This document shows positions 1 through 64,000 of a DNA stretch of 64,000 bases, one piece after another. A program made the translations under genes and the position numbers. Positions within the stretch are counted from its first letter, which is position 1, and every line of letters starts with the position of its first letter. The stretch lies in NCBI GenBank assembly GCA_024137785.1, contig JAHRHZ010000002.1:5076328-5140327 (forward strand), written 5' to 3'. The notes beneath the pieces are model-generated. The model was not told the DNA's origin, made no database searches, and saw only the letters and a list, made by a program, of their open reading frames with translations. The DNA comes from Ginglymostoma cirratum (lineage: Eukaryota).

Positions 1-47
1 CTGCTTGGCCTGCTGTGTTCATCCAGCTCTACACCTTGTTATCTCAG
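1..47 (+). mobile_element. 3' end of a Penelope-like terminal repeat (family A)
   Basis: Matches the ctgcttggcctgctgtgttcatccagctctacaccttgttatctcag tail seen at 11412-11458 and 33836-33880. Confidence 0.75.
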
Positions 48-49
48 GA

Positions 50-1450
50 GACACTGAGACCTGGTTCTTTGGAATGAGGTGGGCAACGTGTGAGTCGGGA
101 ATGAATTAAAGGACGATAATCATTGTAACCTGAGGCTTCAGCTGGTTATCGAATAGGGCATTGAACAATTCAACTTAAGAAGTGAGCATAAAAATAGGAG
201 GGTACAATGTTTCAATACATGGCTAGAGAATTGGTGTCAAGGGAGGACATCAGACTGAGAAGAATTAATTCTCATGCTGGGCTAAGTGAGACTTCTTGAG
301 AGTGGAACTGATATCCTTGCATGAAGACTTGCTTGTGCTGTTGGGGTGAGTTTAAACTAGCTTGTCAGGGGGATGGGAACCTGAGGGGAACCCAAATTGA
401 AAGGAAGTAAAGATAGTAACAGTAAGTCAAAAAGATGTTAGGGAGACAAGACAGCAGGGGAAACAACAGGCTTTGAAAGTGGAATGATGTCAAAGTTCGG
501 GGCACTCCACCTGAATGTATGCTGCATTCGCAAGAAGGTAAACAAATAAAGGCATGAGCTAATTGCCATTACAGAAACAACGGCTGCATAGTGACCGGAA
601 CTGGGAATTAAATATTCATGAATATTCCAAGGTTAGGAAGGGTGTTAAATAAGAATGATTTGAATAAGGGAAATGATAAAGGCATTAAACTCAAATTGTT
701 TGAGGTGGACTGAAAAAATACAATAAAATAAATGGCTGCATGCAATAATGAATAGTCTTTAACAACTATTGCATGACTTACAGCAACTGTGTATTTTTCA
801 AAGTACAAAAATTCATGAAAAGTCAGTCAACTATGACTAAAAAAGGATTAAAAGAAAAGATCCATAATGTTGCCAAAAATCTCAGTAATACTTGGATTGG
901 GAGGTTCATAGAATACAACAAAAGAGGACAAAGAAACTGATAATGAAGCCGGGGGGGAATAGAATGAGTGGTAAGGAAAAAAAATTAAAAAAACACTAAT
1001 AGCTTCTACATGTGCCTAAAAAGGAAAAACATTTGGCCAAAATGAATCTCGGTCTATTAAAGGCAGAGTCAGAATAATTTCTGTATTGGGCAATACAGAA
1101 ATAGAGAAGGTACATTATTACTTTGTGCCTATTTTAATGACATAGTTATCAGAAGTTTCTAAGAAGTACAGATCTGAATGACTATTGAGAATGAGGGCCT
1201 GAAGGGAATTCGAGCTAGTAAGGTCGTGCTGCTGAAATTACACAGGCTAACTGCTATGATTCCCAGATCTTGATAGTCCTTTTCCCAGAGTGTTGAAGGA
1301 GGTGCCTGCAGACATAATTGATGCATTGGTGATTACCTTCCAAACTCCTATAGATTATAGACTGATTCCCATGGATTAGAAGGTGGTAAATGCAATCCCA
1401 CTATACAAAAAAATTGAGAAAGAGAACATAGGGAATTACACACCTTCACA
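50..1450 (+). mobile_element. Heavily decayed CR1 LINE fragments
   Basis: Broken CR1 ORF1/ORF2-like motifs (LVLGNEVG-like at 60-85; PRVLKEV and GNYTP-like near 1285-1445). Homologous to 7550-9780 and 14440-16600. Confidence 0.6.
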
Positions 1451-1559
1451 TTAGGGGCAATGGGCTTTGGAGAAGGAACCTGCAATCGGATCTGCCTGCT
1501 GTCCACAAACATCAGTAGATCAGTCTCAATCAATAGTTGGGAATCAGAAAGCTCCAAGA

Positions 1560-2990
1560 TTAGATCTGGCGTCAGGCAGGGCTGCCATTTTCCCTTGCTT
1601 TGTTTGTGTATTGTATAGAAGATTTTGCCAAGTTTTTCAGGAAGGATGACAGCCTGAGAGGAGTGACTATTCCAGACAGGAGAGGCCTGGAGGTCAAAGC
1701 CTCCCTGTACGTGGATGATGTTGCCTTTTTCTGCTAAGATCCACCGTCAGTGCACAAACTCATGAGCTTCTGTGACCATTTAATATTGGCCCCAGTAAGT
1801 CGAGGTAAGAGTGAATGGATGTTCTTTACAGACTGGGCTGAGCGATCATTGATGGCCATCACCAACAGGTTAGATTAACTGAAGATGCTGGGTACATGGC
1901 TCGGAGAGACCAGAGCATGTGCTAAAACTTGGGAGGAGTGTATGACCAAGGTGAGGGAGAAACTGGGCAGACGAGAGCACCATTCTCTTTCTATTGTGGG
2001 CAAAACCCTGGTCATCAGGTGTGATGTACTCTCAGTGTTTTTGAATGTAACACAGGTCTGGCCTATTCCCTGAACCTGTGCTACTACAGTCACTTGAGCC
2101 ATCTTCCACTTCGTCTGGAGGTCAAAGATGGGCCATGTCTACAGGGAACCATTTACAAAAGTCTGGAATTGGGGGGTGCCAACACATACCTAACACTGCC
2201 CTCATTCATTTGTGGTTGGCTGCATCAAGCTGTACATACATCCTCACACACAAACACCAAATGTCACCACGTACTGAGGTTCTCCCTGTACCTGGTGTTT
2301 TGAAGGATGGGTCATGTAGTTGGATCGTTTTGTGTCACCTGTACTTCAGGAAAAAAATCTGTAAAGAAAAACACTTTTGACCACAAATCCATAAGGCGGT
2401 AACATCTGGTAGATCTTAAAGGAAAAGGAGAGGGTTGACCTATCCCATGGTTCCCTGAACAGACTGTCAAAGTCATTTGACAGAATGCCTCATCACCAGA
2501 ACTTTCTAACAACCACCAAGATGGGCAATACTTGTCACATCCTTCATGTACACCCAGTCTCTTTGTGCCACTGCCCTCGAAGTGTCTGCAGTGGTGAACA
2601 GACTGTCATTCATTACCTTCTGGAATGCACCTTTGCAAAGAGACTTGGAGATAGATACAGTGGTTATTGTGCAAGTTTGTCCAGAGCAGCTCCATGAGCC
2701 AGAACTTTATGCTTCATGGTCTGTTCCCTGGGACGCACACAGGGAGAAACATTAACTGTCCCTGGAAGACCACTGACTCGGTGAAAGCCACTCTTTGGTC
2801 TTCTCAAAATTTGTTGGTCTTCCAATGTGAGGAATTAACCTTGACAAAGTGTTGTCAACTGGCACACTGCAAGGTCCAGGGCTACATAATGAGGGACACA
2901 TTAAAATTTGGCGCATCTGCTACCAAGGCGCAGTGAGGAAAAGACCACAGTCCACAGTCTCTCTACCAAAGTATAACAGGGTCTGTTCAG
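1560..2990 (+). mobile_element. Tx1/L1-clade LINE ORF2 remnant (RT C-terminus and zinc knuckle)
   Basis: SLYVDDVAFF at ~1700-1730, LKMLGTWLG, WEECMTKVREKL, SLSIVGKTLVIRC, and CPRSVCSGEQTVIHYLLEC. Many stops and frameshifts. Confidence 0.75.
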
Positions 2991-3082
2991 TTCTCAGACC
3001 ATCACCATCCATCCCCCACTCCTTGCCTCAAAATGAATATAAATAGTTTCCTGCGAGAATAGAAAATTATCATATTTTCAAT

Positions 3083-3785
3083 GCTGCCCATTTAACACTT
3101 CGTCCACCTCATTCCTTAGAACCAAGTCTTGGTCTCTCGTCGAATTGCGAATATGCCATTGCAGAACTTTTTCTCTGAGACGCTTTTGGAACATTTGCAT
3201 TTTACTATTCTTTGTTTTGCAACTGCAGGGAACCTCTCAGGAATGTCAAATTGCAATGGATGTTTGTTTTTTTCCCTCTGCAAAGACTTTTAGGACACTT
3301 TGTCCGTACTTATGGATGATATTTTGATATTTTTAAATGTTTTCAGCCATTCCCCATCTACCTCTGGGTCCAACTCTCCCTCCTCGTTCCCAAATCCTCA
3401 CCAACTGCATTTCGGGGAAAAAACGTGTCCCCGCCCATGGATATCACGCACACTGAGCATGCTCCAAACACTGCATCTGCGCACAGCTCTCCTGTGACCT
3501 GGATAGGGGAAATTCTCCACTGCAGGGGTTGCTGGGTGATGAAATCAGCCATTAATGCTCAGCTCATTTTATTATATGCAGAATGTGGACGGGGACAGGG
3601 CATTTGCAATCATAAAAATTTGGAACCAAATTGTACTGGAACAGCGTAAAGAATAGTGAAGTGCAAGAGTTCCGAGAGCACCTCAGAGAAAAAAGTTCTA
3701 CAATGGCATATTCGCAATTCAACGAGTGAGGAAGACTTGGTTCTGAGGAATGAGGTAAGGAATGTGTTAAATGGGTAGCACTGGT
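3083..3785. repeat. ~130 bp inverted repeat (arms 3083-3213 and 3648-3780)
   Basis: The reverse complement of the right arm aligns by eye to the left arm; shared words include cccatttaacac, agaaccaagtctt and gaattgcgaatatgccattg. Confidence 0.85.
3340..3640 (-). promoter_or_regulatory. Putative CpG promoter / non-coding first exon, copy 1
   Basis: Homologous to 14040-14330. GC box ccccgccc, gcatgctcc motif, and a minus-strand GTGAG donor at 3401-3397. Confidence 0.35.
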
Positions 3786-3965
3786 CATTATTGCATTATG
3801 AGGTTTAGGACGATTATGGAACGGACATTTTTTACTTTAGATTGTTTGATGAGAGTGAGAACAGGAGAATTGATCATTTCACTACATGGTTAGAAACTGT
3901 AGTAGATAGAGGGCAACAGATTTCTCCGAATTCCATCCAGTTCTGGTGCAGAATTCTGGGTTCTG

Positions 3966-5200
3966 TCAGGGCCACTCAGCTCCTGACCTCATTACAGCCT
4001 TGTTTCAGACATGGATAAAGAGCTGAATTACAGAGGCGAGGTAAGAGTGACAGCTCTTGACATCAAGGGTACATTCGACCGAGTGTGGCATCAACAAGCA
4101 TTAGCAAAACTGAAATCAATGGGTATCAAGGGGCAAACTCTCAGGTGGTTACAGTCACACCGGACACTTTGGAAGATAGTCAGTCACCTCAGCTCCAGGA
4201 CATCTCTGCAGGAATTCCTCAGGGTTATGTCCTTGGCCCAACCACCTCCAGCTTCTTCATCAATGACCTTCCCTCCATCATAAGGTCAGAGTTGGGATAT
4301 TTGCCACTATTGTACAATGTTCAGCATCGTTCATGACTTCTTAGATACTGAAGCAGTCCGTGTCCAAATACAGTAATATCTGGACAATATCCAGGCTTGG
4401 GCTGACAAGTGGCAGTAACAGTCGCGCCACACAAATGCCAGGCTATGACCATCACTGATAAAAGACAATCTAACTACCGACCCTTGACATTCAATGCTGT
4501 TACTGTCGCTGAAACCCCCAGTGTCAACATCCTGGGAGGTATCATTGATCAGAAATTTAACTGGACTCACCACATAAATGCAGTAGCTACAAGAACAGGT
4601 CAGAGGCTAGGGATAATGTGGGCAATAACTCACTTCCTGACTCCCAAAGGCCTTTCCACCATCTGCAAGGCACAAGTCAGGAATATGATGGAACACTTCC
4701 CATTTGCCTGGATGAGTGCAGCCCCAACAACACTCAAGAAGCTTGACACCATCCAGGTCAAAGTCGCCCACTTGATTGGCAGTATATCCAAAAGCATCCA
4801 CTCCCTCCACCACTGATGCTCAGCAGCAGCAGTGTGTATTATCTACAAGACACACTGCAGAAATTCACCAAAGATCCTCAGACAGCATGTTGCAAGCCCA
4901 AGAACACTTCCATCTAGAAGGACAAGGGCAGCAGATACATGAGGAAACCACTACCTGCAAGTTCCTCTCCGAGCCACTCACCATCCTGACTTGGAAATAT
5001 AGTATATCCTTCACTGTCGCTGAGTCAAAATGCTGGAATTCCCTCCCTAATGGCATTGTCGGTCAACCCACAGCAGGTGGACTGCAGAGGTTCAAAAAAG
5101 CAGCTCACCACCACCTTCTCAAGGGCAACTAGGGACGGCAATAAGATTCTAGCCAGCCAGGCGTGCTCACATCCCACTAAAAAAATGAGTAAATAAAAAT
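3966..5200 (+). mobile_element. CR1/L2-group LINE, 3' part of RT and tail
   Basis: ALDIKGTFDRVWH, GIPQGYVLGP, FFINDLPS, KAQVRNMMEH; A-rich end. Confidence 0.85.
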
Positions 5201-5219
5201 TTCAATTGGACAAGTTACA

Positions 5220-6500
5220 TAATAATGGGACTGGAAATGATATCCTCACAGGGCTGATTCTCTCGTGCTGGTGAGGTCTGTTTGAACTAGATTGTCAGGG
5301 AACCCAAATTAGAAGGAAGCGAAGTTGGTAACATCAAGTCAAAAAGAGTCTAGAGAGAATAGAAGGCAAGAGAAACAAACTTAAGCATCGAATATGCTTC
5401 AAAAGCAGAATAATGTCAAATGTAAGGGCACTCTAACATAAAGCATGCAGCATTCTCAGAAAGGTAAATGATCTAAACACATAAATAGAGCTCATCTGTA
5501 TGACCTAAATGTTATTACAGAAACAATGTCAGTACAGTAATCAGGACTGGGAATGCAATATTCAAGGATATTCACCATTCAGGAAGGAGAGACAAGATGG
5601 AAAAGAGGGTTGAGTTGTGCTGATTTTGAGGGATTGGAGCTGTACATTAGTCAGGGAGGATGTCTGATCTGAAGGACAATGTGTGGAATCTATTTCAGTG
5701 GATATAAAACAGCAAGTGGCAATAAATATTGGTTGTATTTACTTATATGCCACCAAATGGTGGTGGTGGTGTAGGGCATGGCATTAATCAGGAGATGAGA
5801 GAGGCATGTAGCACGCATAACATAATTATCATGGGTGAATTCAACTGCATTTAGAAGGGTTAAAACAACTGGGCACGAAAGCTGTGGAGAACAGGATTTT
5901 GCAATGTATTTGGGCTGGATTTTTAGAACGGCATTTGGGTAACCAACTGGAGGACATGTTGTGTTAAATCTAATATTTTGGTGTGAAAAAGGATCAATTA
6001 ACATACTTGTTATAAAAAGACAGCACTGCAGAGGCCATGGTGAAAGAGAATGTAGTTCAGATGCTTTTAAGTTCATAAGAAAGAGGCATTTGACAGGCTG
6101 CCTGTACTTAAAAGTTGTTATGACACCAGAACTGGATGAGATGCATTCATTTTGGCAGGAAGAACATGCGGAGATAATACAAAGGGTGAACTTGGAAGCG
6201 TGTCAGGAACAGAGGGCCCTGGGGGTTTTGTGTGCATGTATCGTTAAAAGTATCAGGACTGGTGGAGAGAGTACTTAATAATGCGCAGGGCTTTGGTAAT
6301 AGGGACTTATCAAATGAAAGCATGGATTTTATATGGATTTTTTACAATACACCAGTAAGAGCTCAATATCGAGTATTGAGTCCGGTTTTGGGCACCACAC
6401 TTTAGGAAGGATTGGAAGGCAGTGAAAGGGCAGAACAGGTTTATGAGAATTGTTTCACAGATGAGGATCTTCAATTACAAAGATAACCAGAAATATGAAA
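5220..6500 (+). mobile_element. Decayed CR1 fragments
   Basis: Endonuclease-like remnants (IIMGEFN) and RT 3' motifs (FWAPHFRKD). Confidence 0.6.
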
Positions 6501-6599
6501 CAGACGGAGAAACTGGGAGAATGGAATGGAATCTTTACAGGAAAGATGATTAGAGGACGTATAGTGGAAATCAGAGAGTTTGGAGTGGATAGTAAAGAA

Positions 6600-7540
6600 A
6601 AAAAAATCTGTGAATGCTGGAAATCAGAAACAAAAACAGAAACTGTTGGGGGAGAAAAGAAATCAGATCTGGCAGAATCTGTGGAGAGAAAGCAGAGTTA
6701 ACGTTTCGGGTCCAGTGACTCTTCTGGACCTGAAACATCAACTCTGCTTTCTCTTCACATCTGCTGCTAGAGCTGCTCAGTTTTCCCAGCAGTTTTTATT
6801 TTTGTTGAGGATATTGTTAGCCAGACCTTAGAAATTAAAAGAGGTTGAGACAAGAAAGGGGGGTGTCAGATATTGACCAGCTGAAGGTGAGAGCAGGGTG
6901 AAAACTGGAAACTAGTTTTTCCAATTCTGGATGAGAGAGGGAAGCAACGTTGACAATGTCATAGCTGTACCAGAAAAAGAGTTCGAGGTTGGGATCTGAA
7001 TAGGATTGTAACTGGGAATATTTCATGTACCCCATAAAGAGACAGGCATAACTGGAGCATAACTAATTACACCTCAGCAGAAGAACAGCATCTCACTTAC
7101 CACCTGAGGACCCTGCAGCCTTCAGGACTCAATGTCATGTTCAGTAACGTCAGGACCTTCCTCCACATCCTTTATCCACTCAACTCCAGGCCTTGTCATC
7201 ACATCGGCTCCTTTCAGTGCAGCCAACCCATTTGCACTTATTTCTAGTCCCTACTAATACATTTTCTCCTTTCTTGGTATACCATCATCCATCCTTTTGT
7301 TTGCCTGATTGTCTGTCTCTCCCTCAGGGCTCTGTCTTCAGCTATCTTTACTCCTTTAACTGCCCCCACCTCTCCTACACCCTTTCGTGGGCACAGAAAC
7401 CACCTTTTTCTAAAAATGACTAGTTCTGACAAATGGTCACTGGACCCAAAACGTTGTCTTTGCTTTCTCTCACCTCGGTTTCTCTCTGTCTCTCTACAAT
7501 GCTGCCAGATCTGCTGAAATTCTATACCAATTTCTGAGGA
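6600..7540. mobile_element. Penelope-like fragments: palindromic terminus, minus-strand RT piece, plus-strand 3' end
   Basis: Inverted arms at 6610-6800; FHPALTFSWSISD on minus; EEQHL..LRTLQPSGLN on plus, followed by the terminal repeat. Confidence 0.7.
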
Positions 7541-7549
7541 ATTTAATCT

Positions 7550-9780
7550 GGTTCTTTGTCATGTGGGATCTGTACAAGCTGGAGGGGTTAAACCTTAATG
7601 GGGCTGGAACAAATATCCTTACAGGGAGATTTGATTGGGGTGGGTTTATACTAGCTTGTCAGGGGCATGGTATTAATCAGGAGATGAGAGTCTGTTCTAA
7701 CATGGGCAATACAGCTACCATGGCTGACTTCAAGCTGCAGATGGACTGGATAAAACAACTGAGTACTAAAAGCAATGGAAGACAAAATTTTATTTCAATT
7801 CCCTCTTGGCATATGGGTGTCATTGGCTGGGTTAGGATTTATTGCCTATCCTTAGTGGCCCTTAAGAAGCTGGTGGTGAGCTGATTTCTTGAATATTTGC
7901 AGTCCATCTGCTCTAGGTAAAGCCACAATGCCGGGAGGTAGGCAATTGCAGGATTTTGATTCAGCAAAGTAATGATGATATAGTTCCAAATCACAGTAGT
8001 GAATGCCTTAGAGGGGAAATAGTAGATGGTGGTGCTTCTAAGTATCTGTAACTCTTGTCCATCTAGAAGGAAATGGTAATGGCTTTGGAAGGTGTTGTCT
8101 CAGGATCTTTAATTTCTGTGGTGCATCTTGTAGATAATACACAATGGTGCAACTGATCATTGGTGGTGGAGAGAGTAGATGTTTGGGGATGCGGTGACAA
8201 TCAAACAGTTTGCTTTGTCCTGGATAATTTGAAACTTAAGTGGTGTTCTTAGAGTATTCTAAGTATACGGGGAGTATTCCATTACACTCCTGACTTGTGC
8301 CTTGTAGATGGTGGACAGGCTTTCGATGTTAGAAAACGAGTTACACAGTGCAATATTCCTCAACTTAATGAGGTGGGCTTGTCGAGTTAGTTAACCAACT
8401 AGAGCATTTTATTTTAGATCTAGTTTTTGTAATGCAAAAGTGCAAATTAATCATTTTGTTCTTAAACAATTTACTGGAATGAGTCGTTACTGAGAGAATG
8501 TTACATTATGTATGCAAATGAAATTCATTCTGAAACAAGAATGTTAAATTTTAATAAAGGAAATGATGAAGGCATGAGCGAGAAATGGTTGAAGTGAATT
8601 GGAAAAATACTGTATAAGGCATGACAGTACAAGGCAATGGCTAGTTTTTAATGGTTTGTTGCATGGCTTACAGCAATTATCTATTCCTTCATGCTATAAA
8701 ACCACAAAAAAGGTCAGTGAACTGTGGCAAACAAATGAAGTTCTGGATTGCCTAGTATTAAAAAGGAAAGATCCAAAAAGTTGCTAGTAATACCAGTAAT
8801 TCTAAGGATAGGGAGGTTTATAAAATACAATGACAGAGGACCGACAGACTGTTTAATTATTAATTAAATCTGGCAAATAAAATATTTAAACAGTCTGTGA
8901 AAGCTTATATAGAGATGTAAAAATAAAACACATGAACAAAATGAAGTTGAATGTGATAGAGAATTTATATTGGGGAACATAGAAATAGCAGAGAAGCTTT
9001 GTGTATATTTTTGATGAGAAATATACCAGATGTCTCCTGAAATAGAGACCCAGTAATGAGTGACAATGAGAAGTTGAAGAGAACTAACATTGCTAAGAAG
9101 ATTTATACTAGAGACCATAAGGTCATACTGGAGATATTAATGCAGCTTAAAAATGGATAAATCCCAAGGAACTTGTAGTCTTCATCCCAGAGTGTTTGAA
9201 GTAGGTGTCTATAGAGATAACTAGTATGTTCTTATTATCTTGTTATCTTTTCTTGCTGATTGGTAAGTAGTGAATGTCACTCCATTATTTAAGAAGAGAC
9301 TGAGAGAAAAAACAAGGAATTACAGGAGTGTTAGGCTCACATCAGTAATAGGAAAAAAAATGCTAGAATATATTGTGAAAGATGAGATAAAATACATACC
9401 TGGGTGTTGAAAATTGATTTGGACATGGTCAGCATGGATTTACAAAAGGAAAATTGTGAGACAAAATTGTTGAAGTTTCCTTAAAACAGAATTCTAAAAG
9501 GAGCCATTGACGCAGTACACTTAATTTTCAAAATACTTTAGATAAACTTGCCTTAGAAGGCTGGTTAGAAAGAGTAAAGCACATGGGATAGGAGATAACG
9601 TAGTGGCATTGATTAATGATTGGTGAACAGACAGAAATCAGTGTCAGTATAAATAGTCATTCTCATGTTGGTAGGTTGTGCTTCATGGGATAGCACAAGG
9701 ATCAGTACTTGGGTTCCAGCTGTCCACAATATATATCAAGGATTTGGAGATGAGGACCAAATCTAATGTTTCCAATTGCA
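7550..9780 (+). mobile_element. Decayed CR1 LINE with a nested minus-strand L2/CR1-group tail (~7790-8360)
   Basis: GIAQGSVLG..LSTIYIKDL and GQHGFTKGK motifs; the insert is the reverse complement of the 3966-5200 family tail. Confidence 0.65.
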
Positions 9781-10074
9781 GCTCATATCAACATAGGAAT
9801 GGGAGTAGGCCATTTAGCTCCTTGAGCCTATTCCCCCATCCGTTGCCGACCTGTGGCCTAAACCTATATCTCTGCCATGGGCTCATACCCCTTGGCATCT
9901 TTAATTAAAATCTGCCCATTTCAGATGTAGCAATCTGCGACTGCTCAAGTAAAATCAAGGCATTAAAAAGGAAAGCCAGAAATACCAGCACTGTAAGTAA
10001 AATAAACATTGCACAGAAACTGTCCAAAAGACAATGTACACTGGGAATACCTAGCCAAGACACACGAACATACA

Positions 10075-11610
10075 GAGACACCACAAGACACATATTCCCC
10101 TCCCCTGTCCACCTTCCAAAGGGATGGTTCCCTCCACGACAAGCTCGTCTACTCTTCCTTCACTCCAACATCGCCCCCCATGGCACCTTCCCTACAACTG
10201 CCAAAGCTATAACACCTGACCATTTACCTCCTCCCTCTTCAGTATCCAACAGCCCAAACATATCTTCCAGGTTAAGCAGCACTTTACTTGCACTTCATGC
10301 AATCTAGTCTATTGCATTCACTGCTCACAATGTGGTCTCCTCTACATTGGGGAAACAAAGCGTAGACCGGTTGACTGCTTCACTGAACATATATGTTCTG
10401 CCCACAAGACCCTGTGCTTCCAGTTGCCTGCCACTTTAACACATCACCCTGTTCCTTGGCTAACATCTCTGCCTCAGGCATGTGGCAGTGCTCCGGCAAA
10501 GTTCAGTGCAAGTTGGAAGAACACCTCATTTTCCACCTGGGGACCCTGCAGCCCTCCAGAATCGCAATAGAGTTCAATAATTATAGGGGCTGAACTCTCC
10601 CATGTCTTAGCGCCCTACCCCACACACCAGGCCTTGTTATCATAGTCTGCCATTACGCACTACCTATTGTTAGCCACTAACAGTCTCCATTAACAGCTAT
10701 TCACCCTCCCAGCCAGATCATTATTGACTCTTTTGTCTGTCTGATTGTTGTTATTGAGTCCTTTGTCTATTGGATTGTTGTTCTCTCTCTCTGTCCCTAC
10801 CTGTTGTTCACTCCTTATCCCCTGCCCCCATCCTATCTTCTGTATATAAACCAACATTTTCCTAGCTATGAGATAGCAAGATGTAGAGCTGGATGAACAC
10901 AGCAGGCCATGCAGCATCAGAGGAGCAGGAAGGCTGACGTTTTGGGCCTAGACCCTTCTTCAGGTCTNNNNNNNNNNNNNNNNNNNNNNNNNNNNNNNNN
11001 NNNNNNNNNNNNNNNNNNNNNNNNNNNNNNNNNNNNNNNNNNNNNNNNNNNNNNNNNNNNNNNNNNNNNNNNNNNNNNNNNNNNNNNNNNNNNNNNNNNN
11101 NNNNNNNNNNNNNNNNNNNNNNNNNNNNNNNNNNNNNNNNNNNNNNNNNNNNNNNNNNNNNNNNNNNNNNNNNNNNNNNNNNNNNNNNNNNNNNNNNNNN
11201 NNNNNNNNNNNNNNNNNNNNNNNNNNNNNNNNNNNNNNNNNNNNNNNNNNNNNNNNNNNNNNNNNNNNNNNNNNNNNNNNNNNNNNNNNNNNNNNNNNNN
11301 NNNNNNNNNNNNNNNNNNNNNNNNNNNNNNNNNNNNNNNNNNNNNNNNNNNNNNNNNNNNNNNNNNNTTCAGGTCTAGGCCTGAAACGTCAGCCTTCCTG
11401 CTCCTCTGATGCTGCATGGCCTGCTGCGTTCATCCAGCTCTACACCTTGTTATCTCAGATTCTCCAGCATCTGCAGTTCCTACTATCTCTGAAACATTTT
11501 CCTAGCTACCATCAGTTCTGAGAAATGGTCAGTGGACCTGAAATGTTAACTTTGACTTCTCTTCACAGATGCTGACCTTTTTCAGAAACTTCTGTTACTA
11601 TTTCTGACAC
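10075..11610 (+). mobile_element. Penelope-like element 3' part (GIY-YIG and terminal repeat), interrupted by a family A palindromic insert at 10869-11492
   Basis: NLVYCIHCSQCGLLYIGETKRR and LPVACHFN motifs; 16-bp TSD aacattttcctagcta at 10853-10868 and 11493-11508. Confidence 0.85.
10968..11367. other. Assembly gap (400 N)
   Basis: Run of N. Confidence 1.
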
Positions 11611-12074
11611 AGAGGCAATTCTGCCTGGGGACAGACCCTTGCAAGATTCAAGCACGAACTACTGAAAACCAGAATGTACTAGCAAGTGTAAATGGGCAAA
11701 TCAACATTTCCTGACAAACAGATCACCACTAGTTACATGGGGCAAGCACGTATCAGTAAAACAAAAGACCAAGTACTTATTCTGGGCTAAAAACCAGACA
11801 CCCAGATCCCAAAGCAGAGACATCAAACGATTCACTAATAGCAAATCATTAGCAACATTTCAAGGCGATAAAACCATTTAAGTTGATGCCCCTGATTGGT
11901 CAAGTCCTTGGAAAAATTAGCAAAATTCATTGACCCAAGTTCCTTTGCAAGGACTACGCGTCACCAGCCAGCCCTAAGTGAAGCAGGTTATAACTTGCTC
12001 GAGGATAACAATGGTAAGAATCAAACTTTTACAGTTTTGATTTTAACAACTCTACTTGTAACCACTTGAATCTT

Positions 12075-13885
12075 TGGAACAAAAACAAAATTGCTGGAGA
12101 GGCTCAGCAGGTCTGGCAACATCTGTGAAGGGAAAAACAGAGTTAACATTTCGGGTCCAGTGACCCTTCCTCAGAACTGGTGGTGGCTGGGAAAATGTCA
12201 GTTTATATGCAGAAAATAGGGAGGTGGTTGGGGTAGGGAGTAAATGATAGGATAGAGCCCAAAGAAAGAGAAAGACAGTTGGACAGACAAAGGAGTTGCT
12301 AAGGATCAGGCTGGGAGGGTGAATAGTTGTTAGTGACTAACAACAGGGGGTGTGAAATGGCAGGGCTATGTGGTAACAAGGCCTGGTGCGTGGGGTAGGG
12401 GACTGGGACATGGTACAGTTTAGGCCCTAAAATTATTGAACTCAATATTATGTCTGGAGGGTTGTAGGGTCCCCAAGCAGAAAATGAGGTGTTGTTCCTC
12501 CAGCTTGTTTTGGGCTTCGCTGAAATACTGCAGCAAACCACAGACCGAGATGTTGGTCAGGGAGCAGGGTGGTGCATTAAAGTGGCAGGCAACAGGTAGT
12601 GCAGGGTTTTTATTACGAGCAGAACATAGATGTTCTGTGAAGCGGTCACCAAGTCTCTGCTGCATTTTCCCAATGTAGAGGGGACCACATTGTGAGCAGT
12701 GAATGCAGTAGACTAGATTCTGGGAAGTGCAGGTGAAGTGTTGCTTCACCTGGAAGGAATGTTTGGGCCCTTGGATACTGGGGAGGGAGGAGGTAAATGG
12801 GCAGAGGTTGCACCTTCGCCGGTTACAGGGGAAGGTGCCATATGGAGGTGTTGGGGGGGCGAAGGAAGTGTGGACCAGGGTCTCCCGGAGGGAACGGTCC
12901 CTGTGGAAGGCGGACAAAGGAGGGGAGGGGAATATATGTCTGGTGGTGGCATCTCACTGGAGGTGACAGAAATGGTGTCTGATCTTCTGGATGGGGATGG
13001 TAGGTGAGGATAAGGGGAACCCTATAACTGTTGTGGGAGGGAAGAGAAGGGGTGAGGGCGGAAGTGCGGGAGATGGGTCAGACCTGGTTGAAGACCCTGT
13101 CGACAACAGAGCTGGGAAATCCTCGGTTGAGGAAGAAGGTGGACATTTCGGAGGCTCCCTTATCGAATTTAGCCTCATCTGAATATATGCGACGGAGACG
13201 GAGGAACTGAGAGAATGGCATGGAGTCTTTACAGGAAGTGGGATGTGAGGATGTATAGTCCGGGTAGCTGTGGGAGTCAGTGGGTTTGTAGTGGATATTA
13301 GTGGCCAGTCTATCCCCAGAAATGGAAACAGAAATGTCGAGGAAAGGAAGGGAGGAGTTAGAGATAGACCAGGTGAAAGTGAGGGCAGAGTGGAAATTGG
13401 AGGTGAAATTGAAGTTTTCCAATTCCAGATGAGAGAGAGAAGCAGCACCGATGATATCATCAATGTTTCAGAGAAAGTGATGTGGGTGGGGGCAGGAATA
13501 GGACTGGAACAAGGAATGTTCCACCTACCCCATGAAGAGACAGGTATAACAAGGGTCCATGCGAGTACACATGGCAACTCCTCTTAGCTGAAGAAAATGA
13601 GAGGAGTTGAAAGAGAAGTTGTTGAGGGTGAGGACAAGCTCGGCCAAGCGGAGGAGGGTGGTGGTGGTGGTGGTGGGTGGGGATGGTTCAGGTCTTTGCT
13701 CCAGGAAGAAGCGGAGAGCCCTGAGACCCTGCTGGTGGGGAATGGATGTGTAGAGGGATTGCACATCCATCGTAAAGAGGAGGTGGCTGGAGCTGGTAAA
13801 CTGGAAGCTTTGAAATCGGTGTAAGGCGTCAGATGAATCATGGATGTATGTGGGTAGGGATTGGACCGAGGGGAGAAGACTGAAT
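12075..13885 (-). mobile_element. Penelope-like retroelement (family B): RT C-terminal half, GIY-YIG endonuclease, 3' terminal repeat; frameshifted
   Basis: ORFs 13525-13770 (MDVQSLYTSIPH, NNFSFN, GVAM), 13078-13422 (LPFLDI, YKPTDSH) and 12420-12917 (LVYCIHCSQC..YIG..RL.DRF.EH). Confidence 0.92.
12141..12178 (-). ncRNA. Minimal hammerhead ribozyme motif in a Penelope terminal repeat
   Basis: agtt-CTGAGGA-a-gggtc actg gaccc-GAAA-tGTT-aact; stem II and a 4-bp stem I can pair. Confidence 0.6.
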
Positions 13886-13899
13886 CAATCTTTGGAAAC

Positions 13900-14330
13900 T
13901 TGAATACTTCCCAGATACTCCGCTTTCGCCGGTTCTTCGAATTCTCGGTCTGCTCTTTTTCCCTCCCTTTCATCCATCCTTCCATCGGCCGGAGGGCCAT
14001 CTGTTAGTCAAGGTTTGCATTCTTTAATAAATGCTTTAACTCATTTCCCGTCCACTTTCCGGCTCTAATGCTCCCCTTTCATTCCCACACCCTCACCGCC
14101 CGCTGATGGACGAGAAGAGGGGAATGCAACGCTACCCACCGCCATCTGTCTCAACGCGCATGCTCCAAAGACGATGAGGCTCTGCGCTCGTGGCCTGGAT
14201 AGAGGAAATTCTCAACCGCGGGGACTTCTGGGTATATAAACTCGCCATTACTATTTAGCTCCTTTCGTTAGATAAGGAGTATGGGCGGAGAGATGGCGTT
14301 TGCAATCAATAAAACTTGGAACCAAATTAT
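13900..14330 (-). promoter_or_regulatory. CpG-rich putative promoter / non-coding first exon, copy 2
   Basis: Local CpG enrichment in a CpG-poor window, NRF1-like gcgcatgctc, and a GTGAG donor at 14096-14092 conserved with copy 1. Confidence 0.4.
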
Positions 14331-14339
14331 AGTTGAATA

Positions 14340-17300
14340 GTGGTAGTGTAAAGAACAGAGAAGTGTAAAGGTTCCGAGAATGCTTTGAAGTAAATTTTCA
14401 ACATCTTTGTTCAGTTTGAAAGGGGAAGCAGTGCGAGACTTCATTCTTAGGAATGAGGTGGGCAACGCTTTCATTGGGGAACATTTAAAGGCGGTAGTCA
14501 TTCTATAATGAGTTTTAGGCCGATTAAGGCAAAGGACATTGAACAATCCACAGTAAGAAGTGATCATATGAACAGGAAGATTGATTGCTTCAATACATGT
14601 CTTGATAACTAGTCTAGGAGGCAAGACATCAGATTTGAGGAATTCAGTCCTGTTGTGTGGAAGGTGGGACCTGTACAAGCTAGACAAGATACACCTCAAC
14701 TATCCCCACTCAGAGATTTGCTTGTGCTGTTGAGCTGGGTTTAACCAGATCATTGCGGATTCAGACCTAAATGGAAGGACATAATGTTGATAACAGGAAG
14801 TAGAAAAGATGCAAGGAATACTAGAAGGCAGGAGAGAGAAAGCTGAGCATCAAGTCTGGTTTGAAAGTGGAAAGATTTCGAAAATATCACGTTAATGGCA
14901 ATCTACCTGAATGCCTTACTGTGAATGCTATGTCCAATCAATTAAAAGGCTCAAATAGAGCTCATTGCTATGATCTAATTGTTATTATAAAAACAAAGGC
15001 TGCATGTCTATCAGGACTAGGAACTGAATAGTCAAGAAAATTCAAAGATTAGGAAGAAATGACAAGTAGGAAATGGAGGTGATGTTGCAACTAAGTGATG
15101 TCATTAATGGACTAGTAGGGGAATGGCTCAGATAGGAAGTATGTGGGAGAGATAGTAGGAACTGCAGATGCTGGAGCACCTGAGATAACAAGGTGTAGAG
15201 CTGGATGAACACAGCAGGCCAAGCAGCATCAGAGGAGCAGGAAGGGTGATGTTTCAGGCCTTAAGAAGGGTCTAGGCCTAAAACGTTAGCCTTCCTGCTC
15301 CTCTGATGCTGATTGACTTGCTGTGTTCATCCAGCTCTACACCTTGCTATCTAGGGAGTATGTGGAATATGTTTAGGTGTAGCTAAGAAACATCAGGGGG
15401 CAGCAGACATCAGTTAGATTCATTTATAGGTCTCCAAATAGTCATGGTAATGCATGGCATGGCATTAATCAGGAGATGAGAGAAGTATGTTACATGGACA
15501 GCACAATGGGTGACTTCTATCTGCATATATAATGAAAAATACAACTGAGCACTGAAGCTGTGAAGAATGAGATTCTGGAGTCTGTTTAGGGTGGTTTCCA
15601 AAAGCAGTATGTTGAGATCCAATGAGAGGATGCATTATTTCAGGTGTAGTATTTTGTGATTTTAAAAAAATGGCTAATTAATAATCTTGTTATTTTAAAA
15701 AAGTCTTCAGGAATGAGTGATCTTAAGATGGTAGAATGTTACATAACCTTTGAAAGCATGGTAGTTCATTCTAGCAAGGGTGTTAAAATTTTTACATGAG
15801 GGAAATTACGAAGGCCTATGGTCCGAATTCATTTAGGTGCAGTTGGAAAATAATTAAAAGGCATAACACTATATAGGCAATGGATTATCCCATAACGTGC
15901 AGCCACTATGCATTCTGTCAATGTGCAATAAAGAAAGAAGATGTCAGTCAACTATGGCTATTAAAAGAAGTTCAGGAGTATGTAAGAGTAAAAGCAAAGG
16001 CCTAGAAAATTGCCAGAAATAACAGTAGTTCTGAGTATTGGGAGGTTTGTAGAATACAACAAATTAGATGCAAAATCTGATAAGCAACAGGGGAATAAAA
16101 TGTCCATGTACTCGGGCAAAATAAGATAAAAACAGATGGTAAACACCTATTAGATTTATAAGATGGGAATGCTTGCCCAACACAAATAAAAGTAGAGTCA
16201 AGAGAATTTAAAAATGGGAGTAGACAAATGGGAGAGAAGCTAAATGAGTGGGTTGTGTTTGTTTTCACTGAGGAAGATACCATCAGTCTCCAAAAATTTG
16301 AGATCCAAGTAACCAAGGAGAATGGAGTTAGAGAGAACCAATATTAGTAATAAGATTGTATTGGAGAAATTAATGAGGCTGGAAGTTGATAAATTCTCAA
16401 TGTTTGGTAGTTTTCATCTCAGAGTATTGAAGGAAGTGTATATTGAAATATGTGAAACATTCATAAATATCTTGATTATCTATTCCTGCTGACCGGAAGG
16501 TAGCAAATATCACCTGTTATTTCAGAAGAGAGTGAGATAGAAAGCAGGAAAATATAGACCTGTTGGACTTATATCGGTAGCAGAAAAAATGCTAGAATAA
16601 ATGATAAAATCAATTTGGATTTGCAAATGAGAAATTGTTTGACAAACTTACTGGAGGCCTGGAAAACAACATTTTTAGAACTAATAGATGCACTACAGAT
16701 AATTTCAGGATTCTTTGGACAAAATCCCCTTGGGGGAGCAGGTTAGAAAGATTAAATCACATGGGATTGGTGGTAATGCTAATGGACAGAAATCAGACAG
16801 TAGGTATAAATAGTCCTCTTATGTTGACGGTTTGTTCCTTGTAGGTAACACAAGCATTAGTAATTGGGTTGCAACTGTTCATAATATATATATCAATGAT
16901 TTGCAGATTGAGACCAAATGAAATATTTCCGATCTTCAACTCGCACAAAGCTAGGTGAGAATGTATGTTGTGAGGAAGATGTAACATGGCTTCAATAAGA
17001 TGTGGACAGTCTTTGTGAATAGGCAAGAACATGATAGCTAGACTATAAAGTTGAAAAAATGTGAAGTTATCCACTTTGGTAGGAGAGACCGATGTGCTGA
17101 GTATTCTGAAAATGCTAAGAGGTTGAAGTGAGTTTTTGTACAAAGGGATGTAGGAGTTCTTAAGTCACTGAAGGTTAACATACAGGTTCAGAAACCTGTT
17201 CGGAAGGCTATTGGAATGTTCATGTTTATTGCAAGAGGTTTTGAATACAGGAGTAGTGAAGTCATGCTTTAATGGCAAAGGAGTTTGGTTAGATTGCCCC

Positions 17301-17550
17301 TGGAGTAATGTGTGCAGTTTTGATCTTCTTGTCCCATGAAAGATATTATTGCCACAGAGGGAGCGTTATGAAAGTTAACTAGGCTTGTTCCCCGGATGTC
17401 CTATGAAATGTGATTAGAAAAATTGGGCATATGTATTCTATAAAGTAAGAGGTGATCTATTGCAGCAGACAGGATACTTAGTTGGAAAGATAGGTTGAAA
17501 GGGGGTATTATGTTTGCCTTGATTGGTGAGTCAAGAAAATAAGAGTCATG
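14340..17550 (+). mobile_element. Long decayed CR1 LINE
   Basis: Colinear endonuclease-to-RT remnants through the 3' motifs (IARGFEYRS, LE.CVQF). Confidence 0.7.
15147..15352. mobile_element. Short palindromic Penelope-derived insertion
   Basis: ~80-bp inverted arms; TSD aggaagtatgtgg/agggagtatgtgg at 15134-15146 and 15353-15365. Confidence 0.85.
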
Positions 17551-18345
17551 CCACTTACCAATAGCCTCTCACCTATCCGCTTGTTGTCAATTTAAAAACT
17601 GTTCAACTGCCTCTTCTACCTCCTCATTCACCATGGGTTGGGAAACACCCCCTTCTTTGGTGAAGACCAATGCAAAAGAATCATTTAATAATTCAGCTGT
17701 GATACCTCCTCCATGCATAAATTGCTTTTTGGTCCCTAATTCATCCGACTCCTTATTTTGTCATCTTTTCACTCTTTCTATGCCTATATAACACATTGGG
17801 ACTCCATTCTAAGATGGCTGCCAGTCATTTTTTCCCCATACTTTCTATTGCACTTCTTCACTTATTTGCTTTTTCACCTCTGTTCTGAATATTGTTTACA
17901 TTCAGCATGGTTATTAATTGTATCTTCAACACACTGTAGTCATAAACAATCATGGCTCTTATTTTTGTCCTTTGTCATTATTTTGACCTTGTTTGTCATC
18001 CAGGAGCTCTCGTTTTCTTTGAAAAACATTTACATTTGAGAAAATATACTAGACTTTGGTTAACATACTTTCTCTGCAATTTTGGGCATTGTTCAAATCC
18101 TATTTTTCCTACTAACCTTTGACAGTTTGTTTCCAGAAATCCATTGAGACCCACTGAAGTCAGCTTTCTCCAGTTCATTAATCTTACAAACATTAGAAGG
18201 TGAAATCGCTACTCAGCTTGCCAAGTATGTCCTGTCATTTCAATACAACCATAGTCTGACAGGCTTTAAGTGTCTAGGAGGGTGAGACAGCATCGGGAGG
18301 GAGTGAAAAAATCCATCAATAGAGGTAGGTTAAAGTGTCACTTAC

Positions 18346-18381
18346 TGAATCATGAAAGAACTGGAACAGGGATATCAGAAG
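18346..18381 (-). pseudogene. MHC class I-like gene A, cytoplasmic exon 2 (SDIPVPVLS*)
   Basis: ttctcAG acceptor and GTAAGT donor; homologous to 29886-29921 and 35618-35654. Confidence 0.7.
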
Positions 18382-18677
18382 CTGAGAAAACAAATGTATT
18401 GTGAGAAATGAAACAAAATATCAAATTAGTGTGAGAAATTCTGTGAGGGGTAAGAGGATGAGGGAGTGGGTGATAGCAAGTTAATGTGCAAGGGATTTGA
18501 AGGAAACAGAGTGGCGAATGTGGAGATGAGGAAGAAGTGGAAAAAAGACTATGGTGTGATGGACTGGAGAGAGGGAGGTGGACTGTGTTACTGTGAGTAG
18601 CACCCAGGATGATGTAACTCTACAACTTCCAGTCATTTATTCATCATTCCTAATACTCTGTCCCCACAGTCACTTAC

Positions 18678-18709
18678 TGTGAGCTGTTGTGTAAGTCCCA
18701 TTGGGGAAT
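18678..18709 (-). pseudogene. Gene A cytoplasmic exon 1 (GTYTTAH-type), 1-nt deletion
   Basis: 32 nt between ctgcAG and GTAAGT; homologous to the 33-nt exon at 29463-29495. Confidence 0.7.
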
Positions 18710-20779
18710 CTGCAGAACAAAATAAATGTCCATTAGAATGGAGGATAATCCAATCTCAGAGAGTGAGAACATAACAAGCATGAGGAAATGGAGATTGTTT
18801 CAGAAATCCTCATTCCCGCACTTCCCTCTATCCTTACACTTTATGGAGATTCTGGAAATCTGTTTCATTCCTTCAATATTCAGTCAGGTGAGGATGTGAG
18901 TATGTTTGGTGGGTTTAATGAGCAAGATTATACCTGGTCTGGGCCGATCACACAAAGGAAGATAAGACAGGGAACAAGATGTGTTCATGCATGTGAATCT
19001 GTGTGTGGGAATTCAATCAGTTCCTGTCCGTGTTTAATCCCCAGGATTACATTGGATAGCCCAGGAGGCAGCGTCACTGATGTTTTTCACATCAAACCTC
19101 TAACGGATGAGGAATAAACTGACCACAGGAAACTGGGCTGGCCTGACAACGAGGAAAACAATAGAGAATCAGAGCAAACACTTAAAAAGAAGCATTTGGT
19201 TCAATCCAACCTCAGAACCTATTCCGAACTACTGCAGTGAACCCACTGAAGTCAAGACCTGAAATAAGTGAGAGATATCAGCTCAAAGAAAAGCTTCCAC
19301 AAATGTCCAGAGACTGAGGGAGAGACAGTTAGATAAGGATCAGCTGACCAGATTGTGGATGGATTTGTGAAGGGTAGCTCATGTCTGACTCATCTCATTG
19401 AATTTGATGAGGAGCTCACTAACATGGTGGATAAGGAATGTCTCTGGACTATTCTGTAAGGACTTCCGGAAGGTAATTGATAGTGTTCAACATTAGAAAT
19501 GATTGATAATAATGAGTGCATGGAATTCAAAACTGGAGAAACATACAAATCAGGATTAGGAGTCAGCCTTTCAGCCCCTGAGGTCTGTGCTGCTATTTGA
19601 TGACATTATGACTGGTCTGATTTTCACTTTGACTCCACTTTCCCTAATCTGTTGTTCAAGAATTTTTCTATTTCAGCCTTAAAAATATGAATGACCCTGC
19701 TTCTACTGCTGTCTGGAGAAGAGCATTCAATTGTCTAATGGACGGACAAGGTGGGGGGAAATTTTCTTCCCCATATTTTTAAATTTTGTCTCACTCCAGT
19801 TTTAGTCTCCATACAAGCATAGACATCAATTCCGTGTCCTCCTTTGCCAAGTGCCCTTGGGATATTACATTTTATAATAGAATCAAATTCATTCTTCTAA
19901 ACTCCAATCAATACAGATCCAGCCAGTCCAACATTTCCTCATATGATAACCATCTCTGGAGTCAGTCAAGCAAAAATTCACTGAACTCCTATTAATGCAA
20001 TACGTATTTTCTTGAATCAGGATGCCAAAATTGCACGTAGGGCATCAGACGTGTTCTAGCGAATTCCACAAGATATCAATATTTTAAACTCTATTCACCT
20101 TGTAATAGAGTTATTACCTTGTAATAAAAGGCAACATTCCATTTACCTTCCTCATTAAGAGCTTTACCTTCAAACTTTGGCATGGGTGAGAGTTTTTTTG
20201 GAAGGTAAAAGGTGGAGTCTTAGAATAAAGAGAATGTGTTCCCATTAACTGGATTTGATGCATTGGATTCTTGAAATCTTGAGAATACCGATAGAGCACT
20301 TTTCGTTCAGTCCAGTGACAGACCAGTCAGTAAAAGTCGAAATGGAATCAGACTGGCTTAATTTATGAAAGTAAGAATTAATTCAGACCCCAAAAGGTTG
20401 GGAAGGGATAGAGGACAGAAATATAGACAAATTTCAGAGTGTTATAAAAAGAGATTTCAACTTCCCTCATATTAACTGTAATAGACTAAGTGCAAAAGGC
20501 TCAGAGGAGGCGGAATTCTTATAATGTATCCAGGAGAGCTTTCTAAGCCAACATGTAGAAAACCCTACAAGAGAAGAGGCAGCACTGTTTTGAGTGTGGA
20601 AGCCAGACAAGTGGTACAGGTGTCAGCGAGAGGGCATAACTCTGTAAGATTTAAGGTAGTTACGGAAAAGAACAAAAGGATAAAGTTAGACCTGAAACAC
20701 AGGTTTGGGATAAGGCCAATTATAACATACTCAGACAGGATCCAGCTGTCTGAATATCTAATAACGATGAGTCGAACTA

Positions 20780-21570
20780 CAGAAGAGAAATTGAGAGCTT
20801 GGTGACATGGTATAATGAAAACAACCTATTTCTCAATGTTGGCAAATCTAAAGAACTGATCATTGACTTCAGAAAGAGAGGAGGAGAGCATGACCCCATC
20901 TACATCAACAGAACTGAGGTTGAGAAGGTGAAGAGCATCAAGTTCTTGGAGTGACGATAATGGACAACCTGTCCTAGACTTCCAATGTAGATGCGACTGT
21001 CAAGAAGGCACATTAACTCCTCTTCTTCCTCAGGTGGCTCAGGAAATTTGACATGCCCATGTCAAACACCAACATCTACAGATGCACTATTGAAGGCATA
21101 CTGTCCAAGTGCATAATTACTTGGTATGACAACTGTTCTGCCCAGGACCGTAAGAAACTACAGTAGGTGGTGCGCACAGCCCAGATCATCACAGAAGCCA
21201 ACCTTCCATCCATGGATGCCACTTTCAGGGCTCACTGCCGTGGAAAGGCTGCCAACATCAAAGACCCATCACACCCAGATGATGAACCCTATAACCCTCA
21301 TCCATCAGGCAGAAGATACAGAAGGCTGAACACATGCGCCAGCAAGTTCAGGAACAGCTTCTTCCTGGCTGTAATTAGACTGATGAATGGAGTCTCTAGC
21401 CTCAAATGACACTGATACTGCTAACATTGATCTCGCCCAGTGTAACCTGTAAGCCTCTATGTCTTTTTTGATCTGTACGTCCTTCGCTTACTATGATCTG
21501 TCTGTACCACTCAAACAAAACTTTTCACTGTATTTCAGTAAACATGCCAATAAATAAAATTTATCAATCA
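20780..21570 (+). mobile_element. Rex1/Babar-type LINE 3' portion
   Basis: WYNENNLFLNVGKSKELIIDFRK, LFFLRWLRKF, PSGRRYR..SKFRNSFF; aataaa/atca tail. Confidence 0.8.
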
Positions 21571-23246
21571 ATATGAAATGGATAGTGAGGAATTACTTGT
21601 TGGAAAATCTACATCAGAGCAGTGAAAGTCTTCCAAAGAGGAAATAGTGAGGGTGCAGGGCTGACGTGTTTCTGTAGACATGAAGAGTGGGCCTAGAAAT
21701 TCCTAGTGGTTGAAGAATGTTAAGGATTGTGTAAGGAACAAAAAGGAAGCTTATGGTCAGTTCCAGCAGCTCAGAACACTGGAAGCCCCAGAGGTGTCTA
21801 GGAAGTGCAAAGGGGATTACTGAAAAACATAATGAGGTAACTGTAGATGGGCATGGAAAAGCACTGCTGGCTAAATTTTATGGCATTTTATAAGCACATT
21901 AGCAGCAAATGGACTGTTTCCACATGTGACTAGTCTGTAATTGCTGAGTTTATCCTTAACACCTGTTTTAAACCAGCATCGGACACCTCCAAGTCTAAGC
22001 AAGACTGAAAACATATGGCTAGTGCTCCTGCAATTTCTATTCTCATCCCTCTCCGTATTCTTGGGTGAATCTCATCTGGCCTCTGTGCCTTATCAACCTA
22101 AAGTATCGTCAGTCTGAAAAATACCTCCTCCTTATCAATTGTAAATGCTGCTGGTGTGAGAATGACCTCCTCTATCACTATGCCTGAATAACATCTCCTT
22201 TTATGGTAATTACAGGTTAAAGCTGTTCATTTAATATCCTAGCCATGCCCTCGACCTCCATGTGCAAGTTCTCTTTTAGGTGACAAATCAGCCCCTCTTC
22301 TCCTTTTCCCACCCTGTTTACTATTTAGATGCCAAAGGAAGACTTTGAGATTCCCTTTATGTTGGCTGAGAGACTCTTTACATAATTACTGTTGCTTCTC
22401 TTCATTGCTTCCTTGTCTCTATTCTGCACTTCTGTCTTTAGTCTGGTTTCTAGCATTTCTCAAACACACTTTTTCTTCTCTAATTCCTATTTGTTTGTAA
22501 TAACCGTCTTTGACTGTTCATCAGTTTCCTCATAAGACAATCCATTCATCCCTGGGGTCAACTCAGTGAATTTTTTTCTGGATTGCCTCCAATGCCTTCA
22601 GATCGGGGGCCAAAACTGTTGATGATATTCCAACGTAGTATAACTAGAACTTGCACAATTTTAGCAAAACCTCCACATTTTTATACTCCATTTCCTTTGA
22701 AATAAATCCCTTGACCTTTTACTCCTTCAATGTGCTGCTTAAAACCTACCACCTTAACTGCATGCACTTTTGCAGACTGGTGTTAAATATTGCCCAATAA
22801 CATTCCTGTGTTTTGAGGCCATTCATGATATTAAAACAGCTAGATAAATGGAATCTGCTGTTGTTTTTCTGACTTTCCTCCTTGGGTTTATAGTCTTATA
22901 CCATCAAAAAATACTCTCCTTAATCAATAGCAACACCCTTCCTCCTTTTCTTTATTTAGTATATTTCCAGGAACTCATCAAGGGTTCTTAAACAGCAGCT
23001 TCAAGACCTGTATATTCTCCACCTTCCATCCATGGCAGGGTTAAAGTTCATGAACTTCATCGTTAACCCTACTGTGGATGTATCCATGGCACATTTACTG
23101 CAGTAGATCCAGAAGACAGCTCACCACTGCTGAAAGGCAACTATCGATGGAGAATCAACCTTACGAGCAATACTTTCATCACAGATGTAAAAACAACCCT
23201 CAATCTTGGGTATTCACTAACCAATCACAATCCTCTTTCAACCTGA

Positions 23247-23431
23247 GATAACATAATGTAAGCTGGAGGAACACAGGAGGCCAGGCAGCATCAGAGGAGC
23301 AGGAAAGCTGATGTTTTGGGTCGGGACCCCGAAATGTCAGCTTTCCGGCTCCTCTGATGCTGCCTGGCCTGCTGTGTTCCACCAGCCCCACACTGTGTCA
23401 TCTCAGACTCCAGCATTGGCAGTTCTTACTA
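23247..23431. mobile_element. Short palindromic Penelope-derived insertion
   Basis: Inverted arms; perfect 15-bp TSD cctctttcaacctga at 23232-23246 and 23432-23446. Confidence 0.88.
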
Positions 23432-23628
23432 CCTCTTTCAACCTGATTGTGTCTGTGACAGCCACAACATTGAATTTCCACCCTGCAATTCACCTGTAAT
23501 TGACCAGTCCTAATTACCAAACCCCATTCATTAATTTCCCTACACAGTGACTCTGATTTAGACGTTAAGGAGTCAATTGGCAAACTCCTCTTAGGTTACA
23601 TTTACAGACTCTCATTCCAGTATCTTAC

Positions 23629-23905
23629 CCCACTGATAGAGCTTGGCCTCTGGCAGGCTGCTGTGTTCAATTTGACAGGCGTGTTGATCCTCATCTCCAG
23701 CACTGATTTCAATCTCTTTCTGGATCTGATGTGTTCAATCATGGTTCGGTTGAACCCCTGAGGAATGTGTCTCAGACATGACCTCTCCATTCCTTAGCCA
23801 GGTCACCTCAATGTCTACAGGATAAAATCCAGTGACCAGGCAGGATGGAGTGAGCAGCTTGTCCTGGCAATTGGTCTCAAGTGGTGATGATCACTTCAGG
23901 CTGAT
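23629..23905 (-). pseudogene. Gene A alpha3 (Ig C1-set) exon
   Basis: QPEV..SCLVTGFYPVDIEVTWLRNG..QPNHD*THQ..ACQIEHSSL..YQW. AG/GT boundaries, 277 nt (frameshift near the 5' end), TGA at 23737-23735. Confidence 0.93.
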
Positions 23906-24000
23906 CTGTGATGGGGAAGGGTGAAAACACAAGCAATAGACACTGACACCTTTATAGATCAGTGAAGTTATATGAGAGCATGAGATCATCATTGAAATAC

Positions 24001-24275
24001 ATACCTTCTGAAATATTCATTTCCAGATTGCAAATATGAATGTAAAATCATAACATATACATCTTCCAAATTTATTTTCCAATATTTGTTCCAGGATTTA
24101 TTGTAATCCTATTTCTCCTTCAGCTTCACTGCAAAGTGATTTGGTGCGACCTATCTCATTCTGTCTGGCTGTAAACTGATGAAGTCCTTTCCATCAAATC
24201 CAAATCTCATCAATCTCTTCATAGAGCTGTCATCACTGACCTCAACAGAACATATCCAGTGGACAGTGTGAATTC
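24001..24275 (-). pseudogene. Gene A alpha2 exon
   Basis: GIHTVHWICSVEV..FGFDGKDFISLQPDRMR*V..KEK*D..SYLQSG. Two TAG stops at Trp positions (24153-24151, 24111-24109); donor out of phase. Confidence 0.92.
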
Positions 24276-25009
24276 CTGTCAGTGACCAAACAGGGATCAA
24301 TCATCTATAATTAATGATAATCACAAACTGAGATCAGAGGGAAAACAGGATCTAGCATTCAGTAGAAATGAGGGATTAGTGTCACGGTCTGACCAGAGGG
24401 CAAAGGAGATCTAGTATCAGATGGAAATTGAGGGGCAAAGTTCAAAAGTGAATACCCCTCATTATTTTATAAACTTCTCTAAGGTCACCTCTCAACCTCC
24501 TACACGCCAGTGAAAAAAGCCTCAGCCTTTCCTTAATTATATCATTGCACATTCCATACTTTCCATACATTCCATATCATGTGTTAATAAATTCTATTGA
24601 CTGCCCACTTTTGAAACAATTGCTTTCAATAACCTTTTTTTAAAACTCTACAATATCATCAATGATAGAAATAAATAAACAAATCTTTGTGAATATGCAA
24701 TTGGTCTAATCACAACTGGCTGCCTTTCTGCAAATCAAGTGTAGTAACTATTTTGGAATGCCCTCTGAATCATTATCTTCACTCTGGTGGGTGTAAGGTT
24801 TTGGACTATTTCATTTTGATTCAGGATTAAAGAAGATTCGGTGGTTTCTTTTAAACTCAGAATTAGGAACTTCAGGTACAGAATTGTGACCATCACACTC
24901 TTTCTGATCTGATCTTGTGATCATGTGGAATGTGCCCAGGTCTGGTTTATCCCTTACTGGAATCATGTGATCTACATGGACATTTGTAGTTTGCTGTTAA
25001 TGTCAGCAT

Positions 25010-27370
25010 CCGAGGATGTCCTCAACCACATTTCCCCCATTTCTGCACTTCTGCCCTCGAACTCTTCCCCCCAACGACATGAAGGATACAGCCCCCTGAG
25101 TCCTCACATACCAGCCCACGAACCTCTGTAGACAATGCATCATCCTCTGACATTTCCGCCACCTAAAATCAGACCCGACCACCAAAAAGATATTTCTCTC
25201 CCCATCCTTGTCTGCCTTCTGCAGGGACCGTTCACTCTGCAACTCCCTTGTCAGCTCCACACTCCCCACCAACCCCTCCACCACAACTTATTCCCTCCCC
25301 TGCAACTGCAGGACGTGCTACACCTGCTCCTACACCTCCTCTCTCACCTCCGTCCAAGGCCTCAAACAATTCTTCCAAATCTGACAGAGATTCACCTGCA
25401 CTTCATCTAACCAGATCTACGGTATCCATTGCACCCGATGTGATCTCCTCTATAGCAGGAAGACCAAACGCACACTCAGGGACTGTTTTGCGAAGCATCT
25501 GCGCTCTGCGCGCACCAACCAACCCAACCTTCCGGTTGCCACCCACTTTATCTCCCCCTCCCACTCCCCTTGTGACATGTCCATCCTTGGCCTCCTCCAT
25601 TGTCAGAGCAAGGTCAAATGTAAACTGGAAGAACAACATCTCATATTTCATCTTAGGAGCTTACAGCCCAATGGTCTGAATATTGACTTGACCAGTTTCA
25701 AAACCTTTCCTCCCCCAACCTGTCCATCTTCTGACTCATGTATCTGCTCCACCCTTCCCAATAAGCAATCATAATAACCTCCTACCTGCATCACCAGCTT
25801 CTAAATCTCTCCACTCCAAACTTGTCCATCTTCCTACTCACCTATCTGTTCCACCCTTCCCACTGACAAACCACAATAACCCCCTAACTGCATCCACCTA
25901 CCTCCATCTACCAACCCTCTTGCCAACCCTACCATCCTCGCTCTATTTCTGGGCTCCCCTCCCTCTCGCCAGTCCTGTTGAAGGGATTTGAGCTAAAATG
26001 TTGACCTTCCTGCTCCTCCAGTGCTGATGACCTGCTGTGTTTTTCTAGCTCCAGATTTATTGATTCTGGCTTTCAGCATCTGCAGCCCTGACTGTTTCCA
26101 TATACAAAGGATTGTCAGTAGCCACTCTGTCACTTTCAGACATGACCAGACACATATTCCCATTCCTTCCTTGTCAGCATTTTATAGTGATTGTGCTGGC
26201 TGTGGTACTCTGGTCTAGTCCTCCACCATTCCTAATACCATCTCACACTCCAACAGCATTTTCCTAAAAAAATTGCAGAAGGCATAACTTGTGCTTGTTT
26301 ACTTCCTCCCTCCTCAATATCCAAGGCCCCCAGGCACACCTCCCCGATAATGCAGCAATTCATTTGCAGTTAATTCAACCTGGCCTGTTGTATTCACTGC
26401 TCACAATGTGGTCTCCTCGACATGGGCAATATGAAATTCAGACTAGGTGACTGCTTTGCAGAACACCTAGGTTCTGTCTGTAAAAATGACCCTGAGCTTC
26501 CTGTTGCCTGCCACTTCAACACACTACCATGCTCCCACGCCGACATTTCTGTCACAGGCCTGTTGCAGGGTTCCAGCGAGCCTCAGCACAACTCAAAGAA
26601 CAGCAGCTCATTTCTTTGTCCTGAGGAAGGGTCATCGGACCCAAAATGTTAACTCTGATTTTTTCTTCACAGATGCTGCCAGACCTGCTGGGCTTTTCCA
26701 GCAACTTTGTTTTTGAGCAGCTCATTTTCTGCGTGGGGACACTGCAGCCTCTAGGACTAAACATCAAGGTCAATAACTTCAGAAACTAATTCCATTCTTC
26801 CATGTTCCTCCACACCCCCCGCCCCCCCACACTCGGTCCTGTTATGACATGATCTGTTCTGAGGAAGGGTCACCGGACCGTAAACATTAACTCTGATTTT
26901 TTTCTTAAAAACCGAAAGAACTGGGAATGGAGTTCACGGATGCTGAGCTTTTGCAGCAACTTCTGTTTTTGATCCTGTTATGATCTGGGTTGCTTTTAGT
27001 ATAATCGCTAATTCTCACCTCCACCTCACCCTGTCATCACATTATATTGGTTGCTTTCATGACCACCTCATCCATTCTCTCCTTCTCTTAGCTCAGATTA
27101 TTACTTAAACAGCTTGTCTTCTGTCCAGGCCTGCTATCCATCATCTCCTTGTTTACCTAAACCTTTCACATCTGTCTCTGGACTCCATTTCCACCTTCCC
27201 CAACCTTGTCTTTAGTATAAATACCACTCTTCCTACCTGCTAATAGTTCAAATGAAGAGACACTGGATTGCAAATGTAAACACTGCTTTCTTCCCACAGA
27301 CCCGCTGAGTTTTGCTTGCAATTTCTGTTTTAGTTTTAGATCTCCAGCATCCACAGCTCTTTGTTTTAAT
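25010..27370 (+). mobile_element. Adjacent and nested decayed Penelope-like 3' fragments
   Basis: GIY-YIG remnants (KLEEQHLIFHL.SLQPNGLNID; RLGDCFAEHL; LPVACHFN) and several terminal repeats. Confidence 0.8.
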
Positions 27371-28472
27371 TTATTTGTACTTTGAATATTTCTGGAGCGC
27401 TTCTTTACTTATCCTTACAGATCTTAAAGCTGCTCTTGATTCCAGTGGTAAGGAGGAGTGAAGCTATTTTTGTTAATGCTCTGCTTCATCAAATTTAGGA
27501 ACTGAGTGGAACAAAACTAAAGGCCAATATCTATAATAATTTTGTCTGGTAAGCCATGAACAGCAAACATAGATCAGAACTCATCCAATATTTGTTCAGT
27601 ATTAGTGTACTTTTACTTTGTTCTACTTTAAGTTGCTATAATGAGTATTAAGAAGTTGTTTTTCCCTCACACTAAGAACTGTATGACCTCTTTAACGTGG
27701 CCAACTTGGTTATATTGCATCATGGTTGCAATGAGGCTTCTGGCAGCTTTTTGTCTACTGTTTTGGCACAGAGTATGTCTGTGTGCCATTCATTCTGGAT
27801 TGCAGTCTATACCAGGCCAAAAAGCAAATAGCCATAGATTTTGCCACCAGCATTAATCCTATCATTTCCCAGCTATTTCAGGTCTGATAAAGGGTCACTG
27901 AAATTGAAACATTAGCTCTGCTTTCTTTCCACAGAAGCTGCCAGACCTGCTGAGCTTCTCCTGCACTTTCTGATTTTGTTTCAGATTTCCAGCTTTGTTT
28001 TAGTTCTTTGTTTTATTATGGTGACTGGATCTTCCCCTTCCCATTACAAGTTCCTGTCCAGTCCTGAGCAGATGTCCTGGACCCTCTTAATACACGGACA
28101 ATGGAGCCATTTGTGCTCACAGGTTCAGAGCATGGTGTCAATCACCCTCATGAGACTGTATTGCACTATATTCCTTCCTATTCCCCATTCCTGAATGGCT
28201 TCCTGGACCATGATGCAACAGTCACGTAGCTCATCTCACTGCAAACCCCAATCTCATCCAGACAAGCTGAAGGAACCTCAAACCTGAGGGACAATGATAA
28301 AGACTGAGGGTACTGACCTCTTACCTACCTCACTCACAGCATCGCTCTCCTATCCCTTAACACTGGCCAAATCCAATACTAAGAAGTGTGACTCCCTCAT
28401 AGGATCCATGAGCTGTTTTTTCCTGTCGAATGGAACATAGCCATCTGGCAGATCCCAAACTCTATCAGTACG

Positions 28473-28551
28473 GTGTGTGCGTGTGCACGTGTGTGTGTGT
28501 GTGTGCGTGCATGTGTGGTGTCTATGTGTGCGTGTGCATGTGCGTGTGTGT
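28473..28551. repeat. Imperfect (TG)n microsatellite
   Basis: Visible dinucleotide run. Confidence 0.9.
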
Positions 28552-28973
28552 CCCCCAGTGAGGCCCTGTCCAATCTATCATGTACGCCCCCAAAAACCTG
28601 CCGATCGCAGGCTGGAAGCACTCAATGGTCCCTCAGCACTTGCAGCATTTTGGTGAGAGTTCCAGATTTACACCCCCATTTCTGTGCATTTCTGTGAAGA
28701 AGAGCTTTCTGGTTTCACTCCAAAATGACCTCACTCTAATTTGATGATGGTTCTCTCGTATCCCAGATTCCGGCACCAGATATTGTATACTTCCATTAAT
28801 GGGATGTTTTGAGACTTTACTGGAGAATGAAATCATGTGAGGATCAAACCAGCTTTTCAACCAATCCCATCAATTTCAAATGAACGGGTTTGTTTAAATC
28901 GTTCCCAATCAACACAAACTGGGAATGGATACAGGAACAGAGACAATTCTAATATTATTCCAACGTGTTTCAG

Positions 28974-29081
28974 AAATCCCAGAAAACAGTGTGGAACGTT
29001 CCCATCTTGTAATTGTAATTGGATTAGTCACTGCAGTAGCTACAATATTTGGAATAATCATCTGTAAAAGGCCCAGCAGAG
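28974..29081 (+). CDS. MHC class I-like gene B fragment, connecting peptide / transmembrane exon
   Basis: tttcAG|EIPENSVERSHLVIVIGLVTAVATIFGIIICKRPSR|GTAAAA; 108 nt, phase 1-1. Flanking introns align to 36040-36570 (reverse complement). Confidence 0.8.
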
Positions 29082-29462
29082 GTAAAATTCAGAGAGAGAG
29101 GAATGTAGAACTGAGGGGACCAAGTGAGTGTGGGGAATCTCCAGTACTAGGACTACAGGATACTGTGTTGAATGGAACTAATTGAATTTCCACACAGAGA
29201 TACACACATATAAATATACCTTGTTCTCAGTCTTTCAGGCCGGGTCTAATATTGACCATTAAGCTCACCACACACATTCACATCCTTACTGACTGAAAAT
29301 CGATGGAATGGGAGAGATCTCCAGAAGCTCCATAAAGTGTAAGCATGGAGGGGAGTGTGGGAATGAGGATTTCTTCCACAATCATCATTCCCTCACACTC
29401 ACTGTGTTCTCACTCTCTAAGAATGGATTATTCCCCATTCTAATGGACATTTATTTCTGCAG

Positions 29463-29495
29463 ATTCACCAAGTGGGACCTATGCAACAACTCGCA
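29463..29495 (+). CDS. Gene B cytoplasmic exon 1 (DSPSGTYATTR)
   Basis: 33-nt phase 1-1 exon, AG/GTAAGT; Tyr motif like the first class I tail exon. Confidence 0.75.
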
Positions 29496-29885
29496 GTAAG
29501 TGCCTGAGGGGAAGAACGTTGGGAATGATACAGAAAAGTTTGAAAAAGATATAGCATTACATTCACCTGAGAGTTGCTCAGGCTGACACATGTCCACTCC
29601 CCTTATCTCCAATCCCTCAACCCCCGGTCTCTTATCATACACATCCCGGTATCCCTACTTCCTCTCCTTCCAAAGTGCCCTCTTTAATCCCTCACTCTCC
29701 ATTCCTTATCCCCCAATCCTTTACCTTATAAGCCCTCAATCCCCATTCACTCACCATCCACTCCTGCACTATTCTGTTAATGTTGACAATGATTCTTTCT
29801 CACTCGCTGGATACAGGATAAAAATGTCACACTGTCTAATTTTATATTTTGTTCCATTTCACACATTCTGTTTTTATTTTCTCAG

Positions 29886-29921
29886 CTTCTGATGTCTCCG
29901 TTCAAGGTCATTCACGATCCT
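29886..29921 (+). CDS. Gene B cytoplasmic exon 2 (TSDVSVQGHSRS)
   Basis: 36-nt exon, ttctcAG/GTAAGA; Ser-rich like class I tails. Confidence 0.72.
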
Positions 29922-30087
29922 GTAAGAGATATTTTAGCTTTCCTTCACTGAGTTATTTTTAAGATTTTCACTCCCCTTCTGAGCCTGTCTCATCCTCCCA
30001 GACACTGTTAAAACCTGTCAGACTACTTTCACTCCCCTCCGCACATTGAAGTGATTCCCTTTTGTCTGTCCATTTCTTATCTCGTAG

Positions 30088-30230
30088 GTTTCCTGGGTGC
30101 TGTTGCAGGACTTTCCTGGAGTGTCACTGAGGAACAGTGGGATTCTCCTGCTCTAGGGCGAACACGTCACAGCAGATACGCAGATTTACAGCTCATTGTC
30201 CACACCCAGTTCTTTGAGGATCGAGATTGA
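30088..30230 (+). CDS. Putative gene B terminal exon (CFLGAVAG...SRYADL...DRD*)
   Basis: Pyrimidine tract plus tAG at 30085-30087; open in the inherited frame to TGA 30228-30230; AATAAA at 30775-30780. Confidence 0.45.
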
Positions 30231-32485
30231 TTTTTCTTGGGAATGTGTTGCCACAGATTGATCAGTGGATCCATAGTTTTGGATCCTGATTCTTCAGGTT
30301 GGACCTTCTCAAGTCATGCTTTCATCCCATTTCAGAAATGTGAGCAGTGTCACCATCAGATGGATCTTCATGGATGATTTCTCCCTTACACTTTCTCATC
30401 TTCACTGGCCTCAGTTGGTCAATGATTTACTGGAAATGAAACAATGTCCTGAAGCAACTCAGAGACACATTTCATATTGTAGGAAATAGGTCAATTTTGC
30501 ACTTTGTGTCAACAATTTTTAGTGATCGTGTACATATATGTATAAATTTTGCAACTGTATTTTTTATGTTGACAAAAATCTCTATTAATTTGTCACCATT
30601 TACTATTTATTCAATTTTAGGCTGAACAGATGTGTTTTGAATTCAAAGTAACCATTGTGAACTCTTCTTCGATGTATAAATTTTATAACTTGGGGTTTAT
30701 TTACATAGACAAATATCTGTTACTGTTTATCATCAGTGTTTAAGTACAAATGCTAATAATTGTGGTTGGTAATTAATAAATAATTGTTTCTGGTTGATTT
30801 GAGTGTATTCTTCTTCAATGAATTCACAAGAAAGGTTTAATTCATTCAGTCAGCAGCTTGTGGCTCTTGGAATCAGCAGTTGTTGAGCTTCAATTCAATG
30901 TCAACTGGGGCAGTTCAGCCCATTCAACTCCCCAACAGCCTTTCCCAAACCAACCAGGAAGCACAAAGTGATGTTTATATGTTGTGTGTTTAGAGTTCAG
31001 TGGTTGTTAATGTCTTGAAGTGTTCATTCCCTGGGGGTGGAGTGTCCTTTCTGAAGGATCTGAATGAGTGTGAACAGAGGGCCAGGCAGTTGCTGGGAAT
31101 CAGGAATACGTCACTGACTGGTGACTAAGTAGATATTGGAGTGAGGAAAGGGCAGGGTCACCAGGTGAATGTTTCAACCGGGTCTGAGCGCACGGACTTC
31201 TGGGATGTGACAGACGAAGAGGAATCTTACTGTCAATGTTTTCTTCTGACAGGTGTTATCTTCAGACACGCTGGCTGGAGGTGGTGGTGGGGAGTTAGTG
31301 TCAGCAGTCGAGGGAGTTCAAAGGGGACCTGGAGCAGGCACTGAGCCCCAGGTCACAGAGGGAAGTGGGATGGTAACTGAGCTGGAGGGGGAAGGGGAGT
31401 AACATCCAGATGAACAGGACGGTGAGCGCCTGGGGTGGGAGGGCAGTGGCACTGTTACTCCTGTCCTCATGCTGCACCTTCAGCGTTAAAATGTGGGAAG
31501 TGTCCTGAGTCTGGGATGATAATCAGATCACCAGCTCTCTGTCTACGATCCCCTCTTGGTCTGAGGGAGGCATGAGGGCAGCCATGAAGATGATGGTGTG
31601 GGGTTACTGGGAGACTGTGTGATAAACTAGTCTGATCTGTTGAGGGCCGAGGAACCTCCAACAGTTCAAGGACTCACTCCATGATCTTCAGTGACACAGG
31701 GACCACATCAGGCCCATGTTGACACTCTCCTGGAAGAGATGTTCATTACAGACCTGAGGAATGGACTGGTAGCTCAATGTGACAAGCACTTTGACTCTCT
31801 GCACTTGAGCAGTAAGGAGATGAGGGAGTTTCAGACAAGGGCTTCTCAACAGCTGAGCCTTTGGAAAAAAGACGTTCCTGAATCATTGCCTGGTACAAAT
31901 CAGACCCATCTCAATCCTTATGTCCTCCTACATGGAGGATGCTGCAAGGGCCCATAACCAGAGGCAAATACAAACACAGGAGTTTGAGACATCTGGTCTG
32001 GCTGTAATACAAAGAAGCCCAATAGAAGCCCAATAGAAGCCCTCCTGACAGCTCCGAGTAGAGAAACAGGGCAGGCCCAAGAGACAGCACCTCTCATGGA
32101 TGTAGCTTCTGGTCTGTAGCTCCCCAGTGATGAATTCTCAGCTGCTGGGCATGTCTCTGACACAAAAGGGGGCAGGACACAGGTACTGGGGAGGTGCATG
32201 AGGCATGAGGGTGGCAGCTCTTGCATGGCAGATGTCTTTCTCTACTCCTCCCCTCCTGTCCTGTGACAGTGACCCTCAGACATTGATGAGAGGGCGAGTT
32301 TTAAATGTTTCATTCCTGTTCTATTAGAGTCCATTGTTTCATTTACAGATTGGCTTAGAGTCACTTGGAATGTGACAAAATAATTTTTATCGACGTGTAA
32401 CATTCAGACATTATAACAGTTTACAAAGCAGAAAAGCTGCTCATTAACACAAATGATCTGAAAGGTTTTGATCTGAGCAGATTTA

Positions 32486-32890
32486 GGTGGCACAATGGCT
32501 CAGCGGTCAGCACTGCTGTCTCATAGCTCCAGGGATCTGGGTTTGGTTCCAGCCTCAGGTGACTGTCTGCGTGGAGTTTGCACATTCTCCCCCTGTCTGC
32601 GTGTGTTTCTGCCGGGTGCTTTGGTTTCTTCCCACAGTCCAAAAATGTGCAGGTTAGGTGGATTGACCGTGTTAAAGTGACCATAGTGACCATTTCTGAT
32701 GAACGGTCTAGGCCCGAAACGTCAAGCTTTCCTGCTCCTATGATGCTGCTTGGCCTGCTGTGTTCATCCAGCCCCATGCCTTGTTATCATAGTGTCCTGG
32801 GGAAGGGTCTGGGTGGGATGCTCTTCGGAGGGTTAGTGTGAACTTGATTGACAAAGTGGCCTGCTATAGCAGTGCAAGGATTCTATGAAG
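32486..32890 (+). mobile_element. tRNA-derived V-SINE (HE1-like) with a Penelope tail inserted at ~32690-32790
   Basis: A/B-box head, V-domain tggagtttgcacattctcccc..ccacagtccaaa, CR1-like tail. Confidence 0.85.
32693..32726 (+). ncRNA. Minimal hammerhead ribozyme motif
   Basis: ttt-CTGATGA-a-cggtctaggccc-GAAAC-GTC-aag; core intact, one stem II mismatch. Confidence 0.6.
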
Positions 32891-33302
32891 TTGCCATTGT
32901 TCAGCACTGTCTAGCACAAACATCCTGTAAGCTCTATTTGCTGCTGAACTAAAATATGCCTTGTTTTCCTCTCCATCTCCAAAGCTCTTCTGTCTGATTT
33001 CCTGGGGGAGGGAGAGGGATTTTCTCCATCTCAATGTCCAAATCCATTAGCCCCCAGCTACTTTCGAGCTGCCCGGCAGCTGGAGTTGGAGTTTCCTCAA
33101 GTGCTCCATGAGGCCGGGCTCCAGTCACATCCATGTTGGGACCCTCCATTTCATCGATTTCTGGCACCATCTGTTCTGTGGGCTGAAGGGACCGTGCTTC
33201 CTGCAGGGGAACGTTGTACAGCATGCTCCAGAGCCACACAATCCTTGAGACATTAATAGGAGAGAAGTGCAAAGTGATCCCTGACCTGTTCACAATTTGG
33301 GA

Positions 33303-33880
33303 TAGTAGGAACTGCAGATGCTGGAGAATCTGAGATGACAAGGCGTAGAGCTGGATGAACACAGCAGGCCAAGCAGCGCCATAGGAGCAGGAAAGCTTGA
33401 CGTTTCAGGCCTAGACCCTTCTTCANNNNNNNNNNNNNNNNNNNNNNNNNNNNNNNNNNNNNNNNNNNNNNNNNNNNNNNNNNNNNNNNNNNNNNNNNNN
33501 NNNNNNNNNNNNNNNNNNNNNNNNNNNNNNNNNNNNNNNNNNNNNNNNNNNNNNNNNNNNNNNNNNNNNNNNNNNNNNNNNNNNNNNNNNNNNNNNNNNN
33601 NNNNNNNNNNNNNNNNNNNNNNNNNNNNNNNNNNNNNNNNNNNNNNNNNNNNNNNNNNNNNNNNNNNNNNNNNNNNNNNNNNNNNNNNNNNNNNNNNNNN
33701 NNNNNNNNNNNNNNNNNNNNNNNNNNNNNNNNNNNNNNNNNNNNNNNNNNNNNNNNNNNNNNNNNNNNNNNNNNNNNNNNNNNNNNNNNNNNNNNNNNNN
33801 NNNNNNNNNNNNNNNNNNNNNNNNNTCCTATGATGCTGCTTGGCCTGCTGTGTTCATCCAGCTCTTACACCTTGTTATCT
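33303..33880. mobile_element. Palindromic Penelope-derived insertion containing a 400-N gap (33426-33825)
   Basis: Inverted arms; near-TSD cacaatttggga/cataatctggga at 33291-33302 and 33881-33892. Confidence 0.8.
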
Positions 33881-34777
33881 CATAATCTGGGAAATGGGAC
33901 TTTAACAATTCGATTATGCTCTTCACTGTGTGACATGGTGAACAGACTTTTATCTTAAAGTATTGCAAGTCAGGAAACTTGATGCGAAATCCAATTTACA
34001 TTTAAAGGTCTTAGCCAGATCAAACTTGACAAAATTTCTTTTATGTTACATCAGGAAAAAAAACTTGATAAGAAAGTCACGTGTATTTCTGTTTATTGTA
34101 AATGCTATTTCAATTTTATTAAGAACAGCAATTAAATAAAATCCATTTAAAAAGTCAGATAATCAGACTAACACTTTACAACCAGTTGCAAAATTAGATA
34201 CATTTCAACATTTAAATGAACAAACTCTCTGATCTGGAAGTTCCTTTCTGTTGGTGTTTCTAGAAAGATGGAACTGAGATCTGCTCCTGGATAAAGCAGC
34301 CCAAAGATTACTAAGTGAAACACCAACATCAGCTCAGGGAACTGAGCCTGAATTCTTGTGTCACACATCCCACTGTTAGAGCAGCAGATCAGCGAAAGCA
34401 TGTTCGGAGCCAAATAGTGTGTGATGGAAATAGGAATCACATATTTAGACCATATTCTGAAATGCAATCTCTTACCCCTGAGCTTCCTTACACTGCCAAT
34501 GAAGATCAGGTGATTAAACAAGATCCTGACACCAAAATTCATTTAAAAGCTGAGCTGTTAGGTACTGACGCACAGCTGTCGTGGTTCCAGTGTCAGAGGA
34601 TCCAATCCTGAAGATGATCTTTTCTGAAATATTTCAGGGTGAACAGTAGGATTATAAAGTCTACTTAAAAACAAGACAGAGGTTTGTCATGGGGGAAGTT
34701 ACTGAAGTTGAGAAAGTGTGAGGGGAACCCATCCTTGAAGACCTCTTCGACATTGCTGACACTGGATGGAAACACTG

Positions 34778-35045
34778 GGGAAGGCAATGGCCTAGTAGTG
34801 TTTTCACTGCACTGTTAATCCAGAAACCCAGAAAATGTTCTGGGGATCTGGGTTCAAATCCTGCCAAGGCAGGTGGTAGAGTTTGAATTCAATAAATATC
34901 TGGAATTAAGAAGCTAACGATGACTGTGAATCCATTGTCAATTGTCAGAATTACCCATCTGGTTCACTAATGTCCTTCAGGAGAGAAACTGCCATCCTTA
35001 CCTGGTCTGGCCTACATGCGACTCCAGACCTACAGCAATGGATCT
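34778..35045 (+). mobile_element. tRNA-derived Deu-domain SINE (SacSINE1-like)
   Basis: tRNA-like head (tggcctagt..gggttcaaatcc) and ggtctggcctacatgcgactccagacc body. Confidence 0.65.
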
Positions 35046-35617
35046 GTGATTCTGAGGAAGGGCCACCGGACCCGAAACTTTAACGCTGTTTTTTCCTTCG
35101 CAGATGCTGCCAGACCTGCTGAGCTTTACGAGCAACTTTGGTTCTGTTCCTGATTTACAACATCCACAGTTCTTTAGGCTTTTATTAAGATTCTGCTCGG
35201 TTTTGACAGGTGTAGATTTGGAGAGGATTGTCACCCATTTGTGAGAAAATTCTTTTTCTCACCTCTGTCTTAAATGGGTGACCCCTTGTTTTGAAATATT
35301 GACTGCTAGCTTCAGAAACTCTTATAAGAGGAAATGTCCTCTCTTCAAAATGCGATTGAAGCAGAATATTTGAGTATTTTTAAGACAAGAGGTGGATAGA
35401 TTCTTGATAAACAAGAGGATGAAAGATTTTCGTGGGTAGATGGGAATATGCAGTAATCAGACCAACCATGATCTCATTGAAAGTCAGCAGGCTTTAAGGA
35501 TCAAATGGCCTACTCCTGACCCTACATCCTTCGTTCACATGAATGTAATGATAGCAATGGGGCAAGCACTGAAAATTACAATTGGATCCATATCAGAAAA
35601 ATCAAAACGTCACTGAC

Positions 35618-35654
35618 TGAATCATGAAGGAAGCTGGAACTGAGACTTCAGAAG
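35618..35654 (-). CDS. MHC class I-like gene C, cytoplasmic exon 2
   Basis: 37 nt (1 nt longer than paralogs), ttctcAG acceptor. Confidence 0.65.
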
Positions 35655-35906
35655 CTGAGAAAATAAAAACAGATTGTAAGCGCTGTAATAAAATATAAAA
35701 ACAGAGAGTGTGAGATATTCTCTATCACTCTCTGGGCCCAGGATTCAATCAACTTCCTGACCTTAACTAAACAGACTCACACAGCGCAGAGGGAGTGGAG
35801 GGTGAGGGTCCCAAGTGAACCTCACAGTTTTATTCCCAGGAGAATGTAATTCTACACCTTCCAATCCACCCTAATCATTCCCAACACTGTTCCCTCAGTT
35901 GCTTAC

Positions 35907-35942
35907 TGTGAGCTGTTGTGTAGGTCCCATTTGGTGAATTAA
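35907..35942 (-). CDS. Gene C cytoplasmic exon 1 (NSPNGTYTTAH in the ancestral frame)
   Basis: 36-nt exon, tttcAG/GTAAGC. Confidence 0.72.
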
Positions 35943-36260
35943 CTGAAACAAAATAAATGTCCATTAGAATAATCCATTCTCTGAGAGAGAGAACACAACA
36001 AATGTGAGGGAATGGAGATTTATATTCAGTCAGTGAGGATGTGTGTGTGTGGTGGATTTAATGATCAATATTAGACCTGGTCTGGGCCAATCACACAAAG
36101 GAAAATCAGACAGGAAACAAGATGTGTTTATATATGTGTATATGTTTGTGGGAATTCAATCAGTTCCATTCAGCACAGTGCCCTGTACTTCCAGTACTGG
36201 AGACTCCCCCACACTCACCCTGTCCCCTCAGTTATACATTAGCCTCTCCCTGTTTCTTAA

Positions 36261-36380
36261 CTCTCCATGGCCTTTCCCAAATGATTATTCTGATTATCCC
36301 AAAAATAACAGCCAGTAGAATGATCATTGACGCAATGACACTTCTAAGATGGGAGTGTCCCGAGTTGTTTCCCAGTATTT
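36261..36380 (-). CDS. Gene C transmembrane exon
   Basis: EILGNNSGHSHLRSVIASMIILLAVIFGIIRIIIWERPWR. The expected phase-1 donor reads TT; a GT lies 1 nt upstream. Confidence 0.8.
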
Positions 36381-38700
36381 CTGAAACAGAATGGAATAAT
36401 ATCAGGGTTGTCTCTGTTTCCAGATCCATTCTAGGCTCTGTGTTCATTGGGGAAAATTTTAACTGACGCCACCCATTGAAAATTGATGGGATTAGTTGAA
36501 ATACTGGTTTGACCCTCACCCGATTTCACTCTCCAGTGTCGTCACTAAAGATCCCATTGATGGGAGTAAACACTGCATTGCCCCAATCCTGGGGGTTACC
36601 TTCCCAGACAGTTCAGTTCCCATTCTCCCTGATGTCCCTGTGTGCTGCTCTTGCTCAATACCCGGGGTAAAATGGACAGCATCACTGGATGGTTTTCACA
36701 TCAAACTTCAAAGGGATGAGGAATAAAACGACTGCAGTAAAGTGAGCTCACTTTGTTCAATTTTGTAAGGTTATAAAGTGCCAATTAATGCCCTGATGAT
36801 GTAGTGGTGGTGTCCCTACGTCTGAGCCAGAGGAGAAAATACCGGAGTACTCAGCAGTTCTAGCAGTTTCAATGAAGAGGGAAATGTTCAGAAGTTGAAG
36901 AGATTTATATTGGAAGTGAAACATTGATTTTGTTTCTCTCTTTCCACAAATGATGCCAGACCAGCTGAGTTTCTGCAGTATTCTCTTTCTTCGAATAAGA
37001 ATTCAAACTAAGATTGTTTTATCAGCTAAAGTTGCGAAATCGGTGCCTCTTACTGAAGATGGGGGACTCAAGTATAACGATTATAGGCTCCTGAGGAGCA
37101 CGCAATCTTCCTGAAAGCTTATGGACATTTTAACGATAGAATTGTGAAAACAAAATTGGTTTTTACCAAATTCAGCACACATCCAGAGAGGAAAGAAGTA
37201 CAAGGAGAACTTGTCAGACCCTGCTTCATGCACATAAAGTGAGAGAGCTAGACCAACAGTTTACCTAGAGTCAGTGAGAGACAATGCCGCAGTCAATTAG
37301 AACAGAGCGCATCAAGGCTGTACTGAACTGAGTTCTAACTTTAACTGGACTGAGTTTTTTTTTGAATCAACCTGTCCAGGAATATTATGACACACCTTTG
37401 GAGCAGGTGGGACTTAACCCAGAGGTAGAGACACTACCATTGTGCCACAAGAGCCTTACCACCTTTTTTAATGCTTTGTGCTGATCCTGAAATATTTTAA
37501 TAAATCCTTTGGGATTGTTTCAACTTATTTACATTGTTCAGGAGAGGTCCGTGCTTGGTCATAAACAGGTATTTGGTCTAGATTTAAGGGAAACAACATT
37601 TCATTTTTGTTGACTGAGTATTGAGGCAAATTACAGTTCAGGCACTGCTCGTAAAGAAGTAGGATGGTACAATCCACCAAGAGCTTAGTCAAAAGCTACT
37701 GCAATTGGCCAAGGCATGGTCAGGGCATCAAGTAAGTGAGCGAATCCAGCTTAAAGAATGGCTCCCACAACTGTCCAGAGATTGAGGGACAAACGCTGAT
37801 ACAAGTCTCAGCTGATCAAGGAGAGAGTGGTTGGATTTGTGTAAGTGAAAACTGAAGTGTTAAGCTGGCAGTGAAATTGCTGTTGAATTGAGTATTTGTA
37901 AAAAGATAGCCTCGGGAAGCAAGATGAAATTTGTTTTAATATAAAGCATAGAACCATGGATACTGCAGATCTGAAACAGAGCAGAAATTGCTGGAGAAAC
38001 TCAGCAGACCTGGCAGCATTGGTGGAGAGAAATCAGAGCTAACATTTTGAGTCCAGTGACCCTTCCGAAGAAAACTCTGCTTTTTCTCCACTGATGCTGT
38101 CAGACCTGCTGAGTTTCTCCAGTAATTTCTGTTTCTGTTGAAACTTTGTATTGTTGTTTGTGTTAATATCTTTCTGTCTCAGTCATCTAATTTTGGTTCT
38201 GTTTCTTGTGTGCAATAAGCCTGTGTTCTGTTTATAGACGATCTGCAGGCTCATGTGAATATGTTTCGGTCTGTATCCAGCACTATAAATGATAAAAATA
38301 TTAAGCAAATGATCTATCAAGTCAGATTTCCTTTTAGGATACAACCTGTCTAATAGCTGAGATTATAATAACACATTGTTTTGTCCTTCGTATTTAAGGG
38401 GCATTCAGTTCCGATTGAGATGAAGAGAAAATTCTTACAAACAGTCATGTGAATCTTTGAAACTTTCGTACACAGGGCTATGCAAATGTTTACTGTGGAA
38501 TATCCTTAATGCTAGGACAGGGAGGTGTTTAGGTTGATCAGGGAATCAAGGCTCCTTAGAAGTAGAGAGGCAGGAGAATTCAACAATGATGACCAGCCAC
38601 AATCATGTTGAATACCAGAGTAGACTAAATGATGTACTTTGAATCGTTATGATGCTAAATGAAATTGTGGTGACAAACTCTTAACTTCATTGAATGGTGG

Positions 38701-38848
38701 NNNNNNNNNNNNNNNNNNNNNNNNNNNNNNNNNNNNNNNNNNNNNNNNNNNNNNNNNNNNNNNNNNNNNNNNNNNNNNNNNNNNNNNNNNNNNNNNNNNN
38801 NNNNNNNNNNNNNNNNNNNNNNNNNNNNNNNNNNNNNNNNNNNNNNNN
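38701..38848. other. Assembly gap (148 N) covering the end of the gene C alpha3 exon
   Basis: Run of N. Confidence 1.
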
Positions 38849-39111
38849 ATAGTGCTTAGCCTGTGCCAAACCGCCGTGTTCAATTTGACAGGAGTATTGA
38901 ACCCCATCTCCAGCGCGGATTTCAATCTTTTTATGGATTTGATGAGTCCCATCATGCTTCCCTGAGGATTGTATCTCAGACATGACCTCTCCATTCATTA
39001 GCCAGGTCACCTCGATGTCTACAGGATGAAATCCAGTGCCCAGGCAGGAGAGAGTGAGCGGCTTGTCCTGACGATTGGGCTCACTCCTGGAGATGAACAC
39101 TTCAGGCTGAA
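38849..39111 (-). CDS. Gene C alpha3 (Ig C1-set) exon, 3' end in gap
   Basis: VQPEVFIS..LTLSCLGTGFHPVDIEVTWLMNG..DGTHQ..YSCQIEHGGL; both Ig cysteines and the Trp present; cacAG acceptor. Confidence 0.93.
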
Positions 39112-39219
39112 CTGTGATGGGAAAGGGTGAAAACACAAACAATAGACAGACATGGAATGGTACGGGAGAGCGGTTTCATAGATCAGTGAAATTAGATCAG
39201 AACATGGGATCAAAAACTT

Positions 39220-41497
39220 TGTAAGGACTGTGTTGCTTGTATCTTTGTATCTTTATAAACTGTGGAATGTAAGGAGAAAGAATAGTTTTTAAAAACAGGG
39301 ACTTTCCAGGACAGTTGCATAATGTCACAAGGAAATTGATAGCTGTTGCGAATTCTGTTTTTGATGGTTGTGTGTTTCTGCAATGTGCAGATGATCAGGA
39401 ATCGAAGAGTCATTTACCAGTTAAGCTGATCTGTTTTCAGTTACCTTAGCAGGTCAGAAGTTACACAGACACAGCTATAGAGAGAGACACACATATAGAA
39501 GAATGTACTGATGCTCTCCCCAGCAGAAGCTACCTGTTTTCAACAGTCCAAAAACAACTCATTTTAAACTTGAAGAAAACCAGTTACATTTCCCGCTGTG
39601 TTTGCTGTGGGCTATGACATTTGGAGTGAGAAATCAGGAACATTTACTAAGTGAATGAGTCACTCTGTACTTCTAACAATATATTGGTAACTTCCAGAGA
39701 AGTACAACTGAACTCCAGAGTCTGGCTCACTGACGTAGGATGATCTCAACATTGGAATCAGAAAGCAAAGCCCACTGAACTGACTTTGCAGATGTTCTCT
39801 GCCTCCTTCAATGATCTATTTTCCCCATTTGTCTATCTATGTGTGTTTCGAGGATTAATGGATTAGAGTTTTAGTTAGTTATATATCAATAGTCAGCAAT
39901 AGTCTAATTACTTGTGATAAGTAATAATTCTAGGTTTGCACAGAAACATGATCCATGCTTTCTATGAGAGATAGTAAGAACTGCTGTTGCTGGAGTCAGA
40001 GATGACACAGTGTGGAGCTGGAAGAGCACAGCAGCCAGGCAGCATCAGAGGAGCAGGAAAGTTGACGTTTTGGGTCGGGACCCTTCTTCAGAAATGGGAC
40101 AGAGCTCCTTTCCCTCTCCCCCATAAAAAAAAACCCTTCCCACCTCATTGACCAATCCCCACCACTGCCTACTTGCACTCACCTATCACCATCCCACCTA
40201 CCTTCCCCAGCCTCACCCCTCCTCTCTAATTATTTCAGAGCTCCCTTCCCCCTCCTCCATAAAAAAAACTCCTGAATATCCTAGCTGTCCTCTTATTTCA
40301 AGGACCGCAACTTTCCCTCTTCAGTGGTCAAAAATGCCCTAGACTGCATCTCTTGCGTTTCTTACACATCTGCCCTCACGTCCTCTGCCCTCAACAAAAA
40401 CAAAGACAGAATCCCCATTGTCCTCATGTATCACCCCCACTAATATCCGGATTCAACGTATCATTCTTTGCCACTTCCGCCACCTGCAAACTGACCCCAC
40501 TACCAAAGATATATTTCCGTCCCCACCTCTATCTGCCTTCCGCAGGGACCGCGCTCTCCACGACTCCGCTTCACACTCCCCACTAGCCCCACTACCCCGG
40601 CACCTTTCCCTGCAACCGCAGGAAGTGCTATACCTGCACCTACACCTCCCCTCCTCACCTCCATCCAAGGAACCAAAAACACCTTTCACATCAGACAGAG
40701 GTTCACCTACACATCCGCCAATGTGGTCTATTGTATCCGCTGCTCCCGATGTGGCTTCCTCTACATTGGTGAGACCAAGCAGAGGCTCAGAGACCACATT
40801 GTAGAGCACCTGTGCTCTGTTCGCGACAAACAACAACACCTTCCAGTTGCGAACCACTTCAACTCCCCCTCCCACTCCCTGGGTGACATGTCCATCCTGG
40901 GTCTCCTCCCGTGTCACACTGACGCCACTCAGAAACTGGAGGAGCAGCACCTCATATTCCGCCTTGGGAGCCTACAACTCAATGGTTTCAATGTGGACTT
41001 TACCAGTTTCAAAATCTCCCCACCCCTGGCCTCATCCCATGACCAACCCTCCCTCTCATCCCCAGCTCCTTGACACAACCCGACACAGCCTGTTCATCTT
41101 CTCTCCCACCTATCTGCTCCTCCCACCTCACTGACCAATCCCCACCACTGCCTACCTGCACTCAGCTATTACCAACCCACCTACCTCCCCCAGCTCCACC
41201 CTTCCTCATTCTATTTATTTCAGGGGTCCTTTCCCCCATTCCCCATAAAAAATAGCCCCATTTCTGAAAAAGGGCCCTGACCCGAAACATCAACTTTCCT
41301 GCTCCTCTGATGCTGCCTGACCTGCTGTGCTCCTCCAGCTCCACACTGTGTCATCCTGTGCTTTCTATAAACCTTGTTCTGAAAGTCAGGTAAGTTGAGG
41401 CACTGTGTGTACCTTAAAAATAAACTTTACTATTTGGTATGATTCCAGGAATAGCAAGGCGCGATCTTTAGTGCACTGTCCCAGAGGGTTGTAAAAA
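39220..41497 (+). mobile_element. Probable solo LTR with a nested Penelope element, in the gene C alpha2-alpha3 intron
   Basis: Absent from the ~95-nt equivalent intron of gene A; begins tgtaag, has AATAAA near the end, ends gttgtaaaa. Confidence 0.5.
39966..41356 (+). mobile_element. 5'-truncated Penelope-like element with inverted 5' terminal segment
   Basis: ORF 40723-41073 VYCIRCSRCGFLYIGETKQRL (GIY-YIG); inverted copy of the terminal repeat at the left end; TSD tgctttctat. Confidence 0.9.
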
Positions 41498-41510
41498 ACA
41501 AAATAAATAC

Positions 41511-41801
41511 CATTCCTTTTGAAGTATTTCTTTCCAGCTTGCAAATATCTCATTAAATGCCGAACACAGACTTCTTCCAGATGTTCTTTCCATAACTTAT
41601 TACAGGGTCGAGCAGAATCCAATTTTTCCTTTATCTTCCCTGCATTGTTACCGGATGTGACCCATCTTATTCTGTCTGGCTCGAGGCTGATATAGTCCTT
41701 TCCATCAAATCCAAACCAAATTGATCTCTTCATGGAACCTTTCCTCATTGTATTGTTTTCATTCACCTCCACAATCCTAACCCATTGAAAAATATGAATT
41801 C
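41511..41801 (-). CDS. Gene C alpha2 exon
   Basis: GIHIFQWVRIVEV..FGFDGKDYISLEPDRIRWV..LEEVCVRHLMRYLQAGK; 291 nt, phase 1-1, AG/GT, no stop. Confidence 0.93.
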
Positions 41802-42479
41802 CTGTCAGTGACCAAAAAAGGATCAACAATCAATTGTGATGGAATATGCTCCACTTGCCTGAATGATTTCAGCTCCAGCAACATGCAAAAGGCTTGAGAG
41901 AATCCAGCCAAAGCAAGTGCCTAATTGACACTCCATCTATCATCTTAAACATTCACTCCCACCAGCACCAATGCATAGTGACAGCAGTATGTGTTGCCTA
42001 CCAGGTAACTGCAGCAACTCACCAAGGCTCCTCAACGCAGCATCTCCTAAACCTGCAAGCTCTACCTAAAAGGATAAGTTGTAAAGTTATTTGAGAACCC
42101 TCCAAACTTACTCGTTCCTCTCGAAGTCCATCAGAATGCGCACAACTCCACTATTCCTCCACAATCACAGATCAAAATCCAGGAACATCCTTCTGAACAG
42201 TACTGGGGCTGAAGAATGGATTACAGCCACAGGTTGAATTTTGTTCTTCTCGTGAAGTGCCAATTTCATTGAGATTCAAGGAGCCTATTGGGTCTTCACT
42301 TTCTTCTGTCCCAAACTCTCCTCAATAACTGCCAAACCGTACCCCTTACACCCAATTATGAGACCAATTCTCCCACTGACAATAGTGAGAGCTCACCACT
42401 GTATGGATATCCCAGAATGGACTGGCATCCCTAAAGCTGCTGCCAACTTCCAGAGAATTGAGCAGGTTGCACAGCCTGG

Positions 42480-43300
42480 CAAGAACTGTTTGTCCAGATC
42501 TGTCCTGCACACTTTGTGATAATTGGCACGGAGGAGGAATTTAGTATCTCGCTTTGTGGACTGGCATTTGGAGGTGCTAGTAGAGGGTTGGTATAGAGGA
42601 GAGATGTTCTATTTCCCAAGGAGCATCAGGGGAAACCATACACCACAGCCTGACAACCTGTTGTGCGGTTGCCCCTGGTTCAGTGCAGTGTCAACTGTCT
42701 GAGGGAAGGTCCAGCAAGTGGAGGAAGAAGCTTCTTGACCTTCTCTGTTCTGTCAGGGTAAGGGCCTCCATGAGTTATCTGCTGCTTCACACACGGTCTA
42801 TCTCAGCCATTGCACCGACTTCCCATCAAGGCTCATCTTGACTACTTACACTATCACATGCAACATCTTCCCTCTCTCGCTCTCTCGCTGCCTCTCAACC
42901 CTCCCTAATATCCCACAGCACTAACCCTGCTTGGTCTGTATGTTGCCTACTCACTTGCTCAGAGACACATCAGCTTTATCCCACCTGGACCAGAACTAAC
43001 AGCTGTGCCACCTACTTTGTTTGTCTTTAATTGCTCAATTTCTCTAATACCAGGAGAAAACAGCCCACAATAAGGCAAAAAGAGTCAAACGGGTGGTGAG
43101 CTGCCTGGCATTCAGCTCCTCACTGCTTACAGGGAGAGGATCCTAACCCTGACTGTCCCAAGCAGATGAATGACTGTGTCCAAGCCCCTAGACAAGTATC
43201 AGGGCTGTCCCTTGATGTACTGTGCTGGGAACCCGTCTCTCATGGCTGTCTGCCTTGACTTGGCTGAGGGCTGCTTCCACCAGGACAACCTTCCTGGCTT
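42480..43300 (+). mobile_element. Harbinger-type Myb/SANT ORF remnant
   Basis: RRDVLFP, WRKKLLDLL followed by a gtaag donor, then an EKTAHN exon, as in Harbinger DNA-binding ORFs. Confidence 0.5.
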
Positions 43301-43624
43301 TGTGTCTTCGCTAAAGGTATAGCAGGACAAAGATGATACAAGTCTGGTGGTTCTGACTGAGAGAAGAAGCACAGAAAAGCAAGGCTGCAGTGAGCATCCA
43401 GACAGGCTCAAAGTGAGGGGAAGTATACCAGGATACAGCCTGGTCCAGTCTGTGAGCTGGGTGCCCCGTCGCTGTGTGAGAAATGTTTTTGCAAAGTGGC
43501 TGGCAAATATCTAATACCCAGCTCTGCGTGTATAGGGAGTGTATGCAGCTGCACTGAGAAAGAGATATTAATGCCAGGTGTCCAGGTTGGCAGCTCAGAG
43601 GGACAGGTAATGAATTTCACAGGT

Positions 43625-46600
43625 TTACCACCTGCTGCGTGAAGACATTTCTCCTCATCTCAATCCTAAATAGTTTATCCCTTATCCTTAGGCTGTGACT
43701 CCCATTTCTGGACTCCTGCACCATTGGGAACATCCTTCCTGCAATACCCTGTCTTGCCTTTTCAACTTTTATTGGTTTCTATGAGATCCCCACTTATTCT
43801 TCTGAACTCCAGCAAATATAATCCTAACCAATTGAACCTCTCCTCATACATTAGTGCTGTCATCCCAGGAATCAGTCTGGTAAACCCTCACTCAAGAACA
43901 AGAATATCCGTCCTCAGATATGGAGAACAAAATGGCACACTATATTCCTGGAGTGGTTTCACCAAGGCTCTTGCATAATTGCAGCAAGACATCCCTGCGA
44001 CCTGCACTCAGATTCTCTCACTATGAATGCCAACATACCATATCTGCATCCTCCTCACTGTTCACCCTCTCACCCAGCTTTCTGTCATCTGCAAGTTTGG
44101 AGACATTACACTTTGTTATATCACCAAAATCATTAATATATATTGTGTATGGCTGAGTTCCTGGCACTGATTCCTGCCGTACCCCACAATTCACCACCAG
44201 CCAACTGGAAGAAGACTGCTTTGTTTCCTTCCTATCCATCTCAATTTGCTATCCCCTGTGCTTTAATTTTACATGATAATCCCTTATGTGGGAACATTGT
44301 CAAGAGACTTCTGAAAGTCTAAGTAAAACAACATTGCACCGGCTGCTTCTCAACAACTCTATGAGTTACATTCTTATAGAATTCTGGTAGATTCGTCAAG
44401 CATGATCTCTCTTTTGTAAAACCATGTTGACGCTGTCTGATCCTGCTACTCCTTTCCAGCGCTCACCTATTAAATCTTGTATTTCGGACTCCAGCATTTT
44501 CTCCAGATGCAACATCGGACTTACTGGTCTATAATTCTAGTTTTTTCTCTGCCTTCTTTTTAACACGGGGGGTTACATTACCTGACCTTCAATGTGCAGG
44601 AACTGTTCCACAGTCAATAGAATTTTGGAAGATTACCACCAATGCATCCATTATTTCCATGGCCATTTCCCGTCATTTTCCCCCACTCTATATCACTATT
44701 AATACTGATTTCCTTCTGTTCTTACTCTCGCTAAATCATGTGTTCCCAGACATTTTTGGTATGAACTTTATGTCCCCCTTTGTGAACACAGAACTAAATT
44801 CTGTAGTTAGTTGGTTCACCATTTCTTTGTTCCCCATTATAAGCTGCCTTGTTTCTGACTGTAAAGGACCTATATTTGTCTTCACCAATCTTTATCTCTT
44901 CACACACCTAAATAAACTTCTACAATTAGTTTTTATGTTTCCCATTAGCTGACTCTTGTACTCTATTTTCCCTTTCTAAATCAGTGCCTTTACCCTCCTT
45001 TGCAGAATTCTAAACTGTTCCCACTCCTCAGGTTTGTTTTTCTTTCTGGCTGATATGTACACCTCATCCTTGGATCTGCTACTATTTCTAATTTAATTTG
45101 TAAGCTTATTCTATGTAGCTTCAGGACCCTAATGTAAGAATCAAGCACGTCACCCTCCATATTGATGAGGTCTTCTAACATATGGTGGTCGCTCATCCCC
45201 AAGGGGCATGGCACAACTGAATTGCCAATTATTCCTTTCTCATTGCACAATATCCAATCTCATTTGGCCTGTTCTCTAGTTGGTTCCTTAATGTATTTGG
45301 TCCAGAAAATCATCCCGTAAAGACTCCAAGATTCCTCCTCTATGCTATTGGCACTAATTTGATTTGCCAAAAGTATGTACAGATTAATGTCACCCATAAT
45401 CACAGATGTTCCTTTATTGCATGTGTTTCTAATGTCCTGTTTAATGTGATTCTCATCATCACTCCTACACCCACTAACGTTTCTGCTCTATGTGTTTCTC
45501 AGCTCTGCCCATATAGATTCCACATCATTGGAGCTAATATCCTTCCTTACAACTGCATGAATTTCCTCTTTAACTAGCAATGCACCTCCACCACCTGTTC
45601 CTTTTTGTCTGTTCTACCTAAATACTGAATACTTCTGAATATTCACTTTGCATTTCTGGTCACACTGCAGTCATGTCTCCTTAATTCAGATGATGTGGTA
45701 TCTGTTTTTGTTTAGTTGCACAATTAATTCATCCATGTTATTGAGTTATAGAGTAATAGAAATGTTCAGAACGGAAAACAGACCCTCTGTCCAACTCATC
45801 CATGCTGACCAGATTTCCTAAATTAATCTAGTTCCATTTGTCAGCACCATATCCCACTAAACCCTATTCATAAACCTGTCCAGATGCCTTTTAAATGCTA
45901 TAAATGTATCAGCCTCAACCACCTCCTCTGTCAACTCATTTCATACACATGCATGAAAAGGTTGCCCCTTAGGTCCGTTTAAATCTTTCCCCTCTCACCT
46001 TAAATGTATGACCTCTAGTTTTGGACTCCCCTACCCTGGGGAAAAGACCTTGGCTATTCATCCTATCCATGCCCCTCTTGATTTTATAAACTTCTATCAG
46101 GTTACCCCTCAGCCTACGATGCATCAGGGAAAATAGCTGCAGCCTATTCAACCTCTCCCCATAGCTCAAACCTTTCAAACCTGGCAACATCCTTGTAAAT
46201 CTTTCTGAACCCTTTCAAATTTCACAATTTCTTTCCTATACCAGGGAGACCAGAATGAATGCAGTATTCCAAAAATGACCTAACCAATTTCCTGTACAGC
46301 TGCAGCATGGCCTCCCAACTCTTATGCTCAATGCACTGACCGACAAAGGCAAGTATATCAAAAGCCTTCTTCACTGTCCTATCTACCAGTGACTCCACTT
46401 TTAAGAAACTATGAACATGCGCCCCAAGGTGTCTTTGTTCGGCAACTTTCCCCAGGCCTTTACTGTTCAGTGTATAAGTCCTGCCCTTGTTTGCTCTGGC
46501 AAAATGTAGCACCTCACATTTATCGAAACTAAACTCCACCTGCCACTTTTCGGCCAATTTGCCCATCAGATCAAGGTCCTGTTATACTCTAAGCTTGTCT
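43625..46600 (-). mobile_element. CR1 LINE fragments (two families)
   Basis: IYINDF..SKLADDRKLG; AEKWQVEF..KCEVLHF; LYRKLVR..LEYC; MLPGLKGLSYGERL. Confidence 0.85.
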
Positions 46601-46848
46601 TTTTTAACATTACTTATCCCATTCCCATTCTTTGTACCTGTGGGTCTGTTTGATCTTGGCCCTTGATTTCTCTGCCTATCACTTTTCTGTCTTGTTTTCT
46701 TGTCCTTATTTCTCTTTCCCTTGTCACCCTGCATAGGTTCCTATTGCTGGGGGATGGACTGAGTTGAGTGTTCATTGTAGATCAGTCAAAGAATTAATTG
46801 TCTTGGTTGACTCAAGATAGTTTCAACAGGAACATGGATCCTTCCTCT

Positions 46849-46850
<2 letters not shown>

Positions 46851-46894
<44 letters not shown>

Positions 46895-46937
46895 ACACAC
46901 ATGCATGCGCACACACGCACACACGCACGCACACACA
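46851..46937. repeat. (CA)n microsatellite
   Basis: Visible run. Confidence 0.95.
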
Positions 46938-47414
46938 GAGTCATTTTAATGTCATGTTAATTCTGCATGAATGAGGAACTGCCCATATACTTGATCCTCT
47001 CCACTTCTTTATCTCTCTGAGATATTTACTAAAAAGATTCCTATTCTCTTTTCACAACGCCTCCTGGGTCCACATTGTCCGTTCTGTAATACCGAACAAG
47101 TTCGAGCCCACTCCATATATATATGTGAATTAAAACACAGTGAGGTGATTGAAGTTCTCCAGCAAGCTGCCCATTCCTGGATGGTTGCAATCATCTCACC
47201 AGTCTCTCACTCACTAAATCACAAATCAATCTCCTGAACTTCATCATTTTAACAAACATCCTAAAAAGGAGAAGGAACAGAATAACACTCCCTGTATCCA
47301 TGCTCATGGTGTCTCAGGCAATGTACATCACAGTCTGCCATATAACTATGGCTTGCTAGCTGTCTCACACTTGGTATTCAGCAGATTCAATGGATAATTC
47401 AACATCACTTCTTA

Positions 47415-48055
47415 TGTTACTATGCCTTTCTCTTGAATAGGGGTTTTGACACCATGGTGGAGACATGTCTGATTCAGAAGCAATTGGTAAACAGCTTTGA
47501 GCTCCCTCAGTATTATTTAAATGACAAAAGAAACATGAGTGTGTGGAGTCAGGCTCACGGAGACCCAAGGCTTTGGTTTTGCTTTCAGTTGGGGGTTTGG
47601 AGTTGGCTGTTGAAGCTCATAGATACAATTCACTCTCTCTGCTGCAGCAAAAAGCTTGAGTTCTCTCTTTGCTGCTAGATTGTTTCTTTTGGTGTTTTTC
47701 CTGGACTGCAGAGGAGATAGCACATGAGGAAAATCTATTTTGCAGAATTTGCTTTTGCCAAGGCTTTGTTTACAGGATGCTGCTATATTAGAACAGTTGA
47801 TGATTACTCATTAAATAACATATTAGTTTGCTCAGTATTTCAATAGTGTTAAAGTCATGCCAATTATTTCTTTTTTTTGCTTGTGTTTTCACTGTGTTGT
47901 ATGAATTAAATGTGTTTTGCTTAAACCCTAGTAGTGGTCCAATCAAATCATATGTGGAACACAGTGCCTTACATTTGCCTTTAAATAAAATAAAAAAGTT
48001 AGGGTCTAGGCTATCTCCTTGATTTATTTTGAGGGGCTTGGTTTGGTTCATAACA
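47415..48055 (+). mobile_element. Probable solo LTR abutting the gene C alpha1 exon
   Basis: tgtta...taaca termini with internal poly(A)-signal-like words; left boundary uncertain, no clear TSD. Confidence 0.45.
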
Positions 48056-48058
48056 CAC

Positions 48059-48316
48059 TGATCTTCCTAATTGTCTGGTTTGTACTTTTCATCATTGTAC
48101 TCAGAAGGTGTTTTGCACTTTCTGATAGTGTCTTCGTGAGCCTTGTGATACATTTCCAGTATTCCACAACAAAAGAGTCTGCCGTGAAGTGCGGTCTAGG
48201 GATGGTCTGACTGATATCAGTGTCAAAATAATCAACCTGAAATCCATTTACCATTACAATGCTAGTAACTTCAGGCATATCATGAATGCCAGAAACTGGT
48301 GAAAATGCGTCAGTGA
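48059..48316 (-). CDS. Gene C alpha1 exon
   Basis: TDAFSPVSGIHDMPEVTSIVMVNGFQVDYFD..IPR..EYW..TNQT with the conserved N86 glycosylation site. tacAG acceptor; canonical donor lost, in-phase GTGTGT 9 nt downstream. Confidence 0.88.
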
Positions 48317-49239
48317 CTGTAAAACAAACAAGAGACAGGTTACTAGCCATTTACACAGATTACTACGTGCTTCAAGCAGGCCTCATCGACACCACGATAG
48401 TCTTCCATAATCCACCACTTTATCACACTGTTAAGGTCCTGTCTGATATTATAAACAGAAATATATTCAACTGGGTCAGAATTAGATGCTGCAGCCTCTC
48501 ATGAGTAGGAATTAAGCACTGAATCAGTCTGGCAATCTAGGGGTTGGAGAGTTAACACAGAAGATCACTAACCTGGAACAGGAACATGGGACGTATGCAG
48601 TACGGGATTAATCGAGATCTATAGCCTGGGATCTGTTATTAATCTGGAATACTAATCTGGTCACACCCTATCTATCACTAACCCGGAACAGGAACTGGGG
48701 TCTGTGAATGAATTTGTCATTGAAACTAAGAGAAACAGGAATATTTGGGAGAATAAAGTGTGAGACCATGGGGGACAATAATTGTGTGAATAGTCTGTCT
48801 GTCAAACAGAAGGATGGACAATCCAGTGCAGGATCTCCACTGTCCTTCACTGAGATTTTTAATCACCCCATTATACACCAGTAGGAAGTTGGTGGTGTGA
48901 GATAACCCGGCCTATTCAACCATGAGCTTGGGGTAGGTTAAACATGAAGTATCCTTCTTCTCCCTGCAGTGTTTACAAGACTTTACGCCAGGAGTGATGA
49001 AGCTGTTGGATTTGAATTGATGTGAAAATTAAAATTGCCCATTGGAACCATTTCCCATTTACTCCGAGCTTCTCTGATCTCAGGATTTCTACATCCTGAG
49101 AACTGGATACAAATCCCATCAGAGTCTCCCAGACTGTGCTGCCTTCAATGCGTAAAATATCAGGCTGGCTGTATAACAGATGGCCGATCAAACATCACCC
49201 ATTTCAAACTCTCACCAAGAGATTTACATTCACCCCAGT

Positions 49240-50750
49240 GGTAGGTAATCCTTTAAAGACAAGGTTTAGTGGACCTTACCAAACTGAAATGAAATTGTGT
49301 GGGTGAATTTTTTGATTAAATCGCTAGATAGAAGGAAAGCTCACAGAGTGTGTCATGCAAATATGAACATAGAACATAGAACAGTACAGCACAGTACAGG
49401 CCCTTTGGTCCACGATGTTGTGCCGACCTATTATCCTACTCTAAGATCAAACTACCCTGCATACCCTACATTTTACTATCATCCATGTGCCTATCCAAGA
49501 GGCGCTTAAATGTCCCTAATGTATCTAATGCTCAAAGGTATTTTGATAGGGAAGGAATGAAGAAGGAGAATGTGTTACAACTCAGAGTGAAGAACTAAAT
49601 TCAGATGATTCTGAATTTGATATTTCTCAAATTAAATTGGACAATGAGAATGTTCTTAAAAAGTGGGATAAATTATTGACTTACTTTCCAGAGGAAAATC
49701 AAAATGACTTAAATGAGTTATTACAATCACCTGGAGAGATATGTGCGAATAAGCTGGGAAGTCCTCAACTGATTCTGCATGATATCGGATATAGGAAATG
49801 CTGCTTCAACAGAGCAACATCCTTATAGAACTGAACGTCTAAAATTGCCACAGAATCAAAAAGAGATTGAAAGCTTGCTCAGAGACAACATAATTGAAGT
49901 GATTTGGAGCAAACAGAGCTCACCCATAATGATGGTGCCAAAACCAGATGCTGTCCAACGACTATGTGTGGATGATCACAAAGTCAATGCAATTACGAAA
50001 TTCGATTTGTATCGTATTCCATGGGTGGAAAACTCTACTGTGAACGTGGGAGAAGCAACTTATATTTCTAAGCTGAACTAACTCAGAGGATACTTGCAGG
50101 TACCTTTATCTGAAAAGCAAAGGAAATTTCAGCTTTCCTGACACTGAGTTTACCAGTTTAAATTCATGCCATTTGGTATGAAAAATGTGCCAGCCACATT
50201 TCAAAGACTAACTAATAAGGCCACTTTGGTATTACCCAGTTGTGTGGTGTACATAGATGATCTGGTGATTTTTAGTCACACATGGAAAGAATATTTAGAG
50301 CATCTGTTTGAATTGTTTGAATGACTTCAATAAGCAGGATTCCTGATAAGAACAAAGAACAAAGAACAAAGAAAACTTACAGCCCAGGAACAGGCCCTTC
50401 GGCCCTCCAAGCCTGAGCCGATCCAAATCCACTGTCTAAACCTATCGCCCAATTCCTAAGGATCTGTATCCCTCTGCTCCCCACCTACTCATGCATCCGT
50501 CCAGACGCACCTTAAATGAATCTACCGTGCCTGCCTCTACTACCTCTGCTGGCAACGCGTTCCAGGCACCTACCACCCTGGCTATGAGTAAGTTTGCAAA
50601 AGTCTAATCACATTTCTAGACCATATCATTGGACATGGACAGATGGCCCCATGGTTTGTGAAAACAAAGATTATTCTGGAGTTTTCAATACCAATGACAA
50701 AGAGGAAAGTGTGACAATGCCTGAGACTGAGTGATTTTTACTTTCAGGAC
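49240..50750 (+). mobile_element. Gypsy (Gmr1-like) pol remnant: integrase end followed by RT, with two nested CR1/SINE tails (~49345-49530, ~50348-50578)
   Basis: PLKTRFSGPY..HRVCHANM, then HPYR, SSPIMMVPKPD, RLCVD, MPFGMKNVPATFQRL, VYIDDLVIFS. Confidence 0.85.
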
Positions 50751-51029
50751 TGAGAGTCACCATAGATGCTGAATGAGTAAAGGCCTTCTATCATGGTACG
50801 CTTAGAGATTGGTGACCTTATAAAACCCCTGGAGTTGGTTGTCTGATTGACATGATGTGTATTGTAAAGATAGCCATTAGTTGTAAATGTAGTGAAACGG
50901 CTCAGAGAGGCACTTACTGCATTGAAAGATGCGCATTTTTTATTTAGAGTAATGCCATGTTTGATCTAATAATGAACATAGTTTTACAATTTTTTGGAAA
51001 ATGCATACATTTTGGGGAAAAACGGTCTA

Positions 51030-51245
51030 TTTCTATTTATATCATCAATGCTTAGAACTAACTAAAAGTGCTAATAATTGAGGTTTGTCATCAATAAATA
51101 ATTGTAAGCAGTTGATTGTCTGAATTCTTTGTTCATGATTTCTCAAGAAAGGCTTAATTCATTCAGTTTAGCAGCTTGAGTGTCCCTGCATCAGCAGTTG
51201 TTGAAAATCAGTTCAATGTGAACTGGGGGAAGTTAATGCCATTCA
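51030..51245 (+). pseudogene. Orphan copy of the class I-like gene 3' end / poly(A) flank
   Basis: Aligns with 30720-30925, including AATAAA (51093-51098) and caagaaagg.ttaattcattcagt. Confidence 0.65.
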
Positions 51246-51744
51246 TGGGTTGCAGGTCACTGCTAAACCTTGGATGGCTGGGAATTCCGCGGATCCTGGT
51301 GTTCTTCCTGGTACTAAATCCAATTCAGGACACAGACACAAAGGAGATACTCAGACCCCTTGAAGGTAGGTGAGGTGGGGCGATGGGGACAGGAGAGTGC
51401 AGAGAGAGAGAGAAAAGCACCCAGGCTTACCCCCAGGGCCAGGGCTCTGACTTATGAAGAAGGGAGAATTGGGCTATTTTACCAGGAAAGGAAGCACCTG
51501 ATAGGATTTGTAAAACATTAAACAGTCTGGACAAAGAAAATCTGACAGAAGCTTTAAACGAAGCTCAGAGATTCAGAACAGGAAGACAGAGTTACATGGG
51601 GAGAGATTCTTCACACAGGCAGTAATCCATGAGCTATATCTAATAAAGAGATCTAGTGTGGGGGCTTATGAAGTGGATTTATTTTCAGAAAGTCCACTGT
51701 GGGGCTTTTAGTTGCAGTGAATCCAGTGAAGGGGTAGATAATAA

Positions 51745-51905
51745 GACTCAGGTACAGAGGATCCAGTGTCGTGTTTACAGTGAGAGTCGGATACAGAGAA
51801 TCCAATGTAGGGGTTGGTGACAATTGGGTACAGAGAACCCAGTGTGGTGGGAGGGGGCGGTGGGATTGATGGTGAGAGTCGGGTACAGAGAACCCAGTGT
51901 GGGGA
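51745..51905. repeat. Degenerate minisatellite (core gggtacagagaacccagtgt, ~4 copies)
   Basis: Recurring core with 35-60 bp spacing. Confidence 0.7.
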
Positions 51906-52639
51906 TTCATCCAGTTCACTGCACTCTCCTTCTACCAGTACCTGTCATGTGAGAACACATTTCTCCATTAATCCAAATGGACTAGACGCTCACATCCCCT
52001 CCTCCTGTAGGATTTTAACAGATCTAACAAATCAAAACTGGATATCCATGAGGCCCTGTGAGACATCAACTGCAACAGAATTATGTTCCAATGCAATGTA
52101 CAGCCTCATGGCTCAGCATATCCCCCACTCCCTCATTGCCATCGAGCCAGGGAATCCCCTGTGACTGAAGCTCCATGTCTCTTCTCACACCCAGCCTTAC
52201 TGGCTCAGAGCCTGAAAAATCACCCTGGCTGTGCTTGAGCTTCCACATCACTGAGACTAAGCAATTGCTCATATTTTTACATAAGAATCTGAGAACTTGG
52301 AGCAAGAGCAGGCATTTTAGTCCCTTGATCATGGGTGATATCATTTGGTTCTCAATTCCATTTTCCTGCCTAAATCTTTTTCTTGTTACAAGCTAAAAAT
52401 CTGTCTATCTCCTTAAATTTGTTCAGTGTCCGGTGTTCACTGTCCTCTGTGGCAGAGAATTCTACAGATTCGTAACCTTTTGAGACAAGTAATTCCACGT
52501 CATTTCTGTTTTAAATCTGCTCACCCTTCTCCTAAGCTGTGACCTCTTAGTCCTACATTGACCCATTTGTGGAAGTGTCTGCTGTACGCCGACTTTGTCA
52601 ATCCCCTTCAGCATCTTATGTACTTCAATTAGACCTCCG

Positions 52640-54340
52640 CATAACAGACAGCATAAACTAAAAGAAAGCGTTTATGAAAATACAAAAGAGAAAGCTGAAT
52701 TGGAAAGATGCAAAGACCAGCACAGGGCCACAAAGCAGCTTATAAAAGCAACTAAAAGGGGTTGCGAAAGGAAATTTGAAATGGACTTCAAAATCAAGAA
52801 GAAGAAATATTATAGTTAAATAAAGGCAAAGGGGGTAGCCAGGGGCAATACCGGCCAATTAAAGATTGAATGATCATGGGGAAATGACAGCATGTTGAAT
52901 AATTACTTCACCTCATTATTTAGAGTAGAAAAGGATCACAGCTAGCTAGAACTTCCAAAGAAATGAACAGTGGATTGGGACATTGAACTGAATAACATTA
53001 AAGTCAGTAAAACATCCATAATCAAGGAATTAATTAAAATAGAGTGACAAATTCCTGGGACCTGAAAGTTTCCATCTGAGGATGATAAAGGAAGTAGGGG
53101 AACACATTGTAGATGCCCGAACTATAATCTTTCAGAGTTCCCAAGATATACGAGTTGTCCATATGATTAGAAAATTGCATGTGTCACTCTGTTTTGTCAG
53201 GATCTCCATGTGAGGATCTATGTTAGGGCTTCAATTATTTACATTATTTATTAATTACTTTAATAATGGCATAGGAAGTCATAAATCCAAACGTGTCAAT
53301 GATTGAAAGTTAAGGGGCATTGTAGACGGTGTAGATGCAGACGATAGCATAAAATTACAAAGGGATATTGATAGGCAAAGTTAATTGGGAAAAATGTTGT
53401 ACCTGGACTTCAATATAGCAGGTGTGAGTGGACCAAAAAAGGATAGATCAGGGTAGGTTCAAGAAGGTATGAAGTTAAATACAGTGGCTTTCCAAAGAGA
53501 CTTGATGTTCAGATGCCTCGATCTTTGCAATGTCACAAACAGGTACAGAGAATAATGAAGAATAATCGAACTCTGGCCTTTGTATCTAGAGAACTGAAGG
53601 ATGCAGAAATTACTTTGCAGCTGCACAAAACCGTGGTCAGATCCCAGAAAGAGAACTGTGAGCAGATCTCGGCACCATACCTTAGGAAGGATGTATTTGC
53701 GTTGGGGCTCAAAACAGTTTGCAAGAATGATATCTGGACTTCAGATGTTAAGTTATGAGGAGAGATTATACAAACTAGGCCTGTTTTCTCTAGAATTTAG
53801 AAGGTTCAAAGCTTAAACTGTAAATCCTCTAGATTAATTCCAGAGATGATAGGCTTGTCTTATGAAAAGTTATTGAACAGTTTGTACTCACTAGATTTTA
53901 GAAAAAGCAACACAAGTAGGCCATTCAGCCCCTCAAGCCTGTTATACTACTCAATAAGATTGAGGTAATCAGATTAAAATCGTTACGTTATTAATATGAA
54001 AAAATAAGTTAGATAAAAATAAACTATTTCCATTCGACGGAGATTCTAGAACTAGGGGACATAATCTAAAAATTAAGGCCAAATCACTCAGGAGAGATGA
54101 CAGGAAGCATTTGTACACACAGGGTGGTAGAGGTTTGGAATTCTCTTCCATAAATATCAGTGGATGTAGACCAGTTATTAATTTTAAATCTGAGATAGAT
54201 AAATTTGTGCTAAGCAGAAGTATTAATAGATATGGGTCCACAGCATATCCTTTGACAGTAAGTAGAGTTAGACTACAGATCAATCACAATATTGTTAAAC
54301 GGTGTAACAGGCTAGAGGGGATGAATGGCCTCCTTCCATT
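52640..54340 (+). mobile_element. Decayed CR1 fragments
   Basis: LQRDIDR, APYLRKD, LSYEERLYKLGLFSLEFRR. Confidence 0.75.
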
Positions 54341-54550
54341 TTCATGTCCTTATGTTCTAAACTCTAGTAAGTTGAGGCCTAAATTGGTCAATATCTCCTT
54401 GTAAAATGAACCTATCATCTCTGGAATAAAACAGTGAACCTGCAGGTTAAGATCGAGGAAAAGATCAAGTTTCAATGCAAATAGGGCACAGTCTTCAAAG
54501 ACTGTTATATTATTGGCTTCTCCTATCTGTAAACAGAACTTGTTTTACCC

Positions 54551-55020
54551 CAGATAACAAGGTGCAGAGCTGGATGAACACAGCAGGCCAAGCAGCATCA
54601 TAGGAGCAGGAAAGCTTGACGTTTCGGGTCTAGACCCTTCATCAGAAATGGAGAGGGGAAGAGGGTTCTGAAATAAATCGGGAGAGAGGGGGAGGCGGAT
54701 AGAAGATGGATAGAGGAGAAGATAGGTAGAGAGGAGACAGACAAGTCAAAGAGGCGGGGATGGAGCCAGTAAAGGTGAGCGTAGGTGGGGATGTAGGGAG
54801 GAGATAGGTCAGTCCAGGGAGGACGGATAGGTCAAGGGGGCAGGATGAGGTTAGTAGGTGGGAGATGGGGGTGCGGCTTGAGGTGGGAGGAGGGGATAGG
54901 TGAGAGGAAGAACAGGTTAGGGAGGCGGGGACGAGCTGGGCTGGTTTTGGGATGCGGTTGGGGGAGGGGAGATTTTGAAGCTTGTGAAATCCACATTGAT
55001 ACCATTGGGCTGCAGGGTTT
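54551..55020 (-). mobile_element. Penelope-like family A 3' end (little decayed)
   Basis: TLQPNGINVDFTSFKIS end of ORF followed by the full terminal repeat. Confidence 0.88.
54615..54648 (-). ncRNA. Minimal hammerhead ribozyme with intact core
   Basis: ttt-CTGATGA-a-GGGT ctag ACCC-GAAAC-GTC-aag; palindromic ACGT stem III, predicted cleavage after GUC (54618). Confidence 0.72.
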
Positions 55021-55073
55021 TAATGTGTTTTATTCAGAGTTTCTGATTGAAATAGGGACAGTGGATTCCCAGA

Positions 55074-55125
55074 ATGTTGCTGATTCTTTTCTCCACCTCC
55101 CTGTATTTTTTCCTGGGTCTCTCCT
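55074..55125 (+). pseudogene. Orphan class I-like leader exon (MLLILFSTSLYFFLGLS)
   Basis: Homologous with its flanks to 57640-57755; 52 nt and phase 1 if the weak GTTGAG donor is used. Confidence 0.65.
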
Positions 55126-55789
55126 GTTGAGTACGGAATTCAGCTTTCCATTCTCACTCTCTGTTCTCCAGCTCAGGGTGAGAACAGAACTTTCGTGGAA
55201 TTTTACTTGATGGATTTGGTAGTGTTTCATGGGAGAACTGGTCTCTCTCCAGTCTGGGTCTGAGCCAGTTTAACAATCCCTCAGGGACTGGGGGCTCAGG
55301 TTGTTAACCCTCCCCGGAAGGCAGGGACATGAGCAGATTCACCCTTGATCTCTGGGCTGGTATTGAAAGCAACCAGGGATACGTTAAAATGAAATAAGAT
55401 CCTATTAATCAACTCCCAATGAGAGCAGAGTGCCAAGTGAAAGATAGCCATGATATGGAAGTACTGGTGTTGACTACTGATCAGTACATCAGGTGAAGTG
55501 TTGCTCATTTCACCTGATGAAGGAGCAGTGATCCAAAAGCTGGTGTTTTCAAATAAACCTGTTGAACAATAACCTGGTATTGTTTGACTTCCGACCAAGT
55601 GAAAGGGTGATGGGTGATTGTATTGGTAAGCAGCATTCCCACTCAGAGCACGGTACTGATAGGCAGCATTTTTAAAGCAGCCAAGGACTGCATTTACTTA
55701 TCACTTCCTGGTCTGTGTTGTACAATGTTCACTGACTCTGATTTTGAAAGTGAGCGAAGCTTGAGTCAAAAGAGAGAGAAGTTATAATA

Positions 55790-56090
55790 ACTACAACCAC
55801 AGCCTGTATTACTGGTAAAACTGCCAGAATTATTGGCAGCATGACTCGTATCACTGGCCTACAACCAGTATTACTGGCACCACGACTAATATTACTGGCA
55901 CCACAACCAATAATTCTGCTGCAATGACTTGTATAACTAGTGTTCCAGCCACAAAACTGTCACCATGACCAGTACTACTTGCATGATGACAAGAATTACT
56001 GTTATCGCAACCAGTATCACTGGCATCACGATCAATCATATTGATATGGGCAATATTTTTGGTGTCACACGCAGCATAACTGGTATATTG
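55790..56090. repeat. Degenerate 21-bp tandem repeat (accagtattactggcaccacg-like)
   Basis: Best-preserved units at 55852-55915. Confidence 0.6.
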
Positions 56091-56409
56091 GTGCTCAAAT
56101 TCCACAGCGTACTGTTTCTTTACTGGTACCAGGACTCCTGGACTTTCCCTCTGGGTGACAATGAAAAAGCTAGAGGCCTGAGTGGAGGTAGGGCACTGTT
56201 TCCAGGTTCCTGCATTGCTTTTCCCCTGTGACTGAAGTTTCATGTACGGCTTCCTAATCAATCTGTTCAGAGGTGTTATTAAATACCGGTGGAGGAAGTG
56301 GAACTTGAACCCACATTGTTTGGCTCAGCAGAAGTGTCACCAGTCTGTGCCACAAGAGCGTCTCAGTAAAGCTCCCTAATGCCTGGATGACCAGAATAAA
56401 TAAAGTAGT

Positions 56410-56942
56410 ACGTGACATTGGTTAAACCACTTTTGGAATACTGCATGCAATTCTTCTCCCTCTGCTTTAGGAAAGATGTTGTGAAACTTGGAAAAGATTT
56501 ACAAAAGTGTTGCCAGGGTTGGAGGCTTTGAGCAATAGGGAAGAGCTGAACAGACTATGGATATATTCTCTGGAGCATCGGAGGCTGAGGGTTGACCTTA
56601 CAGAGGCTTATAAAATCATGAGGGGCATGGAGTGGGGAAGCCTAAAACTGGAGGGTGTAGATTTAGGGTGAGAGGGGAAAGATCTAAGAGCAACCTAAGC
56701 GGTAACGTTTTCATGTAGCGGGGTGGTGCATTTATGGAATGAGCTGACAGACGACTTGGTGGAGGCTGGTACAATTACAACCTTTAAAAGGCATCTGGAT
56801 GGGTAAATGAATAGGAAGGGTTTAGAGGGATATGGGCCAAATGCAGGCAAATGTGACTAGATTAATTTAGGATATCTGGCTGGCATGGTCAAATTGGACT
56901 GAAGGGTCTGTTTCCATGTTATACATCTGTATGACTCTATGA
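56410..56942 (+). mobile_element. CR1 3' end
   Basis: LVKPLLEYC, RRLR.DL.EAYKIMRG, and a ctctatga tail. Confidence 0.85.
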
Positions 56943-57179
56943 TCGATGACTCAATGAGGTGAATGGAATACCATCTGGTGTCTCTCTGCTTTCCACCTGG
57001 ATTATTTTTCCTGCGATTTTACATGAAAGCCTAGACGTTGGTAGAATAAATGAGCTCGCACATGTCATCCACCCTGAAGCAGAGAAAGGATATCTCTTTA
57101 TGATGCACCAGTTTGGAAATAACAGATAAATTGTCAGCATAATTAAGTAAGGAACAAAACATTTCCCAAAACAGCTTCC

Positions 57180-57675
57180 CTGAATTGGCAGTCTGATTGG
57201 GCAATGTGTTTACTGTAAGGGAGCAGTAGGATCCCAGTAACTCGACTCTCTGGGGCTGGTGTTTGAGGTATGTCCATGCTCACACAGAGTTTCAGTCGCA
57301 GAGCCTGAATCTCCACTTGTCTGACTTTGTTTCTCGTAGTAACATGACAGACAACTGCTTCTCTCTTTATTGGGTGCTTTTCTGAGACTTGCTACTCATT
57401 CATTCTGTTCCGCAGTGAGAAGCAAACAATCAATGTTCAAGTTCAAAAATAAGATTAAGTCTTGATGGAACAAAAACAAAGTTGCTGGAAAAGCTCAGCA
57501 AGTCTGGCAGCATCTGTGAAGGAGAAAACAGAGTTAACATTTCGGGTCCGGTGACCCTTCCTCAGAATTCTCGAGTCTTGATAACCCTTTTTGCTTTGCG
57601 TAAACAGCAGTTGTTTCCCCTTTGGAGTATTTGATTCCCAGTTCCTAATTGGAAAAAGGACGATGGATACATAGA
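57180..57675 (+). promoter_or_regulatory. Putative class I promoter of gene D, interrupted by a Penelope tail (57467-57573)
   Basis: CTGATTGG at 57193-57200, ISRE-like agtttcagt at 57288, X1/X2-like cgtagtaaca-tgacaga at 57335-57351, ATTGG at 57369 and 57648. The insert has TSD agtcttgat. Confidence 0.4.
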
Positions 57676-57726
57676 ATGTTGCTGATCCTTTTCTCATCTC
57701 CCTATGTTTTTTCTGGGTCTATTATG
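57676..57726 (+). pseudogene. MHC class I-like gene D leader exon, 1-nt deletion
   Basis: ATG...tatg|GTAAAT, 51 nt. Restoring one T gives MLLILFLISLCFFWVYY in phase 1. Confidence 0.7.
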
Positions 57727-58349
57727 GTAAATACAGAATTCAGCTTTCCAATCTCTCTCTCTCTCTCTGGGGTGAATGTGAGTTTCTTGGTGAGAGTTTG
57801 AAATGGGGAATGTTTGACCAGCCGCCTGTTACACAGCCAGCCTGATATTTTACACATTAAAGGCAGCACAGTCTGGGAGACTCTGATGGGATTTGCGTCC
57901 AGGCCTCCTGACAGCAAGATGCAGAAACCCCGAGATCAGAGATGCTCGGACCAAATAGGAAATGGTCCAAACGTATAATTTTAATTTTCACATCAATTGG
58001 GAGAAACCAACCAACTTCATCACTACTGGTCTAAAGTCAGTTAACACTATACGGAGGAGAAAGATTCTCCATGTTTAAATCACCCCAGGCTGAGCAGTGA
58101 TGCCCTCATGGTTGAATAGGTTGGATTATCTCTGACATCAACATCCTACAGGCCATGTACAAAAGGGTGATTAAAAAGGTCAGTGAAGGACAGTAGAGAT
58201 CCTGCTCTGGATTGTCCATCCCCTTGTTTGTCAGAGAGTCTGTTCACACAGTGACTGTCCCCTATGATCTCACACTTCAACTTCCCAAATATTCCTATCT
58301 CTCCTCATTTCAATCTGGATTCACTCACTCCCCATCTTTTCAGGTTATG

Positions 58350-59450
58350 GCGATAAACCACCCACCTACTGATTGCCAATTTGTCTTTGAGAAGTTAGTA
58401 TTGAATTGTCTCCTTGACCCACTTGAGTCCATATAGTGTAGGGACATCCACAATGTGGATTGAGTTCGAGGATTTTGACCCAGTGATAGTGAAGAATCAG
58501 CAAAATAGTCCTAATTCAGGAAGGTATGCAACTTGGATTGGTACTTGCAGATAATGATGTTCCCATACCTCTGCTACCTTTGTACTTCCAGATGGTGGAG
58601 GCCAAAGGTTTGGAAGACTTAGGAAGAAAGACTGTTGAGAGAGTCTTGGTGACTTTCTGCAGTACTCCTTATAGATGAGATGCATTAATAACACTTAGCA
58701 TCTGTATGAATGGAATGAATGTTGAAGGTGGTGGGTGGGAGACCAGTCAAATGGACTGCTTTGTCCTGGATGGTGTCAGACTTCTTGAGATGCACTCATC
58801 AAGGCAAGTGGTGAGTATTACATCACGTTGTAGATGGTTCTGGGGAGTCAGGAGGTGAGTTACTCACTGAAATATTCTAAGCTTTTGACCTGCTCTTGTA
58901 GCGATGTATTAATATGGTCCTTCCAGTTCAGTTTCTGGTCAATGGTAACCTCTAGGTTCTTGATAATAGAGAACTCAGCGATAATAATGATGTTCAAGAT
59001 CAAGTGGTGATGGTTGGAGCTGATCGTTGCCTGGCACTTGTGCAGCAGAACTATTATCAGTACAATCTGGATGTTCTACAGGTGTTCCTGCACTCAGAAA
59101 AGACTGATTTATTATGTGAGGAGTTGAAATGGTGCTGAACATTGTGAAACCATCAGTGAACATCCCCAGTTCTAACATTGTGATGGAGGGAAGGTCATCG
59201 ATGGAAAAGCTGAAGATGATTGGTCTCGGACACTTCCCTGAGGAAGTGTTGGCTCTGAAATGATTGATCTCCAATAAGATCAGCCGTCTCCCTTTGTGCT
59301 CAGTATAACTCAACAAATGAAGTATTCTTTATTTGTTTGCCTTTGACTCCAGTTTTGCTGAGACTCTTTGATGTCATATCAGTCAAATGTTGCCTTGATG
59401 CCCAATCACCCTCATATCAACTTTGGAGATCAGCAATTTCATCTTTATGT
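58350..59450 (-). mobile_element. CR1/L2-group LINE 3' part (same family as 3966-5200)
   Basis: FSIDDLPSI..LGMFTD; reverse-complement similarity to 4000-5150. Confidence 0.75.
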
Positions 59451-59459
59451 AGACCGGAG

Positions 59460-62050
59460 CTGCAATCATTGGTGGTCCCTCAGGGTGAGTCCGCAGGTGG
59501 CTGTACAGACAGATGTGGCTTCCGCAGAGTCTGCCACACTTGGGACAGAAGTGTGGCAGTGCACTCCTTATGTTGTTTTCACCTGGCTTCTGCTTTTTCT
59601 TGATGGCAAGTCTTGAGGCATTTGATGCCTTCCCGGATGCTCCTCCTCCATCTTGGACAGTCTTGTCCCAGTGATTCCCAAGTATCTATAGGAATGCCTC
59701 ACTTCACCAGTGAGGTATTGATGGTATCACTGAAGTATTTCCTCTGTCCACCTGAGGCTCACCTGCCATTTTGGAGCTGGAAGTATCACACCTGCTAGGG
59801 GAATCTTGTATTGGTTATATGAACAATGTGCCCAGCTCATTGCAGCCAGTCAATGGTGGTTAGTGCCTCGATGCTGGGGTTGTTGGCCTGGTCACGTATT
59901 CTGACATTAATACATCTGTCTTCCCAGCGGATTCACAGGGTCTTGTGCAGGCATTGGTGGTACTGCTGCAGCGCCTTGAGGTGTCTGATGTAGTCAGTTG
60001 ACATTTCAGAGCCATATAAAGAGAGTGGGAACCACCACAGTTCTGTAAACCATGAGTTTGGTGTCAGATCTGATGTTGTCATCCTCAAACTTTTCCTCAG
60101 GTGGCCAAAGATTGCATTAACACGCTGGAGGAATGCTGGATCTCTTCATCAATAAGTGCTCTGGATGACAGGGCACTCCTAGTTATTGGAAGAGGTCAAC
60201 ATTCTCTAAGGCCTCCCCATGGACCTTGATGATCTGGGGCTTGCTCTGCAATGCCAGGCCTGGTTGGTGGAGGACCTTCATCTTATGGATGTTCAGGGTG
60301 AGACCCTGCTCACTTATGCCTCCATAAAGGTGTTGTCAATGTTCTGGTTGTCACTCTGTGAGTTTGCACATATGCAAACGTCATTCGCTGACTGCAGCTC
60401 AATGACACTAATTGGGGTGAATTTGGTTTTGGCTTGAAAGTGGTGGAGGTTGAATAATTTCCTGCTCATTCTGTAGTTAGTTCCACTGCAGCGGGGAGCT
60501 TATTGGAATAAGGTGAAGCATTGCAGTGGGGTAAATTGAGAACAGAGTTGGGGTGATGATGCAGTCCTGCTTGATACCAGTCTGAATGGGGAATGGGTCA
60601 GCGGTGGAGCCATTTGTCATTTCAATGACTTCCACATCATTGTGGAGCAGAGGAAAGCTGGTGACGAGCTTCGTTGTAGACACAAGGTGGAGAAGGATGC
60701 TCCGGTTGATGGTGTCAAAGGCCTTTGTAAGATCGAAGAAGGCAACGTGCTATGGTAGGTTCTTTCCTGTGTATTTCTTCTGCAGCTGTCGCGTGGTGAA
60801 AATCATGTCTGTTGTGCCCCTCCATGGCTGGAACCTGCACTGTAACTCCTGGAGAAGGTCCTCAGCCACAGGGAGGAGACAGTTGAGGAAGACCTTGCTG
60901 ATGACTTTTCCAATGCTCGACAGCAGGGAGATTCCCCTGTAGTTACCACATGTTCTCTTTTCCGAAAATACTCACAACTGAGATCTCCCAGATGCTCGCC
61001 TCCTCCCAGATAAGGCAGACATGGGCGTGTACAGTAGCTGCAGCAGCAGCTCTTTGCCTCTGCACTTCAATGCCTCAGCAGGGATATCATCTGCTCCAGT
61101 GGCCTTGTTGTTCTTAAGCTGATGGACGGCCTTCTATACTTTGTGCAGGGCTGGGTTGTTGCTGAACTTATGACATGTAGCATGCTGTGGAATACTTTCA
61201 AGGACACCTGGATCAATGACAGAGCCCTGGTTGAGGAGGTTTCTGCAGTCATCTCCCCAGTGTTTTTTGATGGTATCTTTGTCTTTGGTAAGAATCACTC
61301 CATCTTTGGCCAGCAGAAGAGTGCCACCTTGGGTGTTTGGTCTGTAAGTGGTCTGGACAGCACAGAGGAAACCCTACACATTATGGTTATCAGCCATTCG
61401 TTGGGCCTCCAGTGCTTTTTCCACCCACCACCTGTTCTTTACGTCACAGGTTCGTCGTTTGACCTTGGCCTTCAGATGCCTGTGGGTCTACCTTTTCTCT
61501 TCCAAGTACAGTTGCTGTTTTATACTCTGAAACGTCATTCATTTCCAGCTTATCAGTTCCTGGGATCTCCAGATCATCCTCATCAAACCAGTTTTGTTGC
61601 TCCCTGGCTGAGTGACCGACGGACATTTTGCAGGCACTGACGATGGTTGTCTTTGGAGAGCTGACCAGAGGCTGTTGGAATCCTGCAACTCGGTGTCACT
61701 GAGGGTCACTAGATTTGTGGAGAGGAGCTAGTTGTATGAGGCTATCTTTTTCAGGTCTTTGAGTGCCTCAATGTTGAACTTCTAGTAGCTCTGTTTCTTT
61801 CGTCTCTGCTGCAGTGGGGCTATTTTTATGCTAATCCTGGCTTGGATCAGGAGATGATCTGTCCAGTAGTCATCAGCTCTTGTCATGGCAAGTGTATTTT
61901 AACATCTTTCTGATATCCCCACTATGATGATGAAGTAGTCAAGGCGGTGCCAGTGTTTGAAGCACAGCTGCTGCCATATTGTCTTGTACTTATCCCTTTG
62001 ATAGAGCTGTGTGTTGGTGCTGAGTAGGTTGTGCTCATGGCATTTGGTCA
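59460..62050 (-). mobile_element. RTE (BovB-like) LINE remnant
   Basis: KHWHRLDYFII, NWFDEDD, NYRGISLLSIGK, FFDLTKAFDTINR, IQTGIKQDCIITPTLFSIY. Confidence 0.85.
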
Positions 62051-62149
62051 GGACTCACTTTGACTACTAGGGCTGTAATGAGGTTCTGAGCATGTTATCC
62101 TGAAACCTTCACTCCAGATGTTCCTGATCAAGATTGTCTGCTCAACATC

Positions 62150-62405
62150 TTACCCAGCCTATTCCAGGTTAGTGATATTTATATCCCAGTTTACTGGTCT
62201 AGGTAAGTAATAGACTGAATGTATACCAGGTTACTGTTCCAGCTCAGTGATTGACCATGTATGTCCCAGTTTACTATTGCAGGTTAGTGTTAAACCAAGT
62301 GTTTGGTCCCAAGTTTCTGTTTCAGGTTAATTATAGACTTGGTGCATTCCAGGTTACTTTTCCAGATTAATGATAGACTAGGCATGTTCCAGGTTAGTGG
62401 TGGAT
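62150..62405. repeat. Degenerate ~40-bp tandem repeat in gene D intron 1
   Basis: Core ccaggttactgttccaggttagtgat; reverse-complement copies at 48560-48700 in gene C intron 1. Confidence 0.65.
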
Positions 62406-63273
62406 CTGGCAAGCTATTAAGGTGAAATCAAAGATATGATCTCAACAGGACATTTAAATTGCAGAGGGCAGTTGCTTTGCTATACCATTCACACTGACTA
62501 GCATTCAGTAAATGGAGGAATATAGGACAGGAGAGGAGATAAGTGATCAGTTACAACTCCAATTTTAATTCAAATCACTCATGCGAGTTACAAATTCCCA
62601 GTGACCAGTGTCCAATAATAGTTTGCACAGAGAGCTGGGCGCAGTAATTTTCCTTCCTGCAGGCAATGTGTTGGCATCTTTTGCAGCCAACAACAACTTG
62701 GAGAAAGTGAAGGAGGGTCTGAAGCCAGATGCTAATGTAGCCTGGAATCCTGCTCTCCCTCTGAAGGTCAAACAACAACTGACTGCGTCTCCCAGAGTTG
62801 TGTATTGAAGTAACTCACTAGTTCTGATTTCAGTCATTTCATTTATTAATGGGCCACCTCACTGAGCTTGTACATTAAGCAAACAAATCACCTCTCCATC
62901 AGAGTTCCATTGAAAGGCAACAAGGTAATTATGAAAGTATTAACATAACATTTGAATGTAGTGGGTCTCGATGTTTTTCTTTGTCCAGAGCTAGCTTGGG
63001 GTAGACAGATAGTCTCCAAGTCCTTTGTGTCAGTTTTCGTGGAACATTTACACACTTCAGGGAAACAACATCCTCTGGTAATATGATCGTGTGATCACCT
63101 TGGCCATTCTATGCTTCACCAAGGTCGTCCATTTTTGAAAGAAGCAGCATTTAAATGCAAAATCAGAAGAGAATATAGATTTTTGGTGCATTTTTCTTCA
63201 CAGACCCTCCTTGACAATTCTTATGGATCTGAAATTGGAGTTTAACATATCTCTTTAAGTGTTTGCATCACAG

Positions 63274-63533
63274 ACACTAACTCCCTCACTGTGATATATA
63301 CAAGAGTCTCCGGAATACAAGATTTCCCTGAGGTCACTGGTATTGTGAAGGTCAATGGAGACCAAAGAGGTTATTTTGACAGTAATATCCATAGCTGCCT
63401 ATCCAGGCAGCAGTTCCTGGCTGAATCACTCGATCTGAAATTCTGGGACAATGCCATTGATTTGGTGATCTTGCTTGCAAACTTAGCAAGGAGAATCTGA
63501 AAATCATCATCAAACGGACAAACCAGACTTCAG
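63274..63533 (+). pseudogene. Gene D alpha1 exon, 1-nt deletion near the 3' end
   Basis: cacAG|DTNSLTVIYTRVSGIQDFPEVTGIVKVNGDQRGYFDS..FWD..LA/KENLKIIIKRTNQTS|GTCAGA; 260 nt. Confidence 0.9.
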
Positions 63534-64000
63534 GTCAGAACAGCCCTGTAAAATCTCAGTATCTCCTGATTCACTCCAATCAGTCCATTCCCCCAGCACT
63601 AATGACTGGGACACTCCAATGAGAACACTTGCTAGAATTGAACAATCTATTGAACTCTTTGGATGAACTTGAGTATGAACCACTTTCATTCCAATGCCGT
63701 GAATTGACTCATGCTGTCAGAGTGTGGGGATAAACACCTTTTGTTTGGAATTTAATGAGCTGAGAATTAACTCTTTTCCTTCAAATTCAGGAGGATGATG
63801 TCTATCAACAGCAACAGGACATAGATAACCTGACAAAATGAGCACACAGTGGCAGATTGACTTAATGGAAGAAAGTATAAGGAGATGTATTTTGGCAGAA
63901 CTGAGAGGAAAATGTGATGTAGACTTAACAATGGGGCAGTGCTGTCATGAGAAAATAGGATTACCATAAGGAGAAATATCATGGAGAGGATGGGTCGAAT

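What the first reader, a model, noticed from the sequence alone, without database searches (positions are those of the whole stretch)
18346..63533. Rearranged cluster of nonclassical MHC class I genes and fragments
Seen: parts of four genes in alternating orientation (A minus, B plus, C minus, D plus) plus an orphan leader and an orphan 3' flank within ~45 kb. By manual alignment to the class I consensus, several peptide-anchoring residues are replaced (Y7 to V in D and deleted in C; T143 to I/L; W147 to L in C; Y159 to H/N), while N86-Q-T and FDGKD are kept. Known: sharks have expanded nonclassical lineages such as UEA and UCA lacking these residues. Inference: a rapidly turning-over immune gene array, possibly an undescribed sublineage.
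Basis: partly seen in the sequence, partly recalled or inferred. Interest (0 to 1): 0.8.

Follow-up and report, generated by a model that had tools for sequence, protein, structure and literature searches.

The report
Decayed shark nonclassical MHC-I gene cluster
This 45-kb stretch of a shark genome holds four broken copies and loose pieces of a known, shark-specific family of nonclassical MHC class I genes (most likely the UEA lineage), so it is ordinary debris of gene turnover and not a new kind of immune gene.

Summary
The residue calls are also correct.

All pieces belong to one large shark-only family: 107 protein clusters in 13 shark species. It forms a well-supported clade apart from classical UAA and from UBA anchor sequences. 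By elimination this is the multicopy UEA lineage. No named UEA reference could be fetched.

The "undescribed sublineage" idea fails:
- C groups with a Chiloscyllium/Hemiscyllium gene and shares its 5-residue alpha2 insert.
- A groups with a whale-shark gene.
- D groups with bamboo and epaulette shark genes.

Every copy is defective:
- A has three substitution stops, a frameshift, and no leader, alpha1 or TM exon.
- B is only an alpha3 tail plus the TM and cytoplasmic exons.
- C has open alpha1-3 exons but no leader, a 12-nt deletion in alpha1, two lost splice donors, and 7 changes at family-conserved sites in each of alpha2 and alpha3.
- D has frameshifts in its leader and alpha1.

Most "anchor losses" are typical of the family. 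W147 is the exception: it is invariant in the family and lost only here.

Neither gap breaks a reading frame, apart from the last ~7 nt of C's alpha3. Expression could not be tested. Earlier scan notes report similar disulfide-less class I genes 97-276 kb away in this genome.

The parts
18252..19024 (-). Gene A 3' end: cytoplasmic exon (about 18676-18705, 1-nt deletion) plus 3' flank. No TM exon was found upstream of it.
   Evidence: Self-blastn matches to B 29174-30025 and C 35835-36020. tblastn 'NGTYTTAHSK*'. No TM exon found. Sequence.
23629..23905 (-). Gene A alpha3 exon, 277 nt: a 2-nt deletion (frameshift) and one in-frame TGA.
   Evidence: 7 changes at 48 family-conserved sites.
24005..24275 (-). 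Gene A alpha2 exon, 271 nt (not a multiple of 3): two TGG-to-TAG stops, one of them at W147.
28418..28472 (+). Gene B: only the last ~55 nt of an alpha3 exon, followed by a (GT)n run. No homology upstream of it.
28974..29081 (+). Gene B TM exon, open, with an intact GT donor.
   Evidence: 71% DNA identity to C's TM exon.
29462..29497 (+). Gene B cytoplasmic exon ('DSPSGTYATT'). 3' homology continues to about 30025.
33072..33206 (-). Open stretch 67% identical to the C-terminal part of a basking-shark family member (P0005). Possibly the last exon of gene C, on the far side of the 400-N gap.
33426..33825 (.). Assembly gap (400 N) between the 3' ends of B and C. No coding frame crosses it.
35896..35940 (-). 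Gene C cytoplasmic exon ('NSPNGTYTTAHSK').
36261..36380 (-). Gene C TM exon, open, but the donor GT is changed to TT and there is an Arg within the TM segment.
38701..38848 (.). Assembly gap (148 N). It swallows the last ~7 nt and the donor of C's alpha3 exon.
38849..39111 (-). Gene C alpha3 exon, open over the 263 nt read, with a 9-nt deletion relative to the family.
   Evidence: 7 changes plus 2 deleted among 48 family-conserved sites.
41511..41801 (-). Gene C alpha2 exon, 291 nt, open, with the 5-residue insert shared with C. punctatum P0176. W147 is L.
   Evidence: 7 changes at 24 family-conserved sites.
48059..48316 (-). Gene C alpha1 exon. It has a 12-nt deletion in strand 1 (removes positions ~7-10). 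The donor at the family's position (after 48067) is GA instead of GT. A GT 8 nt downstream would keep the frame (258 nt).
48719..49238 (-). Intron-1 block upstream of C's alpha1, homologous to 57767-58314. The leader exon expected just upstream of it is absent.
   Evidence: No minus-strand leader anywhere in the window.
55074..55126 (+). Orphan leader exon ('MLLILFSTSL...FSWVSP'), 53 nt instead of 52 (frameshift). The donor GT is changed to TT.
57676..57726 (+). Gene D leader exon, 51 nt instead of 52 (1-nt deletion). The GT donor is intact.
57767..58314 (+). Gene D intron-1 block, 78-85% identical to the block upstream of C's alpha1.
63274..63533 (+). Gene D alpha1 exon, 260 nt. A 1-nt deletion near 63480 gives an in-frame TGA at about 63498. 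The rest of the gene lies beyond the window.

Best explanation
This is a graveyard segment of the shark multicopy nonclassical MHC class I family, most likely the lineage named UEA. It lies in the large MHC-Ib cluster of what is probably the nurse shark.

Shown: duplication and inversion left four copies in head-to-head and tail-to-tail order. Each copy is now disabled by truncation, stop codons, frameshifts, lost splice donors or a missing leader.

Inferred: transposable elements filled the introns, and none of the four copies makes a class I protein. The mechanism is birth-and-death evolution of a rapidly turning-over immune gene family. The unusual 'anchor' residues are partly the family's normal make-up and partly neutral decay.
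For: Family identity:
- Every exon hits MHC class I.
- The nearest proteins are 107 RefSeq clusters in 13 shark species. Rays reach only 36-37% identity.
- The family forms a clade with SH-aLRT 97 (alpha2) and 96 (alpha3). It excludes UAA anchors (6LUP nurse shark, Triakis) and UBA anchors (O19480, O19479).
- The literature names only two expanded class Ib families in sharks, UBA and UEA. It places UEA with UDA and UFA in the cluster next to MHC-II, b2m and brd2 (PMC12562908; PMC10751288).

Orthologues: C groups with C. punctatum P0176 and Hemiscyllium P0192; A with Rhincodon P0170; D with P0182/P0183/P0171.

Decay:
- A has three substitution stops, a 2-nt deletion and an alpha2 exon of 271 nt.
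- B lacks everything before the last 55 nt of alpha3.
- C has no leader, a 12-nt deletion in alpha1, and GT donors lost after alpha1 and after the TM exon.
- D and the orphan leader are frameshifted.
- At sites at least 95% conserved in the family, C has 7 of 24 changed in alpha2 and 7 changed plus 2 deleted of 48 in alpha3. A has 4 of 24 and 7 of 48. The family median is 0.
- W147 is W in 88 of 88 family members but L in C and a stop in A.
- End branches in alpha3 are 0.14-0.17 against a median of 0.012.
- dN/dS between A and C in alpha3 is 0.69.
Against: - No named UEA reference sequence could be fetched, so the name rests on elimination, the literature, and my memory of Almeida et al. 2021 (not held).
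- C's three ectodomain exons are open, and a downstream GT could rescue the alpha1 splice in frame.
- Expression was not testable. The runs offered came from relatives or copies about 5% diverged, and only as contigs.
- Single-base indels in D and the two leaders could be assembly errors.
- The B/C orientation depends on a 400-N scaffold join.
Confidence: 0.8

Rival explanations
1. Gene C is a live, strongly derived family member. It would use a leader that was not recognised or is unassembled, and alternative splice donors. It would make a class I-like protein with a shortened first strand.
For: The alpha1, alpha2, alpha3 and TM exons are all open. A GT 8 nt downstream of the lost alpha1 donor keeps the frame (258 nt). 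Family transcripts joining alpha2 to alpha3 exist in related runs.
Against: - No leader on the minus strand anywhere in the window.
- Two canonical donors are lost.
- The 4-codon deletion removes the core of strand 1.
- 7 of 24 and 7 (+2 deleted) of 48 family-conserved sites are changed, against a family median of 0. The invariant W147 is lost.
- No read at this locus's own identity level was seen.
Confidence: 0.08
2. The fragments are largely an assembly artefact: collapsed or mis-joined copies of a repetitive multigene region, with indel errors producing false frameshifts.
For: There are two gaps inside the region. Some frameshifts are single bases, one of them in a T run. No public run holds more than 28% of the sampled words of the stretch searched (38849-41850).
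Against: - The copies are only 70-84% identical, so they are not duplicated by mis-assembly.
- A's stops are substitutions.
- C's defects are a 12-nt deletion, base changes at donors and many amino-acid replacements.
- The A/B breakpoints lie inside one gap-free contig (11368-33425).
- Exon order and strand are consistent across the 148-N gap.
Confidence: 0.07
3. This is an undescribed sublineage of shark nonclassical class I.
For: Identity to the nearest annotated proteins is only 65-74% in alpha1 and alpha2.
Against: Each domain nests inside the family, next to annotated genes of other orectolobiform sharks. C shares a diagnostic 5-residue insert with P0176. The low identity comes from long end branches on the window's copies, which fits decay.
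Confidence: 0.04

Closest known systems
UEA, the multicopy shark nonclassical MHC class I lineage (Almeida et al. 2021, J Immunol 207:824, recalled from memory; cited in PMC10751288 and PMC12562908)
   Same: Shark-only and highly multicopy. It lies in the MHC-Ib cluster near MHC-II. It lacks most of the invariant peptide-terminus anchors, which are replaced by more hydrophobic residues (Y7 to V, Y159 to H/Q). It has several sublineages.
   Different: The copies here are pseudogenes and fragments, not working genes. Membership is by elimination, because no named UEA sequence could be compared.
UBA, the other expanded shark class Ib family (Bartl et al. 1997; O19480_HETFR, O19479_GINCI)
   Same: A multicopy shark class Ib family on the MHC chromosome.
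   Different: UBA anchors group with classical UAA and keep Y7, C101 and C164. The window's domains fall in a separate clade with support 96-97.
Xenopus XNC (mhc1-uba) and mammalian class Ib clusters that evolve by birth and death
   Same: Large arrays of divergent class Ib genes interspersed with pseudogenes and fragments.
   Different: Independent expansions in other vertebrate classes. No orthology.

Membership tests
MHC class I heavy chain superfamily | Alpha1 and alpha2 (PF00129-type) plus a C1-set alpha3 domain, each on its own phase-1 exon, followed by TM and cytoplasmic exons | tested here: met
   PDB matches are 5e-12 for alpha2, 1.5e-18 for alpha3 and 6e-5 for alpha1.
Classical UAA | Conserved peptide-terminus anchors (Y7, Y59, R/Y84, T143, K146, W147, Y159, Y171) and the C101-C164 disulfide; groups with UAA references | tested here: not met
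   Y7, C101, Y159 and W147 are changed. The domains fall outside the UAA/UBA anchors in all three trees.
UEA | Shark-restricted, highly multicopy family | tested here: met
   107 clusters in 13 shark species, with 10-20 clusters per species in several (isoforms included). Rays reach only 36-37% identity.
UEA | Loss of the invariant peptide-binding anchors across the family | tested here: met
   Family-wide counts: Y7 is V in 56 members; C101 is V in 80; Y159 is H, Q or Y; R84 is variable. K146, W147 and N86 are kept.
UEA | Location in the large MHC-Ib cluster next to MHC-II, b2m and brd2 | tested here: inconclusive
   The window holds no framework gene. Earlier scan notes (unchecked) place an MHC-II beta gene 751 kb before it and CD1-like class I genes 0.5-0.8 Mb after it.
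UEA | Groups with named UEA reference sequences in a phylogeny | not testable with these tools
   No named UEA sequence came up in the protein searches, and the describing papers are not held. The supplement that lists query sequences is not held; the held workbook covers files 1-9 and was cut when stored.

The most novel reading that the evidence does not exclude
Gene C is not dead. It would be a live, radically remodelled class I-like molecule: first strand shortened by four residues, family-invariant W147 replaced, an arginine inside the TM segment. It would be expressed from an unrecognised leader through non-canonical donors. If so, it would be a ligand-free class I-like receptor that pairs with a signalling adaptor.
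Probability: 0.05. Interest if true: 0.5.

Novelty: new member of a known kind. Interest (0 to 1): 0.2.

Why it matters
It matters little on its own. It documents, at base resolution, how a shark class Ib array decays: truncations, inversions, lost donors and likely transposon-filled introns. It also shows that most 'missing anchor' residues are family traits, so such calls should not be read as new lineages. It may help annotators mask pseudogenes in the nurse-shark MHC-Ib region. It also gives a neutral yardstick for rates in the family.

Tried and rejected
I could not place white-shark family members on the published MHC-Ib map.
- The papers describing UEA and UDA are not held. A literature search for PDB codes and UEA or UFA names gave nothing useful.
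- RNA test. The only holders were contigs of relatives or copies about 5% diverged. RNA-type contigs touched only conserved parts of alpha3 and alpha2, so the test says nothing about gene C.
- A leader-like stretch at 27967-28014 near B was rejected. It has no ATG and follows a motif that recurs elsewhere in the window, so I read it as a repeat tail.
- Assembly duplication was rejected because copy identity is 70-84%.
- A TM exon for gene A was sought and not found.
All searches and trees were exon by exon.
- The gaps were not filled, and no letters from reads overhanging them are reported.
Full report
**What is there.**
The window has three N runs: 10968-11367, 33426-33825 and 38701-38848. 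Three open minus-strand ORFs were used as tblastn queries. With PDB searches they showed MHC class I alpha1, alpha2 and alpha3 exons (PDB E-values 6e-5, 5e-12 and 1.5e-18). A self-comparison of the window and tblastn with related shark proteins gave this map.

- Gene A (minus): alpha2 24005-24275, alpha3 23629-23905, cytoplasmic exon and 3' flank 18252-19024.
- Gene B (plus): the last ~55 nt of alpha3 (28418-28472), TM exon 28974-29081, cytoplasmic exon 29462-29497.
- Gene C (minus): alpha1 48059/48067-48316, alpha2 41511-41801, alpha3 38849-39111, TM 36261-36380, cytoplasmic exon 35896-35940.
- Gene D (plus): leader 57676-57726 and alpha1 63274-63533. The rest lies beyond the window.
- A further, orphan leader at 55074-55126 (plus).

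The copies are 70-84% identical in DNA, so they are old paralogues and not assembly duplicates.

**The gaps.**
The 148-N gap starts 7 nt before the expected end of C's alpha3 exon, judged from A and B, which read CAG TGG/TAC G|GT there. The last two codons and the donor are therefore unread. The TM and cytoplasmic exons follow on the same strand and in the right order beyond the gap, which supports the join.

The 400-N gap lies in non-coding DNA between the 3' ends of B and C, and no frame crosses it. The B/C relative orientation depends on this scaffold join. There is modest support for the join. A minus-strand open stretch at 33072-33206 resembles the C-terminal exon of a basking-shark family member (P0005, 67% identity). 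It would fit as C's last exon. I did not fill either gap.

**Which family.**
An HMMER scan of 1.84 billion representatives with C's alpha2 exon gave shark proteins as the best single-domain hits, at 53-56% identity. A word search with one of them (P0006) returned 107 clusters from 13 shark species. The genera are Heterodontus, Scyliorhinus (two species), Mustelus, Carcharodon, Cetorhinus, Stegostoma, Chiloscyllium (two species), Hemiscyllium, Rhincodon, Heptranchias and Pristiophorus. All were auto-named 'F10 alpha chain-like'. Rays appeared only at 36-37% identity.

A second search supplied anchor sequences:
- nurse-shark UAA (6LUP) and Triakis UAA;
- Heterodontus O19481;
- the 1997 Heterodontus and Ginglymostoma entries O19480 and O19479, which I take, partly from memory, to be UBA. 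They group with a multicopy Mustelus set.

In domain-wise maximum-likelihood trees the window's family is a clade with SH-aLRT 97 (alpha2) and 96 (alpha3). It excludes all these anchors.

The open literature says sharks have two expanded class Ib families. UBA is derived from UAA. UEA is more ancient (PMC12562908). UEA (multicopy) lies with UDA and UFA in the large Ib cluster next to MHC-II, b2m and brd2 (PMC10751288). By elimination the family is UEA.

This fits my recollection of Almeida et al. 2021: shark-only, very large, anchors replaced by hydrophobic residues, three sublineages. That paper is not held, and no named UEA sequence could be compared. No family member has a solved structure; the best PDB matches are generic class I.

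**Not a new sublineage.**
- C's alpha1 lies in a starred clade (95) with Hemiscyllium P0168 and P0192 and C. punctatum P0176/P0206/P0207.
- C's alpha2 is sister to P0176/P0207 (support 90). It shares their 5-residue insert (NENNTMRKGS against NEDDKVRKSS) and the retained C164.
- A's alpha2 is sister to Rhincodon P0170 (85).
- D's alpha1 is sister to C. punctatum P0182/P0183 and Hemiscyllium P0171/P0205 (85).
- Alpha3 is unresolved within the family.

Identity to these partners is low (65-74%) because the window's copies sit on long end branches. These are 0.35-0.48 in alpha1 and alpha2 against medians near 0.1, and 0.14-0.17 in alpha3 against 0.012.

**The residues.**
Across about 88 family sequences:
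- position 7 is V in 56;
- C101 is V in 80;
- Y159 is H (33), Q (20) or Y (18);
- T143 is T (63), I (13) or L (4);
- C164 is mostly L, F or Y;
- K146, N86 and Y171 are largely kept;
- W147 is W in 88 of 88.

The window departs from the family exactly where decay would show. W147 is L in C and a stop in A.

**All copies are defective.**
- A: two TGG-to-TAG stops in alpha2; an alpha2 exon of 271 nt; a 2-nt deletion and a TGA in alpha3; a 1-nt deletion in the cytoplasmic exon; no leader, alpha1 or TM exon.
- B: nothing upstream of the alpha3 tail.
- C:
  - It has no leader. The intron-1 block that follows D's leader is present upstream of C's alpha1, but the leader position holds unrelated sequence. 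No leader-like start exists on the minus strand of the window.
  - A 12-nt deletion removes four residues of strand 1, including position 7.
  - The alpha1 donor at the family's position is GA. A GT 8 nt further on would keep the frame.
  - The TM exon's donor is TT.
  - Alpha3 has a 9-nt deletion.
- D: a 1-nt deletion in the leader, and a 1-nt deletion near 63480 in alpha1 that gives a TGA.
- Orphan leader: one extra T, and GT changed to TT at the donor.

At columns at least 95% conserved in the family, the counts of changed sites are:

| Copy | alpha2 (24 sites) | alpha3 (48 sites) |
|---|---|---|
| C | 7 | 7, plus 2 deleted |
| A | 4 | 7 |
| Family median | 0 | 0 |
| Family 90th percentile | 1 | 2 |

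dN/dS between A and C is 0.69 in alpha3.

**Expression.**
The one run search offered only runs holding at most 28% of the sampled words. Laid contigs differed by about 5% from the window. RNA-type contigs touched only conserved parts of alpha3 and alpha2, with alpha2-alpha3 joints that fit paralogues or orthologues. This neither shows nor excludes transcription of C.

**Context.**
Earlier notes of this scan are unchecked. They call the genome nurse shark. They place an MHC-II beta gene 751 kb before the window, similar disulfide-less class I genes 97-276 kb before it, and CD1-like (UFA/UGA-type) genes 0.5-0.8 Mb after it. This fits the published position of the UEA cluster.

**Limits.**
All work was exon by exon.

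**Verdict.**
There is no new sublineage. It is a decayed corner of a known shark class Ib family.

Noticed in passing
window 48719-49238 (-) and 57767-58314 (+): The intron-1 blocks of C and D are 78-85% identical in DNA. Their alpha1 exons share only 39% of residues and fall in different sublineages. This points to exon-level divergence, exon shuffling or conversion between sublineages, or else to a shared repeat.
   Followed up: partly
window, A versus C and C versus D exons: Synonymous distance between paralogues rises from alpha3 (dS 0.21) to alpha2 (0.69) to alpha1 (1.28). Alpha3 appears to be homogenised within the family.
   Followed up: partly
window 33072-33206 (-): An open stretch 67% identical to the C-terminal tail of a basking-shark family isoform (P0005), just left of the 400-N gap. 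It may be a conserved last exon of this family.
   Followed up: partly
window 6629-6806, 15183-15352, 23243-23406, 37975-38139: Four palindromic elements of ~170-180 nt, each matching its own reverse complement at 75-86%. They form two related pairs and look like MITE-type hairpin repeats. Two of them sit in introns or flanks of A and C.
   Followed up: no
window 40365-41026, 25046-25715, 12461-12975; 46222-46566; 4011-4816; 49779-50081: Transposon relics in and around the genes: three copies of an element with a GIY-YIG-like ORF (Penelope-like, by eye), LINE-type reverse-transcriptase fragments, and an LTR-retroelement-like fragment. C's introns 2 and 3 are inflated by them.
   Followed up: no
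window 36261-36380 (-): C's TM segment carries an Arg (GIIRIIIW) where its C. punctatum relative has Gly.
   Followed up: no
proteins P0006, P0115-P0122: One sublineage of the family looks like a single, well-conserved gene per species (78-87% identity from Heterodontus to Carcharodon and Heptranchias). The rest of the family is much more variable.
   Followed up: no
window 28473-28560 (+): A (GT)n microsatellite begins exactly at the donor of B's alpha3 remnant.
   Followed up: no
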